From contig JAIBBU010000010.1 in NCBI GenBank assembly GCA_019694515.1, positions 35,496-99,495 of the forward strand: a stretch of 64,000 bases of DNA, in the 5' to 3' direction. Below the pieces are notes generated by a model that was not told where the DNA came from, did not search any database, and saw only the letters and a list, made by a program, of their open reading frames with translations. Positions 1 to 64,000 of this stretch are shown here, piece after piece; positions within the stretch are counted from its first letter, which is position 1; the number at the start of each line of letters is the position of its first letter. The position numbers were made by a program, and so were the translations under genes. This DNA is from Oligoflexia bacterium (GTDB lineage: Bacteria; Bdellovibrionota_C; UBA2361; JBGSMV01).

Positions 1-325
1 ATAGCAGCGGCAGGTTGTAGGCGGCTGCAAAATTCGTTGTAAAGCATGAGGCCAGCTTCGAGATCAGAGATGGAAAGAGATAGTTATCGCTATAAGCTAA
101 GGAGCGTCCGAAGGGATAAAAAAAATCGGCGTCAAAACCCTGTGATGGCCAGCTGAAAAACTTAGAAATATTGTACTGGGTGAGCCAGACATACAGCCCG
201 GGGTCGGTACGTGCTCCCCCATAGAAGGCGTGATTGAATTGATTTAGGACTGGGTTGAACTCGATCGAAAAGATAGCAAAGAGCAGGGCGAAGATGGCGC
301 AATGCTTTAGGCAGGTTTTGGACAT
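1..325 (-). CDS. Hypothetical integral membrane protein, N-terminal part only; the gene runs off the window start
   Basis: ATG at 325 on the minus strand. The open frame reads MSKTCLKHCAIFALLFAIFSIEFNPVLNQFNHAFYGGARTDPGLYVWLTQYNISKFFSWPSQGF... to position 1. It has a hydrophobic N-terminus. It is absent from the ORF track only because it has no in-window stop. Confidence 0.4.
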   Translation of the reverse strand, partial: MSKTCLKHCAIFALLFAIFSIEFNPVLNQFNHAFYGGARTDPGLYVWLTQYNISKFFSWPSQGFDADFFYPFGRSLAYSDNYLFPSLISKLASCFTTNFAAAYNLPLL

Positions 326-427
326 AACTGCTCAAAGATATGAGTTTCTGCGGGTCTTTTCCAGATGGCGGGGCTTTTTTAGCGGCATTTTATTAAGAAA
401 ATCTATTAGAGACCGATATAGGAAAGC

Positions 428-1534
428 GTGATTTTAACTGCTGTGTTCATAACTACCCTGGCTCTTCGTCTACAGACCGCGCCGCCGGAGCAAGTAGATG
501 GCTCCGTGCCGCCTGCCTTAGGGCATTATCTCGCACGCAAGAAGAAGCGACCGGCTTGCCGTGATCACCGCGACAATGACGCTGATGGCTTGATTGATTA
601 TCCAAGTGATTCCGGTTGCTCCAGCCGCAATGACAAACGTGAGGCCAATCCTCCGTCTCAGGAGGGTGTTGTAGTTGGGGAGAGCTTGGCGGGACGCCAA
701 ATTTTTCCATCCGACAATCCTTGGAATCAGGACATCTCAGGAGAACCGGTCGATTCCAACTCAGCCGTGCTGATCGCGAGCATCGGAAATGATACTGGAC
801 TGCACCCCGACTTCGGTACATTTTGGGACAATCGTCCCATGGGATTTTCATATGTAGTAGTACCGGGAACCCTAGCGAAGAGTCAGGTAAGCTTCGACTA
901 TGCGGATGAAAGCGATTCCGGACCCTATCCGATCCCGCTTAATCCGCCGATTGAAGGCGGAAAAAATTCGGATGGCGACCGCCATATATTAATGGTCGAC
1001 CGTGACAATTGGATACTCTATGAATTGTTCTATGCGTACAAGCGCAGCTCCGGATGGACCGCTGGGTCCGGCGCTATCTTCGATCTTAATTCAAATGATT
1101 TGCGGCCCGATGGTTGGACCTCTGCCGATGCGGCGGGGTTACCGATTTTACCGGGACTGGCGCGCTACGATGAAGTAGCAGAACAGGGTGAGATCACGCA
1201 CGCGCTGCGTTTTACCGCGGAAAATACTCGGCGGGCATACGTTGCGCCCGCGCGGCACTATGCCAGCAGCAATACCTCGGCTTCGCTGCCTCCGATGGGG
1301 ATGCGGGTAAGGCTAAAGGCCTCCTTCGATATCTCCGGATTTTCGGCCCACAATCAGGTGATTTTGCGGGCGCTCAAGAAATACGGAATGTTCCTTGCCG
1401 ACAACGGCTCAGATTGGTTCATTAGCGGCACCCACGATACACGCTGGGATGACGAAGATTTGAATCAACTAAAAAGCATCAAGGGGCGCAGCTTCGAGGT
1501 TGTGCAGATGGGTGCGGTGACGGTCGGGGATTAG
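428..1534 (+). CDS. Hypothetical secreted protein (GTG start, hydrophobic N-terminus, DNDADGLIDY Asp-rich calcium-binding-like motif)
   Basis: 368-aa ORF with AGGAAA 4 nt upstream of GTG and coding-like composition. I recognise no specific family. Confidence 0.5.
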   Translation: MILTAVFITTLALRLQTAPPEQVDGSVPPALGHYLARKKKRPACRDHRDNDADGLIDYPSDSGCSSRNDKREANPPSQEGVVVGESLAGRQIFPSDNPWNQDISGEPVDSNSAVLIASIGNDTGLHPDFGTFWDNRPMGFSYVVVPGTLAKSQVSFDYADESDSGPYPIPLNPPIEGGKNSDGDRHILMVDRDNWILYELFYAYKRSSGWTAGSGAIFDLNSNDLRPDGWTSADAAGLPILPGLARYDEVAEQGEITHALRFTAENTRRAYVAPARHYASSNTSASLPPMGMRVRLKASFDISGFSAHNQVILRALKKYGMFLADNGSDWFISGTHDTRWDDEDLNQLKSIKGRSFEVVQMGAVTVGD

Positions 1535-1611
1535 CGACCGCAGCTTCCAAATTATTTGGCAGGGGCGGTTCTTTTAGTAAGTTCTTGGGCATACGATCTA
1601 CTTGCCATAAT

Positions 1612-1714
1612 GGTAGGGATTGCCCGCTTCCGCTCATGCTACGGCGTGGCAGGCTTTCGCTCCGCTCGCAATGACAAGGGTTGTCATTGCGAGCGGAGCG
1701 AAGCAATCCCTACC
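1612..1714. repeat. MITE-like palindromic repeat, copy A (12-bp perfect terminal inverted repeats GGTAGGGATTGC/GCAATCCCTACC, internal 18-bp palindrome GCTCCGCTCGCAATGACA)
   Basis: Sequence read directly. It shares the core GTCATTGCGAGCGGAGCGAAGCAATCCCTAC with the copies near 8.4, 24.9, 36.2, 57.2 and 62.3 kb. It sits between the convergent genes 428..1534 and 1786..2220. Confidence 0.85.
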
Positions 1715-1785
1715 ATCATGCCTAGCAGCTCACCGGCCGAGGATGCGATTGAAGGGGGCTTCAATCGCGGAACTTCCGTTTGCCT

Positions 1786-2220
1786 CTACTTGCTTTTCCC
1801 CGGCACCACCGCCAGCGTGCATCTCGAAGCGCATACCAGTTTGTTTTCATCATCCCGAATTTCAATCTGCCAAACCTGGGTCTTTAAACCCACATGCAGC
1901 GGTGTTGCCCGTCCGGTGATGGTGCCGTCTCTAACGGCGCGGATATGATTGGCGTTGATCTCAATTCCGACCACTGCCGTGCTCTCGTCTTTGACATTGA
2001 GCCAGCCGCCGACCGAGGCCAGACTCTCAGCCAATACCACCGAAACGCCGCCATGCAGCAGTCCAAACGGCTGCTGGCTTTTCTTGGTAACCGGCATGCG
2101 GGCTTGGACGCAGTCTTTCTTCAAAATTTGGAATTCGACTCCTAGCAGGTGATCGATCGTGCCTTTCCGTTTAGCGAGCAGCGAATCAACCCGCGGTTGA
2201 AGATCTGGCGTTGTTTCCAT
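1786..2220 (-). CDS. PaaI/YbdB-family hotdog-fold acyl-CoA thioesterase
   Basis: 144 aa. The GLLHGGVSVVLAESLAS motif is typical of PaaI-type thioesterases. Confidence 0.8.
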   Translation of the reverse strand: METTPDLQPRVDSLLAKRKGTIDHLLGVEFQILKKDCVQARMPVTKKSQQPFGLLHGGVSVVLAESLASVGGWLNVKDESTAVVGIEINANHIRAVRDGTITGRATPLHVGLKTQVWQIEIRDDENKLVCASRCTLAVVPGKSK

Positions 2221-2369
2221 GCGCCAATCTTATGTCATAAGACGCTTCAGAGGAAACTTGATTTCCTACGGTCGTTTAACTAGAACTGGTCGAGCGATAT
2301 CGGTTCGAATAGCGCGTTATCGAACCCACGGTTTGTGCTCCTAAAGTAGGAGCCTCAAGAGGAACGCCC

Positions 2370-3119
2370 ATGACAGAACAAGGCAAGGTCACATCAACTC
2401 TCGATCAGGGCATTACCACCATCACATTCAGTCATCCGCGTAGTAACTCGATGCCTGGAGCGTTGCTGCGTGCACTTGCTGCAGAGATTGATCGTGCCGG
2501 CGCGGATAAGCAGTCACGCGTAATCGTACTGTCCTCTGAGGGTGAGAAAATATTCTGTGCCGGAGCTTCTTTTGATGAGATGAAGACGATCAAGTCGGTG
2601 GAGCAGGGGCTGCAGTTCTTTTCCGGATTTGCCACGGTTATTCTCGCGATGCGGCGTTGTCCGAAATTTATCGTAGCGCGCATTCAAGGCAAAGCCGCTG
2701 GCGGCGGGGTGGGAATTCTCTCCGCTTGTGACTACGTCTTCGCGCATAGCAGCGCTTCCGTCAGACTAAGTGAACTGGCGATTGGGATCGGCCCTTTTAT
2801 TATTGGTCCCGCAGTGCAGCGGAAGGTTGGTCTGGCTGCGTTCACTGAGATGGCAATCTCGGCCGATTGGCGCGACGCTCAGTGGGCAAAGTCGCACGGC
2901 CTTTTCGTCGAATGTTTTGCAACTCACAAAGAATTGGATACTGCGGTTTCCGAATTTGCAGCCAAGCTCGCGGGCTGCTCAGCCGAGGCCATGGCAAAGT
3001 TAAAGGGAGTATTGTGGGAGGGGACTGAGCACTGGGAAGATCTGCTAATTCGCCGGGCCCGATTTACCAGCGATCTGGTTCTAAGTGACTTCGTCCAGAC
3101 CACTATTTCTAAGATGTAG
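2370..3119 (+). CDS. Enoyl-CoA hydratase/isomerase (crotonase) family protein
   Basis: 249 aa with crotonase-fold motifs (VIVLSSEGEKIFCAGASFDEM ... GKAAGGGVGI). GAGGAA lies 7 nt upstream of the ATG. Confidence 0.85.
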   Translation: MTEQGKVTSTLDQGITTITFSHPRSNSMPGALLRALAAEIDRAGADKQSRVIVLSSEGEKIFCAGASFDEMKTIKSVEQGLQFFSGFATVILAMRRCPKFIVARIQGKAAGGGVGILSACDYVFAHSSASVRLSELAIGIGPFIIGPAVQRKVGLAAFTEMAISADWRDAQWAKSHGLFVECFATHKELDTAVSEFAAKLAGCSAEAMAKLKGVLWEGTEHWEDLLIRRARFTSDLVLSDFVQTTISKM

Positions 3120-3156
3120 CTAACGGCCGGCTACCCATACCAAACTGCCTCCAGGC

Positions 3157-3174
3157 TTGATGTTAGTCATACGA
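3157..3174. promoter_or_regulatory. Candidate TetR-family operator palindrome TAGTCA-N6-TGACTA upstream of the tetR-efflux operon
   Basis: Perfect 6-bp inverted arms, about 40 bp upstream of the tetR start codon. An ATACGTAT palindrome lies just downstream. Confidence 0.3.
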
Positions 3175-3210
3175 TTGACTAAATTAACTTGATACGTATA
3201 CTCAACAAAA

Positions 3211-3915
3211 TTGTTGGTATGTACCACCATGGAAGACTCTAAGAATCCATCGAAAAGCGCGCTGATTGAAGCAGCCCAAAGGCTCTTCACTGCCAAGGCT
3301 TACGAGGCGGTCAGCACTCGAGAACTGGCGGAAACTGCCGGCGTCAATCTGGGAGCAATCCAGTATTACTTCGGCTCGAAAGCCAAGCTCTTTGCGACTG
3401 CACTGCACGGCATGATGGAAGATGGGCCGATCGCCCAGGTCTATTCGCAGCTGGAGGATGAGTTTCAGAGCGGCGCCGATGCCGCCGCAGCGCTGTGCCG
3501 TTTTGTCTCCACCTGGCTTCAGTATCTGGTGGGGCAGGAGGGGCCGCATGCCTGCCGCTGCATGTTTCGTGAGATTCTATCCCAAAACAGTGACGCCGAA
3601 CTCTTCGAGGTGATCGTAGCAGAGTTTGTGGAGAACTATTCCCGACCGCTTTCGGCGCGGCTTCAGAAAGTTATTTTGACCATTAATCCGAAACTTTCGG
3701 TGGAGGAGTTAGGTTGGACCACGCATAGCGTTATCTCTCAGTGCGTCTTTTACGTTACGCACCGGCCGTTTATCGAGCATATGCGGGCGATTAACCTTTC
3801 GGAGCCGGAAGTACTGCGAAAGATTGGGATGCATGTGGCGGGATTTTCATTGCGGGGTTTGCGTTGCGAAGAGTCCTTTATCGAGCGGGCACTCGCGCAT
3901 GGTTTTGAAGCATGA
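3211..3915 (+). CDS. TetR/AcrR-family transcriptional regulator
   Basis: The N-terminal HTH signature (EAAQRLFTAKAYEAVSTRELAETAGVNLGAIQYYFGSKAKLF) is a classic TetR N-domain. It is the first gene of an efflux operon. Confidence 0.85.
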   Translation: MLVCTTMEDSKNPSKSALIEAAQRLFTAKAYEAVSTRELAETAGVNLGAIQYYFGSKAKLFATALHGMMEDGPIAQVYSQLEDEFQSGADAAAALCRFVSTWLQYLVGQEGPHACRCMFREILSQNSDAELFEVIVAEFVENYSRPLSARLQKVILTINPKLSVEELGWTTHSVISQCVFYVTHRPFIEHMRAINLSEPEVLRKIGMHVAGFSLRGLRCEESFIERALAHGFEA

Positions 3916-3932
3916 TTTTGAAAGGGTGAAAG

Positions 3933-5105
3933 ATGACTACCTCAACTGTGCGCGAAATGGCGCTTAGAAGTCCGGAGATGAAACGTATCCTTTGGCGTGT
4001 AGGTCTGGCGCTGCTCGCCGTTTTTCTACTGCTGGGCGGGATCAAGTTCTGGCAGATCTCGGCTGCAATTGCCGGTCATGCCTCGTTCAGCCCCCCACCT
4101 GAAGCTGTGACCTCAATGCGGGCGGAGCAATCTGTATGGCAGCCTGCGCTCGAGTTGGTGGGCTCACTTAACCCGTCGCGCGGCGTGACCATTAGCGCAG
4201 AGGTCGGTGGAACCGTTGCTAGAATCGGATTCGAGTCGGGCGCGGACGTCAAGCAGGGTGATTTATTGGTGCAATTGGACACCGGGGTGGAGCAAGCTCA
4301 GCTCCGGTCTGCTGAAGCGATGCACGAACTGGCGCGAGTTAAGCTGGCCCGCGCTCAAAAATTACGGGCGCAGAGCGCTGTATCTGAACAAGAGTTAAAC
4401 GATGCGGTGGCCGAGGAGCATCGCGCGGCTGCGAGCGCTGACGAACTTAAGGCCACGATCGCCAAGAAGACGATTGTCGCGCCCTTTAGTGGACGGACCG
4501 GCATCCGGATGGTCAACGTGGGTGAATTTATAAAGGAAGGAGTGGCGGTCGTTCCGCTGCATGCTTTGAATCCGCTCTTTCTCGACTTCTCCGTTCCACA
4601 GCAGCAGGTAATGCAGTTGAAGCTGGGACAGCAGATCCATTTCGCAGTTGATGTTTATCCCGGGGCAACTTTTGAGGGCGCCGTCACCGCGATCGATCCG
4701 CAGATTGATCCCGTCACTCGCAACGTCCGAGTACAGGCTACGATTCAGAATCCAGAGGAGAAGCTGCGTCCGGGTATGTTCGCGCGCGTCAGCCTGATTC
4801 TGAACGAGAAGCAGCAAGTGTTAGCCATTCCAAGTTCCTCGATTAACTACGCGCCCTACGGTAACTCGATCTATGTGATCGAAAAAATGAAGAATCCCAA
4901 GGGCGAAGAGTATTTAGGTGTGCGGCAGCAGTTCGTGCGATTGGGCAAGAGCCAGGGAGACCTGGTGGCAGTGCTGGAAGGTTTAAAACCGGGCGAAGAG
5001 GTCGTGACCTCGGGTGTCTTTAAACTGCGGCCGGGCGCTGCTGTGCAGGTCAATAATTCGGTGATGCCCGGAAGTGATGCCGCTCCAAACCCGGCCGATA
5101 CTTAG
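3933..5105 (+). CDS. RND efflux periplasmic adaptor (membrane fusion protein, HlyD/AcrA family)
   Basis: N-terminal TM segment, then biotinyl-lipoyl and beta-barrel motifs (GVTISAEVGGTVARIGFESGADVKQGDLLVQLD). It lies immediately upstream of the RND permease. Confidence 0.85.
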   Translation: MTTSTVREMALRSPEMKRILWRVGLALLAVFLLLGGIKFWQISAAIAGHASFSPPPEAVTSMRAEQSVWQPALELVGSLNPSRGVTISAEVGGTVARIGFESGADVKQGDLLVQLDTGVEQAQLRSAEAMHELARVKLARAQKLRAQSAVSEQELNDAVAEEHRAAASADELKATIAKKTIVAPFSGRTGIRMVNVGEFIKEGVAVVPLHALNPLFLDFSVPQQQVMQLKLGQQIHFAVDVYPGATFEGAVTAIDPQIDPVTRNVRVQATIQNPEEKLRPGMFARVSLILNEKQQVLAIPSSSINYAPYGNSIYVIEKMKNPKGEEYLGVRQQFVRLGKSQGDLVAVLEGLKPGEEVVTSGVFKLRPGAAVQVNNSVMPGSDAAPNPADT

Positions 5106-5118
5106 ACCGGAGGCCAAA

Positions 5119-8100
5119 GTGAAACTTACCGATATCTTCATCCGTCGTCCGGTTCTATCGATTTGTGTGAATCTGCTGATCCTGCTGGTTGGGTACGAAT
5201 CCGTGCGGGTCTTGAATGTTCGGCAGTATCCGCGCAGTGACAACGCCGTGGCCACGGTGCGGACAGTTTACATCGGCGCAAATGCCGATTTGGTGCGCGG
5301 CTTTGTGACGACGCCGGTAGAGCGGGCGGTCGCCAGCGCTGATGGTATCGATTACCTCGAGTCCTCTAGCAAACAGGGGATGAGCGAGATCGTGGCCCAT
5401 CTCAAACTCAATTATGATACGAACGCGGCTTTGGCCCAGCTCCAATCTCGCATTGCACAGGTGCGTAATGAGCTTCCGCCTGAAGCTGAATCGCCGACGA
5501 TTAGTGTGGAGACCAGCGATAATCGCTTTGCCTCGATGTATCTTAGCTTCTACTCCAAAGAGCTGGATCAGAATGAGATTACCGATTTTCTCACCCGTGT
5601 GGTTCAACCCAAGCTCACCGCCGTAAGCGGTGTGCAAAAAGCCGATATTCTGGGCGCGCGTACCTTTGCTATGCGGATCTGGCTCAAACCTGACCGCATG
5701 GCGGCTTTAGGAGTGAGCGCCACGAATGTGCGGGAAGCGCTGTCCAGCAATAATTACCTCTCAGCGGTCGGTAATACCAAGGGATCGATGATCACGGTGA
5801 ATCTCACCGCCAATACCGATTTACGCTCCAAGGAGGAATTCGAGCGGCTGGTGATCAAGGAGTCCAACGGTACGATTATCCGCTTGAGCGACATTGCTGA
5901 TGTGGTCTTAGGTGCGGAGAGCTACGACGAAGAAGTACGGTTTGACGGTGAGAAGGCCACCTTCATGGGAGTATGGGTGCTGCCCAACGCCAACTCGCTC
6001 GATGTGATTCAGCGCGTGCGGGCTGAAATGCCTGGAATTCAAGCGATCTTGCCGGCCGGCATGAAGGCCGGAATTCCCTACGACGCCACTAAGTATATTA
6101 ACGACTCGATTCATGAGGTCATCAAGACCCTGATCGAAACCATTCTGATCGTGATCTTGGTAATTTATCTATTTATCGGCTCGCTGCGTTCCGTGCTGGT
6201 GCCGATCGTTGCGATTCCGCTCTCGCTAGTCGGTGCTGCGGGAGTGATGCTGCTATTCGGCTTTACCATCAATCTTCTGACCCTGCTGGCGATTGTGCTG
6301 GCCGTGGGTTTGGTAGTGGATGACGCGATCGTAATGCTGGAAAACATCGAACGACACGTTTCCGAGGGCATGGCGCCTTTTGATGCGGCATTGAAGGGCG
6401 CGCGCGAGCTGGTGGGGCCGACCATTGCCATGACTATTACTCTGGCTGCGGTATATGCTCCGATCGGATTGCAGGGGGGACTGACCGGCACCCTTTTCCG
6501 GGAGTTCGCCTTTACACTAGCGGGCGCCGTGGTGATCTCCGGCATCGTGGCCTTGACCCTTTCGCCGATGATGTCATCCAAGCTTTTGCACACCAGTGAA
6601 AATCCTGCTCGCATGGAGCTGGTGTTAAATCGATTTTTTGAACGGCTGAGTGCGCGCTACGATAGGCTCTTGGCCCAGACCCTCTCGTATCGCCCGGCGG
6701 TGTTATTAGTAGCGGTATTTGTGATGGTGCTGCTGCCGATTTTTTACATGTTCTCGGTAAAGGAGTTAGCACCGCGCGAAGATCAAGGGGTGGTTTTTAG
6801 TATCGTGCAGGCGGCCCCCAATTCCTCGCTCGATCAAACGCTGCTCTTTACCGATAAGGTCAATCAGGCCTTCACGGCGCTTCCAGAGTTCGCCAATTCG
6901 TTTCAACTAATCGGTCCAAGTTTCGGGTTCTCGGGAGTAGTGTTGAAGCCGTGGAGCCAAAGATCCCGCACAGCGCAGGAGATTGAGGGCGAGATGTGGG
7001 GCAGTATGTCCTCGATCGCCGGAATCCGAGTAATCGTCACTACACCACCGCCGCTCCCCGGCGGCAGTGACTTTCCAGTCGAGTTCATTATCGCTTCGAC
7101 GGCAGAACCTCACCAAACCTTCGAGGTAGCACAGAAGCTGGTGATGAGCGCCTTCGAGAGCGGCATGTTTATGTTCGCCGATACCGATCTGAAATACGAT
7201 CAGCCGCAAACCGAGATCGTAATTGACCGGGATAAAGTCGCCATGTTGGGGCTGAACTTGCAGCAGATCGGAGCGGATCTGAGCGGGATGCTGGGAGGAG
7301 GATATGTTAATCGCTTCAATATACAGGGGCGGAGCTATAAGGTTATTCCCCAGGTTAAACGCAACGAGCGCTTGAACCCAGAACAGCTGATGAGCTTCTA
7401 TGTGAGCGGACCGGAGGGCAAACTTGTCCCGGTGTCGACCTTCGCTGCATTGAAGAACACCGTGGAACCCCGGCAGCTAAATCGCTTTCAGCAATTGAAC
7501 TCGGCTAAGATTCAGGGCGCGCCGGTACCCGGAGTAACGATCGATCAGGCCCTCCAGTTCCTCGAAAAGAAAGCGGCCGAGTTGTTGCCTCAGGGCTATG
7601 TGATTGACTATGCCGGCGAGTCCAGGCAGCTGCGTACTGAAGGAAATGCCCTGATTACCACCCTATTTCTGGCGTTGTTGGTGATCTTCTTGGTGCTGGC
7701 TGCGCAGTTTGAGAGCTTCCGTGATCCCTTCATCGTGTTGGCGGGCTCTGTGCCGCTGGCCCTTTCGGGTGCTTTGCTTTTCACCTTCCTTGGATTCACG
7801 ACGATTAATATTTATACCCAAGTAGGATTGATAACCTTGGTGGGGCTGGTCGCAAAGAACGGAATTCTAATTGTGGAGTTTGCGAATAAACTTCAGGAAC
7901 GCGGAAAATCAAAACTTGAGGCAGTGCAGGAAGCCGCAGCTACCCGCTTGCGTCCGATTTTGATGACCTCGGTCGCCACGGTAGCCGGCCATTTTCCGCT
8001 GATCTTGGCAACTGGGGCTGGAGCTGGCGCGAGAAACAGTATTGGTATTGTGCTTTGTACCGGTATGACTGTGGGAACGATCTTTACCTTGTTTGTAGTG

Positions 8101-8223
8101 CCCAGCATTTACATGTTAGTGGCGCGCGATTTTGCACGGCGGCGGACGGAACACTTGTCTGGCAGCGGCGTGCACACGAATGGTGCACCATTTCGAGAAG
8201 AGCTGGCGGGAGAGGCGCGGTAG
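5119..8223 (+). CDS. RND multidrug efflux permease (AcrB/HAE1 family); GTG start at 5119 preferred over the track ATG at 5074
   Basis: About 1035 aa with 12-TM RND architecture. It begins VKLTDIFIRRPVLS, which matches the MxxTxFFIxRPV RND start. GGAGG lies 5 nt upstream of the GTG. No outer-membrane factor gene follows. Confidence 0.9.
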   Translation: MKLTDIFIRRPVLSICVNLLILLVGYESVRVLNVRQYPRSDNAVATVRTVYIGANADLVRGFVTTPVERAVASADGIDYLESSSKQGMSEIVAHLKLNYDTNAALAQLQSRIAQVRNELPPEAESPTISVETSDNRFASMYLSFYSKELDQNEITDFLTRVVQPKLTAVSGVQKADILGARTFAMRIWLKPDRMAALGVSATNVREALSSNNYLSAVGNTKGSMITVNLTANTDLRSKEEFERLVIKESNGTIIRLSDIADVVLGAESYDEEVRFDGEKATFMGVWVLPNANSLDVIQRVRAEMPGIQAILPAGMKAGIPYDATKYINDSIHEVIKTLIETILIVILVIYLFIGSLRSVLVPIVAIPLSLVGAAGVMLLFGFTINLLTLLAIVLAVGLVVDDAIVMLENIERHVSEGMAPFDAALKGARELVGPTIAMTITLAAVYAPIGLQGGLTGTLFREFAFTLAGAVVISGIVALTLSPMMSSKLLHTSENPARMELVLNRFFERLSARYDRLLAQTLSYRPAVLLVAVFVMVLLPIFYMFSVKELAPREDQGVVFSIVQAAPNSSLDQTLLFTDKVNQAFTALPEFANSFQLIGPSFGFSGVVLKPWSQRSRTAQEIEGEMWGSMSSIAGIRVIVTTPPPLPGGSDFPVEFIIASTAEPHQTFEVAQKLVMSAFESGMFMFADTDLKYDQPQTEIVIDRDKVAMLGLNLQQIGADLSGMLGGGYVNRFNIQGRSYKVIPQVKRNERLNPEQLMSFYVSGPEGKLVPVSTFAALKNTVEPRQLNRFQQLNSAKIQGAPVPGVTIDQALQFLEKKAAELLPQGYVIDYAGESRQLRTEGNALITTLFLALLVIFLVLAAQFESFRDPFIVLAGSVPLALSGALLFTFLGFTTINIYTQVGLITLVGLVAKNGILIVEFANKLQERGKSKLEAVQEAAATRLRPILMTSVATVAGHFPLILATGAGAGARNSIGIVLCTGMTVGTIFTLFVVPSIYMLVARDFARRRTEHLSGSGVHTNGAPFREELAGEAR

Positions 8224-8376
8224 GTACGGGCTGTCTGACCAGCAGTTCGCGTTTGCTTGGCGCTCGATCGTATTAATTGCGGCTTCCGACTGATTATTCT
8301 CCGGGCTAATAGCGCATTTTTGAGGGAGGCTGCTCTTTTAGCGCTGGCTTAGGCAAACATACCTCGTGCCTTAGCG

Positions 8377-8446
8377 TTAGGGATTGCTTCGCTTCGCTCG
8401 CAATGACAGTGCTTTGTCATTGCGAGCGAAGCGAAGCAATCCCTAA
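8377..8446. repeat. MITE-like palindromic repeat, copy B (perfect 32-bp inverted arms TTAGGGATTGCTTCGCTTCGCTCGCAATGACA around a 6-nt centre)
   Basis: Read directly. It lies downstream of the RND operon, between convergent genes. Confidence 0.85.
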
Positions 8447-8504
8447 GGTTAAAGCAGGATGCAATCAATCCAATGTCGATTGAGAAGGGGCGCTCCGCCA
8501 GATC

Positions 8505-8999
8505 CTAGCAGGACGAACTATTATAGCACCGATTTGGATCAGGGATGGCAATACAGGTCTTGTCTCCCGCCTTGACGTAAACCGCTTTGCTCTTGGTATT
8601 GCGCTGCGCAGTGGTAGCAACAGATCCGGGGCTCTTCTTGTCGCCGCATCCCCAGCCGCCATAATAACGGGCGGCGTATGCCGATCCAGCAGGAGAATAG
8701 GACCCTAGCTTGTGCACTAAATTTCCGGCCTTGTCATATACTCCGAGACACGAAAATCGAGGCCGGGCATTTCCCCGCATAAAGATCAGCGAGGTGCTGT
8801 TCTTACGCGGATCGCCGCTGGAAAGATGATCGGAGGCCTTGGACTTCCAGATCTCGCCCCCCACCAGGTTTCGCACTACGGGGCAGACTGAGGAAAAGGA
8901 GCGAGTTGCTCTAAGCAGGGTCAGCTTCCGGTTCAGCGCCTGAGCTGACGGTGCCAGAAACATAACCAACATAGCCACGACCACAATTCGTTTTAACAT
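8505..8999 (-). CDS. Small secreted Cys-containing hypothetical protein (start moved to the internal Met that precedes the signal peptide MLKRIVVVAMLVMFLAPSAQA)
   Basis: The ORF 8505..9158 carries a clear Sec signal peptide beginning at residue 54. The corresponding ATG is at 8999. Confidence 0.45.
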   Translation of the reverse strand: MLKRIVVVAMLVMFLAPSAQALNRKLTLLRATRSFSSVCPVVRNLVGGEIWKSKASDHLSSGDPRKNSTSLIFMRGNARPRFSCLGVYDKAGNLVHKLGSYSPAGSAYAARYYGGWGCGDKKSPGSVATTAQRNTKSKAVYVKAGDKTCIAIPDPNRCYNSSSC

Positions 9000-9182
9000 T
9001 ACATATCTCCGTTTCGAGCAGTCCAAGCCGATTAACCCATTCTTAGCATGCACCAGCACGATCAACCAGTCAGGTTGCTGCCCTTGCTTAAGCCAAAAAA
9101 GTGCGCCAAAATCTGCAAACTTCCGGGGGCGAGACCCCGAGCTTCTATTCGCCCTCATTTACCGCAAAGGGGGGCACGCGCC

Positions 9183-10694
9183 TTGGCCATTATAATCGAT
9201 GACATCTCCAGAACCTTCAGAGAATTCTTGATTCTCCCTGGGCTGACCCGTAAAGAGCATATCCCCGGTAACACCAGCGTTCGCACCCCGATTCAGAGAT
9301 ATAGCAGGGAAAAAGGCCCCGGAATCTGTTTAAACGTACCCTTTACCTCGGCGGCGATGCAGGCCGTGTCGGGAACCGAGCTCGCGATTGCGCTTTCCCG
9401 TAAGGGCGGCTGCAGCTTTATTTATTGTTCGCAGCCGATTGAAGAGCAGGCCGCCATGGTGCGCAAAGTCAAGGAGCACAAGGCTGGATTTGTCGACTCG
9501 GATTCAAACTTACCGGTCTCGGCGACATTGCAGGACGCCGTCGATCTAAGACGCCGGACCGGGCATTCAACCATTGCCATCACAGCCGATGGCGGAAGGC
9601 ACTCGAAGTTGGTGGGAATTCTCACCAGCAAAGATTTTTGGGAATTCAAGGATGATCTTTCGCAGCCGATCAAGAACTATTTCACGCCGCTTGAAAAACT
9701 GGTGTTGGCCGAAGAGGGAATCTCCCTACAAGAAGCCACCGACAAACTTTGGAAACACAAGAAAGAGTGCTTGCCGATTATCGATAAAGATGGCCGGCTG
9801 CGCTCGCTGGTATTTAGACGCGACTATTTTGACCATAAGTCCAATCCGGACGAATTGACCGATGATAAGAAACGGCTTTTTGTGGGTGCCGCTCTAAATA
9901 CCTTCGATTACAAAACCCGAGCGCGCGCATTGGTTGATGCCGGTGCCGATGTGCTGTGTTTCGATTCTTCAGACGGATATTCAGAGTGGCAAACGGAGGC
10001 CGCCCGATATCTGCGGCAAGAATTCGGAGAAAAGATCATTTTAGGCGGCGGCAATGTCGTTACCCGCGAAGGCTTCAGATATCTGGCACAAGAAGCCAAG
10101 CTTGATTTTATTAAGGTTGGCATCGGGGGCGGCTCTATCTGCATTACCCGCGAGCAAAAAGGCATTGGACGTGGACAGGCTTCGGCAGTCCTAGAAGTAG
10201 CAGACGAGCGTGACAAGTACTTTAAGGAAACCGGCATTTACGTGCCGATTTGCTCGGACGGCGGATTGAACAACGACACCGAGATTATTTTGGCGATGGT
10301 TCTCGGTGCCGATTTCGTGATGATGGGGAAATATTTCGCACAAACACATGAGAGTCCTACGCCGAAAATTACCTATAAGAGCAGGGTTTATAAGCCGTAC
10401 TGGGGAGAGGGTTCAAACCGCGCCCGAAACTGGGCGCGATATAAAGAGGGAGAGAGCGGCCCGATGCTGTTTGAGGAAGGTGTTGACGCCTATGTGCCGT
10501 ACAGCGGGCACCTCTCGGACAAGGTCGATATCTCGATCGCTAAGTTGAAGGCCACGATGTGCAACAGCGGAGCTAACAATCTCAAGGAATTTCATCAGAA
10601 CACCCGAGTAACCCGCGTTTCTGAGTTGACGATTGTGGAGGGCGGGGCCTCAACGGTGGAGCAGTTAGATCGCATCTATACTGAACGTGAATAA
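9183..10694 (+). CDS. IMP dehydrogenase (IMPDH/GuaB) family protein with an inserted CBS pair; TTG start proposed (track ORF begins at 9048)
   Basis: Catalytic loop [20 protein letters not shown] (compare GIGPGSICTTR in GuaB), and [25 protein letters not shown] (compare [20 protein letters not shown]). The N-terminus [24 protein letters not shown] (compare [24 protein letters not shown]). A purine-rich stretch precedes the TTG at 9183. It diverges enough from canonical GuaB that I leave the subfamily open. Confidence 0.75.
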
Positions 10695-11092
10695 TGCCGC
10701 CAACTCGCCAGTTCATCCAAAATTGTGCGGCGCTCCAGGGACGCCTTAGGGTAGGTGAGTTGGAGCCGGGGGTGCGTGTCGCCCGCGGCTTTGCGGATCT
10801 GGGATTTGAACTCTTTATGATCTTAAGTCCGCACAAGATGGTCTCACTTTATACCGGGAAGAGTGTCGAAATTGCGGAGACGGAGCATGCTCAGTTGGTG
10901 CCGGTGCCGTCGCCTGACGAACTGGTTGATTTAATCTCCCGTAACAATTTCGATATCGATGGCCTGCATTTTATTGAGCAGCGGTATTGGCGACTGACAT
11001 TAAGAGATGTGAAAAGCGGTGCTCAGCAGCCGTTCGAGGCGGCGACTCTCGAGGAGGTGCTGCTAAAGGGGCTGGTGTATTCTCTAGGGTGA
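10694..11092 (+). CDS. Hypothetical protein, translationally coupled (TAATG overlap) to the IMPDH-family gene
   Basis: 132-aa ORF whose start overlaps the upstream stop. No recognised domain. The true start could be an internal Met (MILSPHKMVSLYTG...). Confidence 0.4.
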   Translation: MPPTRQFIQNCAALQGRLRVGELEPGVRVARGFADLGFELFMILSPHKMVSLYTGKSVEIAETEHAQLVPVPSPDELVDLISRNNFDIDGLHFIEQRYWRLTLRDVKSGAQQPFEAATLEEVLLKGLVYSLG

Positions 11093-11096
11093 ATAG

Positions 11097-11699
11097 ATGT
11101 ATCAAACTGCACCTAAAACTCGCCTGATCTTAGCCTCGGCTTCGCCGCGCCGGAGTCAACTTTTATCGGGAGTTGGCATCAATTATGAAATCATGGCGTC
11201 GGGCTGCGACGAAACACCGCTCGTAAACGAGACTGCTACTGATATGGTTAGACGCCTGGCGCTTGATAAGGCCCGCTTCGTCGCCCGTTCCCACCCCGAT
11301 GCCTGGGTAATCGGTGCGGATACGACAGTGGTGGTGGACGGCGAGATCCTCGGCAAGCCCAACAATCATGCTGATGCCGTTCGCATGCTGTCGCTGCTGC
11401 AGGGCCGCGAGCATCAGGTCGCGGGAGCGTTTGGAATCGTGTGTGCGGCCAGGGCACTGGAGGAGGTTGAGGTGCATACTTCAACAGTTCATATGGTGAA
11501 TCTCGGCAAGGAGGCAGTAGCAGCGTATGTTCACACCGGCGAGCCGATGGACAAGGCGGGGGCCTACGCTATTCAGGGAGTCGGCGCCGGACTGATCGAG
11601 GCGGTCGACGGCTCATATACCAATGTCGTGGGACTTAATCTCTCAGCGCTGCTTAAGAGACTTCTAAAGCTGCAGGTGATTAAGCTTGCTATCCCATGA
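11097..11699 (+). CDS. maf: Maf-like nucleoside triphosphate pyrophosphatase (septum formation protein Maf)
   Basis: LILASASPRRSQLL ... GADTTVVVDGEILGKP ... AYAIQG are Maf family signatures. Confidence 0.9.
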   Translation: MYQTAPKTRLILASASPRRSQLLSGVGINYEIMASGCDETPLVNETATDMVRRLALDKARFVARSHPDAWVIGADTTVVVDGEILGKPNNHADAVRMLSLLQGREHQVAGAFGIVCAARALEEVEVHTSTVHMVNLGKEAVAAYVHTGEPMDKAGAYAIQGVGAGLIEAVDGSYTNVVGLNLSALLKRLLKLQVIKLAIP

Positions 11700-12418
11700 G
11701 CGCATCAGAGCTTAAGGAAGCCTTAGCAGCTGTAGATCATAAAATCCAAGCCGCATGCCGGAAATCGGGAAGAAATCGCGATGAAGTTACCTTGGTCGCG
11801 GTTTCAAAAAGGCAGCCGCTCCAGAAAATGAAGCTCTATGAGCTAGCAGCCGCGGAACTGGAAATCCCGGTGGTCTTCGGCGAGAGCTATGTGCAGGAAC
11901 TTAGCAAGAAAAGCGCGGCGCTGGATGCGACTAGCAATTGTCATCTGATCGGTCCGCTGCAGAAGAATAAGGTGCGTGCCGCCGTGCAGGTAGCAGCGAT
12001 GATTGAAAGTATCCATACCCCGGAGATCGCAGCACTCGTCAGCTCCGAAGCGCTGCGTTTGAGAAAAACGATGCCCGTACTACTTCAGGTCAATATTTCC
12101 CGAGATCCCGCTAAGAGTGGCTTCGCGGAAGAGCAATTGATCAATTTTCTGCGTGCGGAAAGCGCGCAGCTCGGGGGTCTTGAAATTCGGGGTTTGATGA
12201 CGATTACCGAACTGTACACCGAGCCCAGCGCAGCATTGCCGGATTTTAAGGCGCTCAAAGCGCTAGGTGACGCTCTTTCCGGACAGGGATTGCTGCCCCA
12301 GAGTTTTGATTTGAGTATGGGCATGTCGGCAGATTATGTTTTTGCGATCGAAGCCGGCGCTACGCTGATTCGGGTCGGGACGGCGCTTTTCGGCGACCGC
12401 GAGAAGAGATTTGAGTAG
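11696..12418 (+). CDS. yggS: YggS-family PLP-binding protein (PLP homeostasis protein)
   Basis: VTLVAVSKRQP ... IGPLQKNKVRAAV ... LSMGMSADY..AIEAGATLIRVGTALFG. Overlaps maf by 4 nt. Confidence 0.9.
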   Translation: MSASELKEALAAVDHKIQAACRKSGRNRDEVTLVAVSKRQPLQKMKLYELAAAELEIPVVFGESYVQELSKKSAALDATSNCHLIGPLQKNKVRAAVQVAAMIESIHTPEIAALVSSEALRLRKTMPVLLQVNISRDPAKSGFAEEQLINFLRAESAQLGGLEIRGLMTITELYTEPSAALPDFKALKALGDALSGQGLLPQSFDLSMGMSADYVFAIEAGATLIRVGTALFGDREKRFE

Positions 12419-12473
12419 CATGTCGGCGCTGGTTAAGATACTCGAGCCATCTCAATTGTTAAGGTAGTTGCAT

Positions 12474-13187
12474 ATGCTAGAGCTAGCTTCAAAAACGCCC
12501 CCTGAGCTTGCCGGTGCACCCGCGGGAATTTTGAGAGTCTTAGATTCCTCGGAGCCGATCGACCTTAGTTATGCAACCATGCCGTCTCACGGCTACTATA
12601 TCGGGGAGTTCAAGGGCAGGGTTAACACACCGTATGGCCGCACTGAATTTCAGGTACAAGCGCTGCGACCCGCCGGGTTGCTGGGGATCATGCAAGATCT
12701 GCTGGCCTTGGATCCGGTCAGAGCGGGCAAACTTACAGTGCATCATGCCGAACCGCCTACCGCCAGGGTTTTGGATAAGGAAGAGGCGGATGCGCTTCTG
12801 GCGGCATGTCAGCGCCGCAAGAGTACTCATCTGCATACCATTTCCCGGGCCGTTTTAGCCTACCGCGACCAACTGCTGAGTGCCGCTCCGGCCCCCGAGC
12901 TGCTCGATCCCAGCCTGTGGCTCCGGCGTGCGGCGGCGCCCCACGAGTTTGAAGACTATAGCCGTCCAAACGGGGATGACTTTGTACGTTCAGATGGTTT
13001 AGACGGGCTATTGACGGTGCGTCTTATAAACCGTAAATCCTCGCTGGCGGCGCAGCTGTTGGCGGAATCAAAAGATGGGGCTTATTTAGAGCTGCACTAC
13101 CGGGATCAGCTGCTTGATTATAAAGAACTCTTTGAAGGGCGCTGCTTTCCCCGTATCGAATGGTTATACCGCCATCTTTCTTCTTAA
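12474..13187 (+). CDS. Hypothetical protein (no recognised domain)
   Basis: 237-aa ORF. AAGGTAG lies 6 nt upstream of the ATG at 12474. Confidence 0.5.
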   Translation: MLELASKTPPELAGAPAGILRVLDSSEPIDLSYATMPSHGYYIGEFKGRVNTPYGRTEFQVQALRPAGLLGIMQDLLALDPVRAGKLTVHHAEPPTARVLDKEEADALLAACQRRKSTHLHTISRAVLAYRDQLLSAAPAPELLDPSLWLRRAAAPHEFEDYSRPNGDDFVRSDGLDGLLTVRLINRKSSLAAQLLAESKDGAYLELHYRDQLLDYKELFEGRCFPRIEWLYRHLSS

Positions 13188-13344
13188 GATTGCTGTATGT
13201 AACGGGAAGGCGAGGCGCTCTTCAGACCCGCTCTAGGTCAGCAATTAAATCGACATCCCTAGAGTTTTCATAACAATGCACAGCCGCACCAAAATTAGCC
13301 GCTCGATCCCGAGTGGTATCTACCGGCATCGGGGCTTGTGGCGC

Positions 13345-15078
13345 TTAGTTCGGTCGGACGATCTGTACGATCTCACTGGCAGCACTGCGATTTCCTGCCA
13401 GGTCACGAGCCACGATTCGATACTCTACGTGGTCGCGCCCCTCCGGGAATTCCTCAGCAAATCCGGGACGATCCTCAGAGTTGCTTAGTTCAGCAATCAA
13501 CTCGCCATCTCTAAAGATTTCGTAATAATAAACACCTGAACCGGAATCAGCCGGACGATCCCACTCCAAATTTATCTCCACATAAGAGCCCGAGCGCCCA
13601 ATGAATGATTCAATTGCTGCCACCTGCTCCGGCGCAATCCGATCGACCCAAATCTGAATCGCTGTTGATACGCGCGGATGAACGAAAGGATCCTGATTGG
13701 AATCATCGAAATCAAACCCGATGGAGTATCGTCCGTCAGTAATTTCCGCCGGTGGTAAAACAGCGGCAGTCCCCTGCGCAAAGCTGCCCAATGAAAGTGT
13801 CATGTCAGGAAACGAGCGCATGACCCGCCAGCCATCTGGCAACGCAAAGTCAGCCCTGTAAGCGCTGCTGCTTGCGCAGTAGCGGTCTTGGTTATGAAGC
13901 GTTACCGAAAACTCTACTGGAGTCGCCGTTTGGTTGGTGCCATAGGCGCCGGGCCAGTGCCACGAATCGATGCGGACCGGCTGAATATCGCATAGCGGAG
14001 GAGCCTCCATCTCTATCTCGATCTCAGCCGATCTCTTGTTCCTAGATACCACTCTAATCCGCACTCCCCGTTCTGACTCAATAAATTCCTGTCCCAAATC
14101 GAGACGGCTCAGGAGTGCCGTGTAATTGCGGGGCAAGGTTGTATGCACAGAGACCTTCCAGGCATAGGCCTCTTCCAGATCGATTGAATAGCGATCAGCG
14201 GGGGCACGATATGAGATATAGAGTGGAGAGGAAAAAAGGGGATGAGGAATTTTCAATACTTGAGGAAAAGAGCTTGTGCCCGATTGACGTTCGAGCGCTT
14301 CAATTCTGAAACGTCCCGAGTTGTGAACTTCCTGAATTGCTGCTGTGGGGAGCCAGCCCTGTTGGACTTGATGGGGCGCGTTAAAATGTCGCCAACCGAC
14401 GAAGGCGGACCCCATCGGGCAGGAGCGATCTCCGTACTCTCCATATATAGGATCGGTCGCATGTCCAATCCCCAATTGGTGGCCAAGTTCGTGCACTATT
14501 ACGTCCGGCTCTAGATAGTTTGCGGCGCTAATAAAACTTACGCAGCGCATTTGATTGGTACAGCCGCCATCAGTCACGCCAGCCATTGGCAATAGCGAAT
14601 CGCGGGGCACGATAAAGAGAAGATGCTGATAGGGCGTCAACTGCAGGTCCTGTGACAGCGCTGCGGCCTCGGCGCGGTTCTGCCAATTCTGGAGATCAAA
14701 CGGATCGGATCGCGATAACTTCACCGTAATCGCTTCAAAGACATCGGGAGTGAGGTCTCCATTTAGATCGGTATTTAAGCGTAGTCGACCGTGCGAGCTA
14801 GAGAGGAATAGCCCCGTGATGGAATTATTGGCGCTGTCCGTTCCGAACAGCCTCCTCAGTTGCTGCAGATCGTAGACGCCTTCGGCATCGCTAAACTCAA
14901 GTGGAATTACCGCTACAGAATCAGGGATCCAATGCGGTGCGAATGAAGGCACACTTTCCACTGCCGCGTCAGGTCCAGCGGAGAGGGGGCAGGCCCATGC
15001 CGAGTCGTATCTCAGAAGGAGGCTGGCCAATAGCATTAGCCATGGCCAAAAGTGTCTGTTCGAGAGCATTTCTATCAT
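13345..15078 (-). CDS. Secreted zinc metallopeptidase (HEXXH: VIVHELGHQLGIGHA) with a C-terminal FN3-like beta domain
   Basis: N-terminal signal peptide (WPWLMLLASLLL). HELGHQLGIGHATDP is a gametolysin/M11-like zincin motif. The C-terminus GSGVYYYEIFRDGELIAEL...EYRIVARDLAGNRSAAS resembles fibronectin type III. Confidence 0.7.
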   Translation of the reverse strand: MIEMLSNRHFWPWLMLLASLLLRYDSAWACPLSAGPDAAVESVPSFAPHWIPDSVAVIPLEFSDAEGVYDLQQLRRLFGTDSANNSITGLFLSSSHGRLRLNTDLNGDLTPDVFEAITVKLSRSDPFDLQNWQNRAEAAALSQDLQLTPYQHLLFIVPRDSLLPMAGVTDGGCTNQMRCVSFISAANYLEPDVIVHELGHQLGIGHATDPIYGEYGDRSCPMGSAFVGWRHFNAPHQVQQGWLPTAAIQEVHNSGRFRIEALERQSGTSSFPQVLKIPHPLFSSPLYISYRAPADRYSIDLEEAYAWKVSVHTTLPRNYTALLSRLDLGQEFIESERGVRIRVVSRNKRSAEIEIEMEAPPLCDIQPVRIDSWHWPGAYGTNQTATPVEFSVTLHNQDRYCASSSAYRADFALPDGWRVMRSFPDMTLSLGSFAQGTAAVLPPAEITDGRYSIGFDFDDSNQDPFVHPRVSTAIQIWVDRIAPEQVAAIESFIGRSGSYVEINLEWDRPADSGSGVYYYEIFRDGELIAELSNSEDRPGFAEEFPEGRDHVEYRIVARDLAGNRSAASEIVQIVRPN

Positions 15079-15267
15079 TATACCCCACTATCCAGACCGC
15101 AGTGAAATGAACAATTTCGCCGCACCTTGATCAGGTGCAGAAGGAGCAAAGTAGGTTGTCCCGCTGCAGATACACAGGTACGCGCAACTCAGCGGATTGC
15201 TTTGACTCGTCTACATATACCTTGACTTCCACGGGGTTTGGGTTCTCAATAACTAAAGAGATACGTT

Positions 15268-15909
15268 ATGAAACGCGTGAAATCAGCGGCAGTAGTGTTG
15301 CATTCTCGCAAGCGGTCAAAACAGCGCGGCGAGATTGTGAAGCGCAAGGAGCTGCGCGCCGAAATTCAGCAGCCGGGCCAGCTTGAAAATGTGGTTGTTT
15401 ACCCCAGCTTTTTGGCGCAGCTGCATCTTGTGGCGTTGCTGCTAATTTCGTGCGTTTTTACTGTGTATGCTTCTTTGCATTTTTCTTGGGCGACCCAAAC
15501 TCTCACGCTGCCCCATCTCTTCGGGTATGAGATCTCGCTTTATGTTCCGCTCTTTGGATTGATTCCCTTGGTTGTGTTGGGCGCCCTCGCGCATCGCCTG
15601 CTCGATCGCTGCTACATACTGAGTGATGATTATATCTTGGAAATTGAGGGGCGCCTGTCATGGACTTTGCGCACTGTGCGGTTGCGCTATCTGCACATTC
15701 GGGGTCTCGAGCTCGATCGCACCATTTGGCAGCACCTCTTGGATATCGGGGACCTGCGAGTCGGCGGAGAGATCTCTCCTGAAGATACCGACGTAGTGAT
15801 GTATGGAATCTACAAGCCCCAGCGTTATAAAGATCTGATTAAGGAGCGTATTGATCTTAAGCTCAAGACTTTGACTAACCCCACGAGCTATCGCCTGGTC
15901 GGAGGCTAG
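15268..15909 (+). CDS. Membrane protein with a bacterial PH (bPH_2/YdbT-like) domain
   Basis: Two predicted TM helices are followed by YILSDDYILEIEGRLSWTLRTVRLRYLHIRGLELDRTIWQHLLDIGDLRV, which is typical of membrane-anchored bacterial PH domains. Confidence 0.5.
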   Translation: MKRVKSAAVVLHSRKRSKQRGEIVKRKELRAEIQQPGQLENVVVYPSFLAQLHLVALLLISCVFTVYASLHFSWATQTLTLPHLFGYEISLYVPLFGLIPLVVLGALAHRLLDRCYILSDDYILEIEGRLSWTLRTVRLRYLHIRGLELDRTIWQHLLDIGDLRVGGEISPEDTDVVMYGIYKPQRYKDLIKERIDLKLKTLTNPTSYRLVGG

Positions 15910-16123
15910 AGGAGCTGATCCTTTTCCGAGCGCGTCGACCTTCCTCGCCTTCTATCGCCGTCTTGATTGATGAAACTTAGGTTCAACTATAGCCCCTTCT
16001 TTCTGGCATGACCCCACGAATATTTTCCGCGCTGCGTAGTAAGCAGCGCTTTTGTTAGATTGACTCTAGAAGAGCAGAAAGAAAATTGAGATCATAGCCG
16101 ATAGTCATTTTCAGGGATTTTAT

Positions 16124-16546
16124 ATGGCTTTTCCAAAGATGCCGGATATCGCTTCGGTGATGACTCCGGTCCCGCATTTTGTTGGTCCTGAAACCAGCCT
16201 GGCCGAGGCTGTGCGGATCATGTATGCGCAGGAAATTCGGCATCTGCCTGTATGTCAGGCCGGGCGGGTCCTGGGACTTTTGTCAGATCGCGACGCTAAA
16301 CTTGCGCAGGCGGTGCTAAAGGGGCGGCTCGACGAAAGCAAACTTACGGTTGCTGATGTTTGTAATGCGGATCCTTATGTCGTTTCCCCCGATGAACGAC
16401 TGGATCGAGTAGTCGCGCATATGTACAAGAATCACATCGGCTCATCTGTGGTAGTGCGGCGCGATAAGCTGGTCGGAATATTTACAGTTTCCGATGTATG
16501 CCGGGAGATGACCGATCTTTTGCGTCGGCATTATCCTGACGCCTAG
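16124..16546 (+). CDS. CBS-pair domain protein
   Basis: Two CBS motifs (IRHLPVCQAGRVLGLLSDRD ; IGSSVVVRRDKLVGIFTVSD). Confidence 0.8.
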   Translation: MAFPKMPDIASVMTPVPHFVGPETSLAEAVRIMYAQEIRHLPVCQAGRVLGLLSDRDAKLAQAVLKGRLDESKLTVADVCNADPYVVSPDERLDRVVAHMYKNHIGSSVVVRRDKLVGIFTVSDVCREMTDLLRRHYPDA

Positions 16547-16727
16547 GTGAAAGACGCAATCACCCCCACGGTTGCATTGTACAAGTTACGGAACTCGAGA
16601 ACAAAATTCCGCTCATGCCAAGGCAGGCCTTCGCGTTGCTCGCAATGGCAGGGCTGAGCGCACGGAAAAACTAATAGCTGCTCCGAGAAGGCACACCAGA
16701 ACGATTTAATGCCAGGGCCTTAGCGCT

Positions 16728-17141
16728 CTACAGAAACAGTTCGCGCGAGGCGCGCAGCACATCAATATAGCTTACAATTCCTCGCAGCCGGCCGTTCTCG
16801 CCATCCACTACCGGAATTGCACCAACTTTGTATTCGACCATCAAATCGATCGCATCGCCGATCTCACTTTCGGTATCGATTGAAATCACATCGCTGCTCA
16901 TGTGGCGGCTGACCGGTTGATCGAGACGTTTCTCGAGGGCTTCTTCCTCGGACTCCAGCGGCGCCAGCAGAATGCGGCCCAGATCGCGGTCGCTGATAAT
17001 GCCGATTAGTTCGTTTTCGTCCACCACCGGAATATGCCGCACCTCAAATTCAGCCATTTTGTCCCTAACCTCACGCAAGGTGGCGGTTGGTCCAACACTG
17101 ACCGGATTAAGACTCATTATTTCATGAACTGATTTGACCAT
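16728..17141 (-). CDS. CBS-pair domain protein
   Basis: VRHIPVVDENELIGIISDRD ... VGAIPVVDGENGRLRGIVSYID. Confidence 0.8.
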   Translation of the reverse strand: MVKSVHEIMSLNPVSVGPTATLREVRDKMAEFEVRHIPVVDENELIGIISDRDLGRILLAPLESEEEALEKRLDQPVSRHMSSDVISIDTESEIGDAIDLMVEYKVGAIPVVDGENGRLRGIVSYIDVLRASRELFL

Positions 17142-17195
17142 CGCTAATTACCTCCATCCGCTAAAAGCTTCGTATCTAAACCCAAATAAAAAAAT

Positions 17196-17600
17196 CTAGT
17201 AGTCGGCAAAGATGCCACGCAGCCCATGCTGACCAGTCTCCATTCCGCCTTGCGCGGGAACCCAGAGCGAAAGTAGAACGACGGCTAATAGGAGCGCTAC
17301 GCCGAGCCCGGCAATGGAGCGCCTCAATACTAACTGCGGGGTACCAGCATGACCCCAGGCCTGGGCTTTGATGAATGACCAGTGTAGCCAAAGATGCACC
17401 ACCATCAGCCCCACCAGCACCATGGCGAAATAGAAATGTATTTCCGACCAGCTATGGCGCGCTAAGGACAGCCAGGTCAGCCCCATACGGCCACTGCCGG
17501 GCGGCAGCGTATAAGCCAGCACCAAACCGGTAGCGACTACCAGGATTGCGCAGAAAAACGATATGGAATCCACGCCGGAATTGATGATACTTTTTTTCAT
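17196..17600 (-). CDS. Small polytopic membrane protein (DUF4405-like)
   Basis: 134 aa with 3 or 4 predicted TM helices. The domain assignment is tentative. Confidence 0.45.
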   Translation of the reverse strand: MKKSIINSGVDSISFFCAILVVATGLVLAYTLPPGSGRMGLTWLSLARHSWSEIHFYFAMVLVGLMVVHLWLHWSFIKAQAWGHAGTPQLVLRRSIAGLGVALLLAVVLLSLWVPAQGGMETGQHGLRGIFADY

Positions 17601-17743
17601 CTATGCAGCTCTAATTCGGCATCTCATTAGTAAGCATGTTTGCCGATAATATCAATGCTTACTTTTTATTTGAGGCATCAGATCTTTTTCTTCAGCGTGT
17701 TCAAGCGCTGTAATAGACTCAAGTTGCCACAAAGGTTTTATCT

Positions 17744-19039
17744 ATGGACGATTGGAAATCAAAAGCGGTTGCTCCCGGCGATTGCATCAAGCTCTTAAAG
17801 AATAACAATAACGTATACATTCACGGCGCGGCTGCTACGCCCACGCCGTTGTTGCAGGCACTTTCGGATAACCACGACCTGCATGGACTCAAGCTTTTTC
17901 ATCTGCATCTTGAAGGGCAGGTGCCATTTGCTGAAGGCGATCGATCAGAGGGCGCGCTCTCGGTCTCCATGTTTACCGGCCCGGCGCTGCGGGCGCCGAT
18001 CGCAGCGGGCCATGCTGATTACATGCCGGTATTTCTCTCTGATATCCCGGGATTGTTTCGCAGCGGACAGATTCCGCTGGATGCTGCGCTATTGCAGCTT
18101 TCGCCGCCGGATTCGCATGGTTTCTGCTCGCTAGGGACTTCGGTTGATACTGCGCGGGCCGCGGCTGACTCGGCCAAGCTGATCATTGCGGAAATTAATA
18201 TGCGGATGCCGCGCACACACGGCAGCACCCTCGTAAAATTTGATGACATTGATGCCTTCACGATTTCTGATCGTCCCTTAATTGAGCATCAACCTCGGCC
18301 TGAAACTCCGGTAGACGGCAGAATTGGGGAGCTGATTGCAAATCTAATTGAAGACCGTTCGACCTTGCAGGTTGGTGTCGGAGCCATTCCGGATGCGGTT
18401 CTTTCCCGGCTACGAGGTAAAGCCGATTTGGGCGTGCATACCGAGACCTTTTCAGATGGCTTGGTGGAGTTGGTGCGGCTGGGAGTCGTTACGAACCGCT
18501 ATAAGGCTCTTTCGCCAGGGCGTATCGTGACCAGTTTTGTTTCTGGATCGCGCGGGGTATTAGATTTTGTGGACGATAATCCGCTTGTACATTTCTTGCC
18601 TTGTGATGAAACCAACGACACGGCTCTGATCCGGAAGAACGATAGGGTAGTTGCGGTTAATTCGGCTATACAGATCGATCTCAGTGGACAGGTTTGCGCC
18701 GACTCGATTGGGCATAAGATCTATTCGGGAATTGGAGGGCAGGTGGATTTTATCCGGGGCGCCGCGCTTTCAAAAGGCGGCAAGCCGATCATCGCATTGC
18801 CATCGACTGCACAGAAGGGGACTGTCTCCAGGATCGTAATGGAGCTTAGTCCGGGAGCGGGCGTCGTAACAACTCGCGGACATATCCACTGGGTGGTAAC
18901 CGAGTACGGCGCGGTAAATTTGCACGGCAAGACACTGCGTCAGCGAGCTGAATTGCTGATCTCGATCGCCCATCCAGACTTCAGGCAGGAGCTGCGTTCG
19001 ACCTTAGCCGGAGTGCGTCATTTTGTGGTTGGCGAGTAG
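17744..19039 (+). CDS. Acetyl-CoA hydrolase/transferase family protein (4-hydroxybutyrate/succinyl-CoA:acetate CoA-transferase-like)
   Basis: 431 aa. N-terminal KLLKNNNNVYIHGAAATPTPLLQAL and C-terminal YSGIGGQVDFIRGAALSKGGKPIIALPST are family signatures. Confidence 0.85.
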   Translation: MDDWKSKAVAPGDCIKLLKNNNNVYIHGAAATPTPLLQALSDNHDLHGLKLFHLHLEGQVPFAEGDRSEGALSVSMFTGPALRAPIAAGHADYMPVFLSDIPGLFRSGQIPLDAALLQLSPPDSHGFCSLGTSVDTARAAADSAKLIIAEINMRMPRTHGSTLVKFDDIDAFTISDRPLIEHQPRPETPVDGRIGELIANLIEDRSTLQVGVGAIPDAVLSRLRGKADLGVHTETFSDGLVELVRLGVVTNRYKALSPGRIVTSFVSGSRGVLDFVDDNPLVHFLPCDETNDTALIRKNDRVVAVNSAIQIDLSGQVCADSIGHKIYSGIGGQVDFIRGAALSKGGKPIIALPSTAQKGTVSRIVMELSPGAGVVTTRGHIHWVVTEYGAVNLHGKTLRQRAELLISIAHPDFRQELRSTLAGVRHFVVGE

Positions 19040-19065
19040 CCCGAGAGCAGCTCCTCGCCGCATCA

Positions 19066-21147
19066 CTAAGCGCTGGCTTGCTCCTCGCCGCGGCGGGTCA
19101 CCAGCTTTTCCTGCAGATGACTTGGCACATCTTGATAGTGACTGACACTCATGGTGAAGGTGCCTTGGCCTGAGGTCAAAGTCCCCAGGATCGCCCCGTA
19201 TTCAAGGAGTTCGACCATTGGCACCTGTGCTTCAATCTCTTGCGCGCCCTCGGTCGCATTGAGATTCTGCACCCGCCCGCGGCGTGATGATAAATCCTTA
19301 AGTACCTCACCGGTATACTGGTCCGGAACAATCACATCCAAGGCCATGATCGGTTCGAGCAGCACCGGATGTGCCTGCTCATAGGCCAGCTTCATCGCGA
19401 TCGCACCCGCGGTTTGAAACGCGTAATCCGACGAATCGACCTGGTGGTATGATCCGTCGTAAACCGCGACCTTCAGATCTGTCACCGGGGAACCGTTCAG
19501 TGGGCCACGCAACAACGACTCTTCGACGCCCTTCTTGATCGATCCGATATACTGGCGGGGAATCGCGCCACCGGTGACAAGATCGACAAACTCGAATCCG
19601 GAATTACGGGGCAGAGGAGTAACCTCAATGAAGCAGTTGGCAAATTGCCCGTGACCGCCGGTCTGCTTTTTGAGTTTGCCCTGCACCTTCACGGCCTTCG
19701 AGAGCGTCTCCCGGTATGGAACCTTGGGCGCTCTTAAGCGCGCCTTACCGCCATATTTTCTGGTCAAGCGCTCTAATGCAATGTCGATATGGGTCTGTCC
19801 CATGCCTGAAAGGATCATTTCGTGGGTCTGACCATCCCGATAAAGATGTAGAGTCGGATCTTCTTCAGCCAAGCGCGCTAGGCCGGCTGCTACTTTCTCT
19901 TCACTCTTGGGATCCTGGGCCTCGACTGCGTACATGATCGGGGCCTCGGCATACTTCACCTGCGGATATCGGAGGGCATTGTCGACATCACACAACGTAT
20001 CGCCGGTGGAGGTTTCATTCATCTTGGCAATTGCTCCAATCTGGCCGGCATACAATCTTTCGGTGGCCTCCAGCTTTGCGCCCTGCACCAAATAGAGGTG
20101 ACCTGAACGCTGCTCCGTCTGTTGCGTAGCATTGAGCATGCGCTGATGGGGCGCGAGTGTGCCCGATATTACGCGTACCATCGAAAGCTTTCCGGAGAAT
20201 TGATCGATCACTGTTTTTAACACGATCGCCGAGAAGGGGATTTCTGGATCGCAGCGCCGCACTTCGGTCCGTTCGGCGTCGCCTAACGCAACACCTTGGA
20301 ATGGGCGTGTGGCATCTCGATCTGGAGGCGAGGGCAAATAGTGGACAATCGCTTCCATCAGCGCCTCGATTCCGGAATTAGCGAGCGCCGAACCGCATAG
20401 GACCGGAATAAATTCTCGCGCAATTACGGAGCGTCTTAGAGCCTGCTCGATCTCCTCAATGCTGAGCTCTTCGCCTCCAAGATATTTCTCTAACAGAGCC
20501 TCGTCGTTCTCGACCACCTTTTCGACCAATTGGGTACGGAGTCGGGTGACCTCGCTCAATAAATGCCCCGGGATTTCGCAGGGAGCAGAGCGGCCATCGC
20601 GGGTGCTCCAGGCTTTCATTCTAATCAGATCGACGATCCCCAGCTCTTGAGGTCCGGTGCGAATCGGAATCACGATCGGCTGTGCGCTGGCATGCAGCTG
20701 ATCCCGGGTGCTTTGGATAGCATGCATGAAATCACTTTCCGGAAGATCGGTATGACTCATGAAGGCGATCACCGGCAGCTCCTGCTCTTCCAGCATCTTC
20801 CAGAGACGCACGGTCTCCGGTTTGACGCCATCCACCCCCGAAATCACCAAAACAGCGCCATCGGCGCCGGGGAGCACGCCCCGGGTGCCTTCTAAGAAGT
20901 TAAAATAGCCCGGCGTATCGATAATGTTGATAGTGTGATCTTTCCAATCAAAATGTCCGACGTGCGGGGTGATGGCGATCTTGTGCGCCACCTCCTCCGG
21001 CTCCACCCGCATGACAGCCGCACGCTCTTCCAGCGAATTAATGGCATGCGCCTGAAAAAGCAGCGCCTGAATTAGCGCCGTTTTACCAGCTCCGCCATGC
21101 GCAATCATGGCGACATTCCTTGTATTTTCTGCTCTGATTGGGTCCAT
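19066..21147 (-). CDS. Divergent elongation factor G-like translational GTPase (EF-G paralogue)
   Basis: 693 aa with the five-domain EF-G layout. P-loop AHGGAGKT. Switch II reads DTPGYFNF rather than DTPGH(V/M)DF, and the NKxD G4 motif is degraded to SHTD. It sits 3 nt downstream of the sigma-54 activator gene on the same strand. Confidence 0.85.
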   Translation of the reverse strand: MDPIRAENTRNVAMIAHGGAGKTALIQALLFQAHAINSLEERAAVMRVEPEEVAHKIAITPHVGHFDWKDHTINIIDTPGYFNFLEGTRGVLPGADGAVLVISGVDGVKPETVRLWKMLEEQELPVIAFMSHTDLPESDFMHAIQSTRDQLHASAQPIVIPIRTGPQELGIVDLIRMKAWSTRDGRSAPCEIPGHLLSEVTRLRTQLVEKVVENDEALLEKYLGGEELSIEEIEQALRRSVIAREFIPVLCGSALANSGIEALMEAIVHYLPSPPDRDATRPFQGVALGDAERTEVRRCDPEIPFSAIVLKTVIDQFSGKLSMVRVISGTLAPHQRMLNATQQTEQRSGHLYLVQGAKLEATERLYAGQIGAIAKMNETSTGDTLCDVDNALRYPQVKYAEAPIMYAVEAQDPKSEEKVAAGLARLAEEDPTLHLYRDGQTHEMILSGMGQTHIDIALERLTRKYGGKARLRAPKVPYRETLSKAVKVQGKLKKQTGGHGQFANCFIEVTPLPRNSGFEFVDLVTGGAIPRQYIGSIKKGVEESLLRGPLNGSPVTDLKVAVYDGSYHQVDSSDYAFQTAGAIAMKLAYEQAHPVLLEPIMALDVIVPDQYTGEVLKDLSSRRGRVQNLNATEGAQEIEAQVPMVELLEYGAILGTLTSGQGTFTMSVSHYQDVPSHLQEKLVTRRGEEQASA

Positions 21148-21149
21148 CT

Positions 21150-22181
21150 TCAGTGCTCCATTTTTGAGTTGTGATTAGCTAAACCATATCTATTCAATTT
21201 CTTCCAAAGCGTGACGCGGCTAAATCCCAACATTGCCGCTGCTTTGGTTTTGTTGCCGTCACTGGCTTCCAGTGCGTCAAGAATCGCGAGCTTCTCTTCC
21301 TCTACCGGGATAGCGTGACTAGATCGATAGTGCTGGCGTTCGACGCGCTGACTGAGGCCGGCAGGGTCGGAATGACTAAGTAAGTCGGGCAGGTGCTGCA
21401 TCTCGATTGCGCCGCTCTTTGCGATCACAAAGGCGTGCTCAAGTGCATTCTCAAGCTCGCGCACGTTGCCGGGCCATTGGTATTGCTCGAAGAGCTTTGC
21501 TACTTCGTCTGATAATCCGGTGATCGATTTTGAAAATCGCTGATTGAATTTAGAGATGAAATAGCTGCTTAGAGCCAGGATATCCTGCGAGCGGTTGCGC
21601 AATGGGGGAATACGTAAGGGGAATACATTGATGCGGTAATAGAAATCCTCCCGAATTCTTCCTCGCGCCACGAGATCTTCGAGGTGGCGATTGGTGGCGG
21701 TAATGATCCGAATGTCGGCCTTGCGGGTCAGCGCTTCGCCTACGCGAGAATATTCGTGGGATTGCAGGAGCCGGAGTAATTTTACCTGCATGTCCGGAGA
21801 GACATCTCCAATCTCATCCAGGAATATCGTACCGTCATGTGCATATTCCACGATGCCCTGCTGATCACGATGTGCATCAGTGAACGCGCCCTTAACGTGG
21901 CCGAATAGCGTGCTCTCCAGCAGGTTATGAGGGATGGTGGAGCAGTTGACCTTGGCGAATCGCCCCGCGCGCCTACCGCTCAAGTGGTGGATGGCATCAG
22001 CTACGAGTTCTTTGCCGACCCCGCTCTCGCCGTAGATGTGCACAGTTACATCCGTCGGCGCGACTAACCCGATTAATTCATAAAGATGCATCATTAAGGG
22101 GTGTGATCCGATCAGACGGTGAAATCTGTACGGAGGCTGGGACTCAAGACTGGCGGGTTGGTCGGGCATAACGGGCGGCAT
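21150..22181 (-). CDS. Sigma-54-dependent transcriptional activator of PspF/HrpS type (AAA+ sigma-54 interaction domain plus C-terminal Fis-type HTH; no N-terminal sensor or receiver domain)
   Basis: Walker A GESGVGKE, the ESTLFGHVKGAFTDA (GAFTGA-type) loop, Walker B IFLDEIGD, and the C-terminal HTH LGFSRVTLWKKLNRYGL. The protein begins about 25 residues before the AAA+ core. Confidence 0.9.
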   Translation of the reverse strand: MPPVMPDQPASLESQPPYRFHRLIGSHPLMMHLYELIGLVAPTDVTVHIYGESGVGKELVADAIHHLSGRRAGRFAKVNCSTIPHNLLESTLFGHVKGAFTDAHRDQQGIVEYAHDGTIFLDEIGDVSPDMQVKLLRLLQSHEYSRVGEALTRKADIRIITATNRHLEDLVARGRIREDFYYRINVFPLRIPPLRNRSQDILALSSYFISKFNQRFSKSITGLSDEVAKLFEQYQWPGNVRELENALEHAFVIAKSGAIEMQHLPDLLSHSDPAGLSQRVERQHYRSSHAIPVEEEKLAILDALEASDGNKTKAAAMLGFSRVTLWKKLNRYGLANHNSKMEH

Positions 22182-22476
22182 CCTTTACCACGCAGGAACC
22201 CAAAAGTGTTAACCAGCTAACCCGGCCGGGGCGGCGAGAGAACGCTCATCGGGCCTCTCCTATGTAATCATGGCCGGCTACAAATTCAAATAAAAACCGC
22301 GAAATATTTGAGTAATATTGAAACACCAAACGATGCGTCGAGAGGTTGTAAGCGGCGCGTTAACAGCAAACGCTAACTGCCGCGGCCGAACTGAAGTTCA
22401 GGTTTACACTCAAGATTTAATGAACTGATCTTTATGCTCAATTCGATGGTGAGTAAGAAATTCCTGAATGGGCGGC

Positions 22477-22492
22477 TGGCATGCAGATTGCT
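22477..22492 (+). promoter_or_regulatory. Sigma-54 (RpoN) -24/-12 promoter TGGCAT-N5-TTGCT upstream of the Hsp20 gene
   Basis: CTGGCATGCAGATTGCT matches the TGGCAC-N5-TTGCW consensus at the invariant GG and GC with correct spacing, about 85 nt upstream of the hsp20 ATG. The activator gene is transcribed divergently. An AT-rich tract (about 22285..22330) lies in between, consistent with an IHF-type bend site. Confidence 0.6.
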
Positions 22493-22576
22493 GTCCTAGA
22501 CCACGGACTCTGGGTGGTTCGTCCTGGGGCTAATCCTAGAATCCTATTTTAATCCATCTTTGGATTGGAGAATCGT

Positions 22577-23023
22577 ATGGAATTCTTCCCCAGCATTCTT
22601 CCGGAAACTCGTTCGACATTGTTTGCTCAGCCATTCCGCGCGCTAGAGGAGGCCGTGAATAAAATGTGGCCGGCCTTTAATGCTCTGGGCCAGGTGGTGC
22701 CGCGAACATTTGCATTAGACGTGGAAGAACTGCCTGACAAGTATCGGATTAAGGCCGATTTGCCAGGAATTGATCGAAAATGTGTCCATATTTCATTCGA
22801 GCAGCCAATGCTGACGATTGAAATTGAAGTCAATAAAGAGGAGGAAAGAAAAGAGGGCACTTTCTTGGCTCGCGAGAGACTGTACAGCACAACCGCGCGT
22901 TCGATTCCGCTGCCCCTCGCAGATGCGAAAGGCAATGTCGATGCGGTGATGAAGGAAGGAGTGCTAACAATTACTGTCCCCAAGAGCCACGAGAAGCAGA
23001 CCAAGACGATTGAAATACACTAG
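22577..23023 (+). CDS. Hsp20/alpha-crystallin family small heat-shock protein
   Basis: Alpha-crystallin domain (DVEELPDKYRIKADLPGIDRKCVHISFEQPMLTIEIE...GVLTITVPK). GGAGAA lies 5 nt upstream of the ATG at 22577. Confidence 0.85.
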   Translation: MEFFPSILPETRSTLFAQPFRALEEAVNKMWPAFNALGQVVPRTFALDVEELPDKYRIKADLPGIDRKCVHISFEQPMLTIEIEVNKEEERKEGTFLARERLYSTTARSIPLPLADAKGNVDAVMKEGVLTITVPKSHEKQTKTIEIH

Positions 23024-23165
23024 CGTTCAATTAAGATGCTGCTGAGGATCTTGCAGCCTGGAGCCCCCGCCCGCTTGGGGCTCGCTCCGGCGGCGCAAGA
23101 ATTCATAGCGCAGCGGTCATCGCTTCACAGATGACTGGATCTGAAGGGGCCACTTCAGATCGAAG

Positions 23166-23197
23166 GCGCGTCTAGTCCAGGCGCGCCTTTTTTTCTA
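23166..23197 (+). terminator. Rho-independent terminator after hsp20 (GGCGCGtctagtccagGCGCGCC + TTTTTTT)
   Basis: GC-rich 6 to 7-bp stem followed by a 7-T run. A second small hairpin CTGAAGgggccaCTTCAG sits just upstream. Confidence 0.6.
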
Positions 23198-23345
23198 CCC
23201 TTTTTGGAGGCTTGTAAGCTTGAAAGACGACCCTGTGGGGCACGCTCCGAGTCCGAGACAGAAGCAGTCTTATCGCTAACGAGTCCCCAAGCAGGGTAGA
23301 ACAGGTTATGGACGGCCTGCGCCATTCCGCGTAAAGATCGCGCGC

Positions 23346-23726
23346 ATGACTCTGCAGATGCTGATTGCTACCTGTGCCTGGCTGCTGCTGGTGCTCGGGT
23401 ATTGCCAACGCTACCAGCGCAGCCGGCATGTGCCCCTAGTCTTAGCCGGCATCGGGACCGATCTCGCCTTGGTACTTTACCTCCAAATCACCCGGGGTGC
23501 GGTGCAAAAGGCTCTGGCTTTTGATATGACGCTGCTAAATCAGCTGCATGTCGGATTTTCAACCGCGGCGTTGCTGCTTTACTTTCCGATCTTATACCTA
23601 GGCTTTCGTCTCGTGCGCGGGGATAAATCAGCCGCGCTTCGAATTACGCACGCGCGACTTGCTCGAGTTTGTCTGGGCCTTCGTACCGCCGGGTTTATTC
23701 TGATGTTCTCGATGTGGAAGCATTGA
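23346..23726 (+). CDS. Possible small membrane protein (hypothetical)
   Basis: 126-aa ORF with three hydrophobic segments and no clear RBS. Low confidence that it is expressed. Confidence 0.3.
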   Translation: MTLQMLIATCAWLLLVLGYCQRYQRSRHVPLVLAGIGTDLALVLYLQITRGAVQKALAFDMTLLNQLHVGFSTAALLLYFPILYLGFRLVRGDKSAALRITHARLARVCLGLRTAGFILMFSMWKH

Positions 23727-24031
23727 GGCCCAACTCCCGCTCCTCTTTACCGTGCGCAGAATCTTTTTCCGATTTCGTGGAGCGGGTGTCGAGGCAAGCT
23801 TTTTATGCAAGAGCGTGGGAAAGTCTCCAGCCCTGCGTTCTTAGTGTAAAGCTGGCTTGTTATTGCCCATTACGAGCATAAATTTTGCTGCGGTACAGCG
23901 TCTATCCTATTTTATTAGGACCGCGCTGAGCTAGAGCATTGAACCGTTGCTAAGTGCTGCCTGATCTCGCATTCTGCACTACTGCTATATCAAGTTCCGC
24001 AGGCTGCACTAAGCTTGGGAGGAGAATTTTA

Positions 24032-24676
24032 ATGGATTATTTAAGAATTTACTTCTTACGTCACGGGCAAACCGAGCAGAGCCGCGCCACACTTTTTTGC
24101 GGCTCTGGTCTTAATCCGCCGTTGACCGCCGAGGGGCTGGAGATGGCGAATTGTGTTGCAGCAGCACACGCCAAGACCGCATGGCAGGCGATCTATAGCA
24201 GTCCGCTGCTTCGCACCGTTAGCACAGCCCAGATCGTGGCGGCGCCGCACGGCTTGCAGCCGATCCTCGACGATGGACTTAAGGAGATCGGTTTCGGGGC
24301 CTGGGAAGGCAAGACCGCCGAAGCGGTTAACACGGAATTCCATGATGACTACATCCGCTGGATGGCCGATCCGGCCTGGTGCCCTCCGACTGGCGGAGAG
24401 ACGGCGACAGTAATCGCTTCCCGTGCGCTGCCCGTAATTGAAAGAATTAGAGCAGAGATACCAAAAGGTGAAGTATTGGTCGTTTCACATAAAGCTACGA
24501 TTCGAATCCTATTATGTCAGCTGCTGGGAATCGATGTGGGACGTTTTCGTTTTCGGCTTGATTGTCCGGTTTGTTCAATCAGTGTAGTGGACTTCACCAA
24601 GCAAGGGCCCTGGCTGCGGGTGCTGGCGGACCGCTCACATCTGACGGCCCGGCTGCGTGAGCTGCCGGGAACATAG
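24032..24676 (+). CDS. Histidine phosphatase superfamily protein (phosphoglycerate-mutase-like / CobC-like)
   Basis: Begins MDYLRIYFLRHGQTE (RHG catalytic motif). GGAGGAG RBS precedes it. The conserved H in VVSHKATIRIL is present. Confidence 0.8.
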   Translation: MDYLRIYFLRHGQTEQSRATLFCGSGLNPPLTAEGLEMANCVAAAHAKTAWQAIYSSPLLRTVSTAQIVAAPHGLQPILDDGLKEIGFGAWEGKTAEAVNTEFHDDYIRWMADPAWCPPTGGETATVIASRALPVIERIRAEIPKGEVLVVSHKATIRILLCQLLGIDVGRFRFRLDCPVCSISVVDFTKQGPWLRVLADRSHLTARLRELPGT

Positions 24677-24920
24677 CAGGCGCACTTACCACCCAGGCTC
24701 AAGTCCGGGCGCATAGGCCGGAGTTCCGATATTGACCAGGAGACCGTCGCGTTCTTTGGGCGGTGCCGTGATCGGCGTGGGCTGAATCCCTGCTAATGCT
24801 TGAATTAGGGCACGAAGCTCAATGCAATATGCTTCTGTCAGGAGCGCTAGCCCCGCAAAATAATTTGTTGCACAGCGCGCCGAAACGCCGGCCGCAAACC
24901 GCTGGATTTCTACTTAGTGA

Positions 24921-24990
24921 GGGATTGCTTCGCTCCGCTCGCAATGACGATACCGCGAGGCAGGCTTTCGCTGGTTTCGCAACGAAAGGG
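24921..24990. repeat. MITE-like repeat, copy C (half element: GGGATTGCTTCGCTCCGCTCGCAATGAC plus the GGCAGGCTTTCGCT module)
   Basis: Read directly. It lies in a 530-bp intergenic region. Confidence 0.7.
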
Positions 24991-25209
24991 TCGCGCATTT
25001 AGGCAGGTATGGCGTCCTAAAAATAGGGAACATCCACAGTGGGAGATGTTCCTTATGCCGCGGACAGAATTACCCCCGGTTTCGATTCAGCAAACCGAGA
25101 TCAGTCTCCGACCGCAGAGCGCCGTTAGCCAGCAGCCGAAATCAATGACGCAGTAGATTCGATCTTTGAATTGTGGAACCTCTACCGCAGCGGCCAGCGC
25201 AGCGCTGCT

Positions 25210-26982
25210 TTACAGTCGGCCTTGATCTTTGCTCTCCCCTCGCAAAATCTGCAGCGCTTTGCGGGTAAGAAGATCTAGGAGATCGTTAGAACTACCGGGA
25301 TTACCAGGCTGTTGGCGCTCCTCGGCGGCTCCGAGAAGAATTCGCGCATGCATCCGTGCCCAGCGGATCTTCTCGGGGGTATGGCAATAGTCGAGCGCGC
25401 TCTGTAGTTCGCTGTTTTCTTCCAGCCGAATTGCGCCTTTTGCCAATTTCTCACGATCGCAATTTTCCCAGGCGCGAAGAATTCTATAGGTTAAAAGATC
25501 CTCAACCTGACGGGGACTGAGGCCGGCGCGCTGCTGCTGGATCTGTTCCGTAAGTTCTCGGTAATTTACCCCCGGCCCATCAAAGAAGATCAGGATGTCA
25601 TTCAAGAGCGTTTCGCGGCGCATGGCGCGGTACTCGTCAGAATCGATTCCCGGCAGATCGGTCTCTTTAATGCGTGAGGGCAGGCTTGCTTCCTCCTGCA
25701 GCACTGATTGCCCGGCAGTTGAGGTTGCTGTATTGCGGCCGCCGCTGCTCTGTGTCGCTGTTGCTGTGGGCCTTGCACTGCGGAGGCCAGCAGCATCGCC
25801 TCGATTTGGATCGCCGCCGGTCGCCTGATCTGGAGATGGATCGCCGGATTCTTGTTGCCGCTGTCTGCGGCGGAGCAGAAATAACAAGCCTAAGGGAATC
25901 GGATAGAGAGCTTTGGAGTCGTGATCGACATGTCCCTGCACCGTCGCATCGACTCGGCGTTTCGAGTAAATTATTTCTGCTAACTCTCGATTCAGCTCGG
26001 GATCCTTAATGCGACCAGCGCAATAGGCTTTAACCATAGTGAAGATGCGCTCGTCCTCGGTTGCGCCGCTGTAGTCCATGGAGAGTTCAGTCAGGCGGCC
26101 CCAATCCTCGTCCGAGAAACCCAGCTCCCTCCCAATCACTCGAACCCGCATGGGGCTGCTCTCTTGCAGCGCATTCATGATGCGCTTCGCGGCATCGTCC
26201 CCCCGCAGAGCCCCCAGGTCTTCGTTCTCTGGGTCAGATTCCGACAAGCTCTCAGGGCCCAAAGCGGCTGGCCCTTCTGGTGACGCGTTTCCTACGGCGG
26301 TAAGCGAATCTACGGTTGAGTCATGAAGAAGTTCTGGTCCATGCGCGCGGCGATAAGCAGCCTTAGCCCAGTCGAAGCCATGCAGTTCATCTGCAACCTG
26401 GTGCAGCAGCTGTGCGCGCACGTCGGCGGCAAAGCGGTCGTGATCTTCGGGGCGCAGTGAGCGCGCCAGATCAAACTGACGTGCGTATTCGTAGGGAATT
26501 GTGAATGTACTTTCATAGCGCTGGGTCTTATGCGAAACGGTAACCAAGCTTATCGGACAAACTGCGCTCCAGAGATCGTGAAGTGCGACATGGTAGCGCC
26601 CGGTTGCAGGATCGCGCTCGATGATGTTGACGTTGATCTCTGGGAATTTGGCCTTGGCTCCCGCCGTCGAATCCAATCCTGCGGATTCCGGAAGCGTCAG
26701 CTCAACTCCCCATTTGGTCTTGAGGTCGACAAGCGAGGGGCCTGAAGCGTGAGCACGCAGCGGTGAATCGGCAGCGTGGGCAGCTATGATTGCAGGGTCC
26801 GCCTCCGCGGTTTTCGGGTGAGCTATAGCAGCAAGTAAACCAACGATCTTGGCGATGGCGCGGAAGCGCTCCGCGATGGATTGCGGCGGACCGCCAATTA
26901 CATTTAGATCTGGTGCGGCCTCGGTGTTTGAAATGAGCCGAGCTGTATCAGAACTGGGATCTTTAGGGCCATGGCCTGCCAT
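25210..26982 (-). CDS. Large hypothetical protein (about 590 aa) with a Gly/Ser/Thr/Pro-rich disordered segment and one central hydrophobic stretch; no recognised domain
   Basis: Start moved to the ATG at 26982 (GAAAGGAGctccgcATGGCAGGCCATGGC, a strong RBS). It is transcribed divergently from the RiPP precursor gene. Confidence 0.6.
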   Translation of the reverse strand: MAGHGPKDPSSDTARLISNTEAAPDLNVIGGPPQSIAERFRAIAKIVGLLAAIAHPKTAEADPAIIAAHAADSPLRAHASGPSLVDLKTKWGVELTLPESAGLDSTAGAKAKFPEINVNIIERDPATGRYHVALHDLWSAVCPISLVTVSHKTQRYESTFTIPYEYARQFDLARSLRPEDHDRFAADVRAQLLHQVADELHGFDWAKAAYRRAHGPELLHDSTVDSLTAVGNASPEGPAALGPESLSESDPENEDLGALRGDDAAKRIMNALQESSPMRVRVIGRELGFSDEDWGRLTELSMDYSGATEDERIFTMVKAYCAGRIKDPELNRELAEIIYSKRRVDATVQGHVDHDSKALYPIPLGLLFLLRRRQRQQESGDPSPDQATGGDPNRGDAAGLRSARPTATATQSSGGRNTATSTAGQSVLQEEASLPSRIKETDLPGIDSDEYRAMRRETLLNDILIFFDGPGVNYRELTEQIQQQRAGLSPRQVEDLLTYRILRAWENCDREKLAKGAIRLEENSELQSALDYCHTPEKIRWARMHARILLGAAEERQQPGNPGSSNDLLDLLTRKALQILRGESKDQGRL

Positions 26983-27252
26983 GCGGAGCTCCTTTCGTGA
27001 GACTGAACTAGGGAACGCTGCGGGCCACTCATCCAAAGTGGTCGCTTTTAGACGCTGCCTACCTTCGTTATGGAGAACCGCAGCTCTCCGTAGCATAAGG
27101 GCGCAGGGGGATTTACCTGGGGATCCCATAAAAAATCGCGCCGTATTTTCATTTTGCAGTGCCCGACAATGTGTTAGTTAAACGGCTTAACATTTGCTCC
27201 GGGAACTGAAACAAGGTTTGCGGGGCCAGCTCAAAACCTTTTTGGAGGCTTA

Positions 27253-27642
27253 ATGAAGAAGAACCGTAATTTATCGAACCTTTCGAAAGCATCACTGGCC
27301 CTCGGAGCAGTGGCGGGTCTAAGGCTAGCAGACGCCCACGCTATGCAGAGCTTTGACTATCACATGCTGGGTAGCGGCGCTGTCGTCCGGGGCGAGCTGC
27401 TGGAAAAGGCTGCTAATCCCGTTTACGCGGCGCATGAGGACGCGGAGGACGGCGAAGCCGGGTCCGGAAAGACGGTTGAAGGAAACTGCGGCGAAGGCAA
27501 GGAAAAATCGGCGGAAGCTAACTGCGGCGAAGGGAAGGATAAGGCCAAGAAGGAGCATGAGGCCGATCAGCATAAAGATAAGTCGAAGGATGCCGAAGGC
27601 AAGTGCGGTGAGGGCAAATGCGGCGAAGAGATGGATATGTAG
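27253..27642 (+). CDS. HvfA/bufferin-like RiPP precursor: small Sec-signal-peptide protein with Cys repeats NCGEGK, NCGEGK and KCGEGKCGEE
   Basis: 129 aa. Signal peptide MKKNRNLSNLSKASLALGAVAGLRLADAHA (AxA cleavage site). The mature part is Lys/Glu/Asp-rich with four Cys, all in (E)GKCG / NCGEG context. GGAGG RBS. It lies immediately upstream of the DUF692 and DUF2063 genes. Confidence 0.7.
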   Translation: MKKNRNLSNLSKASLALGAVAGLRLADAHAMQSFDYHMLGSGAVVRGELLEKAANPVYAAHEDAEDGEAGSGKTVEGNCGEGKEKSAEANCGEGKDKAKKEHEADQHKDKSKDAEGKCGEGKCGEEMDM

Positions 27643-27681
27643 CCTTTATCTGAGTCTCGGGGAGGCCTCCTCCCTGAGACA

Positions 27682-28530
27682 TTGGGAGAAATCATGCCAG
27701 CCGTAAGCGGAGTAGGGATTGGACTGCGTCGTGATTTGGCCGATGAAATCATTGCGCTAGAGAACAGTCCGATTCGTTTTCTGGAATGCGCCCCGGAGAA
27801 CTGGATGGGGGTCGGTGGATATTGGGGGAAAAAGCTGCGGCAAGCTGCTGAACATTATCCCTTCAACTGTCACGGACTGTCGCTCTCTCTGGGGAGCCCC
27901 GAGCCGCTCGATCATATCTTCTTGCAGCGGCTAAAGAAATTCTTTGCCGACTTTCCGGTGCAGATCTACTCCGAGCATCTGAGTTTCACCAAATGCGACA
28001 ACGCTCATACCTATGAGCTGCTGCCGATGCCCTTTCGTTCTGACGCGGTGCGTCATGTAGCGGGCCGCATTCGAGAGGTGCAAGAGATTTTGGAACGGCA
28101 GATCGCGATTGAAAATGTTTCTTACTACACCCCGGTAGCTCCCGAGCTGGGCGAGGCTGAATTCATCGCGGCGATTCTCAAAGAAGCCGACTGCAAGCTG
28201 CTGCTGGATGTGAACAATGTGTTCGTGAATGCCTTTAATCACGGCTATGATGCGCGCGGCTTCATCTCGGCCTTGCCCCTCGATCGTGTTGCTTACATCC
28301 ATATGGCGGGCCACGAGCAGCGCACTCCGGATCTGATTATTGATACGCATGGCGAGCCGATTATCGATCCGGTCTATGAACTTTTTGAGTGGACGATTGA
28401 GCGTTTACACCCCGTGCCGGTGCTCCTGGAGCGTGATTATAACTTCCCGGAGTTTCCGGATTTACTAGCAGAAGTTTCGAGGTTGCAAGCGATTGCTTCC
28501 AAAGTTTGGCACCAACAGGCGGCGGCTTAA
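27682..28530 (+). CDS. DUF692-family multinuclear non-heme iron oxidase (MNIO; MbnB/TglH/HvfB/BufB family RiPP maturase)
   Basis: GVGIGLRRDL, the SEHLSF motif, ENVSYY, LLLDVNNVFVNAFNHGYDA, IHMAGH and IDTHG are all hallmark DUF692 motifs in the correct order. Confidence 0.9.
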   Translation: MGEIMPAVSGVGIGLRRDLADEIIALENSPIRFLECAPENWMGVGGYWGKKLRQAAEHYPFNCHGLSLSLGSPEPLDHIFLQRLKKFFADFPVQIYSEHLSFTKCDNAHTYELLPMPFRSDAVRHVAGRIREVQEILERQIAIENVSYYTPVAPELGEAEFIAAILKEADCKLLLDVNNVFVNAFNHGYDARGFISALPLDRVAYIHMAGHEQRTPDLIIDTHGEPIIDPVYELFEWTIERLHPVPVLLERDYNFPEFPDLLAEVSRLQAIASKVWHQQAAA

Positions 28531-28532
28531 AA

Positions 28533-29294
28533 ATGGCGCTTGAAAAGAATACCACCGAAGTGATGCGTGAATTTGCGCAGTTTTGCCGCACTGGGGAGTA
28601 TCATCCGATCGCGGGGGTGCGGGACGATCGTGCCCAAGAGTATCGCCGTCTGGCATTCAATATCGTCGAGCACGCGTTGCGACGCGCATATCCTCTAACC
28701 GTCCGGGCGCTTGGAACGGAGTGGTCCGGGCTGATACAGCGCTTTTATGCCGAGTGGCCCCTGGTGAGTCCGGAGCTGTGGAAGATGCCGCGTCAGCTAT
28801 GTGATTTTGTCGGCGGCACGCAGTACGGTATGGCGACGGGGCGTCCCTGGCTTAATGACCTGCTACGTTTTGAGTGGTTGGAGATCGAGGTCTTCATGAT
28901 GGAGGATGTCGATCCTGGGGTGGTTAACGCCAAGGGGGATTTGGCCGGCCAGCCGGTAGTGCTGAATCAAGAGGTCGTTTTTTCGCGCTTTGAATATCCG
29001 GTCTTCAAAGTCGCAGCGGACCAGCTGACGGCACAGCAGGGCTGTTTTTTCCTGGCAACCTACCGTCATCCGCAAACACTAGAAGCTTGCTATACTGAGC
29101 TCTCGCTCTTATTCTTAAGGGTGCTTGAGATTCTGCAGATCCAGGAACTCTCCGGGAGTGCCGCGATCGAGCGAGCTGCTTCTGATTTGGGGATCGATCT
29201 GTCGGGCGGTGATGCGCGCCGCATGCTCGAGCTGCTCTCGGCTGCCCGGTCCGACGGTTTAATTTTAGGGGTAAGGAATGTTGATCTTCGCTAA
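28533..29294 (+). CDS. DUF2063-family partner protein of MNIO enzymes (MbnC/HvfC/BufC-like precursor-binding subunit)
   Basis: The start ATG lies 2 nt after the MNIO stop. DUF692 genes are characteristically followed by a DUF2063 gene. Sequence-level assignment is by context plus size, roughly 250 aa. Confidence 0.65.
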   Translation: MALEKNTTEVMREFAQFCRTGEYHPIAGVRDDRAQEYRRLAFNIVEHALRRAYPLTVRALGTEWSGLIQRFYAEWPLVSPELWKMPRQLCDFVGGTQYGMATGRPWLNDLLRFEWLEIEVFMMEDVDPGVVNAKGDLAGQPVVLNQEVVFSRFEYPVFKVAADQLTAQQGCFFLATYRHPQTLEACYTELSLLFLRVLEILQIQELSGSAAIERAASDLGIDLSGGDARRMLELLSAARSDGLILGVRNVDLR

Positions 29295-29628
29295 TTTGCT
29301 GCTGGCCATCGGCAAAGTTCTTGGAATGCTGCTCCAGATATTGCTTTATCTGGTGATTGCCCGTGCTATTATTTCCTGGGTCAACCCCGATCCTTATAAT
29401 CCGATCGTACGCTTTCTGCATTCATCGACCGATCCCTTTCTTCGACCGATTCGACGCTATGTACCATTGGTTGGCGGTGGCATCGATCTATCTCCGATCC
29501 TGTTGTTCGTGCTGATCATTTTCCTGCAATCCTTTTTGGTGCAAACCATGCTGGATTATTCGCTGTCGATCAGGAGCCGCTCGATTATGGTTCCGGCACC
29601 GGTAGCCGCCCCGGGATCTTTGACCTAG
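29278..29628 (+). CDS. YggT (Ycf19) family small membrane protein, translationally coupled to the DUF2063 gene
   Basis: ARAIISWVNPDPYNPIVRFLHSSTDPFLRPIRRYVPLVGGGIDLSPILLFVLIIFLQ matches the YggT consensus. It overlaps the upstream gene by 17 nt. Confidence 0.75.
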   Translation: MLIFANLLLAIGKVLGMLLQILLYLVIARAIISWVNPDPYNPIVRFLHSSTDPFLRPIRRYVPLVGGGIDLSPILLFVLIIFLQSFLVQTMLDYSLSIRSRSIMVPAPVAAPGSLT

Positions 29629-29707
29629 CGCTTAGCGGACGAGTTTTAAACCTTACACTTCAAGCATTTCGGCGCATATCCGTTGGGCTAATACAACGGA
29701 GAGTTAT

Positions 29708-30706
29708 ATGCAGCCCGAGACCGCCGTAGCACCTATACCAGATTCGCAAAATGTCTTTATCAGCGCCGCCGCGGGGGAAGAGGAAGTCTTAGCCGTCCCG
29801 CCTACCATAGACGGCCTCGATGTAAAGCGCTATCTAACCGAAATTGCGGGCCGTCACGGCCTGCTTGTCGATCCAGAGGTCGCGCTCAAAGAGACTGAGC
29901 GGCTCTTCAGTGCAATTGATCAGCCGATTGTGCGCGGAATTGTTTTGGAAGCGCTAGCACAGCGCAGTCCGGTACAATTTTATTGCCCGGCTGTTCGCGC
30001 CAAGTTTTTTGCCGCGCTTCAGCCGTATGCCGCAGATCCAGAGGTGCTGAATCTTGGAATTGAAACGCTGATGGGGGGCGATGAGCAGCCTGAGACAATT
30101 CAGGCTATCGAAAAAATCTTGAAGCAGGTCGATCTCTCCGAATTCCCGGCCTGCCAGGAGAAGTTGCATAATTGGCTGCTCCTTAATATCGCGCAGGCCC
30201 TGCCGGCGACTCTGCCTCCCACACTGGCAGCAGGATTTCGGGTAGCGGGTGGCGATGTCGAGGAGGGCGCGATCTCGAAGTCCCTGGTCGCTGCAGCTCT
30301 GCACTCTTACCGCCGCTTCCATGAGGAGACTGGATATGTGGAGGCGTTAAAGTGTCTCGGTACTCCGAAGTGCATGCGCACCTTAAGAGAAATGGCAGAG
30401 GAAACTATCTATCCCTATATGCATGAAAGCGGGCCTGCGCATCCTCCCGGCACATGCGAGACCGCGCTGCTTTTGGATATTGGTGCGGCGGTGACCGGAG
30501 GGGTCCTGGGCGGCGTTGCCACCTTTCACTTTGCATCACATCTCCCCTTCGCCGTCTTTCTTGGCGCGCTGGGTGGCCTAGTCGGCTTTACCCGTACGAG
30601 CGATTATCTGACCCATCGCTACATTATGGATCGGCCCACCAGAAAAGGACTAAATCCGGTGCAAAGCGCGAAAGCGCGCGAATTTTTGGAGAAGCCGGGA
30701 GATTAG
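29708..30706 (+). CDS. Hypothetical protein with a C-terminal double-TM/Gly-zipper segment (GAAVTGGVLGGVATFHFASHLPFAVFLGALGGLVG)
   Basis: 332-aa ORF with GGAGAG RBS. No recognised domain. Confidence 0.5.
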   Translation: MQPETAVAPIPDSQNVFISAAAGEEEVLAVPPTIDGLDVKRYLTEIAGRHGLLVDPEVALKETERLFSAIDQPIVRGIVLEALAQRSPVQFYCPAVRAKFFAALQPYAADPEVLNLGIETLMGGDEQPETIQAIEKILKQVDLSEFPACQEKLHNWLLLNIAQALPATLPPTLAAGFRVAGGDVEEGAISKSLVAAALHSYRRFHEETGYVEALKCLGTPKCMRTLREMAEETIYPYMHESGPAHPPGTCETALLLDIGAAVTGGVLGGVATFHFASHLPFAVFLGALGGLVGFTRTSDYLTHRYIMDRPTRKGLNPVQSAKAREFLEKPGD

Positions 30707-30760
30707 CCGCGGAATGGAGGTTGGAAACAGGGGCCTAGCCCGTTAAGCTGTGCTTAAGAT

Positions 30761-31942
30761 ATGACACAGCTAAAGCCGGTGCGTTTACGCCCGGCGCTTA
30801 TGAATTATGATTGGGGCAAGCGCGGCAGTAGTTCGCTTGCGGCCAAGCTTGCAGGGATTAAGACAGAAGATCCGGTAGCCGAGCTTTGGCTCGGCACCCA
30901 TGCAAAAGGTCCCGCCATAGCTGGTTCTGAGACTTTGGCCGAGTGGTTAGCACGCAGTCCGGAGCAGATCCTGGGCTCTGCCGTGCTTAGGAATTACGGC
31001 TCGACGCTGCCGTTCTTATTCAAAGTACTCTCAATTGCGGAGCCGCTCTCAATACAGCTGCATCCCAATCGAAAGCTGGCCGCGGAGCTGCACCTGCGCG
31101 ACCCCAAGCACTATCCGGATGGAAATCACAAACCCGAGATTGCAATTGCCCTGACCGAGATGCCGTTGCTCTACGGTCTGCGTTCATTTCACGATAGCGC
31201 AGAGCTGCTGTCACGGTTGCAGGCCTTGCAAGGTTTAGTCGGGGTGATTCTGCAGTTTGGCCCGGCCACCGCGCAGCATCGCGCCTTGGTGGAGAAGATC
31301 TTCGGGGCGGCTGCTACAGAACTAAAACCGATCTTAGATGCCGTGGCAGCAGAGTTGCGCAGCTGGGAGACCGGCAAGTTAAGGAAGGAAGATCTCCTGA
31401 TGATGCAGCTCCATGCTTTATACCCTGAGGGCGATCCGGGTGTGCTGGCTCCCTATCTGCTCAACTTCATCACTTTAAAACCCGGCCAAGCGATCTTTAC
31501 GGAGGCTCAGGTACCGCACGCCTACCTCGGCGGGGATTTGATCGAGTGTATGGCTAATTCAGATAACGTCGTGCGGGCGGGACTGACCCCGAAATTTAAG
31601 GATATCCCCACATTGCTGCAAATGTTGGACTTCTCTAAGGCCGGCGCACCGCCGCGCTTGATCGACGCGGAGCGACCGATCCGCGGAGTGGCGCGCTTCT
31701 CGGTTGCCGAGTGCCGGGAATTCTTGGTGGAGCAGCTGACCGGACCAGGAGACTTCGCACCATGCGGCAGCGGGTCGATCGAAATTCTGATTAGCGTGGA
31801 TGGAGTAGGGGAGTTGGCGGCGGGCGGCGAGGTATTTTCAATTAAATCCGGCGATGCGCTGGCTGTGCCGGCGCTGTGTGCTTACCAAATACGGTTAAGC
31901 GGCGGCGCTCTTTTTAGAGCTGCGGTGCCTACCGCAGCCTAG
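30761..31942 (+). CDS. manA: Mannose-6-phosphate isomerase, type I (PMI)
   Basis: LMNYDWGKRGSSSLAAKL ... LPFLFKVLSIAEPLSIQLHPN ... HKPEIAIALTE are PMI type I signatures. Confidence 0.8.
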   Translation: MTQLKPVRLRPALMNYDWGKRGSSSLAAKLAGIKTEDPVAELWLGTHAKGPAIAGSETLAEWLARSPEQILGSAVLRNYGSTLPFLFKVLSIAEPLSIQLHPNRKLAAELHLRDPKHYPDGNHKPEIAIALTEMPLLYGLRSFHDSAELLSRLQALQGLVGVILQFGPATAQHRALVEKIFGAAATELKPILDAVAAELRSWETGKLRKEDLLMMQLHALYPEGDPGVLAPYLLNFITLKPGQAIFTEAQVPHAYLGGDLIECMANSDNVVRAGLTPKFKDIPTLLQMLDFSKAGAPPRLIDAERPIRGVARFSVAECREFLVEQLTGPGDFAPCGSGSIEILISVDGVGELAAGGEVFSIKSGDALAVPALCAYQIRLSGGALFRAAVPTAA

Positions 31943-32072
31943 CCCGCAGATAGTTATTTCTGTGGCAATAATGAATCGGTCAACAGTTCTCTGATGCGGA
32001 TTGGGAATTCGGAGACGGGCACGGAAACCAGTCTCGGAATCGGGAGGAATTCCCTCCTCGCAGTACTAACAC

Positions 32073-33284
32073 CTACAGCACCCGCGATAGATCGGAAATT
32101 CGCGCCAGGTCGGCGCAGATATTTTTCTGGTGCGCCTCGCTTGTGCCGCCGCCGATCTCCAAGAGCTTGGCGTCGCGCCAGAGTCGCTCTACGACGTAAG
32201 CACCAACGTAACCATAGCCGCCCAGAACCTGAATCGCCCGCTCGGCAATCTGTTTGCCGATGCGGCTCGCAAAAAGCTTCACGCCATCGGAGTCCAGCCG
32301 TTGTCCGGCTTTATGCAGGTCGATCTTTCTAGCGGTGTTATAAACGTATGCTCGAGCAGCTTGATATTCAGAGTAACTTTCTGCAATCAGGCGTTGCACC
32401 TGGCCGAATCCCGTGAGTTTCTTACCAAAGGCTTCTCGCTCATTGGCATAGGTTACCATCACTTCAATTGAGCGCCGCGCAATTCCCAAACTCATCGCCG
32501 CTAATCCCAACCGCTCGATCTCCAAATTCCGCATCATATGGGTCAACGATTCACCCTCTCGACCCACCAAGTTCTGCAGCGGAACGCTGCAATTGTCGAA
32601 GCACAGTTCAGCCGTATTAGAAGCACGCATGCCGAGCTTGTCCGTAATCTTTTGTCCAACGGAGAAGCCGCTGAACCCGCGTTCGATGATGAATGTGGAG
32701 ATGCTGCGATCTTCTGAACTGGCGCCGTCCCGGGCGTAAAGCAGCAGCACATCGCAGGGAGTTTTCTTGTCATCAACGGTGCCGTTGGTGATCCACATCT
32801 TTCTGCCATTCAGCACATATCCGTCTTTTTGTTTTTGCGCTGTGGTAGTCATCCCCAGGACGTCGGTGCCGACGCCCGGTTCTGAGAGCCCCATTGCTCC
32901 GATCCATTCGCCGCTGCAAAGTTTAGGCAGATAGCGCCGCTTTTGTTCCTCCGAAGCATTAGCCGCGATGTTGTTGGCGCAAAGCAGGGCGTGCGCCAGA
33001 AATGCCAAGCAAAAACCGGGATCAGACGCGGAAAGCTCTTCATGCACAATGACCGCCGCCAGCGCGTCGAGTCCGGCGCCGCCATATGTTTCCGGAACGG
33101 TTATGCCGAGCAGTCCCAGTCCGCCAAGGTGCTTGAAAAGTTCGGTGTTAAAATACTCTTTACGATCGCTGCTGAGGGCTTGTGGCTCGACCTCTTCGCG
33201 GGTGAAGTTTCGGACAGTCGACCGCAGCATGCGGAACTCTTCGCTGGGATTAAATAGGTCGAGGTTTTTTAGATGCGCATCCAT
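32073..33284 (-). CDS. Acyl-CoA dehydrogenase (isovaleryl/short-branched-chain type)
   Basis: GAMGLSEPGVGTDV, YVLNGRKMWITNG, and the C-terminal LGGYGY..E..ERLWRDAKL. The ATG at 33284 has AAGGTG 6 nt upstream and is preferred over the GTG at 33293. Confidence 0.9.
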   Translation of the reverse strand: MDAHLKNLDLFNPSEEFRMLRSTVRNFTREEVEPQALSSDRKEYFNTELFKHLGGLGLLGITVPETYGGAGLDALAAVIVHEELSASDPGFCLAFLAHALLCANNIAANASEEQKRRYLPKLCSGEWIGAMGLSEPGVGTDVLGMTTTAQKQKDGYVLNGRKMWITNGTVDDKKTPCDVLLLYARDGASSEDRSISTFIIERGFSGFSVGQKITDKLGMRASNTAELCFDNCSVPLQNLVGREGESLTHMMRNLEIERLGLAAMSLGIARRSIEVMVTYANEREAFGKKLTGFGQVQRLIAESYSEYQAARAYVYNTARKIDLHKAGQRLDSDGVKLFASRIGKQIAERAIQVLGGYGYVGAYVVERLWRDAKLLEIGGGTSEAHQKNICADLARISDLSRVL

Positions 33285-33432
33285 TACCAACACCTTAGAC
33301 GAGATCAGCAGCTTAGCGGCTCCGTCTCGACAAAATCAAAAGACTAATCGCCACAGAACTGTATCCAAAATAGCTTGGTTTGTCATGGCTCTACTGCCGC
33401 TCTAAACGGCCGTATGAGCTGCGCCGCTGTGG

Positions 33433-35253
33433 TCAGTTGATTTGCGGAAGTGGATCGGGAATCTTGGTGGGAATTGTAGTCGTCGAGGTATACTTCTTCC
33501 ACATTTGCGCAAAGTTACCCTGTTTGGCCAGCAGCTCGCTCAGGTTGCCCTGCTCGATGATCTCGCCCTGAGCGAAAACGTAGATCCGATCGAACATTCC
33601 CAAAAGATGCAGTTTGTGGATCGAGGAAACGACACAGCGATCTTTGAAATGCGCTAAGAGCGCCTCGTAAATCAACACTTCGTTTTGGCTGTCGACGCTA
33701 CTCGTAGGCTCATCCAGTAAAATTATATCGCTATCTTTGGCGGAGAATACGCCGCGCGCTAATGCCAGCCGCTGCTTTTCACCGCCGCTCATGTTGATGC
33801 CTTTCTGAGCGATGTTAGTTTCCAGTCCGAAGGGCATGCGCCCCAGAACCGGTTCAAAGCGCGCCAGCTTAATGGCCTCCAGGATCTCGGCCTCGGGGGT
33901 TTCGACACCAAATGTGATGTTAAAGCGCAAAGTATCGGCGAATATCTCGGGTTCTTGCGGAATCAAGGTGGTGTGGCGCGCCAGATGTAAGAGCTTGTTT
34001 TCCATCTCTGCCCCGTCGCAGGTCACGCTGACCCGCTTGGTGAACTGCAGGCCGCGCAAAACATTCATCATGGTGGTCTTGCCGCTGCCGCTCTCCCCGA
34101 CAAAGGCGATGCGGCTGCCGCGCTTCAGATCGATCGTGACATCTTTTAATTGATGTACACGATTTGTCGGGTCTTCGTAGGTGAAACTAAGGTTATTGAT
34201 CTTAACCTCTTTCCAGCCTTCGGGGAGAAATGAGTTGCTGCTCGCTTTGCGGAAATGCCGGTAGCTGTTGTGAATGGATTCCGCACTTTGCACATCTGCG
34301 GAATAACGCACAATCGCGCTGTATTTCCCGGCGAAGTCAAAGAACGATCCGCCGATACGGCGCAGATACTCAAACAGCGTGAAAAAGGTTCCGGAGAGCA
34401 GGACCTGTCCGCTGCCCACCGTCGACCATGCATACCAGCTCAAAGCTGCCACGATCGTAATCGTCATGATCATTGTGCCGACAAACCACTTGGCCTCGCT
34501 CATGATCACATTCTTCTTATAGAGCGGGAGTGCGTCCAGCATGCGGCGGGCCACTTCGCTGATCACTCGGATTTCGAGCCGCAGCGTAATTACGGTGACG
34601 ATATTGGTGACATAGTCATGAATCGCTGAAGCAATGCGGTTTTCGAACAGATTGAGATCTTTGTATTGCTGGAAGAGCTTGCGGTCGATGGCGAAGATTA
34701 GTCCCAGTGCCACGATCGAGGAACACAGCGAGATTATGGCGGCCTGCGGAAGAAAGAAGAACAGGATTATGTGTGAACCAACCAGACGAATTAAGGTGTA
34801 GACCAATTCAAAGCTGCTTGAGACGAAATCGCTGAGCGCACCGGAAGCGCGGTTGATGCGATCGATGTTTTCCCCGGAGTGATTATCTTTATGCCATTTT
34901 ACCGGCAGCTGCGTTACGAAGGTGAAGAGCTCCTTCTTATAGTTGGTACGGATGTTGAAAGCCAAGATGCGCTCGAGAACGCGCGCTGGACCATGGAAGC
35001 ACCAGAAGGTAATCTGCAGCGCCAGATATAAACCTAGGTAGTACATGACCTTGTGAAAAATCTGAGGGCTGCTGGAGCCTTCCTGCACAGTGTTCAGCAG
35101 CTGACCGATAATGTAGGGCTCGGAGAGGCTAAGACCCTGCGCAACGCAGAGCATCAGCACATACCCGATCAGGAGCTTGCGGTAGCCTGTGGCATACTCC
35201 CAAGCTTTGGCGATCAAACTGGCAACGGCACTTTGCGGCATCGAAAAGAACAA
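33433..35253 (-). CDS. ABC transporter, fused permease plus ATP-binding protein (exporter type, MsbA-like)
   Basis: N-terminal 6-TM domain. Walker A GESGSGKTT, signature LSGGEKQRLALAR, Walker B ILLDEPTSSVD. Confidence 0.9.
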   Translation of the reverse strand: MFFSMPQSAVASLIAKAWEYATGYRKLLIGYVLMLCVAQGLSLSEPYIIGQLLNTVQEGSSSPQIFHKVMYYLGLYLALQITFWCFHGPARVLERILAFNIRTNYKKELFTFVTQLPVKWHKDNHSGENIDRINRASGALSDFVSSSFELVYTLIRLVGSHIILFFFLPQAAIISLCSSIVALGLIFAIDRKLFQQYKDLNLFENRIASAIHDYVTNIVTVITLRLEIRVISEVARRMLDALPLYKKNVIMSEAKWFVGTMIMTITIVAALSWYAWSTVGSGQVLLSGTFFTLFEYLRRIGGSFFDFAGKYSAIVRYSADVQSAESIHNSYRHFRKASSNSFLPEGWKEVKINNLSFTYEDPTNRVHQLKDVTIDLKRGSRIAFVGESGSGKTTMMNVLRGLQFTKRVSVTCDGAEMENKLLHLARHTTLIPQEPEIFADTLRFNITFGVETPEAEILEAIKLARFEPVLGRMPFGLETNIAQKGINMSGGEKQRLALARGVFSAKDSDIILLDEPTSSVDSQNEVLIYEALLAHFKDRCVVSSIHKLHLLGMFDRIYVFAQGEIIEQGNLSELLAKQGNFAQMWKKYTSTTTIPTKIPDPLPQIN

Positions 35254-35339
35254 AGGAAAAGAATTGGGGGCGGCCGCCCGATCCGAAAAAAATAAGTGGA
35301 TGTGCCGCTAGCCTTTAGTATACTGAAATTATTGGAATT

Positions 35340-35684
35340 TTGCAATTTAGTCGATTGGTGGCAGCGGCTTCTAACACTTCGGAAAAATGGCTCTGGGAAG
35401 ATGGGGATAGGCTGTATATCGCACTTTCGGTCCAGCCGGGTGCGAAGCAAGACCGGGTCAAAGGGGTGCATGGTGAACGGCTGAAAATTGCGGTCAAGGC
35501 TCCGCCCCTGGAAGGGCGTGCTAATGAAGCGGTTGTGGAGTTTTTGGCGGCATTATTGCGGCTTCCAAAACGCGCGGTTTCAGTCCGCCATGGGGAAAGC
35601 AGCCGTGAGAAATTGATCGCTGTAACCGGTCTCACGCTGCAGGCAGCCGAACAGATCCTTAAGGCGCAATTTGAGTCAGTTTGA
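35340..35684 (+). CDS. DUF167 (YggU) family protein
   Basis: LSVQPGAKQDRVKGVHGERLKIAVKAPPLEGRANEAVVEFLAALLRLPKRAVSVRHGESSREKLIAV matches the YggU consensus. The exact start is uncertain. Confidence 0.7.
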   Translation: MQFSRLVAAASNTSEKWLWEDGDRLYIALSVQPGAKQDRVKGVHGERLKIAVKAPPLEGRANEAVVEFLAALLRLPKRAVSVRHGESSREKLIAVTGLTLQAAEQILKAQFESV

Positions 35685-35753
35685 GGGCTCCCTGGGCTTG
35701 AACTTGGCAGCAGGTTTCGCTATTCAGATGCGGCAGGGAGAACCAAGAGAGCT

Positions 35754-36083
35754 ATGCCGATTTACGAATATGAGTGCCCCAAATGCGGAGTGTTTGAGGT
35801 CGTTCAGAAATTTTCTGATAAGCCTTTAGACTGCAAGCCGGATTGTGAGGTCAAGAACTGTCCGCGCAAAGCCAAGCGCTTGATCTCCATGTCCGCCTTT
35901 CACCTAAAAGGCGGAGGTTGGTATAAGACCGACTACAAATCCTCGTCGACTGCGCCGGGCAAAGCCGCCGATAAGGGGACCGAGACTTCGGCTAAGGGTG
36001 ACGGTGTCAAGGAAACCGCTGCCAAGCCCGAAAACGCCAAGCCCGAAAAGAAGGATTCTAAGGTGGATAAGAAGGAGAAGTAG
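35754..36083 (+). CDS. FmdB-family zinc-ribbon protein with a Lys-rich tail
   Basis: MPIYEYECPKCGVFEV...CPRK is a CxxC...CxxC zinc-ribbon arrangement of FmdB type. Confidence 0.75.
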   Translation: MPIYEYECPKCGVFEVVQKFSDKPLDCKPDCEVKNCPRKAKRLISMSAFHLKGGGWYKTDYKSSSTAPGKAADKGTETSAKGDGVKETAAKPENAKPEKKDSKVDKKEK

Positions 36084-36166
36084 CTCCTTCGCGGCAGCTT
36101 TGGTGAGCGGCCATGAGATCTAGCGAGCGCATGCTCCTTTAAGATCGGTTCTGGTAAGCGCAGGAA

Positions 36167-36351
36167 GTGCCATAGAGGTAGGGATTGCTTCGCTCCGCTC
36201 GCAATGACACTACCCTTCGCTCCGCTCAATGACACTACCCTTCGCTCCGCTCGCAATTGCAGATGTTCCAAGTTTCCAGGACGAAATTCGTCTCCTTGCG
36301 CGCAGCTCTGTCATTGCGAGCGGAGCGAAGCAATCCCTACCTCTATGGCAC
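36167..36351. repeat. MITE-like repeat, copy D: perfect 43-bp terminal inverted repeats (GTGCCATAGAGGTAGGGATTGCTTCGCTCCGCTCGCAATGACA) flanking a ~99-bp interior that contains an internal tandem duplication
   Basis: Read directly. The interior carries CTACCCTTCGCTCCGCTC(G)CAAT twice, and the CGAAATTCGTCTCCTTGCGCGC module also seen at about 57.19 kb. It lies between convergent fmdB-like and recO. Confidence 0.9.
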
Positions 36352-36426
36352 CACTCTGGGCACTCCAACGCTGATCTTGAAAAAGGTCTTATGACCGACC
36401 CAGCTTTGCAGCTCTCCGTTGCCGCT

Positions 36427-37005
36427 TCATGTCAGTCGTTGCAATAGTTCTTCGACTACTGCTCTGCATTTCATCGGGGTTTCTGCCGAGCGCTCGATCC
36501 AATCCATCAGCCGCAGAAAACTTTTCATGCTGGGCTGCGCCGTTTCAGCATCGGAGTGAAAGCCTGAAACCTTCAGGAGTGAAGCCAATGCTAAATGTGA
36601 GGCGCGCAGAGCGCCCTTCAAGTCAGACGACTCATTCAGCGCGGCAAGACCGAGGGCCAGGATCTCGTAAAATTCTGCCCCGTCAGGATTACCCTCCTTG
36701 ATCAACAGATCGAAGCTTTCGCAGATCAAATTTGCGAGGGCGAACTTGTCCAGATCTTCCCGCAGGCCGCGCCATGCAGGCAGCGGTGAAAAACTCTGCA
36801 GAATAGCGAGGGAGCCGCGACCGCGCTTAATTTCGAACGCACCATGGTCGAATAGGTCGAGGTTTGTCGAGAAGCGCCGCTTGCTGCTGCGGGCATATTT
36901 GGCGATCGCCGAAAGCTTGCCTTCCTGAGAGCTGAGAATCCTTAAAACCAGGTCAGACTCCCCGCTGGGAAAGGTCCGAATAACTATCCCTTCATGCATT
37001 TGCAA
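36427..37005 (-). CDS. recO: DNA repair protein RecO (shorter than typical)
   Basis: N-terminal OB-fold region GIVIRTFPSGESDLVLRILSSQEGKLSAIAKYARSSKRRF matches the RecO N-domain. The ORF is 192 aa against a typical ~240 aa. Confidence 0.65.
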   Translation of the reverse strand: MQMHEGIVIRTFPSGESDLVLRILSSQEGKLSAIAKYARSSKRRFSTNLDLFDHGAFEIKRGRGSLAILQSFSPLPAWRGLREDLDKFALANLICESFDLLIKEGNPDGAEFYEILALGLAALNESSDLKGALRASHLALASLLKVSGFHSDAETAQPSMKSFLRLMDWIERSAETPMKCRAVVEELLQRLT

Positions 37006-37056
37006 ATTCGTGTGTTAATGCTTATAGCATTGAGGCCTTAAATTGTAGAAAAGACC

Positions 37057-37686
37057 ATGGCATTCGGAAAGAAAAAGAAAGACAGCGAGGGCGAGCCGTT
37101 AGAGGCGCGCGATGCAGATTTTTCGACTCTGGACGGTGAAGAGTCGAGTACCCCTAATGGAGCTTCGGCAGAGGCGGCCGGGGCGGCGGAAGAGGAGCTT
37201 TTTAAGCTGCGGGAAGAGCTTAAGGACTCCCAGGACAAGTACCTGCGGCTGTTAGCCGAGTTTGACAATTATAAGAAGCGCGCCATCAAGGAACGAGCTG
37301 AAATTTTGAAATATCAGGGGGAGCGAATCTTCGTTGATATACTGGATATCGTCGATAATCTTGAGTTAGCACTGCAGCATAAGGACTCTGACCCAGCAAA
37401 GCTTAGGGCCGGCGTAGAGTTAATCTACAAGATGTTCATGGACGTGCTGGCGCGCTGGGAGGTTCGGGGCGAATCGGCGATTGGCAAGCTCTTCGATCCT
37501 GGGAGGCAGAACGCCATCAGCCGGGTCGAGCTGGAGGATAAGCCTCCCGGCACCGTGGTTTCTGAGCTGAAGAAAACTTACTCCTACAAGGATAAATTGT
37601 TGCGGCTGGGAGAGGTGGTGGTTGCGGCTGCGCGGGAGCCGGAAGAACCTGGCGAGTCCGATCCGGGCGAGAAGTCAGAGAGTTAA
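37057..37686 (+). CDS. grpE: Nucleotide exchange factor GrpE
   Basis: LREELKDSQDKYLRLLAEFDNYKKRAIKE ... FVDILDIVDNLELAL ... EVRGESAIGKLFDP. Confidence 0.9.
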   Translation: MAFGKKKKDSEGEPLEARDADFSTLDGEESSTPNGASAEAAGAAEEELFKLREELKDSQDKYLRLLAEFDNYKKRAIKERAEILKYQGERIFVDILDIVDNLELALQHKDSDPAKLRAGVELIYKMFMDVLARWEVRGESAIGKLFDPGRQNAISRVELEDKPPGTVVSELKKTYSYKDKLLRLGEVVVAAAREPEEPGESDPGEKSES

Positions 37687-37837
37687 CTTATTGTAATTAT
37701 TGAGCCATTAATTTTTAGGTAAGCGCTTGATAAATAAGGACTTCATGCTTACTCCTTAGATTCAAGAACGAGGAAGCAATCGAAGCTGCAACTAACCGTT
37801 TTTACATAATAAATAGAGATTAATTGGGGTTAAGATA

Positions 37838-39763
37838 ATGGGCAAAGTCATTGGAATTGATTTGGGGACAACCAACTCCTGCGTCGCCATCATGGAGGGA
37901 GGCTCTCCTACCGTGATCGCCAACAGTGAGGGCAGCCGCACGACACCGTCCGTGGTCGCGATGACTGAGTCTAACGAGCGTGTTGTTGGTCAGATCGCCA
38001 AGCGCCAAGCGGTAACTAATCCTAAGAACACCATCTTCGCCGTCAAACGGTTAATTGGGCGCAAGTTCAAATCATCCGAGGTCGACAAGGCCCGCAAGGT
38101 ATTGCCCTACGAGATTACCGAAGCCAGCAACGGTGATGCTTGGGTCAAGATGCGGGGCGAAGCCAAGAGCGCGCAAGAGGTCTCCGCCATGATCCTCACC
38201 AAGATGAAACAAACGGCGGAAGATTATTTGGGGGAGAAGATCACTGACGCCGTTATCACGGTGCCGGCTTATTTTGACGACGCTCAGCGCCAGGCCACTA
38301 AGGATGCCGGGCGCATCGCCGGGCTAAACGTCCAGCGCATTATTAACGAGCCGACCGCGGCTGCTTTGGCTTACGGTCTTGATAAGCGCGGGGAGAAGAC
38401 CGTCGCCGTATTCGATTTGGGAGGCGGTACCTTCGACGTTTCGATTCTAGAATTGGGCGACGGCGTGTTTGAGGTGAAGTCGACCAATGGCGACACGTTC
38501 TTGGGTGGTGAAGATTTCGATCTTAAGATCGTTGAATGGATCGCAGATGAATTCAAGAAACTGGAAGGCATCGATCTAAGAAAGGACACGCTAGCGCTGC
38601 AGCGCTTGAAGGAGGCCGCAGAGAAGGCCAAACACGAACTTTCTTCGTCGATCGAGACGGATATCAATCTGCCGTTTATTACGGCGGATGCTGCCGGTCC
38701 TAAGCATCTCAATATGAAACTGAGCCGTTCTAAGTTGGAGCAACTTTGCGCTGACTTATTGGCGCGGTTGGTAGCGCCCTGCCAAACGGCGCTGAAAGAT
38801 GCCGGTATGAAGCCCTCCGACATCGGTGATGTGATTCTGGTCGGTGGTATGACGCGCATGCCAGCCGTGCAGCAGAAGGTTAAGGAGATCTTCAACAAGG
38901 AGCCCTCCAAGAACGTCAACCCGGACGAGGCCGTAGCGATCGGCGCCGCGGTGCAGGCCGGAGTGTTGCAAGGCGAGGTCAAGGACGTACTGTTGCTGGA
39001 CGTCACCCCGCTCAGTCTTGGAATCGAGACCTATGGCGGCGTGTTCACCAAGCTGATCGAGAAGAATACTACGATTCCGACTAAGAAGTCGCAGATCTTC
39101 TCGACTGCGGCGGACAACCAGCCGGCTGTGTCGATTCATGTCTTGCAGGGCGAGCGTGAAATAGCCGAGCACAATAAGACGTTAGGGCGCTTTGAATTGG
39201 TTGGAATTCCACCCGCACCGCGTGGTGTGCCGCAGGTCGAAGTTACATTCGATCTCGACGCCAACGGTATCGTGCATGTGTCGGCAAAAGACCTCGGCAC
39301 AGGCAAGGAACAGTCGATTAAGATTACTGCCAGCTCTGGTCTATCTGAGGACGAGATCAAGCGCATGGTTAAGGATGCCGAGGCGCATTCCGAGGAAGAC
39401 AAGCAGCGCAAGGAGCTGGTAGAGGCGCGCAATCATCTCGACAGTTTGATTTACAGCACCGAGCGCACAGTTAACGAGTTTAAAGATAAGCTCGCTGCCG
39501 ATGATCAGGCCAAGTTAACCGCGGCTTTGGAGGAAGCTAAGAAAGCTCTCGATAGCAAAGATAAAACGGAGCTTGAGAAGGCGACCGAAAATCTCACCAA
39601 GGCCAGCCACAAACTATCTGAAGAGATGTACAAGAAGGCCGCATCCCAGCAACCCGGCGCTAACGGTGCCGCAGCCGATGGTCAGACTAATGGGGCGGCC
39701 GCTGACGGCAAACCTGACGAGAATGTCGTGGATGCCGATTTTGAAGAGGTCAAAAAGAATTAG
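37838..39763 (+). CDS. dnaK: Molecular chaperone DnaK (Hsp70)
   Basis: [35 protein letters not shown]. Full-length at 641 aa. Confidence 0.97.
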
Positions 39764-39815
39764 CGCGCGCTCTTTGCGGAGTGCGCTCGATAGCGTTGTA
39801 AGGAGGTTCTGACTG

Positions 39816-40934
39816 GTGGCGAGGCGTGATCCGTACGAAGTGCTCGGTGTATCGAGGACCGCCTCGCTAGACGAGATTAAGAAATCCTACCGCAAAAAGG
39901 CGCTGGAGCTGCATCCCGATCGAAATCCCGGCAATAAGGAGGCTGAAGAACGCTTCAAGGAAGCAGCTGAAGCCTACTCCATGCTCAGTGATCCGGAGGC
40001 GCGCCAGAAATATGATCAATATGGCTTTGCCGCATTTGAACAGGGTGCCGGATTCGGGGGCTTCCATGCCGACTTTTCCGAGTTCGAGGATATTTTCGGC
40101 GATCTATTTAGTAATTTCTTTGGCGGCGCTTTCGGGGGGTCCGGCCGACGTTCGCGCGGACGTTCCGGACGTGATCTAAAATACGATCTTGAGATTACTT
40201 TCGAGGAGGCTGCTTTTGGCGCGGAGAAGCAAATCGCCATTAGCAAACGTGTCTCTTGCGAAAGCTGTGAGGGTAGCGGCGCAGAAGGCAATTCGGGAGC
40301 TGAGACCTGCAGTCAGTGCCGGGGCAGCGGACAGATCGCATATCAACAGGGATTTTTCACGATTAGCCGTGCCTGCCATGTCTGTAGCGGCTCGGGAAAA
40401 GTGATCAAGAATCCCTGTAAGAGCTGTAGCGGCAGCGGTCTTAAGATCAAGGAGCATCAGCTAAATGTTAAGATCCCTCCGGGAATCGATAACGGCCAGC
40501 GCCTTAAGCTGCGCGGCGAAGGTGAGGCCGGCGCGCAGGGCGGATTGAACGGCGATCTCTACGTCAATATCGCGGTTAAACCACATCCAATCTTTCAACG
40601 TCAGGAAGGGGAAATTATTTGCGAGGTGCCCATATCTTACGCCACAGCAGTGTTGGGCGGCGAGGTCGAGGTGCCGACCCTGGAAGGTAAGGAAAATTTA
40701 AAGATTCCGTCAGGCACGCAGACCGGAAAAGTTTTTCGCTTGAAAAACCGCGGGATCCAGCATATCGGCAGCAGTCGCCGCGGGGACCAGCATGTACGAA
40801 TCTACGTGCGAGTCCCGAAAAAGGTTTCTGAAAAACAGCGCACACTGCTTGAGAAGCTGAAGGAATTCGAAAAAGAAGATATCAAACATGAGGACCGCGG
40901 GTTCTTCGATAAAGTTAAAGACATATTCGCGTAG
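39816..40934 (+). CDS. dnaJ: Molecular chaperone DnaJ (type I: J domain, G/F region, four CxxCxGxG zinc-finger repeats)
   Basis: [36 protein letters not shown] (with the HPD motif), and [35 protein letters not shown] start with AAGGAGG 8 nt upstream. Confidence 0.95.
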
Positions 40935-41117
40935 TCCACGCGCTTCTTGCGGGGCGCAAAAACCGCTATACTACAATTGCTTAAAGAGGTGCTGGCGGAG
41001 GCAGGAAGAGGCCTAGCAATCGGAATCTAATTGCTGGGAGCCTATGCCCGTTAGGTACTCAAAGTTGTGCTTTAAGCTTATTCTCAGGTCTTCCCAAGAT
41101 TCAGGAGTGCAAAACCA

Positions 41118-42059
41118 ATGACGGACGGCGCAGTCCTCGCAATCGGAGAGCTCTTATGGGATCTACTTCTCGATGGAGCAATGTTGGGTGGAGCTCCCGC
41201 CAATTTTGCGAATCGGGTACGCCAATTCCGGGATGCGGTGGGCTTGGTTAGTCGAGTAGGAAGCGATGAACTGGGCAGAAAGGCCACCGACCAACTTGCG
41301 AAGCAGGGCTTGCCCGTTGATCTGATTCAACTCGATCCGGTGCATTCTACGGGAACAGTTGATGTGCGGCTGTCGGCGGATGGCAGCCCGAGTTTCAGAA
41401 TTAATCCCGATGTGGCATACGATTATCTCGAACTTACTCCCGCGCTTGAAGCCGCGGTAGAGAGCGCGGGATTGATCTATTTTGGAACATTGGCCCAGCG
41501 CCAGTTCGTTACCCGCGCTGCGTTGTACCAGCTCCTGGATACGGTCCCGCACCTGCCGCGTTTTCTCGATATTAATTTACGCGCCGAATGTTTCAGTGCC
41601 GAAACTGTCGAGGCTTCACTGCGGCGCGCTACAATTCTGAAATTGAATCAAGACGAAGTGGGGCGGTTGAACTCGCTGCTCAGTCTTGGCACGGACGATG
41701 TGCTGCAGTTTTGTCAGCAGATCTTCGACCGCTTCCCGATCCAATCCGTACTAGTCACCCTGGGGGCGGGGGGAGCACTGCTTGTGCCGCGTCAGGGAGA
41801 TCCAATTTATGAGCCGGGGCTCCGGGTTAAGGTAAGCGATACGATCGGAGCCGGCGATGCTTTTGCCGCAGGCTTTGTGGTCAAGCAGCAGCAGGGCGCT
41901 CCCGCAGCAAAATGCCTCGCATTTGCGAATGCCCTAGGCTCGGCTTCCGCGATGGTAAAGGGAGGTATGGGAGTGCTTACTTCGGAACAGGTTGAAATGG
42001 TGATGAAAACGGATATTGAACGCACCACCTTGCCGCAATTCGCAAGCTACCGAAGGTAA
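41118..42059 (+). CDS. PfkB-family carbohydrate kinase (fructokinase/ribokinase-like)
   Basis: The C-terminal DTIGAGDAFAAGFV is the PfkB signature 2. Confidence 0.85.
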   Translation: MTDGAVLAIGELLWDLLLDGAMLGGAPANFANRVRQFRDAVGLVSRVGSDELGRKATDQLAKQGLPVDLIQLDPVHSTGTVDVRLSADGSPSFRINPDVAYDYLELTPALEAAVESAGLIYFGTLAQRQFVTRAALYQLLDTVPHLPRFLDINLRAECFSAETVEASLRRATILKLNQDEVGRLNSLLSLGTDDVLQFCQQIFDRFPIQSVLVTLGAGGALLVPRQGDPIYEPGLRVKVSDTIGAGDAFAAGFVVKQQQGAPAAKCLAFANALGSASAMVKGGMGVLTSEQVEMVMKTDIERTTLPQFASYRR

Positions 42060-42123
42060 GAGGTCGGTGTCGGTCGAATCATTTACCTCCCAAGGAAAAG
42101 TAAGCTCTGGAGAGAAGTAATGA

Positions 42124-43152
42124 TTAATCCGGATATCCGTCGGGGTTTCCTTTATACCAGCGCACGACAGTTTCAGCGATCTGTCGGATAGAGGTATAGC
42201 GCGGTTTCCAACCTAGAGTCTGCTGGAGGCGGGTTGAGTCAGCCACCAATTCTGGCGGATCTCCCGGTCGTCGCGGCTCAACGGAGTAGGGAACTGGGCG
42301 TCCAGCGGCTTCGCCTGCGGCTTCGATGATCTCGAGATTGCTGGCACCCTGACCGGTACCGACATTGAATACCTGAAAACCGTCGAGTCTGCGCGCAAAT
42401 AACGCTTCGAGCGCCATTACATGGGCTCTGGCCAAGTCCTCCACATGAATATAATCGCGTACGCAGGTTCCATCCGGAGTGGGATAATCATTGCCAAAGA
42501 GTTTGAGAGAAGCTCCAACGCCCAGGGCGGCCCGCACCGCGTTAGGCATAAGATGAGTTTCGGGGCGGTGATCCTCGCCCAGCAGTCCATCCTCTGAAGC
42601 GCCGCAGGCGTTGAAGTAACGCAGCGCTACCGCTCGAAAACGATCTTCGGCTGCAATGCTAGGATTAATCTGATCGCTCACGACGGTGGCCCTGAGCATC
42701 GACTCCATGGCCAACTTTGTTTCGCCGTATGGATTAGTGGGGTTAGTGGGATGTTCTTCGTCGAGGGCGCGGTCCTGGAGCGGAACCCCGTAGGTTGCAG
42801 CCGTGCTGCTAACGAGCGCCGTGTTAACTCCGGCTTTTCGCATCGCAGTAAAGAGCTGCACGGAAAGAGCCACATTGGCGTTATAGTAACGCAGCGGATC
42901 GCGCACTGAATCGGGCACGCTGGTGAGCGCGGCGAAATGGACTAAAGCGTCGAAGGCTCGCCCTTGGAAAAAGCCCTCCAACTCGGCAGGATTCTCAAGG
43001 CTGCCGCGCACCAACTCAGCATCTCTATGCACTGCGGCGGCATGCCCAAAGGAAAGATTATCAAATACCGAAACTGTGTGCCCGCTTTCGACCAATGATC
43101 GCACGGTAAAACTGCCGATGTATCCGGCTCCACCAATTACTGCTACTTTCAC
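42124..43152 (-). CDS. galE: UDP-glucose 4-epimerase GalE
   Basis: VAVIGGAGYIGS is the Rossmann motif, and YxxxK is within ...PYGETKLAMES.... The GTG start at 43152 has AGGAG 5 nt upstream; the track ORF extends to 43215. Confidence 0.9.
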   Translation of the reverse strand: MKVAVIGGAGYIGSFTVRSLVESGHTVSVFDNLSFGHAAAVHRDAELVRGSLENPAELEGFFQGRAFDALVHFAALTSVPDSVRDPLRYYNANVALSVQLFTAMRKAGVNTALVSSTAATYGVPLQDRALDEEHPTNPTNPYGETKLAMESMLRATVVSDQINPSIAAEDRFRAVALRYFNACGASEDGLLGEDHRPETHLMPNAVRAALGVGASLKLFGNDYPTPDGTCVRDYIHVEDLARAHVMALEALFARRLDGFQVFNVGTGQGASNLEIIEAAGEAAGRPVPYSVEPRRPGDPPELVADSTRLQQTLGWKPRYTSIRQIAETVVRWYKGNPDGYPD

Positions 43153-43448
43153 AAACACTCCTGCTAAAGCGGGACTAGATAGCCCGAAAGTATCGGGCGC
43201 CGGGACCGTAGTCAATCGCGCACTACAGATCCTTCTTTGGGTGCTCTTTGGAGCCAGGCAGCAATCGTCGTCCGAAATTTCGCGTGCTTGCTGATGCCAA
43301 AAGTTGAACGTTATCGCAGTAAGTGTACGAATGCGTTTAGAAATCCGGCAGGACTGGCAATGGGCCGGCCGGCATTAGCCCCCGGTGCTTTCCGGCGGCG
43401 TTCACCAGCCGACCGAATAACTCCGCCGACTGGAATATTATTGGACTT

Positions 43449-43493
43449 TGAGATAGAGCTAAGTGGATAACAGCGCGCAGGCCTATCTCAAAA
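43449..43493. promoter_or_regulatory. Inverted repeat TTGAGATAG-N27-CTATCTCAA in the divergent galE / galK promoter region
   Basis: Perfect 9-bp arms, ending about 13 nt upstream of the galK ATG. It is a candidate operator or regulatory hairpin. Confidence 0.3.
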
Positions 43494-43506
43494 AAAGGCA
43501 GGAATA

Positions 43507-44676
43507 ATGTCTGATGACCTCCCCAGCCAGCTTCGTGTGAAGTTCTCTCAGATGTACGGTGATACGGGTAATCCTGTTGAAATGTTCTTTTGCCCGGGCC
43601 GGGTGAATCTAATCGGCGATCACATTGATTATAACGGCGGAAACGTGTTTCCGATGGCATTGGAGCGGGGAATTTTCGCCGCCGCGCGGCGCCGCACCGA
43701 TCGGCTGGTGCACCTGCACTCACTTCAACGCAGCGAAGTTTGCGAGTTCGATCTCTCAAATCCGATCGTATTCAATGAAAAAGATGGATGGGGCAACTAT
43801 CCCAAAGGTGTCGCGAAGATCCTTTTGGAGGAGGGGCACGGACTACCGGGAGTCGAGATTCTATTCTCCAGTAATCTGCCGATGGCCGCGGGGGTATCCT
43901 CATCTGCCGCGCTGGAAGTGCTTACCGGCTACATACTTCTCGCTGAGGGAGCAGAACATTCAATCGATCGAGTGGCACTGGCATTGGCTGCGCAGCGTGC
44001 CGAGCGTGAATTTGTAGGGGTCAACTGCGGTATCATGGACCAGTTCAGTGTGGCGATGTCCAAGAAGGACCATGCAGTATTCTTAAACTGTGCAACATTG
44101 GAGCACCGTTATGTGCCGATTAACCTGGCTCAGCATGTAATCTGTGTGATCAACACCAACAAGCCGCGAGAATTGGCAGGCTCCAAATATAATGAGCGAC
44201 GTGGGCAGTGTGAGAGTGCGCTCGAGCTTCTGAAGAAGAGCCGGAAGCTAAACAATCTTTGCGAGGCTGACATAGAGCTGGTAGAAACTCAGATTGCGGA
44301 TCCGCTATTAAAGCGCCGCGCCCGCCATGTAGTGAACGAACAGCAGTACGTATTGGAGGCGGTTAAGGCCCTGGGCGCCAACCGGTTGGATGATTTCGGC
44401 GCGCTCCTCGTAAAGAGTCACCGCTCCCTGCAACATGATTACGAAGTGTCTTGCCCGGAGCTGGACTGCCTAGTCGATCTAAGTATCAGCCACCCCGGCT
44501 GCCTTGGGGCGCGCATGACCGGTGCCGGCTTTGGTGGCTGCGCCGTGGCCTTGGTTGAACGTAGCCAAATCAGCGATTTTGAAGCCAAAGTAGCCGCCGG
44601 CTACGCCGAGAGAACAGGTCGAACGGCGGACTTTATCTGTTCCGGGGGTGCTTCAGGGGTTTGCCAGCAAAGCTAG
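43507..44676 (+). CDS. galK: Galactokinase GalK
   Basis: GRVNLIGDHIDYNGG is the galactokinase signature. The GHMP motif PMAAGVSSSAA is also present. Confidence 0.92.
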   Translation: MSDDLPSQLRVKFSQMYGDTGNPVEMFFCPGRVNLIGDHIDYNGGNVFPMALERGIFAAARRRTDRLVHLHSLQRSEVCEFDLSNPIVFNEKDGWGNYPKGVAKILLEEGHGLPGVEILFSSNLPMAAGVSSSAALEVLTGYILLAEGAEHSIDRVALALAAQRAEREFVGVNCGIMDQFSVAMSKKDHAVFLNCATLEHRYVPINLAQHVICVINTNKPRELAGSKYNERRGQCESALELLKKSRKLNNLCEADIELVETQIADPLLKRRARHVVNEQQYVLEAVKALGANRLDDFGALLVKSHRSLQHDYEVSCPELDCLVDLSISHPGCLGARMTGAGFGGCAVALVERSQISDFEAKVAAGYAERTGRTADFICSGGASGVCQQS

Positions 44677-44771
44677 CTATCCACCCTATTTGACTAAGGA
44701 TTTATCTAGAGGTACCTTCTGGTACGTTGTTTCCGAGTTCCCTTTTCAAGTAGTTCAAAAGGTGTCGCCAC

Positions 44772-47291
44772 GTGAATAGTCCCATTACCTCTCAGGAGCT
44801 TGACCGCGCCCGTCAATGGCTTGAACAGTTTCAGAATCGGGATCTTCTCCCGCTAACTGATTTCCTTCGCAATCTCGGGATCCGAGATGTGCTTGGTTCA
44901 ATGGGTGGGGTTGAAGCCACCATTAAGATCAATCGTGAGGGCGAGGAGGAGTTGGTGACCGATGCTGACCCAAAGGTAAGCACAGCAGCATTACAGTGGA
45001 TCGCACATCGGTACCCCTACTCATTCTCCGAAGAGCATCTCCCCCCCGGCAATAATGCCGACCTTCTAGTGGCGCGAGGAATCATCGATCCTGTAGACGG
45101 TTCGCGGGAACTGCAGCTAGGACGGGTTGGCGGGGTGGCGATGTTATACGGACAGATCACGCCTCTACCTAAGTATAGCCCCGAGACCGGGACACCAGTC
45201 CTGACCCCCCAGATTACCCATGGAATTATCGTGATTCCAAGACCAGACGGGGAAGACGAGGTCTTTTATAACGATGCTTCTGCCACTTTCGAGGGCGGCG
45301 AAGCGCACGTGAAGCGCACCCTTCGATATCTGCGCGGCGGAGTCGAGACCATTTGTCCCACAGCTCGATCGATTGATGAAATCAGAGCGAGTGGTGTGCT
45401 GCGGGTGCATGTAAGAGGGGTCTTCGACGAAAAATTCGAGGAAGAGTTCCATGCGCGTCCAGGGCAGCTTCCCAAGCATGCTGATTTTAAGTTCGATGTT
45501 TCACATATCCAAGCATTTCGTGACTATTGCCGTGATCTGGCCGCCGTTCTGGGTGTCGAAGTCGAATTCGTAAGGGCCGGCGGCTCAGGATCCGGATTAG
45601 CGCAGCTGCTTTCGGGGCGGGTAGATGTGGCGATCACACTGCGCGGCGACAGAGCTAAGTTTTGGGATGTGGCTCCCGGCTTGGCGCTGGTCCCCGCTGC
45701 TGGCGGTTGGATCTGCCAGGGTTCAGGGATCGAGTTTTCAGAGCAGGCGTTGCTGTCTGGTGATTATAGCCTGCCCTCCGGCTGGGTCGCCTCGATCAGC
45801 CTTCCTCGGGAATTGATATTTAGCGCGCAGGTGGGCGGAGATCGATTGGCACCGGCGGCGGTGCGTCCATTGGAAAGCATCTCCACTCCGCGAATTGAGA
45901 TTGATCCGCGAGTTGTCCATCATCAACCGGAGCTCGCCGCTGTCATCACCGAATATCTAAGAACCTCCGAGCGCTCGGGGTTGAGTTTGCTGCAAAGAGC
46001 AAATGAGATTTGCTGGGATCAGATCGCTGCGCCCTACCAAAAGCCGGAGATCTCTCCTGACGCCGTTTCGTTGCCCTCTACTCTTTATGATCCTTCGAAG
46101 ATTGCCAGGGAGGATCGTGCGGCCTTAAGAGAATTGGGAACACGCGCCTACCGGAACGGCAAGGTAGGCTGTGCGATGGTCGCCGGAGGCCAGGGTACTC
46201 GTCTAGGATATGACGATCCTAAGGGATGCTATCCAATCTTTCAGTATACCGGACCCGGGGACCAGGTCCCCACGAACGTTAGTATCTTCGAGGTGCAGGC
46301 TGGTAAAGTTTTTGCCGCCGGTAATCGCTATGATACAGAGCTACCATTCGTAATCATGACTGGCGCCGACACCGATCGTCGGACCCGCGAGTTTTTCAAA
46401 GAGAAGCGTTACTTTGGTCTCGGGCGTGGGCAGGTGCAGTTCTTTCAGCAGGGTACTTTGCCGACGCTGGATCTTCAGGGTAGAGCGCTTTTGGCTAGCC
46501 CCGCTCGGCTCCTTGAGAATCCTGACGGCCACGGCGGATTTTTCGAGAGTGTCAATGCCTGTGGACTAGTGGAGCGGCTGCTGCATAGCGGCCAGGAATA
46601 TCTGGTCTACCTGCAGGTGGATAACATCTTAGCATTGGTTGATGACACTTTGATGGTCGGTATTGCCGAGAAGGAACGAGCCGACCTCGTGGTAAAAGTA
46701 ATTCGCAAAGCCCACCCCCAGGAGAAGCTCGGGCATCTAATTAACCGTAATGGACGCGATGAAATTTTAGAATACACCGATGTATCGGCCGATGATGTGC
46801 TGATCCCCGCAGCCGATGGCGAACCGATTTTGCGCTGGGGGAGTCCTTCGCTTTATTGCGTCAGGTTAGATTTCCTCAAGCGCGCTTATGAGGAAGGATT
46901 CCGCCTACCGATCCATCGCAGCGCCAAGACCGTTAGCGCCTTCCGCGATGGCCGCTTAGTGGAGCTGGATGGGTTCAAACAGGAGCGCTTCTTCCACGAT
47001 CTGCTACTTTGTCCCTCGGGTGTGAAAGCAGTAGGACTCGTGGTGCCGGATCGTGAACGTGAGTTCGCTCCGATCAAGAATCTGCACGGCGCGGATAGCG
47101 TCGATACGGCACGCCATCTTGCTGCGGCAGAATTCTCACGCTGGTTGATGGGGGCCGGTCTGCTGGTACCGGAAACGTCCAATATCTGGATCTCTCCGCA
47201 TCTTGCCGGCTGTCACTCGCATTTCTCGGAGCTCTATGGTCAAGGACGGGTGATGATTGACCATACCAAGGAAGGGGTACTCATCCGCTAG
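44772..47291 (+). CDS. Bifunctional fusion protein: N-terminal inositol-monophosphatase/CysQ-like sugar-phosphatase domain plus C-terminal UDP-sugar/UDP-GlcNAc pyrophosphorylase (UDPGP/UAP1-USP family) domain
   Basis: N-domain IIDPVDGSRE (the DPxDGT motif) and FWDVAPGLALVPAAGG (the WDxAAG motif). C-domain CAMVAGGQGTRLGYDDPKGCYPI, compared with UAP1 LLAGGQGTRLGVAYPKGMY. 839 aa, GTG start. It sits between galK and galT. Confidence 0.75.
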   Translation: MNSPITSQELDRARQWLEQFQNRDLLPLTDFLRNLGIRDVLGSMGGVEATIKINREGEEELVTDADPKVSTAALQWIAHRYPYSFSEEHLPPGNNADLLVARGIIDPVDGSRELQLGRVGGVAMLYGQITPLPKYSPETGTPVLTPQITHGIIVIPRPDGEDEVFYNDASATFEGGEAHVKRTLRYLRGGVETICPTARSIDEIRASGVLRVHVRGVFDEKFEEEFHARPGQLPKHADFKFDVSHIQAFRDYCRDLAAVLGVEVEFVRAGGSGSGLAQLLSGRVDVAITLRGDRAKFWDVAPGLALVPAAGGWICQGSGIEFSEQALLSGDYSLPSGWVASISLPRELIFSAQVGGDRLAPAAVRPLESISTPRIEIDPRVVHHQPELAAVITEYLRTSERSGLSLLQRANEICWDQIAAPYQKPEISPDAVSLPSTLYDPSKIAREDRAALRELGTRAYRNGKVGCAMVAGGQGTRLGYDDPKGCYPIFQYTGPGDQVPTNVSIFEVQAGKVFAAGNRYDTELPFVIMTGADTDRRTREFFKEKRYFGLGRGQVQFFQQGTLPTLDLQGRALLASPARLLENPDGHGGFFESVNACGLVERLLHSGQEYLVYLQVDNILALVDDTLMVGIAEKERADLVVKVIRKAHPQEKLGHLINRNGRDEILEYTDVSADDVLIPAADGEPILRWGSPSLYCVRLDFLKRAYEEGFRLPIHRSAKTVSAFRDGRLVELDGFKQERFFHDLLLCPSGVKAVGLVVPDREREFAPIKNLHGADSVDTARHLAAAEFSRWLMGAGLLVPETSNIWISPHLAGCHSHFSELYGQGRVMIDHTKEGVLIR

Positions 47292-47389
47292 GACTGGGCC
47301 GCAGGCGATCTCGGTTGCGGTGATCTAAACTAAACGGCACTTCACCAACACTTTTTGTCGGTGCCGGGTGCTGCAAGCAGTCGCCCAAT

Positions 47390-48427
47390 TCAGGAGATCT
47401 TCCGCCCTACGGCGCTGACTTCACGCAGTCGCGCTGCAGCCTGCTCCGGCAGCAGGTCGCGCTGCGGCTCGGCGCAGAGCTCAAAGCCCGCAATGAACTT
47501 TTTTACGCTCGCCGATCGCAGAAGCGGAGGGAAGAATACCTGATGCAACCTGAACCCCAGCCAGCTCTGCCCGTCCGATGGCGCTTGATAGAGCCCCATC
47601 GAATATGGAAATGAGCAATCAAATAAATTGTCGTATCTGATCAGCAGCTGCTGCAATAACTCTGACCAGGCAGCCACCTGCTCGGGATGCAGCTCTCCAC
47701 TATGTCTAGCCCCACGGCGGGGCAGCAGCGTTACTTCGAAGGGCCACATGGCCCAAAACGGGACCACCGCCACCCATTCCGAATTAGCACACACGATGCG
47801 CTCCGCTGCACGCAGCTCCCAATCCAGATAATCTCCTAATAGATCTCGGCCATGCGCTTGCACATAATCTGCCTGCGCCCGCGCCGATCGCAAAGGGATA
47901 TCAGGAATGTAAGAGGTGGCCCAGATCTGCCCGTGCGGATGCGGGTTCGAGCAGCCCATAATGGCGCCCTTGTTTTCGAAGATCATGGTGTGCGCGATAT
48001 CGGGCCGTCTTGAGAGCTCGCTATATTGCTGAGTCCAGCAGTTAATTACAGACTCAATTGCTGTTGCCGAGAGGTCAGTCAGAGTCAGATCGTGGCGCGG
48101 TGAGAAACAGACTACCCGGCAGATACCGTCAGCGGCTTCGGCTTTGATAAACGGGGCAGATGGAAGTTCTAAAGCGCTCTGATCCGGAGGAAGCAGCGCC
48201 GCGAAATCATTCTCGAAAACAAAGAGCTCGGTATAGTTTGGATTCTGCATGCCGTTGGCGCGCGTGTTCCCCGGGCAGAGATAGCAGCCGGAGTCGTATT
48301 TCGGACGATTCGGCGGGGGCGCCTTTTCGGCTGCGCCAAGCCAAGGCCGTGCGGCACGGTGGGGAGAAACCAGGATCCATTCCTGCCGCAGCGGATTCCA
48401 GCGTCGGTGGGGTCTATCTAAGGTCAT
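47390..48427 (-). CDS. galT: Galactose-1-phosphate uridylyltransferase GalT (type 1, HIT superfamily)
   Basis: RWNPLRQEWILVSPHRAARPW, CYLCPGN, and the HPHGQIWA active-site motif. Confidence 0.9.
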   Translation of the reverse strand: MTLDRPHRRWNPLRQEWILVSPHRAARPWLGAAEKAPPPNRPKYDSGCYLCPGNTRANGMQNPNYTELFVFENDFAALLPPDQSALELPSAPFIKAEAADGICRVVCFSPRHDLTLTDLSATAIESVINCWTQQYSELSRRPDIAHTMIFENKGAIMGCSNPHPHGQIWATSYIPDIPLRSARAQADYVQAHGRDLLGDYLDWELRAAERIVCANSEWVAVVPFWAMWPFEVTLLPRRGARHSGELHPEQVAAWSELLQQLLIRYDNLFDCSFPYSMGLYQAPSDGQSWLGFRLHQVFFPPLLRSASVKKFIAGFELCAEPQRDLLPEQAAARLREVSAVGRKIS

Positions 48428-48514
48428 GCAGCTGCAATTCTACCGGGACACGAAAGGAATGTCATCTCTCCGGATTGTGAAGTTTGGAACTAGCCCTGTT
48501 TGGCCGCGAAGGGA

Positions 48515-50188
48515 TCACTCCAACGCCAAACTGCTGGGCGGTGCCGGAGCCTGCGAGTCTCCGTCGCAAGCAAAGGCTCCTGCATAACCATTCGAGACAT
48601 GGCAGGCAGGTGGGTTTGATGAAACTCTTAGATCAAAGCTGCTGCGACTGAGAAAGGCCGGATCCCGCTCGACGGAATTGAGATCTTCTCCACGCGCCTG
48701 CCAGGCCGAAAATAGAATTGGCCCGGAATCCGATGTCGTAACTTTCACCGGAGCTGCGAAATTATAAAAGATATTGTTCGATCCGATGTAGTTGGCTGCG
48801 CCTGGCGGAGTGAGGCATTCCGAACGTATTAGCGAGCCGTCTTGCACTGCTTTAGTGCAGGCGATGATATTATTGTAGAATTCTGTGGGGCGGATCACTG
48901 GGCTGGGGGTCGCATTTATATTCACCACAAAGTTGACCGCAGGAACGTCGCTCGATTGCGAGTAAAAAGTGTTGTGTTCAAAACGCGCGCCGACTTGCGC
49001 ACCACCCAAGAGAGCAGCGTTCTCTTTTGAGGCCAGATAATTGTCCCGAAAAATTGTCTGATTGTTCTCGCCAATTGGATTCTCATTGTAGCCCTGCTGA
49101 TAAAAGGCCGGCCGATCGTTGCCAAAAATTCGATTGCCGATGAAGGCCAGTCCGCTTGGATCCGTAACTGATGCGGTATCGTTGCCCGATGCCAAGAGAA
49201 TCGTGGAATAAAACATTGCGAGCTTCGAAGGATTCTTGGTGTCGAAGCAGTTATTAGTAAAGTCAATGTTGTCCAGGTCGTCGCGCCCGTACATGGCGTT
49301 GGTGTTGCCATCTCCTACCACAGAGTTATTGGCAAAAATGTTGCGATGAGTCGGAGCGGCCTTGGAGCGCCGCCAGGTAAACACCGTCGGTTCGTCGCCG
49401 ACTTTATTACGGGTGGAATGGAAATAGTTGTTTCGGATCGTATGCTCTACCTCGGGGGTGGCATAATCAGCATTGAGGGGATTGGTCGAGATGATCGTCA
49501 CTAAGCGGAGCGCGCCTACAATCCATGCGGTCTTGAGGCAGTTGCTTTCCACGATATTACCCTCAAAGGTGAGGGGCGAAATCTTGTCCTGATGTCCGAC
49601 ACTTTGGATATGATTGGCCGCCGTGGCCATCATGCAGACACTGCTGCCGGCGTCATACGTTGTGTCCAGCTGGCTGCAGTCGCACTTAAAAGTCGAGTTT
49701 AGAATGCTGATGTTGGATCCGGCCTCTAGACTGAGCGCGCGATCGCCTTTGATCGCGCCGGAAGCGAGGTCAAAGACACTATCTCTGACGGAGATGTTCG
49801 CAAGCTGGCTTGGCAGCGCGTCACCTTTCAAACTCAAACTTCCGTAGGTCACCACATTTTGAATCGTCACGTTTTGACGATCGGTCACCGATACGTTGCC
49901 GTAGAACTGCCGGTTCTGACCCTTTAAGGTGACGTTGCTGCTGTTGATGGTGATACCGCCGCGATTAGAGCTGGACGGAGAATAATTCAGGCAATAGGTT
50001 CCAGGAGCCGAGATTACATACCCATTTGTACCCCATGCTGCCGAGTCGATAATGGTGCCGTCGACCCCAGCGGTGCAGCTCAGGACGCTAACCGGACGCG
50101 GGGCCGGAGTGGGACAGGGGTACACGCTCTGCGAAAAGACGGCCCAGGGCCATAGTAAAATACCGAATAAAACCGAACATCTAGTCAT
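48515..50188 (-). CDS. Secreted right-handed parallel beta-helix (pectin-lyase-fold) repeat protein
   Basis: Start moved to the Met before the signal peptide (MTRCSVLFGILLWPWAVFSQS). It carries multiple PbH1-type repeats (NNIIACT, NNIFYNF, NNYFHST, NNCFDTK, GNRIFGN, DNYLASK, HNTFYSQ). Confidence 0.65.
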   Translation of the reverse strand: MTRCSVLFGILLWPWAVFSQSVYPCPTPAPRPVSVLSCTAGVDGTIIDSAAWGTNGYVISAPGTYCLNYSPSSSNRGGITINSSNVTLKGQNRQFYGNVSVTDRQNVTIQNVVTYGSLSLKGDALPSQLANISVRDSVFDLASGAIKGDRALSLEAGSNISILNSTFKCDCSQLDTTYDAGSSVCMMATAANHIQSVGHQDKISPLTFEGNIVESNCLKTAWIVGALRLVTIISTNPLNADYATPEVEHTIRNNYFHSTRNKVGDEPTVFTWRRSKAAPTHRNIFANNSVVGDGNTNAMYGRDDLDNIDFTNNCFDTKNPSKLAMFYSTILLASGNDTASVTDPSGLAFIGNRIFGNDRPAFYQQGYNENPIGENNQTIFRDNYLASKENAALLGGAQVGARFEHNTFYSQSSDVPAVNFVVNINATPSPVIRPTEFYNNIIACTKAVQDGSLIRSECLTPPGAANYIGSNNIFYNFAAPVKVTTSDSGPILFSAWQARGEDLNSVERDPAFLSRSSFDLRVSSNPPACHVSNGYAGAFACDGDSQAPAPPSSLALE

Positions 50189-50365
50189 TGAAATCAGTTC
50201 CCACCCGTAGAAAGTGCTGTAGCAAAGTTGAGATGCAAAAACTATACAACGAGGCTTGGGCGCAATGCGACGGGATTTCGGATATATATTGCTGGGCGCA
50301 CAGGACATTGGCTGAGTACGCAGAACGACACCATGTGCAGCTTTCAACAAGGATCGAGGTGGCTT

Positions 50366-51454
50366 ATGGGTAGAGTATTTGCAATTTTGGTGGCGGTAAT
50401 AGTTGGTTTGAATGGGAGGCCCGCCGCGCTCAGGGCGGAGGATGCCAAGATTCGGATTGGCGTCTCGATCCCATTGTCCGGTCCGGTCGCAAACTACGGT
50501 GATGATATTAAGCGCGCCATTACCTTTGCTAATGAGCAGCTCTTTCGTCAGCGTTTCCAATTCCTGATTGAAGATGACAAGTGCGATCCTAAAGAGGCGG
50601 TCATCGTTGCGCACAAGTTCATTGCGCTAGAGAAGGTCAAATATGTGGTTGGATTTGCCTGCAGTGGGGCGTTATTCGCAGCTGCGCCGCTTTATGAAAA
50701 ATCCGGAATCATTGCCATGGGAACTCTGACTAGCGCCGCGAATATTAGCAATGCGGGAGATTTTATCTTTAGGACCTCTCCTAACGATCGCGATGCCGCC
50801 CAGACTCTGGGAGCATATCTAGCTTCGCATTACCGCCGTATCGGCGTCCTTTCGGAGGAGACGGATTACTGCGAAGGGATGTTGGTGGAATTATCTAAGA
50901 CTAAGGGTTTAGATCTAGTGACGGAGCGTTATCGTAGCGGAGAGTCCGATTTTCGGACCTTGCTTCTGCGCTTGCTTGCCAAGAAGCCTGAAGCGCTGAT
51001 GCTCAACCCGCAGTCCGATGAACCTCTGATCTCAATCGTGAAACAAATTCGCGCCGTGGATTCTAAAATTCCTCTGGTGGGCGCCTACTATCCGGGCAGC
51101 GCACAGTTTTTGGGTGCAGTAAAAGGTTTGGCCGAGGGAATGGTTTTCGTTGATATGCCCACCTCTACCCAGCTGATATCGCCAGATAAAGCCCGCCTTT
51201 ATCAACAATTTGTCGAGAAGTACGGTGCATTAAGAGGGGTCGATCTAACCTTTGTGGTTGCAGTCAATGCCATGATCGCAATTGATGGAGCGCTTAGGAG
51301 CGGTGGTGATCTGCGGCAGGCTCTATATCACGGCAAGTTTGAGGGACTAGCGGGACCGTTCAGCTTCGATCGGGACGGCAATGCTGATGGGATTAGTTTC
51401 GTGATGAAACATATCGTCGATGGCTCTCCGCAGCTGCTTCACAGTAAAAATTAA
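50366..51454 (+). CDS. ABC transporter substrate-binding protein, branched-chain amino acid (LivK/LivJ, type I PBP) family
   Basis: Signal peptide, then [33 protein letters not shown] precedes the ATG at 50366. Confidence 0.8.
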
Positions 51455-51724
51455 ATCCAAACGGAAGTTTTTCTAGCGGGGCTGTTTCTTGAGCGGGGGC
51501 GGAGCGCGGGTACGCGACATTATGTCCCGTCGCCGCTAGCTGAGCCATGCTAGCCGGTCCAGGTCAGCCGAGCTTCTTCAATCCTACGGCTTCCCGCAGG
51601 CATCTCTATCTCGTGAATCTGAGCGGTGCCGAGCTGCCGCTAAAATACTTCTAGAAATGATGTTGTAATCGTTTGCTAGGTGTCGGAGAGTTGAATCGAC
51701 AGCCTATTTCGAGGTCCAACCCCA

Positions 51725-53662
51725 GTGCTAAAGTCTTGTATATATTCAATTTTACTAATCGCCCTAGTCGGATGTTCGAGCCTGCCCGACTACCATTTCG
51801 ACATGGGAAAATCACTTTTGGGTTATCCTGATAAAGAGGAGCGCCAGCCGGGTAAGTTTCAGTCCGCACGCAAGTTGCCCTGGGAGAGCTGGAATAGCGA
51901 ACAGGATCTGCAAGGTAATCCCTTGGCGGAGCCGGCTATTTTGCGGGGTGATAACTATGCCCAGAACGGAGATTATCGGCGCGCGCTGACGGAGTACCAA
52001 TCGGTCAAACCAGCGCAGCTCCCGAGCGCTCTTGCCGAGACGTTAAGTTTGCGAATCGGTAGCATGTATTTGGCCCTTGATCAGGCCCAAGCTGCGCTGA
52101 AGGTTACTAGCGATTATTACAAAACCCGCCGACTCTCCGTTGAGCAGGTAGATTTTGCGCCATCATTATTTTTTGGATTTGCCTATGGCCGCATTCAGAA
52201 TGCTGAGCAAAGCCTGGCCTGGTTCTCCAGGGCGCGGTTGATGGCCCAAGCTGATCGTGCCCGTGCGCCATTCGTAGATTCGGGGCTGCGCATGTATCTG
52301 GGATCAATCCCCGATGATCGGCTAATTGGCCTCGAGACCGCGTGGTCCTCCGATAGCTATATCAATACCCAGATCGCCCAAGAGCGAGGCCGCAGACTAC
52401 GCAGCGGCGGACAGTCGACGACATATGCTGCTAACCGACCGTTCTGGTCTAGTCCTCTGGATACCCCGCAAGCGAATACCCCCGGCGCTTTAATAGTTCC
52501 TGACAGCTCGGGCCCGCTGGTGATTGGAGCTGTGCTGCCACTGACTGGCAAGTACGCGGCATTCGGTCAGAGTATGCAGCACGGCATCGACTTAGCACTC
52601 GATGCCTATAGCTCCGCGCCGACCGGAGGAGAAGCGCGGGCAGCAGTTAGGGACTCAGGTGCTACGGCCGATCAGGCGCGCGCCGCCACGATCGAACTGG
52701 TTGCAAGCGAGCATGCTTCAATCATTCTTGGACCGCTGCTTAGCGAGCTCAATGCGCCGGTGAGTGAGATTGCTTCCCAAAATCAGATCCCCCTGATCTC
52801 ATTCTCCAAGAGCAGCAGTTTTCAGGGCAGTTTTAATATCTTTAGACTTGGTCCAACCGTGGAAAGTCAGGTGCGGTCGCTACTCGATGAATGCGAGCGG
52901 CTGGGCTTGAAGCGCTATGCCATCGTCTATCCGACCGATGATAATGGGCGTGAGTTCGCGGACTCCTTCCGTCACCGGGCGGCGCTGCGGAGTCTGCAGA
53001 TTTCTAGTGAAAGCCCCTATACCAAAGGCGATAGCAATGCATTGCTGGCAATCGCACAGCAAATCGAAGCTGCCGGTGAGGTGGAGGCAGTTTTCCTTCC
53101 TGATGGTATTCCAGCGGCGGCGCACTTTTATTCCAGCCTTTCATCCGCGGCACGCGCCAAAATCAAGCTGTTGGGGACCGCCAGTTGGGATAATCAGGGA
53201 GAGTTGGCAAATTCGCGTACCGCCCTAGATGGCGCAATATTCGTAAGTCCGTTCTTTAGCGCCAGTCCGAAGCCGGTGATTAGTCAATTCGTCAAAGCGT
53301 ATCAGGCGAAATACGGAAAGACTCCAGATTTCCTAGCTGCACAAGGCTTCGATGCGGCGACCATGGCGCTCTCTGCCTTGGTGCGTGGGCGTGGGCAGGG
53401 CAATGGATTTTCACAGGCAATTTTCGAAATCGAGCGCTACGATGGATTGACCGGATCGATTCATGCGGTTCAGGATGGCGAGCTGGAAAGAACCTTCAGC
53501 GTGGTCCAGCTCAATGGGGAATCATTGGTTTCGCCGCCTGCAGCCGCAGTCCCCTCTTTTAGTGTAAGTGGGGATTCTGGAATCATCCGTTCCGGAATTC
53601 CGCCGATAGTAGATAAAGGCACAGCTAACTCGAATTCAGGTGATTTTGCGCTGCAGCGCTAA
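51725..53662 (+). CDS. LpoA-like outer-membrane lipoprotein (N-terminal TPR-like domain plus C-terminal type-I periplasmic-binding-protein fold); putative penicillin-binding-protein activator
   Basis: Lipobox LIALVGC|SS. TPR-like helices are followed by LVIGAVLPLTGKYAAFGQSMQHGIDLALDAY, a LivK-like fold. Size and architecture match LpoA. Confidence 0.55.
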   Translation: MLKSCIYSILLIALVGCSSLPDYHFDMGKSLLGYPDKEERQPGKFQSARKLPWESWNSEQDLQGNPLAEPAILRGDNYAQNGDYRRALTEYQSVKPAQLPSALAETLSLRIGSMYLALDQAQAALKVTSDYYKTRRLSVEQVDFAPSLFFGFAYGRIQNAEQSLAWFSRARLMAQADRARAPFVDSGLRMYLGSIPDDRLIGLETAWSSDSYINTQIAQERGRRLRSGGQSTTYAANRPFWSSPLDTPQANTPGALIVPDSSGPLVIGAVLPLTGKYAAFGQSMQHGIDLALDAYSSAPTGGEARAAVRDSGATADQARAATIELVASEHASIILGPLLSELNAPVSEIASQNQIPLISFSKSSSFQGSFNIFRLGPTVESQVRSLLDECERLGLKRYAIVYPTDDNGREFADSFRHRAALRSLQISSESPYTKGDSNALLAIAQQIEAAGEVEAVFLPDGIPAAAHFYSSLSSAARAKIKLLGTASWDNQGELANSRTALDGAIFVSPFFSASPKPVISQFVKAYQAKYGKTPDFLAAQGFDAATMALSALVRGRGQGNGFSQAIFEIERYDGLTGSIHAVQDGELERTFSVVQLNGESLVSPPAAAVPSFSVSGDSGIIRSGIPPIVDKGTANSNSGDFALQR

Positions 53663-53675
53663 AACCAGGAGATTT

Positions 53676-56156
53676 ATGGCAGCTAAGAAGAAGACTCAGA
53701 AGCGGGGACTTAAGAAGAAGGGCGCTCAGGAGCGTTCTAACGGTAGGGCCGGGCGGGTGTTGGGCGAGGCCGAGATCTCGCTTCCCGCAACTCTTCCAGT
53801 TCTGCCGGCCCGAGATCTGGTCGCTTTCCCATCGGTCATGATGTCGCTCTATGTTGGCAGGCCCTCGAGTGTAAAAGCGGTCGAAAATGCTAATGATAGC
53901 GACAAGCTAATCTTGATCCTGGCCCAGCGTGATGTGGAGACCGAGGAACCGCAGCCTAAAGATCTATTTAAGATTGGTGTGGTGGCGCACATCGTGCGAT
54001 CGCTGCAGGTGCCGGACGGGCGTCTAAAGGTTCTGATGCAGGGTATCGTACGCGCGCGCATCAACAAACTCGAGCGTGAGGGCAATTATTACGTCGCTTC
54101 GATCGAGCCGTTGCCTGCTTCGGATAAGATCAAGATTACTGCGGAAGACGAAGTTATCGTCAACCGCATCCGGGAAAATTTGCAGGTTTTAGTGCAGTAC
54201 GAACATTTGCCCGAAGAGATGCTGCTGGTAACCGAGGAGGTCCAGGAGCCGGGGATGTTGTCGGATGTTATTCTGGCGCACTATAAGCTGGACCACTTCC
54301 AGGCTCAGAACGCCTTAGAAGAGCTTGATCCGCTAAAACGCTTGCGCTTAACCGACAAAATTATTACCGACGATCTAAATCAGTTCTTGGTTTCGGAGCG
54401 CATTAAAGACAAGACTCAGCATGAAATGGCCAAGGGCCAGCGGGAATATTATCTGCGGGAGCAGATTAAGCAGATCCAGCGGGAACTCGGTGAGAATGAA
54501 GCCAGTCCGGACGATCTGGGACAGCTCAAGCAGGCGCTCAATACCGCAGATCTACCGGAGTATGCGCTGGCCGAAGCTAAAAAGCAGCTAACCCGCCTAG
54601 AACGCATGTCGATGGAGTCTTCCGAATATGCGCTGCTTAGAACCTACCTAGAGTGGATCTTGGATCTGCCCTGGTCGAAGCGCACCAAGGATCGCATCGA
54701 GCTAAAATTAGCGCAGCGTATCTTAGATGAAGATCATTACGGACTGGAAAAGGTCAAAGATCGCATCCTGGAATATCTGAGCGTCAGAAAATTGAACCCT
54801 GATTCCAAGGGGCCGATTCTCTGTTTTGTCGGTCCTCCGGGAGTTGGCAAGACTTCGCTTGGCAAATCGATTGCGCGAGCATTGAATCGTAAGTTTTACC
54901 GTATGTCGCTGGGCGGGATGCGTGATGAGGCCGAAATTCGTGGGCATCGGCGCACCTACGTAGGGGCACTGCCCGGCCGCATTCTGCAGGGCATGAAACA
55001 GGCCGGCAGCATTAATCCGGTTTTCGTATTGGATGAGTTGGATAAGGTCGGCGCGGATTTTCGCGGTGACCCCGCTTCGGCGCTGCTGGAGGTTTTAGAC
55101 CCGCAGCAGAACAAGGAGTTTACCGATCACTATCTTAACATGAGCTACGATCTCTCTGAGGTGATGTTCGTGGCAACTTCGAATACGATCGATACGATTC
55201 CGGAAGCGCTGCTTGATCGGCTGGAGGTAATCTACATCTCCGGCTATACCACCGAGGAAAAGGTCAAGATTGCGGAGCGTTTCCTAATTCCGCGCCAGAT
55301 GACGGAGAATGGAATTCAAAAGAAAGATGCAGTCGTGGTTACCGACAAAGCGCTGCTGCTGCTGATCGAACGCTATACTCGTGAAGCCGGCGTAAGAAAC
55401 CTGGAGCGTGAGATCGGGTCGCTGTGCCGGAAGCTCGCCCGGGAACAGGCGGAGAAAGGCAAACTCACCAAGAAAATTACCGAAGAAGCTGTGCTGCGGC
55501 TCCTCGGCCCGACCAAGTATGATCCCGAGACGACCGAATCGGGCGATGCGATTGGCCTGGTGCGCGGTTTGGCCTGGACGGCAGTCGGCGGAGAGGTTAT
55601 GCCGGTGGAAGCCTCGGTGGCGAAAGGCAGCGGCACGCTTAATCTGACCGGCCAGCTAGGCAGCGTCATGCAAGAGTCCGCTCAGGCAGCGCTCTTTTTC
55701 GCCCGTTCCAACGCTGAGATGCTGGGACTGGATACTGGTTTTCATCAGAAACTCGATATCCACATTCATGTTCCGGGGGGCGCTACTCCCAAAGATGGAC
55801 CATCTGCGGGAATCACGATTGTCACGGCGCTGGTTTCGGCGCTCTCGAAGCGTAAAGTTTCGCGTGACTACGCCTTGACCGGAGAGGTGACGTTGCGGGG
55901 GAATGTGCTGCCTATCGGCGGTTTAAAGGAAAAAGCACTTGCAGCTTTGAGATACGGGATTAATAAGGTCATCATCCCCTACGAAAACATCAAAGACTTG
56001 GAAGAGATTCCAAAGGAGCAGCGCGACAAAATTAAGTTCATTCCAGTAAAGCACGTTAGCGAAGTGCTGAAGATGGTGTTGATCGGCGACGCGCCGAAGA
56101 AGCAGATCAAGCGCAGCGCTAAACGGCGCATCAAGCCGATTCGTGCGAATGTATGA
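53676..56156 (+). CDS. lon: ATP-dependent protease Lon (LonA)
   Basis: Lon N-domain (LPVLPARDLVAFPSVMMSLYVGRPSS), AAA+ Walker A GPPGVGKTS, and protease domain DGPSAGITIVTALVSAL with the catalytic Ser and Lys. AGGAG precedes the ATG at 53676. Confidence 0.95.
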   Translation: MAAKKKTQKRGLKKKGAQERSNGRAGRVLGEAEISLPATLPVLPARDLVAFPSVMMSLYVGRPSSVKAVENANDSDKLILILAQRDVETEEPQPKDLFKIGVVAHIVRSLQVPDGRLKVLMQGIVRARINKLEREGNYYVASIEPLPASDKIKITAEDEVIVNRIRENLQVLVQYEHLPEEMLLVTEEVQEPGMLSDVILAHYKLDHFQAQNALEELDPLKRLRLTDKIITDDLNQFLVSERIKDKTQHEMAKGQREYYLREQIKQIQRELGENEASPDDLGQLKQALNTADLPEYALAEAKKQLTRLERMSMESSEYALLRTYLEWILDLPWSKRTKDRIELKLAQRILDEDHYGLEKVKDRILEYLSVRKLNPDSKGPILCFVGPPGVGKTSLGKSIARALNRKFYRMSLGGMRDEAEIRGHRRTYVGALPGRILQGMKQAGSINPVFVLDELDKVGADFRGDPASALLEVLDPQQNKEFTDHYLNMSYDLSEVMFVATSNTIDTIPEALLDRLEVIYISGYTTEEKVKIAERFLIPRQMTENGIQKKDAVVVTDKALLLLIERYTREAGVRNLEREIGSLCRKLAREQAEKGKLTKKITEEAVLRLLGPTKYDPETTESGDAIGLVRGLAWTAVGGEVMPVEASVAKGSGTLNLTGQLGSVMQESAQAALFFARSNAEMLGLDTGFHQKLDIHIHVPGGATPKDGPSAGITIVTALVSALSKRKVSRDYALTGEVTLRGNVLPIGGLKEKALAALRYGINKVIIPYENIKDLEEIPKEQRDKIKFIPVKHVSEVLKMVLIGDAPKKQIKRSAKRRIKPIRANV

Positions 56157-56179
56157 CCAGGCCCGGAGCTCGGCGCTTA

Positions 56180-57166
56180 ATGCCTAGGTCGCTATTAGCG
56201 CTGCTCCTCGCTGGAACGCTTGTGGCTGCTTCGCTGCAAGCCGAACCGCAGATCTGTGTTTACACCAATGCTAAGGGCGGGGTCGAACAGACCAACGATC
56301 TGAATCAGATCCCGGCGCGCTTCAAATCAACGGCCAAGTGTTTCACCCCTAAACAGATCAGCGGGAAGATGGAGAAGCCTGCTGAGATCGCCCTGAAGGG
56401 CAATGTGCGGGAGGAGCATATGGGGTCTTCTTTGGGCCCGATCAATTTACGCTGGCCGAGAAAGGTCGAAGTGCTGTTCGGTCGCACACCGCAGCGCGCC
56501 GTGGCGGAAGCGGCTACCGCCGTCAGCCGGGCATTAAAGCACGGCGGATTCTCGGTTGAGCTGCAACGCCTCAGTTTGCCCTGGGAAATTGTGTTCATGG
56601 ACGAAGAGCTGCCTGAAAAGCAGATTCCGGCTTATCTCGTGAGCAATTGCCATCCGGCCTGGATGACTCCGCCCGCTAATATTTATGTGGTGGGTCAGCG
56701 GGTAGTCGCAGGCTGCGGCGATAAGACGCGTCCATCAACCTCTGTAGCCGACGGTCAGTTGGCGCAGGTTCTGATTCACGAAATGGGACACGCCGTTGAG
56801 TATCAGTTGCTGCAAGGAAAGGCCACCCAAGAGCGCATGCTGGCAGAGGGGTTTGCCTGCTGGTTCGAACAGTATGCTTCCGATTTTGCGGCGGTTTTAT
56901 CGAAGGGGCAGGTTGAGCGGCAATACATGACCTGGGCTAAAGAGGCGCTGCGACAGGCGCCTTTCGGAGGGGCGTTTAGTCCCACTGCGCACGAGTATGC
57001 TAAGGCCTCGCTGCTTTTTCATGCGCTCGTTAATCGCGGGGGAATTAGCCGCCTGAGTGATGTGTATGGACGCATGGCAGAGGAGCGGCTGGATTTTTAT
57101 GCTGCTGTGAAACGCACCCTAGGCTGGGATTTGGCAAAACTTTACGCCGAAGCTGCGCGGTTCTAG
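56180..57166 (+). CDS. Secreted putative gluzincin metallopeptidase (HEXXH...E: VLIHEMGHAVEY...EGFACWFE), family unknown
   Basis: Signal peptide MPRSLLALLLAGTLVAASLQA. HEMGH, plus a Glu 22 residues downstream. It lies 24 nt after the lon stop. Confidence 0.55.
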   Translation: MPRSLLALLLAGTLVAASLQAEPQICVYTNAKGGVEQTNDLNQIPARFKSTAKCFTPKQISGKMEKPAEIALKGNVREEHMGSSLGPINLRWPRKVEVLFGRTPQRAVAEAATAVSRALKHGGFSVELQRLSLPWEIVFMDEELPEKQIPAYLVSNCHPAWMTPPANIYVVGQRVVAGCGDKTRPSTSVADGQLAQVLIHEMGHAVEYQLLQGKATQERMLAEGFACWFEQYASDFAAVLSKGQVERQYMTWAKEALRQAPFGGAFSPTAHEYAKASLLFHALVNRGGISRLSDVYGRMAEERLDFYAAVKRTLGWDLAKLYAEAARF

Positions 57167-57169
57167 GGG

Positions 57170-57300
57170 CAATATTTCGAGAACGGAATTCGTCTCCTTG
57201 CGCGCGGTTCTGTCATTGCTGTACGAGTTATGCAATTCGAGGACAGATTTTCTGTCATTGCGAACCCTAGCTTGGCGAGGGTGAAGCAATTCCTAACATT
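57170..57300. repeat. MITE-like repeat, degenerate copy F (CGAATTCGTCTCCTTGCGCGC and TGTCATTGC modules)
   Basis: Read directly. A further partial copy G (CCGCTCATGCTACGGCG...CGCAATGACAGC) lies at about 57437..57500. Confidence 0.6.
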
Positions 57301-57581
57301 AGGTCGATGTAGGCTTTGTCTCCAGATAAACGTAAAAGTTTCTTACGAGCATTCAGACTACGGCGATTGACTGGAAAATGTGCAGAAAATTCTCCTAACT
57401 TTTTCAGTCCAGAGACCATTACGACTTAAAGTTAGGGTTTCTCCGCCTCCGCTCATGCTACGGCGAGGCGGGCATTCGCTCCTATCGCAATGACAGCTCA
57501 ACGCGCACTTGCAGGAACTTCATCAACAGCGCAGCAATGCTGTCCTCGAATTACGTAACCCGTACCTTTTCCAGCCTCGTC

Positions 57582-58472
57582 CTAAGATCCAAAAAGGCGC
57601 GCAACGGATTTAAGATCGATATCTTCAGTGCTGCGCAGCGAGGATCCCACATTCCGGACTCTGGTGCGCCACGCAGCATCATCAAGGTTGGTTCGCAGGT
57701 TGCTCAAAAATTCTCTCTCATCTTGGTAAAGCACTTTGTCCCGATCTGGGCCGCTGTAGAGCTGCCGCATTTCATTAATCGCGAGGCGTCGTAAATTCTC
57801 TTCAGACCAGCTTTGGGGGGAGGGTATTTTTCTTTGATGGGGCCATTCCCAACCGGTCTTGTGGATGGAGATCTCCATGCGGCCACCCGGATCAGGACGG
57901 AACTGAATGTGATAGTCGCCAATTTCAGCGTCCGCACAGGCCAATTCGCAGCTCGAAGTTAAGTGTGCTTGTTCAACATATCTACCCGCTTGATTAATGA
58001 CCGTATAACTTGAAAATTTCCACATGCGCTCCACTCTCTGCATCACCTGCTGATCTAGACTCAAAACCTGGTCAATCTTTCGCCCGAGTCTGGAGAGATT
58101 TTCTTCCTTTAGGTATGCGTGGATGCGGCCTGCAACGAGACGTTTTACCAAAGGATTGCTCGCATCCCATGATTCGAGCGCCACTGCAACATGCAAGTCA
58201 TCAACATAGGCAATCTCTCCTCCCAACAGCTTTGTTAAAGCTGGGGAATAGCTGTGATTCGCTCCGCTGGATAGACCGATTGACTGCATGAGCTGCCTGG
58301 CCAGACCGTCATATCCTGTACTTTGAGCCGATTCGGCGGAGCGAGCATTCGCTGTAGCCGCGTTTTTTATGCCGGGCAGGGTCGCGGCGTGCAGGGCGGG
58401 GATCTCGGCGCCGCTAAGTAGAGTGCCGGTGGTTTGAAGCACCAAATTCAATTTACGAAAAAGGTCGCGCAT
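57582..58472 (-). CDS. Hypothetical protein (no recognised domain)
   Basis: Start uncertain: the ATG at 58472 has GGAGA 10 nt upstream, and the track ORF extends to 58508. Confidence 0.5.
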   Translation of the reverse strand: MRDLFRKLNLVLQTTGTLLSGAEIPALHAATLPGIKNAATANARSAESAQSTGYDGLARQLMQSIGLSSGANHSYSPALTKLLGGEIAYVDDLHVAVALESWDASNPLVKRLVAGRIHAYLKEENLSRLGRKIDQVLSLDQQVMQRVERMWKFSSYTVINQAGRYVEQAHLTSSCELACADAEIGDYHIQFRPDPGGRMEISIHKTGWEWPHQRKIPSPQSWSEENLRRLAINEMRQLYSGPDRDKVLYQDEREFLSNLRTNLDDAAWRTRVRNVGSSLRSTEDIDLKSVARLFGS

Positions 58473-58600
58473 ATGGCTGCAATCTCCAAGGGTAACTGCC
58501 TCTCTCAAGTTATGCGGCGATGGCGGGCGATGTGCGCCAGGTTCCTGCTCGCATTCAACTAACTTATTGATTGTGTTCGAAAACGGTCGCGCCAGCGGGC

Positions 58601-60118
58601 CTACTCGCTACGCACAAAGATCGTAACCGAGTTTACGCTCTTGGCCGGCAGGTAGCCGGAAGACTCTATTCTTGCGTGTGTTATCCCCCCGATTTTCTTC
58701 CCCCGCATCACGATGTATTGAGGTTCTTTAGCCTCAATTGCGCGCTGCATCCCGCCGGGGGATAGGATCTTGTAGCGATCACTTCTTTCTACTCCGAGTC
58801 GTTGTGCTGCCGGCCAGCCAAAATGATTCTCGGTGTACGGCAGAGCCACGGCGTCGGTACCGAAGATATATCCGGGCCAAAAAGACAGAACTACTGCGCC
58901 GGGATTTATCAAAGTCTCGATTTGGGCCGCTACCTCGTTGACCGCAGGAATGTTCCAATCTCTGGCATTGCGCGGATTATCTATTCCGATCACTCCATCG
59001 CCGGTCCTGGTGAAGCGCTCATAGTCATGGGGAAATGGCAGCGCAAAAATCATGAGGAGCAATGCGCTGCCTGCGAACCCTAACCGCCGTTGCAGATTAG
59101 AGCTGAGCAAGTCAGTCCAGAGCCCTTGCAGCGCCCTCAAAATACAGATGATCAAGAAGGGCACTACCACGCAAAAATACTGTACGTAGGATGGATCTGG
59201 TAACAGGCTTATCCCGATTAACAGTATCGCCATTGTTACCTCGGAATAGATCTTTCGTTGCCGAAAAAATGTGTAGGCAGCGCCGGCAAAACTAATCCAC
59301 AGTAGCAATGCCATCTGAGAGCTTTGCAGTTGGTCGGAGGACTCAAATCCCAGCAATTTTTGGATGATTAGATTTTTGCTTGCTAACTCACGGTGCAAAG
59401 AATGGGGGCTGCGGGTTAAGTGATAGCCGAGGTTGTTAAAGAGGAAGGCATCCGTATCAGATATTAGCAGCGCTCCTACGGGGAGGCCGATCAAAGCACT
59501 GCCAGCAAAGAAATACAGGAGTTCTTTGAAACGCAACCGGCCCCCCAACCAGAGCATCCACAACAGCACCGGAAGACATACCACTAGATAAGCGCGGCAC
59601 CCGACGGCGAGCGCGAAACTCAATCCGCAACCAACGTAAGTTAAGGGGCTGCGTTTCGGAGCCGCCGGGTCGGCTAGGCAGAATGCCAGCAATAAGAAGA
59701 AAGTGGAGGAGGCATAACCCTTGGCCAGAGTCAGCCAGGGAAAGGTCATGCTGCTCACACAAAAAATTAGAACTGCTGCCAGCGCTGCTGTGCGCACCTG
59801 CCAAAAGCGTCTGACCTGCAGATAAACGATCACGCCTGATAGCGCAGCGAACACGCCCGAGAGCGCCCGTCCGCTCTGCCAGCTGATCCCGAATAGCTTC
59901 ATCCAGATGCCATAAAGGTAGGGCAGGACCGGCATCTGGGGGTAAAAAAAGTCGAGGTAGGGAATGCGGCCCTCCATCACCAGGCGCGAGGCCATCAGGT
60001 AGAATCCCTCATCAGGAGCGATCAGGCGGCGCTGACTTAGCACAACAAAAAAAAACGTCAAGAGTATGACGAGGATACTCAAAATTAGAGCATCGTTGCG
60101 GTTGTGCTTTTCAGTCAT
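58601..60118 (-). CDS. GT-C superfamily membrane glycosyltransferase (ArnT/PMT GT39/GT83-like)
   Basis: About 12 predicted TM helices. A DEGFY motif sits in the first extracytoplasmic loop (RLIAPDEGFYLMASRL). Confidence 0.6.
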   Translation of the reverse strand: MTEKHNRNDALILSILVILLTFFFVVLSQRRLIAPDEGFYLMASRLVMEGRIPYLDFFYPQMPVLPYLYGIWMKLFGISWQSGRALSGVFAALSGVIVYLQVRRFWQVRTAALAAVLIFCVSSMTFPWLTLAKGYASSTFFLLLAFCLADPAAPKRSPLTYVGCGLSFALAVGCRAYLVVCLPVLLWMLWLGGRLRFKELLYFFAGSALIGLPVGALLISDTDAFLFNNLGYHLTRSPHSLHRELASKNLIIQKLLGFESSDQLQSSQMALLLWISFAGAAYTFFRQRKIYSEVTMAILLIGISLLPDPSYVQYFCVVVPFLIICILRALQGLWTDLLSSNLQRRLGFAGSALLLMIFALPFPHDYERFTRTGDGVIGIDNPRNARDWNIPAVNEVAAQIETLINPGAVVLSFWPGYIFGTDAVALPYTENHFGWPAAQRLGVERSDRYKILSPGGMQRAIEAKEPQYIVMRGKKIGGITHARIESSGYLPAKSVNSVTIFVRSE

Positions 60119-61042
60119 GATCGGTAGATAACTAATGCCCGAGTATCTCAGATTTGAGTCAGCCTTGGGAGAGCGCTATTATAGAAGCGCAGTATTATAG
60201 AAGCGCAGTCGCGGTGAGCAGTGTCGATTAGAAGTGCCGATGAGCAACGCGCATTGCTGATCATCGCACAATTTGAACACAAGAAGGCTTCAGCCGCTGC
60301 GTTGATCGCTCTTGGAGCGATGAACGAGGCAGGTTGGGATGCAGGTTTGTCGAGCTTGGCCAGCTCTAAATCCGAAAGGAGATTTAAATTAGGCCTTTTT
60401 TGCGTCTCGATTGCTGGTCACAAACACTTGCTTGGGCAGGAGATCATAACTGCCCAACGGCCACCTTTCCCACTGGAGTCTTAGGCAGTGAGCCATCGGA
60501 GGGTTCATTGAGTACCGGGGAATCTCGGCTTGCCGAGAGCGTGTTGACTTCAGGATCGCTGAGAACTTCAGCACTGGAAACGGGTGATACGGCAGAGATC
60601 CGAATTGATGGATCGCTGCTGAAGCTGCGTCTGGTCTCGGCTGAGAACAGCGTGCTCACCCGGCGAAAGAAGGAGACCGGTAAGGAAGTGCGATGCTGCC
60701 TGTTGATGCCCTTCGACACCAAGGACCACAAGCGTAGCGGAATGCTGGGTCCTTACCATGCGAGCTTCGTTCGCGCCGGTCGGGAACTGACGGGTGAAGT
60801 GAAGCTGCACGGAGTCCAGGTCTTCTGGCGAAAGGTGTTCCTGGACGAGTCCGAGTAGCAGCAGCAGTAGTTTGACCGGCAGCATGGGATGGGACAGGTT
60901 TTTCGCCTTCAAGGGAAAGAAACCCCAACCTGCCTCATCCCTTTCGATCAAGAGATCGCCGGGAGAGAGGTTCCCAACGCAGCACTTCAATGATCTCGTG
61001 CTCCCGGTTCCCCCTAAGCAAGATCCTCTAAGCTAACTCAAA

Positions 61043-61594
61043 TCAATTCGACGATCCCTTGACCCCCGCTTTAGCCAACAGTTCACCCAGCGATACCGGC
61101 GACTTCTTAGCCTGTTCGGCAGACTCGGCGGTATGCGATTCCCCGCAGTGTACACAGCTGCCATCTTGATTGAGCTGGGGATGCCAAAATTGATCCATCG
61201 CTAAGATCAGGCTCTGTTCCAATGTATCTCTCAAATCCAGCCCGTCACCTTCAAAGAATACGATGCCGATGTCATCCAAGCTCTCTGGCGATTGACCGAA
61301 CTCCTTGGAGTGGATCTGCTGCAGCACATAGTCGGCTGACACTTCAATATGTCTTGGTACGTCGCGGGCGCAAAGTGAGCAGCCTTGGGTGAAGGTGCCT
61401 TTGATTTTGCCCTTAGTATCCGCACCGCTTGGTGTTCGCGTAACGTGCAGCGACACTTTTGGGGCAGCGGTGAAGCGTATATCGGTCTCGTGTCCTTCCT
61501 GCATACGCTGGTTCAACGCCTCGAAATCCAGGGTATCGTCAATGGCCAGCCCCTCGGGCCCGATGTCGGCAATTCGAATCTTCATGGCAATCAA
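61043..61594 (-). CDS. yceD: YceD/DUF177 family protein (23S rRNA accumulation protein-like)
   Basis: CxxC ... CxxC pairs (GCSLCARD ... SCVHCGES) and an acidic C-terminal region. The overall pattern matches YceD. Confidence 0.7.
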   Translation of the reverse strand: MIAMKIRIADIGPEGLAIDDTLDFEALNQRMQEGHETDIRFTAAPKVSLHVTRTPSGADTKGKIKGTFTQGCSLCARDVPRHIEVSADYVLQQIHSKEFGQSPESLDDIGIVFFEGDGLDLRDTLEQSLILAMDQFWHPQLNQDGSCVHCGESHTAESAEQAKKSPVSLGELLAKAGVKGSSN

Positions 61595-61733
61595 GAATAA
61601 TCAGGGCAATCTGAAAAAGTTCGACTTTTTCGGTAAAAACCCCTATATATTTGTCCGGAAACTTTTAGGCTGAATGCTCGAAAAAGTAAATGTGCCTGTC
61701 AATTTATCGTGCTTGAAGAGGTAGTAGGAAATT

Positions 61734-62207
61734 ATGGCTATTAACAAGGTAATGCTGCTTGGAAATCTCGGTAAGGATCCCGAGCTTCGCTACACCAACC
61801 AACAGTTCCCCGTCGCAAAATTCAGCCTCGCTACTGGTGAGCGCCGCAAGGACGCCTCAGGAAATTGGGGTGAACATACGGAATGGCATAATATTGTAGC
61901 TTTCGGAAAGACAGCAGAGCTTTGCTCGCAATATCTTAAGAAGGGTCGCCAGGTCTTTATCGAAGGACGGATTCAAACCCGTAAGTGGCAAGATAAGGAG
62001 GGCAAGGATCGCTGGACTACCGAGATAATTGCCAATAACGTGCAGTTTGTGGGTAATAAGCCCGGAGCAGGCACCGATAGCGGTGCTAGCTACACCGTCG
62101 AGACTACCAACGCCGGAAATGAACTGCTGGATTCGCTGCCGAGTGCTGACCAGGTCAGCGCCGCCGCCGAACCTCCGGCGTTTGATGACGACGATATTCC
62201 GTTTTAG
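61734..62207 (+). CDS. ssb: Single-stranded DNA-binding protein SSB
   Basis: OB-fold N-terminus (MAINKVMLLGNLGKDPELRYT) and a C-terminal acidic tip DDDIPF. Confidence 0.95.
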   Translation: MAINKVMLLGNLGKDPELRYTNQQFPVAKFSLATGERRKDASGNWGEHTEWHNIVAFGKTAELCSQYLKKGRQVFIEGRIQTRKWQDKEGKDRWTTEIIANNVQFVGNKPGAGTDSGASYTVETTNAGNELLDSLPSADQVSAAAEPPAFDDDDIPF

Positions 62208-62314
62208 CCTGGGTGCCCGTCTTGTAGGCGGGTCGGTACGATCGGTCGGATCGGCTTGGCGCCTTCCAGTGGTGCCAAGCTCCTTCAATACGCTCCTTGG
62301 TATATGTAAATAGT

Positions 62315-62403
62315 GCCATAGAGGTAGGGATTGCTTCGCTTTGCTCGCAATGACGATTCGGTGTCATTGCGAGCAAAGCGAAGCAATCCCTACCTCTATG
62401 ACA
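62315..62403. repeat. MITE-like repeat, copy E (about 38-bp inverted arms CATAGAGGTAGGGATTGCTTCGCTTTGCTCGCAATGAC around an 8-nt centre)
   Basis: Read directly. It lies between convergent ssb and the NUDIX gene. Confidence 0.85.
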
Positions 62404-62620
62404 TTAGTTGCTAGGATCAATGGGAGTATCGAAGGAAAGCCAACCCCAATGAAAATGGCGCCTCATCCTTCGGCTGCGCTATAGCCCATTTCAAAAATGT
62501 GCTCCTGCCCATTTTTGAATCGTTCCCAGTTTGGCAGGGAGACTAAAATGCCCGCGCCTCGCGTCGCCCCAGGAGCCAGCTGCGTTTACCGCACCATTCA
62601 TCCAGCCAGACATGGCGCGG

Positions 62621-63199
62621 CTAGGAGCCATTTTTGAGATGGCTCCTAGGACCTGCATGCTGTAGCTGAAAGAGTGCAAACGCTGCTACTACCAAAGCGT
62701 GCGAGATCGTTCCGGCTGCGATCATATCAATCACTTTCGATAGATCCTGCAGTTCAATAGTGATGTCCTCTCCGGGATCAAGAGCAGGGGCGGAAATTTT
62801 TCGGCACTCTTCCGCAACATACACATGCAGCTGCATGCTCTGCATCGCAGGATTGGGATAGAGCAATCCAAGTTTTTTCAGGCGCGCGCACTCAAATCCG
62901 GTCTCCTCTACTAGCTCCCGGCGGGCGCTCTCTTCCGGGTGCTCCTCTTTCTCAACGCAACCGCCAGGGGTCTCAATCGTATACTCCTCACTGCCATGGC
63001 GGTATTGCCGCACTAATACAACCTTATTGTCCGGCGTCAAGGGGATCACATTGACCCAATTTAGCCCGCGCATCAGAAAGAATTCGAACGGCAAGCCAGT
63101 CCGCGGATTGCGGCGCGTCGAGCGCCGGGCCTCAAAGATCTTGAACTTTGCAGCGAGCTCTTCAGACAGTATCTCCCATCCGGCTTTATTGGTTGGCAT
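62621..63199 (-). CDS. NUDIX hydrolase (ADP-ribose pyrophosphatase-like)
   Basis: The Nudix box GGCVEKEEHPEESARRELVEETGFE is present. Confidence 0.85.
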   Translation of the reverse strand: MPTNKAGWEILSEELAAKFKIFEARRSTRRNPRTGLPFEFFLMRGLNWVNVIPLTPDNKVVLVRQYRHGSEEYTIETPGGCVEKEEHPEESARRELVEETGFECARLKKLGLLYPNPAMQSMQLHVYVAEECRKISAPALDPGEDITIELQDLSKVIDMIAAGTISHALVVAAFALFQLQHAGPRSHLKNGS

Positions 63200-63285
63200 A
63201 CCTCGAATCTACTTGATTTGTCCCGCAAAAGGGAGTCAAAGCGCCGATGGATTTAAGACCGGCCAACCTGTTATGCTGAGCAAGC

Positions 63286-64000
63286 ATGCAAAAGTTCGAC
63301 TTTTTGGTGATTGGCGGCGGGGTAGCAGGGTTAACCTACGCGTTAGAGGTTGCTTCGCACGGTACTGTGGCGGTGCTGTTCAAGCGCGATCTCGAAGATT
63401 CTTCTACGAGTTGGGCGCAGGGCGGAGTCGCCGCTGTGGCCACTGAAAAGGACAGCTTCGAGCTTCATATCCAGGATACCTTGGTGGCGGGGGCTGGAAT
63501 CTGTTCGCAGGACACCGTGCGCATGGTGGTTGAGGAAGGACCTGCGCGCATCGCGGATCTGATTCGCTTTGGCGCGGAGTTCGACCGCCGGGATAAAGGC
63601 GATTATCATCTGCATCAGGAAGGGGGCCATTCACGCCGACGCATCTACCATGCGGCTGATGCAAGCGGGCGGGTGATCCAGCGCTCGCTACTGAATGCCT
63701 GCTTAAATCACTCCAATATTAAGTTCATCACCAACGCGATTGCGATCGATCTGATCACCACCCATAAACTCGGCATGCAGCGTAAAGAACAGAACTGCGT
63801 ACTCGGTGCATATGTAATGCATGCCGGCCGGATAGATTCGTATGTGGCGAAAAGAGTCTTGGTGGCTACCGGGGGAGCCGGAAAGGTTTATCTTTATACC
63901 TCGAATCCCGATATTGCGACCGGCGATGGCATTGCAATGTGCTACCGTGCTGGAGTCGCGGTTGCGAACCTCGAATTTTTCCAATTTCATCCGACCTGCC
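63286..64000 (+). CDS. nadB: L-aspartate oxidase NadB, N-terminal part; the gene continues beyond the window end
   Basis: MQKFDFLVIGGGVAGL (FAD-binding GxGxxG), TSWAQGG, and HYxMGG-like motifs. No stop before position 64000. Confidence 0.9.
   Translation, partial: MQKFDFLVIGGGVAGLTYALEVASHGTVAVLFKRDLEDSSTSWAQGGVAAVATEKDSFELHIQDTLVAGAGICSQDTVRMVVEEGPARIADLIRFGAEFDRRDKGDYHLHQEGGHSRRRIYHAADASGRVIQRSLLNACLNHSNIKFITNAIAIDLITTHKLGMQRKEQNCVLGAYVMHAGRIDSYVAKRVLVATGGAGKVYLYTSNPDIATGDGIAMCYRAGVAVANLEFFQFHPTC

Follow-up and report, generated by a model that had tools for sequence, protein, structure and literature searches.

Two published descriptions of hairpin repeats come closest to the elements reported here. 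The Ssn-related motifs (SRM/NTS) are oriented hairpin repeats of 20-50 nt that flank, on either side, single-domain GIY-YIG (ssn) genes of approximately 94 amino acids, whose products belong to the family cd10448 (Chenal 2025, PMC11893778). They have a 5′ HGTC tag, a stem starting from AT and a C-Y tail, and occur in hundreds of usually intergenic copies in many phyla. SsnA is a GIY-YIG single-strand DNA nuclease which is inactive on RNA and has these motifs as its targets; the cognate Ssn cleaves the motif as single-strand DNA and on one strand only (PMC11893778). The association of GIY-YIG genes with hairpin units is already known, having been published in 2025, and according to Chenal et al. 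it is still to be elucidated what Ssn nucleases and their motifs do biologically in organisms other than Neisseria (PMC11893778). The second description concerns the CGTC-tagged REP superfamily, which takes in Neisseria dRS3 and Rickettsia RPE-4/6 (Di Nocera 2013, PMC3733652). Its members carry a YGTC tag and a stem whose first pairs are A-T and T-A, followed by a 3-nt tail that stays unpaired; they are intergenic, often downstream of genes. Di Nocera et al. did not find any RAYT flanked by CGTC repeats, and REP-like repeats generally sit between convergent and co-directional genes (PMC3733652).

More distant are the REP/REPIN-RAYT and BIME elements of E. coli and Pseudomonas, which are inverted doublets and mosaics of hairpins with co-varying arms and without target-site duplication. 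They are located at the 3′ ends of genes, where effects as terminator or stabiliser have been proposed. Here, we describe a family of hairpin repeats in a window of 64,000 nucleotides from an Oligoflexia bacterium (contig JAIBBU010000010.1).

Repeat units and copies in the window

A 28-nt core (GGGATTGCTTCGCTCCGCTCGCAATGAC) was matched eight times in the whole window with up to three mismatches but not once in shuffled sequences, which excludes a chance origin of the repeats. With a covariance model run over the whole window with its filters off, nine significant units were detected in six intergenic regions (1684-1708, 8382-8406, 8417-8441, 24923-24947, 36183-36207, 36311-36335, 57255-57291, 62329-62353 and 62364-62388). 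A tenth significant unit was not found by this structure-aware search, the next best hit in the window having an E-value of 0.15. Rfam gave no match at the gathering threshold across the window, and an E-value search with copy D returned only one chance lncRNA match. A literature search for the repeat by sequence string revealed nothing relevant.

Each arm is a conserved hairpin of about 30 nt, composed of a YGTC tag, a 5-bp basal stem (ATTGC/GCAAT), a GA/GAA internal loop, a covarying distal stem-loop of variable length (2-8 bp, with a 3-nt loop in the window units) and a CYC tail. Every clean unit of the window carries the tag TGTC. One fold architecture is common to 130 distinct units. In alignment A2 of the units, 89.5% of the cells were paired compared to 23-48% in slid controls, and compensatory changes were seen at five of the six distal pairs, with a score that none of 500 shuffles reached. 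For the basal pairing of ATTGC with GCAAT, 98.5% of the aligned cells were paired. Loop variants are the same in both arms of a dimer but different from dimer to dimer. All three dimers of the window are tail-to-tail (TT) homodimers with their tags inside. The sequence GGTAG directly precedes GGATTGC in five of eight window arms, which places GTAG on the outer side of the dimers. Target-site duplications are absent from the window copies.

The copies differ considerably in composition; A, B, D and E are listed without strand. Copy A (1601..1727) has a composite left arm, consisting of a degenerate and a partial unit (1608-1677), and a right arm formed by the clean unit TGTCATTGCGAGCGGAGCGAAGCAATCCC (1682-1711), the TGTC tags pointing inward. 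Copies B (8366..8457) and E (62313..62403) are tail-to-tail dimers. In B, a minus-strand unit (8380-8408) and a plus-strand unit (8415-8443) are separated by a 6-nt centre, both arms contain the GAA loop variant, and the arms are 91% complementary. In E (minus-strand unit 62327-62355, plus-strand unit 62362-62390), both arms contain the rare AAA loop variant, and folding gave a perfect stem of 39-41 bp. Copy D (36167..36351) possesses perfect inverted arms of 43 nt (43/43) and comprises a minus-strand unit (36181-36209), two partial tandem units (36210-36263), a 36-nt spacer module (36273-36308) and a plus-strand unit (36309-36337). Copy C (24906..24990, minus strand) is a single intact unit (24921-24949, minus) followed by a partial module like the left arm of A, without an inverted partner. 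Copy F (57175..57300, plus strand) starts with a spacer module (57175-57210) that is 79% identical to the one of copy D, followed by a degenerate unit (approximately 57211-57240) and a plus-strand unit (57253-57293) with a long covarying distal stem (ACCCT/AGGGT). In copy G (57427..57565, minus strand), a composite module sharing 84% identity with the left arm of A is joined by a degenerate spacer module in inverted orientation. Judging from the inverted ends at 57221-57254 and 57532-57565, F and G seem to be opposite ends of a single mosaic. In addition, a decayed relic of the A-left/G composite module was detected at 16606..16653 (plus strand) in the convergent spacer between two CBS-domain genes (local alignment score 41, shuffle maximum 27). 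The description of the repeats as long perfect palindromes, made in the sequence-only reading, therefore holds for D, the only copy with fully perfect arms, and for the perfect stem of E, but not for B with its imperfect complementarity, A with one composite arm, the single unit C or the degenerate mosaics F and G. Recognising the units accounts for spurious open reading frames such as 1556..1948 (encoding ...CHCERSEAIP) and also for breaks in metagenome assemblies.

Relationship to known repeat systems

The window repeats agree with the Ssn-related motifs (Chenal 2025) as well as with the CGTC-tagged REP superfamily (Di Nocera 2013), though they deviate from each. The stem of SRM/NTS is continuous (ATTCCCGCG), whereas the present unit consists of ATTGC, the GA/GAA internal loop and a variable distal helix. 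Furthermore, the window dimers have their tags inside and there is no ssn gene in the window. The published SRM pattern HGTCWYN(0-2)YYVSBRHN(0-5)WNVSBRGN(0-2)RNCYNB did not match anywhere in the window; three representative units failed while the NTS control passed, and ATTGCGAG-type units thus lie outside the published search pattern. Among the CGTC-tagged repeats, the group CGTC-3 is closest, sharing GTCATTGC...GCAATCC with the unit. In CGTC REPs, however, 8-9 bp form an uninterrupted stem topped by a loop of 4-5 nt, while the present unit has 5 bp, an internal loop, another 2-8 bp and a terminal loop of 3 nt or variable size. The tails also differ, CCC or CTC in the present units against the CCA consensus of CGTC REPs, and so does the orientation, since CGTC REPs are mostly head-to-head (HH) dimers and those of the window belong to the rare TT type.

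The resemblance to REP/BIME elements proposed earlier is upheld, as the units fit the YGTC-tagged REP superfamily. Classical REP/REPIN elements are set apart by their GTAG tag and their Y1 (HUH) transposase, in contrast to the YGTC tag and the GIY-YIG nuclease. Correia elements of Neisseria and ERIC-type MITEs are likewise repeated, palindromic and intergenic, fold at the RNA level and can affect the stability of transcripts, but they have DDE-type terminal repeats with TA duplications, which the window repeats do not show. Integron attC sites were rejected because the units do not contain R′/R″ GTTRRRY core sites in the right orientation, and CRISPR for want of regular arrays with unique spacers.

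Units in other genomes and their association with GIY-YIG genes

The exact 28-mer was found in more than 115 stretches of about 14 phyla among the matches listed. For 302 units from other genomes, the tag was TGTC in 58% and CGTC in 26%, and the tails were CCC or CTC. Their dimers, mostly heterodimers, were tags-outside (HH) in 95 cases, tags-inside (TT) in 22 and tandem (HT) in 15; this predominance of tags-outside heterodimers is shared with the CGTC-tagged REPs. A search with the lineage-specific pattern GGTAGGGATTGCTTCGCT yielded 24 metagenome loci only. A search of plasmids gave just two Novosphingobium megaplasmids, neither of which is annotated where the match lies. Samples of one locus differed by the gain and loss of units.

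At nine of nine independent loci in other genomes, a GIY-YIG gene of 95 amino acids lies inside a tags-outside dimer of inverted units, one unit ending 18-24 nt before the ATG and the inverted one lying just past the stop codon. This corresponds to the NTS-ssnA-NTS layout. The flanked proteins matched Pfam PF01541 only and no specific NCBIfam model, and their sole relative in the PDB is the distant UPF0213 protein BH0048 (E = 0.001). Within the window, there is no GIY-YIG/ssn, RAYT or transposase gene, and a decayed GIY-YIG coding sequence was not found inside the window elements. Since an ssn gene is lacking in the window, the nuclease is linked to these repeats through their family only.

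Placement relative to genes

The genes beside the copies were verified by Pfam and codon score. Copy A lies between 428..1534(+) and a 4HBT thioesterase gene (1786..2220(-)), copy B between acrB (5074..8223(+)) and a signal-peptide ORF (8505..8999(-)), and copy C, which was missing from the earlier list, between a His_Phos_1 gene (23954..24676(+)) and 25210..27129(-). Copy D is flanked by genes for an FmdB zinc ribbon (35754..36083(+)) and RecO (36427..37005(-)), copies F and G by a HEMGH protein gene (56153..57166(+)) and 57582..58508(-), and copy E by genes for SSB (61734..62207(+)) and NUDIX (62621..63199(-)). The hairpins are 9-230 nt away from the stop codons. The window contains 55 gene junctions, 13 convergent, 14 divergent and 28 co-directional. 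All six element-bearing junctions are convergent (hypergeometric P = 5.9e-5), and P was still about 0.001 when each junction was weighted by the length of its intergenic region, not counting the elements. The preference for convergent gene ends asserted in the sequence-only reading is therefore real within the window. Counting the relic, seven convergent spacers are occupied, and the six other convergent junctions have no element.

In other genomes, by contrast, for which the gene calls are rough, the convergent enrichment was weak (21% versus 15% of junctions, p = 0.15). Among 139 loci from these genomes, units in co-directional and divergent spacers were almost as frequent. Most REP families, and this family in other genomes, are less strict in their placement than the window, where six element-bearing junctions are convergent and none is co-directional. 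This strictness could point to genuine selection for some role at the ends of convergent genes. Tolerance is the likelier cause, however, as long perfect palindromes would survive only where promoters and operons stay unbroken. Tolerance predicts convergent placement equally well, and placement alone cannot separate the two. A genome in which the units occur strictly at convergent junctions is hence a good test bed for distinguishing mere survival from a shaping of 3′ ends.

RNA hairpins and transcription termination

The predicted RNA hairpins of the elements reach -70 to -110 kcal/mol on both strands (z-scores -10 to -19), in agreement with the earlier expectation of very stable structures in RNA from either strand. 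Like intrinsic bidirectional terminators, they are GC-containing hairpins between two convergent stop codons which can be read from both strands. The similarity does not extend to the flanks, which lack an A-tract or U-tract, nor to the stems, which are 32-44 bp long compared to 5-12 bp in intrinsic terminators, and the elements are repeated and mobile-looking. On neither strand is the hairpin followed by a U-tract; the 12-nt tails contain 1-6 T with no run longer than four, and none of the elements was flagged by the terminator scan. Canonical terminator-like sites were not above chance in positions 1..20000 (21 observed, 21.3 expected), and obvious terminators were not found in the other convergent spacers of the window.

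Perfect stems of 40 bp are expected RNase III substrates. In E. coli, REP325 is both a partly Rho-dependent terminator and a stabiliser, and a REP between convergent genes goes along with higher expression of the two (bioRxiv 10.64898/2026.03.23.713779). Given the stability of the RNA hairpins on both strands, a REP-like effect at 3′ ends, be it attenuation or stabilisation, is plausible by analogy.

Origin and possible function of the repeats

We consider it reasonably probable that these elements represent a variant of YGTC-tagged hairpin repeats (CGTC-type REPs/Ssn-related motifs) which is spread or maintained by Ssn and tolerated between convergent genes, any effect on 3′ ends being a by-product. 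An Ssn-family nuclease encoded outside the window would recognise the hairpins in single-strand DNA and spread or maintain the units, in parallel to REP and RAYT. In this lineage, the units occur as tail-to-tail palindromic dimers and mosaics. Near-perfect palindromes of 90-190 bp may be tolerated only where promoters and operon read-through are not disturbed, which would explain why units are present only between convergent genes. There, transcripts of both flanking genes probably include the elements at their 3′ ends, and the resulting hairpins could, like REPs, reduce read-through, stop 3′ exonucleases or recruit RNase III. Such an action would be an effect of the hairpins rather than a demonstrated selected function.

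That the palindromes are instead selected bidirectional terminators or 3′-end stabilisers for convergent gene pairs appears unlikely. The exclusively convergent junctions (six, or seven with the relic), the stable hairpins on both strands, the chance-level frequency of canonical terminator-like sites, the other convergent spacers without obvious terminators and the findings on E. coli REPs are all in accordance with this idea. On the other hand, the hairpins lack U-tracts, perfect stems of 40 bp would be expected to serve as RNase III substrates, and six other convergent junctions manage with no element at all. The copies vary in make-up and show decay, C consisting of one unit, F and G being degenerate mosaics and another copy being a relic. 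Rates in the co-directional and divergent spacers of other genomes are similar, and the observed placement could also result from tolerance. As the family is moreover tied to a nuclease that acts on single-strand DNA and is inactive on RNA (PMC11893778), the bidirectional terminator function that the sequence-only reading had deduced from placement is not supported. A more far-reaching proposal, which must be regarded as distinctly unlikely, is that the ATTGC-GA/GAA hairpin is a major class of Ssn targets outside the SRM pattern, reshaped here into tags-inside perfect palindromes that are kept specifically at convergent gene ends and there hinder transcription or RNA decay in both directions without needing a U-tract, a domesticated second function for the target of a single-strand DNA nuclease. 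A motif class missed by the SRM pattern yet identical across phyla would enlarge the Ssn system and supply new enzyme/target pairs for single-strand DNA tools.

Two further origins have to be weighed against spreading by Ssn. Classical REPINs, GTAG-tagged doublets moved by a single-copy RAYT (IS200-like Y1 transposase) elsewhere in the genome, would account for the GTAG on the outer side of the dimers, for the co-variation of the arms of each dimer and for the missing target-site duplications. Beyond this lineage, however, GTAG is not conserved while YGTC at the other end is, and the TAG of some ssn loci is nothing more than the GIY-YIG stop codon. The units surround GIY-YIG genes at all nine loci, no Y1 transposase matched by at least two members recurred among 109 genes adjoining units, and CGTC repeats did not flank any RAYT in the survey of Di Nocera et al. 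(PMC3733652), so that a REPIN origin is very improbable. Even less credible, and extremely unlikely, are MITEs derived from an insertion sequence with a DDE transposase, or a chance pattern. The copies are dispersed and their arms look like terminal inverted repeats, but these arms are themselves structured hairpins covarying across phyla, target-site duplications are absent, a related IS was found neither in the window nor in the other loci, and chance is contradicted by the shuffled sequences. Apart from these considerations, the outer GCCATAGAGGTAG flank is suggestive of a leftover of the 3′ end of ssn (...TGG TAG), a very short stretch.

Structure and occurrence of the repeat units

The repeats are built of units, hairpin arms of approximately 30 nt, in which a TGTC tag is followed by a basal stem (ATTGC/GCAAT), an internal loop (5′ GA / 3′ GAA), a distal stem-loop and a CCC or CTC tail. 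The window units represent the minimal form with a distal part GC-GNA-GC (e.g., GCGAAGC). In other genomes, 130 distinct units from 139 loci revealed one common fold, whose distal stems comprise 2–8 bp and vary in sequence. When 13 units, each 33 nt long, were aligned without gaps, paired cells amounted to 89.5%, compared to 23–48% with the partners slid; two-sided changes were detected at five of the six distal pairs and none of 500 shuffles matched the observed covariation score. Compensating variants also occur in the basal stem (ATGGC/GCCAT, GTTGC/GCAAC).

Repeat and pattern searches revealed a 28-nt core, GGGATTGCTTCGCTCCGCTCGCAATGAC, which has eight matches in the window at three or fewer mismatches and none in shuffles, and degenerate relatives are located at 1601–1680 and 57175–57565. 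A covariance model trained on units from other genomes and applied to the full window with its filters disabled detected nine significant units and none beyond, all of them intergenic and spread over six regions. Copies B (8366–8457), D (36167–36351), E (62313–62403) and, partly, A (1601–1727) are inverted dimers with TGTC tags face to face, copy C (24906–24990) is one single unit, and F (57175–57300) and G (57427–57565) are mosaics. Copy D includes a 36-nt spacer module, also present in F, and two partial units in tandem. The loop variant is common to both arms within a dimer and differs among dimers (B, GAA; D, GGA; E, AAA), suggesting that copying or correction acts on the dimer as a whole. 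Target-site duplications were not seen at the window copies. A second component that recurs in the mosaics is the spacer module (36273–36308 and 57175–57210, with an inverted, degenerate version at 57495–57524), which possesses its own small hairpin (GACGAAATTCGTC) and always lies directly against a TGTC tag.

Relation to CGTC-tagged REPs and Ssn-related motifs

Among the matches listed, more than 115 stretches contain the exact 28-mer (Y permitted at two positions); they represent approximately 14 phyla including Cyanobacteria, Chloroflexota, Alpha-, Gamma- and Deltaproteobacteria, Bacteroidota, Planctomycetota, Nitrospirota, Nitrospinota, Acidobacteriota, Gemmatimonadota, Patescibacteria, Melainabacteria, Ignavibacteria and others. 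Rfam contains no family matching the repeats. The likeness to REP elements proposed by the sequence-only reading proved to be right, since the units agree with features of the CGTC-tagged REPs of Di Nocera et al. (2013), in which the tag is often TGTC, A-T pairs open the stem and a 3-nt tail is present (PMC3733652). This group takes in Neisseria dRS3 and Rickettsia RPE-4/6, most of its copies are tags-outside heterodimers and no dedicated transposase is known (PMC3733652). Its CGTC-3 family (translated VIAGLDPAIH; GTCATTGCCGGG...CCCGGCAATCC) has unit ends in common with the window repeats (PMC3733652). Chenal et al. (2025) described SsnA, a 94-aa single-domain GIY-YIG protein (cd10448) that binds the NTS hairpin (CGTCATTCCCGCGMAVGCGGGAATCYRG) and cleaves single-strand DNA immediately upstream of this site; it acts on only one of the strands and is inactive on double-strand DNA and RNA (PMC11893778). 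Ssn-related motifs border ssn genes on both sides in many phyla, giving an IS-like NTS-ssn-NTS layout, and Ssn is encoded in 81% of the genomes with more than 200 motifs; the system modulates transformation in Neisseria (PMC11893778).

Both descriptions agree with the statistics of 302 units from other genomes, of which 58% carry a TGTC and 26% a CGTC tag and whose dimers, heterodimers for the most part, are tags-outside in 95 cases, tags-inside in 22 and tandem in 15. Clustering of the ORFs of all fetched loci revealed a GIY-YIG protein of approximately 95 aa as the sole recurrent neighbour related to mobile elements. Its gene lies within a tags-outside dimer at nine independent loci, among them L112, L126, L131 and those encoding the GIY-YIG proteins P0013, P0038, P0044, P0111 and P0116. 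The upstream unit stops 18–24 nt 5′ of the ATG and an inverted unit follows the stop codon, in most loci at a distance of no more than 34 nt; at the P0116 locus, the inverted unit is 134 nt downstream and is preceded by a unit in the same orientation. At some loci, the TAG of the stop codon runs directly into GGATTGC. The protein belongs to a very large family, in which members from different phyla share approximately 80% identity. Neither a GIY-YIG gene nor, by Pfam/NCBIfam checks of the genes, a transposase was detected in the window.

The window elements are a variant of an already described system, namely CGTC-type REPs or Ssn-related motifs. They deviate from the published motifs in that the stem is broken by a conserved GA/GAA loop, the unit fails the published SRM search pattern and the dimers are of the rare tags-inside type. 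As the Ssn cut lies 5′ to the tag, it would fall beyond the borders of a tags-outside dimer or ssn cassette, in the manner of IS ends, and within the central spacer of the tags-inside window dimers.

Samples of one locus differ in how many additional unit pairs follow the GIY-YIG gene, hence the arrays are dynamic. At one ssn locus from different samples (L142–L149), these pairs differ in number and type and the upstream unit of L149 is replaced, indicating that units are rapidly gained, lost or recombined. In the approximately 20 nt that separate the upstream unit from the ssn start codon, a TATAAT-like box is often present (GGTATAATGTGAACGATG, GGTATAAATG, CTATAAATAAATG; L163 1203–1220, L173 1484–1500, L155 1982–2000), hinting at a leaderless or unit-coupled promoter. 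The tags-outside dimers of other genomes mostly combine a minimal GC-GAA-GC unit with a partner having a long distal stem, and their spacers end in complementary CYC...GRG. In some Chloroflexota MAGs, units are arranged in tandem, head to tail or alternating, at periods of 34–37 nt and 83 nt (L009 1824–2030, L057 2658–2851, L076 307–460), and these arrays produce long spurious ORFs.

Placement at convergent gene ends

Window genes were called by a self-trained codon score and nearly all checked against Pfam or NCBIfam. The 55 junctions comprise 13 convergent, 14 divergent and 28 co-directional ones. All six element-bearing regions have convergent flanks: an unknown protein and a 4HBT thioesterase (A), AcrB and a signal-peptide ORF (B), a histidine phosphatase and a 639-aa ORF (C), an FmdB zinc ribbon and RecO (D), a HEMGH protein and a 308-aa ORF (F and G), and SSB and NUDIX (E). 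The preference claimed by the sequence-only reading was thus borne out (P = 5.9e-5 by counts; P = 0.001 weighted by intergenic length, elements removed); the flanks of its listed copies were convergent, but copy C had been left out. A seventh convergent spacer (16547–16727) contains a decayed relic of the composite module of copies A and G. These P values and the relic show that the placement is real and non-random in this window. It is also stricter than usual, as none of the 28 co-directional junctions bears an element; published REPs are located mainly between unidirectional and convergent ORFs (PMC3733652).

The same reading regarded the repeats as bidirectional terminators. The very stable RNA hairpins it expected from both strands were confirmed in predicted folds (uninterrupted stems of 32–44 bp, −70 to −110 kcal/mol), the frequency of canonical terminator-like sites in the first 20 kb of the window does not exceed chance, and its element-free convergent spacers lack obvious terminators. 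In E. coli, REP325 acts as an mRNA stabiliser and as a terminator that is partly Rho-dependent, and the presence of REPs between convergent genes is correlated with raised expression of both genes (bioRxiv 10.64898/2026.03.23.713779). However, no U-tract follows the hairpin at the window copies, which are heterogeneous and decaying, six convergent junctions of the window are element-free, and the characterised partner enzyme SsnA does not act on RNA (PMC11893778). In other genomes, according to rough gene calls, units occupy 21% of the convergent, 14% of the co-directional and 17% of the divergent junctions (convergent versus remaining, odds ratio 1.6, p = 0.15), and tags-inside dimers lie at five convergent, nine co-directional and three divergent junctions.

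Terminator function of the window repeats is therefore unsupported. Purifying selection against disruption of promoters or operons would also predict placement at convergent ends, and tolerance is the most likely explanation. The empty co-directional junctions fit long perfect hairpins being polar on transcripts; such polarity would be an effect, not necessarily a function. By analogy, a REP-like 3′-end effect is possible.

Other features of the window

RecO of the window shares 100% identity with a protein of a MAG labelled Oligoflexia bacterium. A metagenome contig of the same organism (L141, ENA scaffold_10250) ends inside copy D at approximately 36280, a typical assembly break at a repeat; the palindromes thus fragment short-read assemblies. 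ORFs running through repeats (1556–1948(+), 35933–36271(−), 24917–25156(+); 79–130 aa, peptides such as ...RSARNDKGCHCERSEAIP...) have negative codon scores and are likely mis-annotation traps. A RiPP metallophore-like cluster (27253–29294) consists of a 129-aa precursor that has repeated KCGE.KCG motifs, an NCBIfam HvfA-family domain and 36-nt tandem repeats (27468–27635), an MbnB/TglH/ChrH enzyme (27682–28530) and a DUF2063 partner (28506–29294). Cumulative GC skew climbs steadily over 1–64000 and the + strand carries approximately two thirds of the genes, which places the window inside one replichore, without origin or terminus.

Follow-up and report, generated by a model that had tools for sequence, protein, structure and literature searches.

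The EFG II (EF-G2) subfamily of elongation factor G paralogues carries a set of signature residues that, in the numbering of the Thermus protein (PDB 1WDT), comprises Leu25, Thr291, Gly333, Lys352 and Lys471-Lys472; a glycine at the first P-loop position (Gly16) is found in 86% of EFG II and hence is not absolute (Margus 2011). The EFG II P-loop, AHxGxGKT, has Gly instead of the Asp that serves as a monovalent-cation ligand (Atkinson 2015). At the position of the catalytic switch-II His, Thermus EF-G-2 (motifs GHAGSGKT and DAPGY) has Tyr, and in the published Mycobacterium smegmatis EF-G2 His88 is replaced by Tyr98. Mycobacterial EF-G2 is reported to be a factor specific to stress whose ribosome-dependent GTPase activity is minimal, and Bacteroides EF-G2, according to Han et al. 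2023 (PMC9841332) as cited in PMC12775393, performs translocation without GTP hydrolysis. Thermus EF-G-2, with the same Tyr, is able to hydrolyse GTP and also to support poly(Phe) synthesis, so this Tyr alone is not proof of GTPase loss.

Small heat-shock genes can be under sigma-54 control, and the ibpB gene of Escherichia coli has a sigma-54 promoter. COG0071 IbpA is also present in predicted sigma-54 regulons (PMC12316311). In the literature on such genes we found no description of a dedicated activator. Sigma-54 activators that have no sensor domain are generally thought to depend on a partner protein (Kazakov 2015). In the pspF/pspA arrangement, a sensor-less activator under the control of PspA is encoded divergently from its sigma-54-dependent target.

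The stretch of DNA analysed here (64 kb, hereafter the window) contains an EF-G-like gene, a sensor-less sigma-54 activator gene and a small heat-shock gene side by side. The EF-G-like gene (19066..21147, reverse strand) encodes a protein of 693 aa with the full five-domain EF-G set in Pfam (GTP_EFTU, EF-G_D2, EFG_III, EFG_IV and EFG_C). Its AF2 model (pLDDT 88.6) superimposes with TM scores of 0.84-0.91 on ribosome-bound EF-G, 1WDT, 8DMF and 9K0Z; for the EF-G2 reference structures from Thermus thermophilus (1WDT/2DY1), M. smegmatis (9K0Z/9K10) and Bacteroides thetaiotaomicron (7UVP/8DMF), the range is 0.84-0.89. Among NCBIfam models the protein exceeds the cut-off of NF009381 (PRK12740.1-5; 770 bits vs 583). 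It stays below those of the EF-G2 equivalog NF009377 (PRK12740.1-1; 550 vs 890), the EF-G equivalog TIGR00484 (607.7 vs 659.4 bits) and the Tet(M)/Tet(O) ribosomal protection model NF012153 (282 bits vs 775). The name EF-G2 is borne by PRK12740.1-1, the sibling model of NF009381. The canonical EFG I (fusA) motifs AHIDAGKT, RGITI, DTPGH and NKMD are all altered, and the gene lies outside the str operon, its neighbours being the activator gene and a CoA-transferase gene.

The Margus 2011 signature, mapped onto the window protein through an alignment with Thermus EF-G-1, is present as Leu25, Thr312, Gly356, Lys375 and the KK of GKLKKQTGG in the domain-IV loop. Together with the five-domain fold, the Tyr for the switch-II His, the Gly for the P-loop Asp and the location outside the str operon, this is the likeness to characterised EF-G2s, and judged by its sequence the product of 19066-21147 belongs, as an ordinary representative, to the known EFG II/EF-G2 subfamily. 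When solved structures are searched by sequence, canonical EF-Gs are the best matches (512 bits, vs 397 for 1WDT). That the protein is nearer to canonical EF-G than to 1WDT fits the little-diverged, near-root EFG II groups, which include delta-proteobacteria and Clostridia (Margus 2011), and we infer that it may be placed among them.

The motifs of the GTPase centre are AHGGAGKT (P-loop), HKIAIT (G2), DTPGY with Tyr81 (G3), SHTD (G4) and CGSA (G5). In the HMMER alignment to canonical EF-G, AHGGAGKT stands opposite AHxDAGKT, DTPGY opposite DTPGH and FMSHTD opposite FxNKMD. An earlier sequence-only reading of this locus had picked out the same P-loop, His-to-Tyr and G4 changes, and the alignment confirms them. 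It had also regarded the Tyr as an unrecognised anomaly, which it is not, since Tyr at this position is a hallmark of the described EFG II/EF-G2 proteins (DAPGY in 1WDT, Tyr98 in M. smegmatis). We counted motif columns in 121 aligned sequences, namely the 120 closest homologues and the Thermus EF-G-2 reference. The column of the catalytic His contains Y in 65 sequences, F in 46 and H in only 3; with Y or F in 111/121, an error in sequencing or translation does not account for the Tyr. Gly19, which replaces the P-loop Asp, is shared by 115/121. Both the switch-II His to Tyr/Phe and the P-loop Asp to Gly replacements are traits of the EF-G2 family.

Other features set the window protein apart from characterised EF-G2s. 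Its P-loop begins with Ala16, where Gly is expected for EFG II, and Ala16 is found in 101/121 aligned sequences. The Ser/Thr typical of EFG II at the fourth G2 position is absent: HKIAI has Ala58 at the canonical Thr position, and the column holds T 72, S 18, A 26 and D 5 times among the 121 sequences, Ala or Asp in place of the Thr being typical of an Oligoflexia-type subclade. In G4, NKxD has become SHTD, which is nearly private to the window protein (Ser 3/121, His 6/121, Thr 1/121). NKMD is kept by most of the wider EF-G2 family, whereas loss of the G4 Lys is typical of the Oligoflexia-type subclade, some members of which have lost the P-loop Thr or Lys as well. The G domain thus appears from these columns to have been eroded further in this subclade, with G2 Thr changed to Ala and the G4 Lys lost. 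Across 26 subclade members, conservation of domains III-V is strong. It is highest in domain IV (mean column identity 0.79 vs 0.65 for the G core), and the tip of this domain is also among the best-conserved parts. As the best-conserved regions are domains III-V and the domain IV tip, the protein most probably binds at the A site of the ribosome, as EF-G does. We consider that it is probably an alternative slow translocase or a stress-time ribosome factor with little or no dependence on GTP hydrolysis, by homology with the Bacteroides and Mycobacterium EF-G2s for which this has been reported. The sequence-only reading had suggested a GTPase-impaired factor of a specialised or stress type. The specialised paralogue with a non-canonical GTPase centre stands, and characterised relatives do act in stress or slow-growth translation; the Tyr on its own does not establish GTPase loss, given Thermus EF-G-2.

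The activator gene (21150..22181, reverse strand) encodes 343 aa; in the public annotation it starts at 22169, giving 339 aa. Pfam finds only Sigma54_activat (PF00158; residues 23-189, E = 3e-63), AAA_lid_14 and the Fis-type HTH_8 (E = 2.5e-13), and the ORF has no room to start further upstream; the protein therefore lacks a sensor domain, as the earlier reading had said. With an AAA+ domain bearing a GAFTGA-type loop and a C-terminal HTH, the protein is a bacterial enhancer-binding protein. Its L1 loop reads GAFTDA, a variant found in 16/120 homologues, or in 21/120 if GSFTDA and GAYTDA are counted. None of the NCBIfam equivalog cut-offs is reached, and the protein, which scores 227 bits where the pspF model TIGR02974 requires 443, falls outside the PspF family. 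It resembles PspF in consisting of the AAA+ domain and HTH only and in being divergent from a sigma-54-dependent stress gene. It differs in that this gene encodes HSP20 rather than PspA, in that the loop is GAFTDA rather than GAFTGA, and in that control by a partner is putative. Some orthologues of the activator have a short PAS-like N-terminus and some do not, and the pairing with HSP20 is the same in both.

The divergent gene, a likely activator target overlooked in the earlier reading together with its sigma-54 promoter, is an HSP20/alpha-crystallin small heat-shock gene (22577..23023, forward strand; 148 aa; Pfam HSP20 E = 2e-16). Its ATG is preceded by GGAGAA, and an intrinsic-terminator-like hairpin of 12 pairs followed by a T run (23162..23190, forward strand) closes the unit. 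The two genes are separated by a divergent control region of 395 bp (22182..22576). Within it lies a predicted sigma-54 -24/-12 promoter, TGGCAT-N5-TTGC (22477..22491, forward strand), 85 nt before the HSP20 ATG. This is the sole intergenic one of the five matches with at most one mismatch in the window. Since five matches are just what chance would give (5.03 expected), the promoter call rests on position and cross-locus conservation and not on the count. A -24/-12 element is found 68-88 nt before the HSP20 start in 4/4 loci (the window, L086, L089 and L090), these being the only ones in which the HSP20 side is visible, and L089 and L090, found in one sample and alike in gene order, are probably close relatives. 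In L086, L089 and L090, the HSP20 orthologue transcribed divergently from the activator orthologue is 51-54% identical to the window protein and likewise 148 aa long.

A tentative upstream activator site is the inverted repeat GCGTT-N7-AACGC with TTAAC/CTAAC cores (22357..22377), about 105-120 bp upstream of the -24/-12 element. In L086, L089 and L090, too, TTAAC-containing elements precede the promoter by about 85-120 bp; their spacing and orientation vary among the four loci, and no single consensus could be fixed. A second, equally tentative GTTAAC..GCTAAC element (22208..22221), at a distance of about 27 nt from the start codon of the activator gene, is possibly an autoregulatory site. We found no fold common to the four hsp20 5' leaders that would indicate an RNA thermometer: three have weakly negative folding z-scores (-0.6 to -1.6), and for L090 the shuffled sequences fold better than the leader itself (+1.4). 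No CIRCE element was found near the grpE-dnaK-dnaJ genes of the window. Like the known sigma-54 small heat-shock genes (ibpB; COG0071 IbpA), the window HSP20 gene thus appears to lie behind a -24/-12 promoter; unlike them, it belongs to a lineage (Bdellovibrionota-type) that conserves an adjacent, dedicated sensor-less activator with HSP20.

At the other end of the activator gene, the junction with the EF-G2 gene (21145..21163, reverse strand) reads ...GAG CAC TGA AG ATG..., so that, as had been noted before, the two same-strand genes nearly touch, stop and start codons being 2 nt apart. A GGAG ribosome-binding site lies 8 nt before the EF-G2 ATG and so still within the activator gene, near its end. 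Such an arrangement would allow the two genes to be co-transcribed and translationally coupled. L004 and L091 show a 14-nt overlap between them. The order activator then EF-G2 is found only in the window, L004 and L091, whose EF-G2s form one clade in the neighbour-joining tree. In the sister pair of this clade (P0004 and P0005) the acetyl-CoA hydrolase neighbour is kept and there is no activator. In the window, the acetyl-CoA hydrolase/transferase gene (Pfam) occupies 17744..19039 on the forward strand; its counterparts adjoin EF-G2 orthologues in L001 and L002 (66-68% identity). Being common to the activator-free sister lineage, this neighbour identifies the older setting of the EF-G2 gene.

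The two partners also occur apart. Six EF-G2 orthologues of 50-62% identity (L001, L002, L003, L005, L092 and L093) have no activator nearby, and the activator orthologues in L086, L089 and L090 (62-65% identity) have a divergent HSP20 gene and no EF-G neighbour; one of these three activators, P0122, is equally sensor-less. Upstream of the activator-free EF-G2 genes of L001, L002, L003 and L005 we found no sigma-54 promoter except for a site with 3 mismatches 335 nt upstream in L003, which argues against EF-G2 being a separated part of the activator's regulon. In the wider EF-G2 family (Magnetofaba, Thermodesulfovibrionales, other Oligoflexia) no context is conserved, the neighbourhoods being unrelated. 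A scan of genome contigs with the single EF-G2 protein and overly specific patterns returned one locus, L005. A scan of metagenome contigs with the subclade alignment returned 80 loci, all at most 44% identical and none with an activator, HSP20 or CoA-hydrolase neighbour; its patterns (KKQTGGHG, DGSYHxVDS) also occur in canonical EF-G and it yielded no new subclade loci, making it a weak negative control only.

Based on these observations, we consider it likely that a sigma-54 hsp20 circuit has been joined, in one lineage, by an EF-G2 of a known subfamily. The sensor-less activator would bind upstream sites in the 395-bp divergent region, and its AAA+ domain would remodel sigma-54 RNA polymerase at 22477-22491, thereby switching on HSP20. 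The EF-G2 gene would have come to lie behind the activator gene in a single event, in an ancestor shared by the window organism and two relatives; in their lineage the two genes probably share a transcript. The activator most likely controls the neighbouring HSP20 gene and not EF-G2; it seems to be independent of EF-G2, with the HSP20 gene as its only conserved partner.

It had been proposed that the EF-G-like protein might itself be the regulatory partner of the activator; it would then act as PspA does on PspF and couple ribosome status to sigma-54 transcription. The 2-nt gap here and the 14-nt overlap in L004 and L091 do suggest stoichiometric co-expression, and an activator devoid of any sensor domain is of the kind thought to need a partner (Kazakov 2015). 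However, the profiles do not match: three orthologous activators have no EF-G beside them and six EF-G2 orthologues have no activator. The operon linkage, on whose sharing by orthologues the sequence-only reading had made its case depend, is confined to the window, L004 and L091 and goes back to a single clade. We therefore find this proposal very improbable, even if the tight junction has been retained between EF-G2 genes that have diverged to about 64% identity, so that some functional link over and above adjacency may exist. A partner role would suit HSP20 somewhat better. Following PspA/PspF logic, free HSP20 would inhibit the activator and unfolded clients would titrate HSP20 away, with EF-G2 co-expressed as a stress-translation factor of the same proteostasis module. 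HSP20 is the sole gene conserved beside the activator in 4/4 loci with the upstream side visible, the layout resembles pspF/pspA, and the indifference of the pairing to a PAS-like N-terminus implies that sensing can do without an N-terminal domain. However, neither a conserved RNA thermometer nor another sensing element was found, and the activator could instead be constitutively active and controlled by its own abundance. On balance we regard HSP20 feedback as unlikely.

The EF-G-like gene might also be a housekeeping EF-G or a decaying, pseudogene-like copy rather than a functional EF-G2. Its better match to canonical EF-Gs than to 1WDT among solved structures could be read this way, and no second EF-G gene is present within the 64-kb window, which is a limited view of the genome. 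However, the protein does not reach the EF-G equivalog cut-off, has EFG II signature residues and is not encoded in an str-operon context, all of which speaks against a housekeeping factor, and the intact 693-aa ORF and the strong conservation of domains III-V speak against decay, so that we give this possibility hardly any credence. A further scenario would make the Oligoflexia-type EF-G2, which retains neither the G2 Thr nor the catalytic His nor the NKxD Lys, a near nucleotide-independent ribosome-binding factor. It would have been recruited in the window lineage to a sigma-54 proteostasis module of activator, HSP20 and EF-G2, with HSP20 or EF-G2 feeding the state of translation or folding back to the activator; we hold this to be quite improbable.

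The reading that we prefer, an hsp20 circuit with an EF-G2 added in one lineage, is mainly of value as a correction: replacement of the His by Tyr is an EF-G2 family hallmark and gives no reason to flag the gene as an anomaly. It also provides two leads. One is the pairing of a sensor-less activator with HSP20, a conserved and uncharacterised module of Bdellovibrionota-like bacteria, which would suit asking how an activator free of sensors perceives proteotoxic stress. The other is the EF-G2 subclade in which erosion of the G2, G4 and P-loop motifs has progressed, which could help to test how far translocation or ribosome binding uncouples from GTP, a question opened by the work on Bacteroides EF-G2.

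The activator ORF (21150-22181, minus strand, 343 aa) lies directly upstream of the EF-G-like ORF (19066-21147, minus strand, 693 aa), the two meeting at the junction GAG CAC TGA AG ATG with a GGAG 8 nt upstream of the EF-G-like start codon. They lie in an Oligoflexia metagenome-assembled genome, and each protein has a 100%-identical database entry under the name Oligoflexia bacterium. The activator comprises a Sigma54_activat AAA+ domain, a lid and a Fis-type HTH and nothing else, and the absence of a sensor domain stands, since AAA+ begins at residue 23 and no upstream extension of the ORF is possible. The EF-G-like protein has the complete set of five EF-G domains. In HMMER alignment to canonical EF-G it reads AHGGAGKT for AHIDAGKT in the P-loop, DTPGY for DTPGH in the switch region and SHTD for NKMD in G4. 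The sequence-only reading had thus described the layout, the domain content and the three motif changes correctly.

The same reading treated the His-to-Tyr change as surprising and named a sequencing or translation error as something that would overturn it. Across 121 aligned sequences, made up of the 120 homologues nearest in the database and the Thermus EF-G-2 reference, 65 carry Tyr at the catalytic position, 46 carry Phe and 3 carry His, so that an error or a private change is excluded. These homologues belong to Oligoflexia, Bdellovibrionales, Magnetococcales, Nitrospirota/Thermodesulfovibrionales and Dadabacteria. The T. thermophilus EF-G-2 structure (1WDT/2DY1; GHAGSGKT...DAPGY) has the same Tyr, and M. 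smegmatis EF-G2 has been structurally described with Tyr98 in place of the catalytic His88 (bioRxiv 10.64898/2026.05.25.727771; PDB 9K0Z/9K10). The change is, in other words, a hallmark of the characterised EF-G2 family. When the protein was mapped to Thermus EF-G-1 numbering, the EFG II signature positions of Margus et al. 2011 (PMC3150367) were found at Leu25 (Leu25 in the window protein), Thr291 (Thr312), Gly333 (Gly356), Lys352 (Lys375) and Lys471-Lys472 of the domain IV loop (KK in GKLKKQTGG), and the P-loop Asp-to-Gly substitution (Atkinson 2015, PMC4342817) at Gly19; signature Gly16 and the G2 Ser/Thr are replaced by Ala16 and Ala58. Among NCBIfam models, the protein scores 770 bits against NF009381 (PRK12740.1-5; cut-off 583), whose sibling PRK12740.1-1 bears the name EF-G2, falls below the cut-off of the canonical EF-G equivalog (607.7 vs 659.4) and is far under that of the Tet protection models. 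Its AlphaFold2 model (pLDDT 88.6, pTM 0.79) superposes on ribosome-bound EF-G with TM up to 0.91, on ribosome-bound Bacteroides EF-G2 (8DMF) with 0.89, on M. smegmatis EF-G2 (9K0Z) with 0.88 and on 1WDT with 0.84. Based on the shared Tyr, the signature positions, the model scores and the superpositions, we file the protein in the EFG II/EF-G2 subfamily, on a branch whose sequence is still near that of canonical EF-G.

Erosion of the nucleotide-binding motifs varies within the family. Magnetococcales and Nitrospirota members retain an RGITI-like G2 and NKMD, with His alone changed, whereas the subclade P0001-P0027 (at least about 50% identical to the window EF-G2) is more eroded: the G2 Thr has become Ala, Asp or Ser (IAITPH, IDIT, ISIT) and the G4 Lys is absent (NQxD, NHxD, TQxD), most extremely in the SHTD of the window protein, which retains the P-loop Lys, G3 Asp, G4 Asp and G5 SA. 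In P0012-P0016 the P-loop reads GKA where others have GKT/S, and in the Magnetococcus-type proteins Mmc1_0124 (P0044) and Magnetofaba P0045 it is GGGGATT, without Lys; these losses suggest repeated moves toward nucleotide independence. Mean column identity in the subclade is 0.74 in domain III and 0.79 in domain IV, the best conserved, vs 0.65 in the G core, a pattern that fits selection for ribosome and decoding-centre contacts with nucleotide chemistry relaxed. Tyr81 alone does not tell whether the window EF-G2 hydrolyses GTP, because Tyr-bearing EF-G2s differ: Thermus EF-G-2 is an active GTPase that supports poly(Phe) synthesis (PMC3150367; bioRxiv 10.64898/2026.05.25.727771), whereas the ribosome-dependent GTPase of M. 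smegmatis EF-G2 is minimal (bioRxiv 10.64898/2026.05.25.727771). Bacteroides EF-G2 is reported to translocate without GTP hydrolysis (bioRxiv 10.64898/2026.05.25.727771; PMC12775393). By homology, the window protein would bind the ribosomal A site and work as a translocase-like factor that is slow or serves in times of stress and depends weakly or not at all on GTP hydrolysis.

For the activator, the sequence-only reading overlooked the likely target. An HSP20 gene (22577-23023, plus strand) lies immediately upstream, divergently oriented, with a -24/-12 element (TGGCAT-N5-TTGC, 22477-22491) 85 nt 5' of its ATG. Although such matches are no commoner in the window than chance predicts (5 found against 5.03 expected), we call this one a promoter because it is the sole intergenic match and is conserved. 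All three orthologous activators with readable flanks (loci L086, L089 and L090 of other genomes; 62-65% identity) are divergent from a 148-aa HSP20 51-54% identical to that of the window, each with a -24/-12 element 68-88 nt 5' of the HSP20 start. Judged from this synteny and promoter conservation, the conserved unit is activator, sigma-54 promoter and hsp20. The closest activator relatives are either sensor-less (334-348 aa) or carry a short PAS-like N-terminus (410-434 aa), and both forms keep the HSP20 pairing. The sigma-54 contact loop reads GAFTDA (residues 98-103) vs canonical GAFTGA, a Gly-to-Asp variant conserved in the activator clade (GAFTDA in 16 of the 120 closest homologues; 21 with GSFTDA and GAYTDA). 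Candidate activator sites, in the form of TTAAC-containing repeats, are found some 100-120 bp upstream of the hsp20 promoters, the usual location of such sites; no common consensus for them could be fixed across loci. As is established for enhancer-binding proteins, the activator would bind upstream sites and, by ATP hydrolysis, open the hsp20 promoter. It is tempting to speculate that HSP20 controls it through PspA/PspF-like titration feedback, the most economical idea given that HSP20 is its only conserved neighbour. A conserved RNA thermometer was sought in the hsp20 5' leaders and not found.

The window also carries grpE, dnaK and dnaJ (37057-40934, plus strand) and a Lon protease gene (53640-56156, plus strand), near which neither a CIRCE element nor a good intergenic -24/-12 site was found. 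L089 and L090, the two loci whose activator bears the PAS-like N-terminus, also encode a 537-aa RF3-type translational GTPase (10073-11686 and 9334-10947, respectively), located 2-3 kb downstream from the hsp20-activator module, past an SbmA/BacA-type transporter gene. This is probably a coincidence, as the two loci have a common gene order and stem from one sample.

Elsewhere in the window lies a likely RiPP cluster (27253-29294, plus strand). Its first gene, a 129-aa ORF, has what looks like a signal peptide at the N-terminus and CGEGK repeats at the C-terminal end (NCGEGKEK, NCGEGKDK, GKCGEGKCGEE); next come genes for a modification enzyme of the MbnB/TglH/ChrH (DUF692-type) family (27682-28530, E = 2e-99) and for a DUF2063 protein (28506-29294). 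The cluster resembles bufferin-type copper-binding peptide operons. A 577-aa secreted-looking protein (13345-15078, minus strand) weakly matches gametolysin (M11) metallopeptidases (HELGH motif, E = 3.6e-10), a family known mostly from green algae. Two long minus-strand ORFs, 25210-27129 (639 aa) and 48515-50614 (699 aa), match nothing in Pfam at E <= 0.001.

The co-operonic pairing itself is real, but limited to one small clade. Activator-then-EF-G2 order occurs in the window, L004 (EF-G2 64%, activator 70% identical) and L091 (63% and 68%), the genes overlapping by 14 nt in the latter two, and the three EF-G2s form one clade in the neighbour-joining tree. The sister pair P0004 (L002) and P0005 (L001) lacks the activator and keeps, as in the window, an acetyl-CoA hydrolase/transferase neighbour (window 17744-19039, plus strand; L001 6241-7542; L002 8222-9514; 66-68% identity), convergent with EF-G2 in the window and L002 and divergent in L001. 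Remoter EF-G2 orthologues have unrelated contexts, and no EF-G gene follows the activator in L086, L089 or L090. The simplest history is that an hsp20-activator module came to lie, once, beside an EF-G2/CoA-transferase neighbourhood that already existed. The earlier proposal that the EF-G-like protein could be the regulatory partner of the activator loses its footing here: orthologues outside this clade lack the operon linkage, an outcome that the sequence-only reading had itself named as a refutation, and this argues against an obligatory partnership. Nonetheless, the junction has stayed tight while the sequences diverged substantially, which leaves room for a lineage-specific functional link. 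The EF-G part is thus a further member of a family already known and structurally characterised, and the activator part an uncharacterised yet conventional sigma-54 circuit.

Follow-up and report, generated by a model that had tools for sequence, protein, structure and literature searches.

Probable sigma-54-dependent transcription of an Oligoflexia small heat-shock gene with a divergently encoded, sensor-less enhancer-binding protein

The 64-kb stretch of Oligoflexia DNA analyzed here (the window) contains a small heat-shock gene (hsp20) that lies divergent from a gene for a bacterial enhancer-binding protein (bEBP; the protein of this locus is named EBP in the following). This raises the question of which promoter serves hsp20 and how an activator without a sensor domain could be controlled. 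Orthologous hsp20 loci (10 with the promoter region) were retrieved by exact-protein look-ups, and all relatives were uncultured and metagenome-derived. Hsp20-alignment scans of genome and metagenome contig collections yielded distant small heat-shock proteins (sHsps) of 29–44% identity only and no orthologues; 20 distant sHsp loci from these scans served as the negative control.

The hsp20 gene and its −24/−12 element

The following features were assigned to the hsp20 transcription unit:

22577..23023, + strand: hsp20, encoding a 148-aa small heat-shock protein with a PF00011 alpha-crystallin domain and a C-terminal I-E-I motif
22477..22492, + strand: putative sigma-54 (−24/−12) promoter of hsp20, TGGCATGCAGATTGCT, from motif match and conservation in orthologous loci
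22503..22576, + strand: 5′-UTR of hsp20, 74 nt, predicted from folding
23162..23197, + strand: intrinsic terminator of hsp20, a 12-pair G+C-rich stem (23162–23190) followed by T7

The PF00011 match comprises residues 49–148 (E = 2e-16), and the C-terminal IEIH, which contains the I-x-I motif of sHsps, was invariant among 14 aligned orthologues. MBX7137704.1, a protein of an Oligoflexia MAG, has the same sequence (100% identity), and the Hsp20 proteins of the 10 orthologous loci are 54–62% identical. The gene start, originally placed at 22578, was corrected to the ATG at 22577, with the Shine-Dalgarno (SD) sequence GGAG at 22567–22570. The clean terminator expected after hsp20 was found as the stem and T7 listed above, 139 nt past the stop codon, with a strongly structured 3′-UTR in between (z = −4.8).

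The −24/−12 element (TGGCAT-GCAGA-TTGCT) carries the GG at 22478–22479 and the GC at 22490–22491. It agrees with TGGCAC-N5-TTGCW, with GG and GC 10 bp apart, in 10 of 11 specified positions. TGGCAT in place of TGGCAC is also found at the accepted E. coli sigma-54 site fdhF (PMC2831329) and likewise at yeaG and ddpX (PMC4591121). On both strands of the window, TGGCATGCAGATTGCT is the sole match to TGGCAYN5TTGCW, for which 0.15 matches were expected from shuffles and at least one match occurred in 14 of 100 shuffles. The element is located inside the 395-bp gap separating hsp20 from the EBP gene, begins 100 nt 5′ of the ATG in the correct orientation and predicts a transcription start at approximately 22503. 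A consensus scan revealed no sigma-70-type promoter on the + strand 5′ of hsp20.

The −24/−12 element was present in all 10 orthologous hsp20 loci, 84–115 nt 5′ of the ATG. Most of the intergenic DNA of these loci has diverged (mean column identity 43%); the positions bearing GG and GC alone were conserved, and the N5 spacer and the flanks were variable. Among the distant sHsp loci of the control, neither such an element nor an EBP was found (0 of 20). The near-consensus sigma-54 promoter of the original prediction was thus borne out by the comparison. An sHsp in L032/L033 (36% identical) has AGGCAC-N5-ATGCT at −97 and neither an EBP nor GTTAAC nearby, and was not counted as orthologous. The grpE-dnaK-dnaJ genes of the window (37057–40934) showed no sigma-54 box. 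Since rpoN was not found inside the 64-kb window, the presence of sigma-54 in the genome is deduced from the EBP.

For the 5′-UTR, the SD was predicted to pair with hsp20 codons 2–5 (GGAGAAU/AUUCUUC). By partition-function folding, it was mostly paired (probability of being unpaired ≤ 0.1 at 37 °C) in 5 of the 10 loci, and the unpaired probability was lower than that of shuffled sequences in 8 of 10. No clear thermal opening was seen in folding between 15 and 45 °C, single loci were not significant against shuffles, and the z-scores of the whole 5′-UTR were unremarkable in most loci. An Rfam search of the hsp20 5′-UTR for RNA thermometers (ROSE, fourU and others) gave no match even at E ≤ 5. 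An RNA thermometer was dropped as a candidate for lack of an Rfam match and of clear melting.

The divergently encoded activator and its neighbours

Two genes on the opposite strand are relevant here:

21150..22181, − strand: EBP, a sensor-less bEBP of 343 aa (Pfam, NCBIfam, orthologue alignment, PDB comparison)
19066..21147, − strand: EF-G paralogue of 693 aa (NF009381, 770 bits)

The EBP contains the AAA+ sigma-54 interaction domain (PF00158, residues 23–189, E = 3e-63) followed by the lid, with intact Walker A (GESGVGKE) and Walker B (FLDE) motifs, and a C-terminal Fis-type HTH (PF02954 HTH_8, residues 295–332, E = 2.5e-13). The L1 region reads ESxLFGH-GAFTDA, a variant of GAFTGA; the loop was GAFTDA in all EBP orthologues except L001 (GSFTDA). 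GAFTDA is among the L1 variants that keep activation, e.g., in DVU2106 (PMC4641369). Judged by its residues, the loop is a known functional variant and compatible with activity as a bEBP. Searching every frame of the 64-kb window, no second GAFTGA-type loop was found, and the EBP is the sole sigma-54 activator there.

Only 22 residues precede the Sigma54_activat domain, and a 5′ extension of the reading frame is blocked by a stop codon, which agrees with the originally predicted lack of a sensor domain. EBP orthologues of 334–348 aa are likewise sensor-less. By domain content, the architecture is that of the "group 4" bEBPs, PspF and HrpRS. Other relatives possess approximately 80–100 additional N-terminal residues with sub-threshold similarity to PAS. 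This degenerate PAS-like N-terminus in close relatives suggests that the ancestral protein did have a signal input. The closest relatives bearing a REC domain are 53–59% identical. L036, a PAS-bearing paralogue with 59% identity, has no adjacent hsp20, so that similarity at this level does not predict the target gene.

The best PDB match was 1OJL, the AAA+-HTH construct of ZraR (E = 1e-76, residues 23–331). A PspF orthologue was rejected as the identity of the EBP, as the scores for the PspF equivalogs were below the cut-offs (TIGR02974, 227 bits with a cut-off of 444; NF008622, 184 bits with a cut-off of 529), there was no linkage to pspABC, and no PspA-family gene was found among the EBP gene neighbours. 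In the PDB comparison, EBP residue 22 aligned to PspF residue 7. A direct alignment to PspF, to be regarded as a lead, had the same register, and the position of PspF W56, the PspA-contact residue, was an Arg.

A divergent EBP orthologue (62–78% identical) was identified in L001, L024, L025, L027, L028, L030, L034 and L035. The pairing with hsp20 was retained wherever the contig reaches far enough, in line with the originally predicted divergence of hsp20 from its likely activator. Based on the promoter element and this pairing, hsp20 is very probably transcribed from a sigma-54 promoter on which the divergently encoded EBP acts.

The gene of the EF-G paralogue begins 2 nt past the EBP stop codon, and the protein shows changes in two motifs (DTPGH to DTPGY and NKMD to SHTD). 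It follows the EBP gene in 2 of 5 informative loci, the window and L030, where the orthologue shares 63% identity and its gene overlaps that of the EBP; it was absent beside the EBP in L001, L034 and L035. An orthologue of a CBS-pair protein adjoins the EF-G paralogue in L030 and is found near hsp20 in L022. The EF-G-like protein had been suggested to relay the signal, but it is co-operonic in the window and L030 only, and its absence elsewhere means that it cannot be a general signal relay. Judged from gene order, it is an accessory gene outside the core of the module.

Elements of the shared intergenic region

Between the two genes, the following elements were identified:

22359..22377, no strand: proximal candidate upstream activating sequence (UAS), GTTAAC-N7-GCTAAC, with an exact GTTAAC recurring in 10 loci
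22208..22221, no strand: distal GTTAAC-CA-GCTAAC pair adjoining the EBP gene, candidate second UAS and autoregulatory operator
22261..22289, − strand: sigma-70-like promoter of the EBP operon, with the −35 TTGAAT (22289–22284), a 17-nt spacer and the −10 TACATA (22266–22261)
22418..22430, − strand: weak match to IHF sites, GATCAGTTCATTA, differing from WATCAAN4TTR at 2 positions, inside an AT-rich tract

The boxes of the proximal pair (GTTAAC at 22359–22364 and GCTAAC at 22372–22377) are located 118 bp 5′ of TGGCA. An exact GTTAAC was found 89–131 bp 5′ of the −24/−12 promoter in all 10 loci, in 5 of them at exactly −118. Eight loci together contained 21 copies of GTTAAC compared to 0.83 expected and a maximum of 5 over 500 shuffles, a statistic that overstates independence because the orthologous loci belong to related lineages. 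At a position equivalent to the distal pair, paired boxes 8–9 bp apart were present in L030, L027, L024 and L023. Most likely, the GTTAAC boxes are binding sites of the EBP, as candidates drawn from their conservation and spacing. No extended consensus around GTTAAC could be found across the loci, the flanks being unconserved, and a palindrome of 6 bp without conserved flanks would be unusually short as the site of a dimeric HTH protein.

Further GTTAAC copies in the window (12621, 24326, 28923, 37682, 39470, 39514, 42823 and 63330) were considered as marks of additional regulon members and rejected, as no sigma-54-like box is located downstream of them. The pair at 39470/39514 is internal to dnaK and the copy at 37682 overlaps the grpE stop codon.

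The palindrome CTGAAGTTCAG at 22391–22401, which the original prediction had named as a regulatory element, was found in none of 9 orthologous intergenic regions. It is specific to the window and was discarded as an enhancer; the conserved elements are the GTTAAC boxes instead. The AT-rich tract, also part of that prediction, was located at 22390–22470 (GC 0.33–0.35), between the proximal box and the promoter. The proposed IHF likeness was less clear. Using WATCAANNNNTTR between the UAS and the promoter as the criterion, sites with 1 mismatch were detected at the same offset (−58/−59) in L001, L030 and L035, and the site of the window is weak. Over the loci, 5 sites with at most 1 mismatch were counted compared to 1.5 expected, which is marginal (9 of 300 shuffles reach 5).

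The putative EBP promoter forms a conserved block in the intergenic alignment. TTGAAT followed after 17 nt by TAGATT or TAACCT was also found in L023, L024, L027 and L030, and the distance to the EBP ATG was 79–86 nt in the window, L024, L027 and L030, where the start is on the contig. The window has a weak −10 hexamer (TACATA), and this promoter was missed by the consensus scan. The distal GTTAAC cluster lies 3′ of the conserved promoter, which suggests autoregulation through the distal boxes, i.e., that the EBP probably limits its own synthesis.

Proposed control, alternatives and related systems

The promoter, the gene pairing, the boxes with their spacing and the domain content are conserved. 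Binding of the EBP to GTTAAC, DNA looping and autorepression are inferred, and so, most of all, is the signal. The sigma-54 holoenzyme is unable to open DNA on its own, so hsp20 transcription would depend on the adjacent ATPase, the EBP. As a single-gene operon, hsp20 would be read by sigma-54 RNA polymerase from 22477–22492. The EBP would bind the GTTAAC boxes at 22359–22377, approximately 100–120 bp 5′ of the promoter, and reach the promoter by looping over the AT-rich tract, possibly with IHF, and its GAFTDA loop would remodel sigma-54. Through the distal boxes at 22208–22221 it would limit its own synthesis, as PspF does. A sensor-less EBP would be active by default, so that a protein partner acting in trans is expected; binding of a protein in trans is how the group 4 bEBPs PspF and HrpR/S are controlled (PMC7175178). 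Hsp20 is preferred as this partner, since the target operon makes no other product: it would inhibit the EBP when free and be titrated away by unfolded clients. By analogy, this feedback step is put forward tentatively, with the chances against it, and the Arg at the position of PspF W56 does not favour it. The explanation as a whole, consisting of the sigma-54 promoter, the EBP, the boxes and control in trans, is likely to be correct.

The same promoter and activator could also operate with a constitutively active EBP and no partner in trans. In that case, hsp20 output would be set by the level of the autoregulated EBP, by competition of sigma-54 for core polymerase (e.g., ppGpp, growth phase) and, at the level of translation, by a heat-labile hairpin that masks the SD. 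Truncated bEBPs without the R domain, such as NtrC1 and DctD, are typically constitutively active, and the conserved EBP promoter with boxes 3′ of it, together with an SD that is mostly paired in half of the loci and less accessible than the shuffled control in 8 of 10, fits this explanation. However, the pairing was neither individually significant nor clearly melting between 15 and 45 °C, most whole-UTR z-scores were unremarkable, a ROSE or fourU match was absent from the Rfam search, and the degenerate PAS-like N-terminus of close relatives suggests an ancestral signal input. Constitutive activity is regarded as possible, if rather unlikely. A partner in trans could otherwise be the EF-G paralogue, possibly together with the CBS-pair protein, reporting translational or nucleotide status. 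Its gene position 2 nt past the EBP stop (overlapping in L030), the loss of the catalytic His (DTPGY) and of NKxD, as expected of a paralogue with changed function, and the CBS-pair orthologue beside it in L030 and near hsp20 in L022 are consistent with this role. This is nevertheless very unlikely, as the gene is absent beside the EBP in L001, L034 and L035, of which the L034 EBP is also sensor-less, the linkage could be plain synteny of two close lineages, and we know of no precedent for an EF-G paralogue that regulates a bEBP.

Finally, TGGCA-N6-TTGC could have arisen by chance or be bound by a different factor, with hsp20 read by a sigma-70-family holoenzyme. One match per 64 kb is not significant alone (at least one in 14 of 100 shuffles), and E. 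coli has many non-productive sigma-54 sites (PMC4591121). This reading is extremely improbable given that the GG and GC positions alone were kept over 10 loci with a variable spacer, that 0 of 20 distant sHsp loci had the box, that the box is tightly linked to the EBP gene, and that no sigma-70-like promoter was detected on the + strand 5′ of hsp20.

Sigma-54-dependent control by the EBP with a partner in trans, the explanation preferred here, resembles the PspF-pspA system of E. coli. There too the activator consists of the AAA+ core and the HTH alone, its gene diverges from a stress gene under sigma-54 control, and upstream sites, here probably autoregulatory as well, are located in the shared intergenic region. 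Within the same group 4, control is exerted in trans by a protein, and the Psp inhibitor is encoded in the target operon, as described in PMC7175178 and PMC3128695. The window EBP differs from PspF in its AAA+ domain (approximately 37% identical) and its GAFTDA loop; the target is a cytosolic alpha-crystallin chaperone and not a membrane-stress protein, and no pspA is nearby. HrpR/HrpS of Pseudomonas syringae is also sensor-less and is checked by the regulon-made HrpV, according to PMC3105312 and PMC4145663. In contrast to the single EBP and single chaperone gene of the window, it is a hetero-hexamer of two paralogues and its target is a sigma-factor gene for type III secretion. The ZraR/NtrC-type bEBPs carry a receiver domain and a phosphorylation switch, whereas the EBP has 22 residues before the AAA+ domain.

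The small heat-shock gene ibpB of E. coli was reported as sigma-54 dependent by Kuczynska-Wisnik in 2001, and to our knowledge no EBP is dedicated to it. It served as a positive control in sigma-54 ChIP (PMC2831329). Bonocora et al. found background sigma-54 signal at ibpB in genome-wide ChIP and called it misannotated (PMC4591121), so that the precedent cited in the original prediction is contested. The box at ibpB (TGGTAAATGGTTTGCT) matches poorly, whereas the box of the window is near-consensus, phylogenetically conserved and accompanied by its own EBP. Sigma-54 promoters were enriched at a GroEL/IbpA (COG0071)/GroES/GrpE/DnaJ/DnaK cluster in a 2025 PSSM survey of Planctomycetota and Bacteroidota; this survey concerns other phyla and prediction only, and the part of it considered here describes no dedicated EBP (PMC12316311).

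The hsp20-EBP module is not a new kind of bacterial gene switch; it adds a well-supported example to a kind already known. It would be among the cleanest cases of a sigma-54-controlled small heat-shock gene, the ibpB precedent being disputed. Sensor-less bEBPs that bind DNA are very few (PspF, HrpR/S), and the EBP would join them as a third lineage; for such proteins the recurring question is which protein restrains the activator. It is unlikely that the EBP-Hsp20 pair is a self-contained, sigma-54-based sensor of protein unfolding, comparable in the cytosol to PspA-PspF and also to DnaK-sigma-32 titration; if it were so, translation status could be a further input in some lineages, through the catalytically dead EF-G paralogue. 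The module is compact, comprising a single activator with one promoter and one target gene, plus a plain hexamer box whose distance is fixed. Rebuilding it in E. coli could show whether an AAA+ activator can be gated by a chaperone, and the module could be used as an orthogonal stress-responsive sigma-54 part. Bdellovibrio bacteriovorus, the model species of the phylum, has an RpoN-like gene and no clear RpoH (PMC3464611), and the module may give a hint on how heat-shock genes are regulated in the Bdellovibrionota, where classical sigma-32 control is unclear.

Conservation of the hsp20 promoter

The sequence TGGCATGCAGATTGCT was the sole match to the sigma-54 motif TGGCAY-N5-TTGCW on both strands of the 64-kb window. 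Shuffling gave an expectation of 0.15 matches, with at least one match in 14 of 100 shuffles. When two mismatches were allowed, 31 sites were observed compared to 33 expected, and therefore only the near-perfect site is informative. A single match is by itself not decisive; the argument is its position. It lies within the 395-bp gap between hsp20 and the only gene for a bacterial enhancer-binding protein (EBP) in the window and is oriented toward hsp20. No second GAFTGA-like loop beyond that of this EBP was found in any frame of the window. The variant TGGCAT is present at the accepted E. coli sigma-54 sites of fdhF (PMC2831329), yeaG and ddpX (PMC4591121). From the box position, the transcription start of hsp20 is predicted at about 22503, resulting in a 74-nt leader.

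Features of the hsp20 region and of the chaperone cluster
19066-21147, minus strand: EF-G paralogue, 693 aa, starting 2 nt past the EBP stop codon
21150-22181, minus strand: EBP, 343 aa, with Sigma54_activat (residues 23-189, E = 3e-63), AAA lid and HTH_8 (295-332)
22208-22213: distal GTTAAC cluster adjoining the EBP gene, with GCTAAC at 22216-22221
22289-22284 (-35) and 22266-22261 (-10), minus strand: putative sigma-70-type EBP promoter, from a conserved alignment block
22359-22364: proximal GTTAAC box, candidate upstream activating sequence (UAS) at a conserved offset, with GCTAAC 7 nt further on
22418-22430, minus strand: IHF-like site with two mismatches, at the same offset as the sites of relatives
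22477-22492, plus strand: sigma-54 -24/-12 box TGGCATGCAGATTGCT, from the motif match
22577-23023, plus strand: hsp20, 148-aa Hsp20/alpha-crystallin protein (PF00011, E = 2e-16)
23162-23197, plus strand: intrinsic terminator, 12-pair G+C-rich hairpin and T7 run, from a sequence scan
37057-40934, plus strand: grpE-dnaK-dnaJ cluster, assigned by ORF size, order and sequence

Identical copies of the EBP, the EF-G paralogue and Hsp20 are recorded as MBX7137702-704 in a metagenome-assembled "Oligoflexia bacterium" (phylum Bdellovibrionota). The start coordinate of hsp20 was corrected to the ATG at 22577, which follows the Shine-Dalgarno (SD) sequence GGAG at a distance of 6 nt. For the EBP, the public record MBX7137703.1 (339 aa) starts at the second Met (MPDQ...), 4 codons after the first ATG of the ORF (22170-22181, minus strand); the domain content is the same with either start codon. 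Two proteins encoded close behind hsp20 lack a Pfam match at E <= 0.001: one of 639 aa (25210-27129, minus strand) and a hydrophobic one of 126 aa (23346-23726, plus strand).

Detectable Hsp20 relatives numbered 15 among 5.8 billion clusters, 13 of them with identities of 53-62%. DNA was recovered for these relatives and for two further loci reached via the EBP, and the distinct loci compared were L001, L022/23, L024, L025/26, L027/28, L029, L030/31, L034 and L035. A box of the form TGGC(A/C)(C/T)-N5-(T/A)TGC was identified in every orthologous locus, its first base lying 84-115 nt ahead of the hsp20 ATG. The N5 spacer and the flanks of the box vary from locus to locus, and the mean column identity of the intergenic alignment is only 43%. 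Wherever the contig reaches upstream of hsp20 (L001, L024, L025, L027, L028, L030, L034 and L035), a divergent EBP orthologue with 62-78% identity was found. As a control, 20 loci with more distant small heat-shock proteins (sHsps; 29-44% identical) were drawn from two collection scans. In none of these 20 was a box matching at least 9 of the 11 specified positions found within 400 nt upstream, nor an EBP gene within about 6 kb.

Since the box is kept across the relatives while spacer, flanks and intergenic DNA have diverged, and since the control loci are negative, the conserved motif provides strong evidence for a functional, clade-specific sigma-54 promoter. Both the promoter ahead of hsp20 and the divergent activator gene of the original prediction were thus confirmed as observations, and its core interpretation is strongly supported by the comparison.

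A distant sHsp of a high-GC organism (L032, 5900-6000, and L033; 36% identical) has a possible sigma-54 promoter, AGGCACGAGAGATGCT, 97 nt ahead of its ATG; at these two loci, GTTAAC boxes were not found, nor was an EBP gene within 6 kb.

Upstream boxes and the putative promoter of the activator gene

The hexamer GTTAAC was singled out by k-mer counting in eight intergenic regions, and CGTTAAC was found in all eight. Upstream of the promoters, 21 exact copies were counted in 2,297 nt compared to 0.83 ± 0.92 in dinucleotide shuffles, and the highest count in 500 such shuffles was 5. With L034 and L035 included, the total is 24 boxes. In every locus one GTTAAC is located 89-131 bp upstream of TGGCA (exactly at -118 in five loci), and in 8 of 10 loci the final box-like hexamer precedes the promoter by 97-106 bp. 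A second cluster adjoins the EBP gene, often as two boxes 8-9 bp apart. No conserved flanking positions were found across the boxes, and GTTAAC was not enriched window-wide (10 copies, 6.8 expected). From its position and conservation, we infer that the proximal box is the enhancer for the Fis-type HTH of the EBP. The palindrome CTGAAGTTCAG (22391-22401), originally named as upstream element, was rejected as enhancer, as it is found only in the window and in no orthologue.

The AT-rich tract between activator gene and promoter, described before as IHF-like, was recovered at 22390-22470 with a GC content of 33-35%; it separates the proximal box from the promoter. When up to one mismatch to the IHF consensus was allowed, five sites were found over ten loci (1.5 expected), three at a common offset of -58/-59 and a fourth at -49. 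Since five sites were reached in 9 of 300 shuffles and the only version in the window carries two mismatches, IHF may plausibly assist; the tract can be read equally well as AT-rich DNA that bends intrinsically.

Other features apart, the best conserved intergenic block is located on the minus strand and reads TTGAAT, 17 nt, TAGATT in L023, L024 and L027; the -10 hexamer differs in L030 (TAACCT) and in the window (TACATA). The -10 of the window is weak, and its putative EBP promoter was therefore not called by a simple consensus scan. In those loci whose contig includes the EBP start codon (window, L024, L027, L030), this codon follows the end of the block at a distance of 79-86 nt, and the distal GTTAAC boxes are located downstream of the block. 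PspF represses its own sigma-70-type promoter, and the layout is what would be expected if the EBP did the same.

The activator and its neighbouring genes

Walker A, Walker B and the ESxLFGH motif are present in all aligned EBP orthologues. The L1 loop is GAFTDA (GSFTDA in L001) in place of GAFTGA; GAFTDA is among the activation-compatible substitutions in Desulfovibrio vulgaris EBPs, e.g. DVU2106 (PMC4641369). Only 22 residues precede the AAA+ core in the window and the ORF is not extendable, in agreement with the predicted lack of a sensor domain. The N-terminus is equally short in L024, L025, L027, L030, L034 and the homologue P0022. The EBPs of L001 and L035 and the homologue P0019 carry about 60-80 additional N-terminal residues with sub-threshold PAS similarity (E about 0.03-0.1), and the paralogue P0024 (59% identical), whose gene does not adjoin an hsp20, has a weak PAS_9 domain. 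Since such N-termini are retained in relatives, the sensor-less form appears to be the final stage in the decay of a PAS domain. In L036 (32-1880), a PAS-bearing paralogue at 59% identity has no hsp20 beside it; it adjoins cbb3-oxidase and FixS genes and is separated by 61 nt, with TGGAATGAGAATTGCT in this gap, from a divergently encoded protein of 160 aa without Pfam domain.

Group 4 EBPs (PspF, HrpR/S) have no R domain and are regulated by protein binding in trans (PMC7175178). The window EBP has the same architecture, whereas by sequence it is nearer to the ZraR/NtrC type (1OJL, E = 1e-76) than to PspF (E = 1e-46), and it scores below the PspF equivalog cut-offs.

In the window, the EF-G paralogue directly follows the EBP gene and is predicted to be co-transcribed with it; in L030 an orthologue (1498-3570, minus strand; 63% identical) overlaps the EBP gene of that locus. 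In L001, L034 and L035 the position after the EBP gene is taken by other genes, which argues that the paralogue is an accessory of one sub-lineage outside the core module. Compared to Thermus EF-G, DTPGH is changed to DTPGY with loss of the catalytic His (window and L030), NKMD to SHTD (window) or NQID (L030), and AHIDAGKT to AHGGAGKT; conservation of domains II-V remains good. This suggests altered or lost GTPase chemistry, and the protein is probably no longer a canonical translocase GTPase. A CBS-pair protein (window 16728-17141, minus strand) has an orthologue in L030 (982-1401; 61% identical), directly after the EF-G paralogue, and a 46%-identical CBS-pair protein is encoded in L022 (2344-2751), 1.5 kb from hsp20. 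Such recurrence near the module could reflect synteny or a functional link.

Transcript, possible restraint of the activator and wider context

The terminator expected after hsp20 was verified. The 139-nt 3′ UTR ahead of it (23024-23161, plus strand), a stretch with a single occurrence in the window, contains several very stable predicted hairpins (-86.7 kcal/mol, shuffles -63.9; z = -4.8, a stability reached by none of 200 shuffles). Rfam matches of this stretch did not rise above noise, and its ORFs are short and unconvincing. Given the terminator and the lack of a convincing gene in this stretch, hsp20 is predicted to be monocistronic; the 3′ UTR could be a 3′-UTR-derived sRNA or an mRNA stabiliser.

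Sequence comparison established the conservation of the -24/-12 promoter, a neighbouring dedicated EBP with intact catalytic core and HTH, and hexamer boxes at a distance typical of enhancers; the terminator and a further box cluster at the activator's own promoter are also in place. In sigma-54 systems, transcription depends on an EBP hexamer that hydrolyses ATP, assembles at upstream boxes and is delivered via DNA looping. Taken together with the conserved parts, this would make hsp20 transcription dependent on the EBP, whose hexamer would assemble at the upstream boxes, reach the promoter by looping and drive transcription by ATP hydrolysis.

Sensor-less EBPs are active unless restrained, and the two characterised examples are each held back by a protein, PspA or HrpV. 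PspA is encoded by the target operon of PspF itself, and HrpV is made from the regulon switched on by HrpR/S. Since the target operon here encodes nothing but Hsp20, the originally suggested feedback of Hsp20 on its own activator is the most economical hypothesis, a tentative one and rather improbable as it stands. The main alternative, itself doubtful, is an unrestrained EBP whose output would depend on autoregulation, on competition between sigma factors and on translation. In line with an effect on translation, predicted pairing of the SD sequence GGAGAAU involves codons 2-5 (AUUCUUC), which encode part of the conserved N-terminus MEFFP, or upstream bases (22565-22591, plus strand). Such pairing is predicted in several orthologues, and 5 of the 10 loci have a mostly paired SD. 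However, no convincing thermal opening was found in the predicted folds, and the pairing is not significant compared to shuffles.

The precedent invoked for sigma-54-driven sHsp genes, E. coli ibpB, is disputed: it was reported as sigma-54 dependent and served as ChIP positive control (PMC2831329), but in a later genome-wide study sigma-54 binding at ibpB did not exceed background, and the site was deemed misannotated (PMC4591121). The strength of this precedent, the enhancer identity, the role of the EF-G-like protein and the hsp20 start coordinate are the details of the original prediction that need correcting. A 2025 computational survey includes among its predictions sigma-54 promoters at chaperone genes, IbpA among them, in Planctomycetota and Bacteroidota (PMC12316311). 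In the literature searched by full text, no sHsp gene was found to be described together with a dedicated EBP of its own, which is not proof of absence.

No sigma-54-like box was found at grpE-dnaK-dnaJ or upstream of dnaK in the window, so the sigma-54/EBP control seems to be specific to hsp20. The GTTAAC copies at 39470 and 39514 are both located inside dnaK. The pairing of a sigma-54 promoter and a divergently encoded EBP of group-4 type is an already known kind of arrangement; the target is unusual. In Bdellovibrio bacteriovorus, an RpoN-like gene is present and a clear RpoH was not recognised (PMC3464611), which lends the module some physiological interest. Its significance would be considerably greater if Hsp20 gates its own activator.
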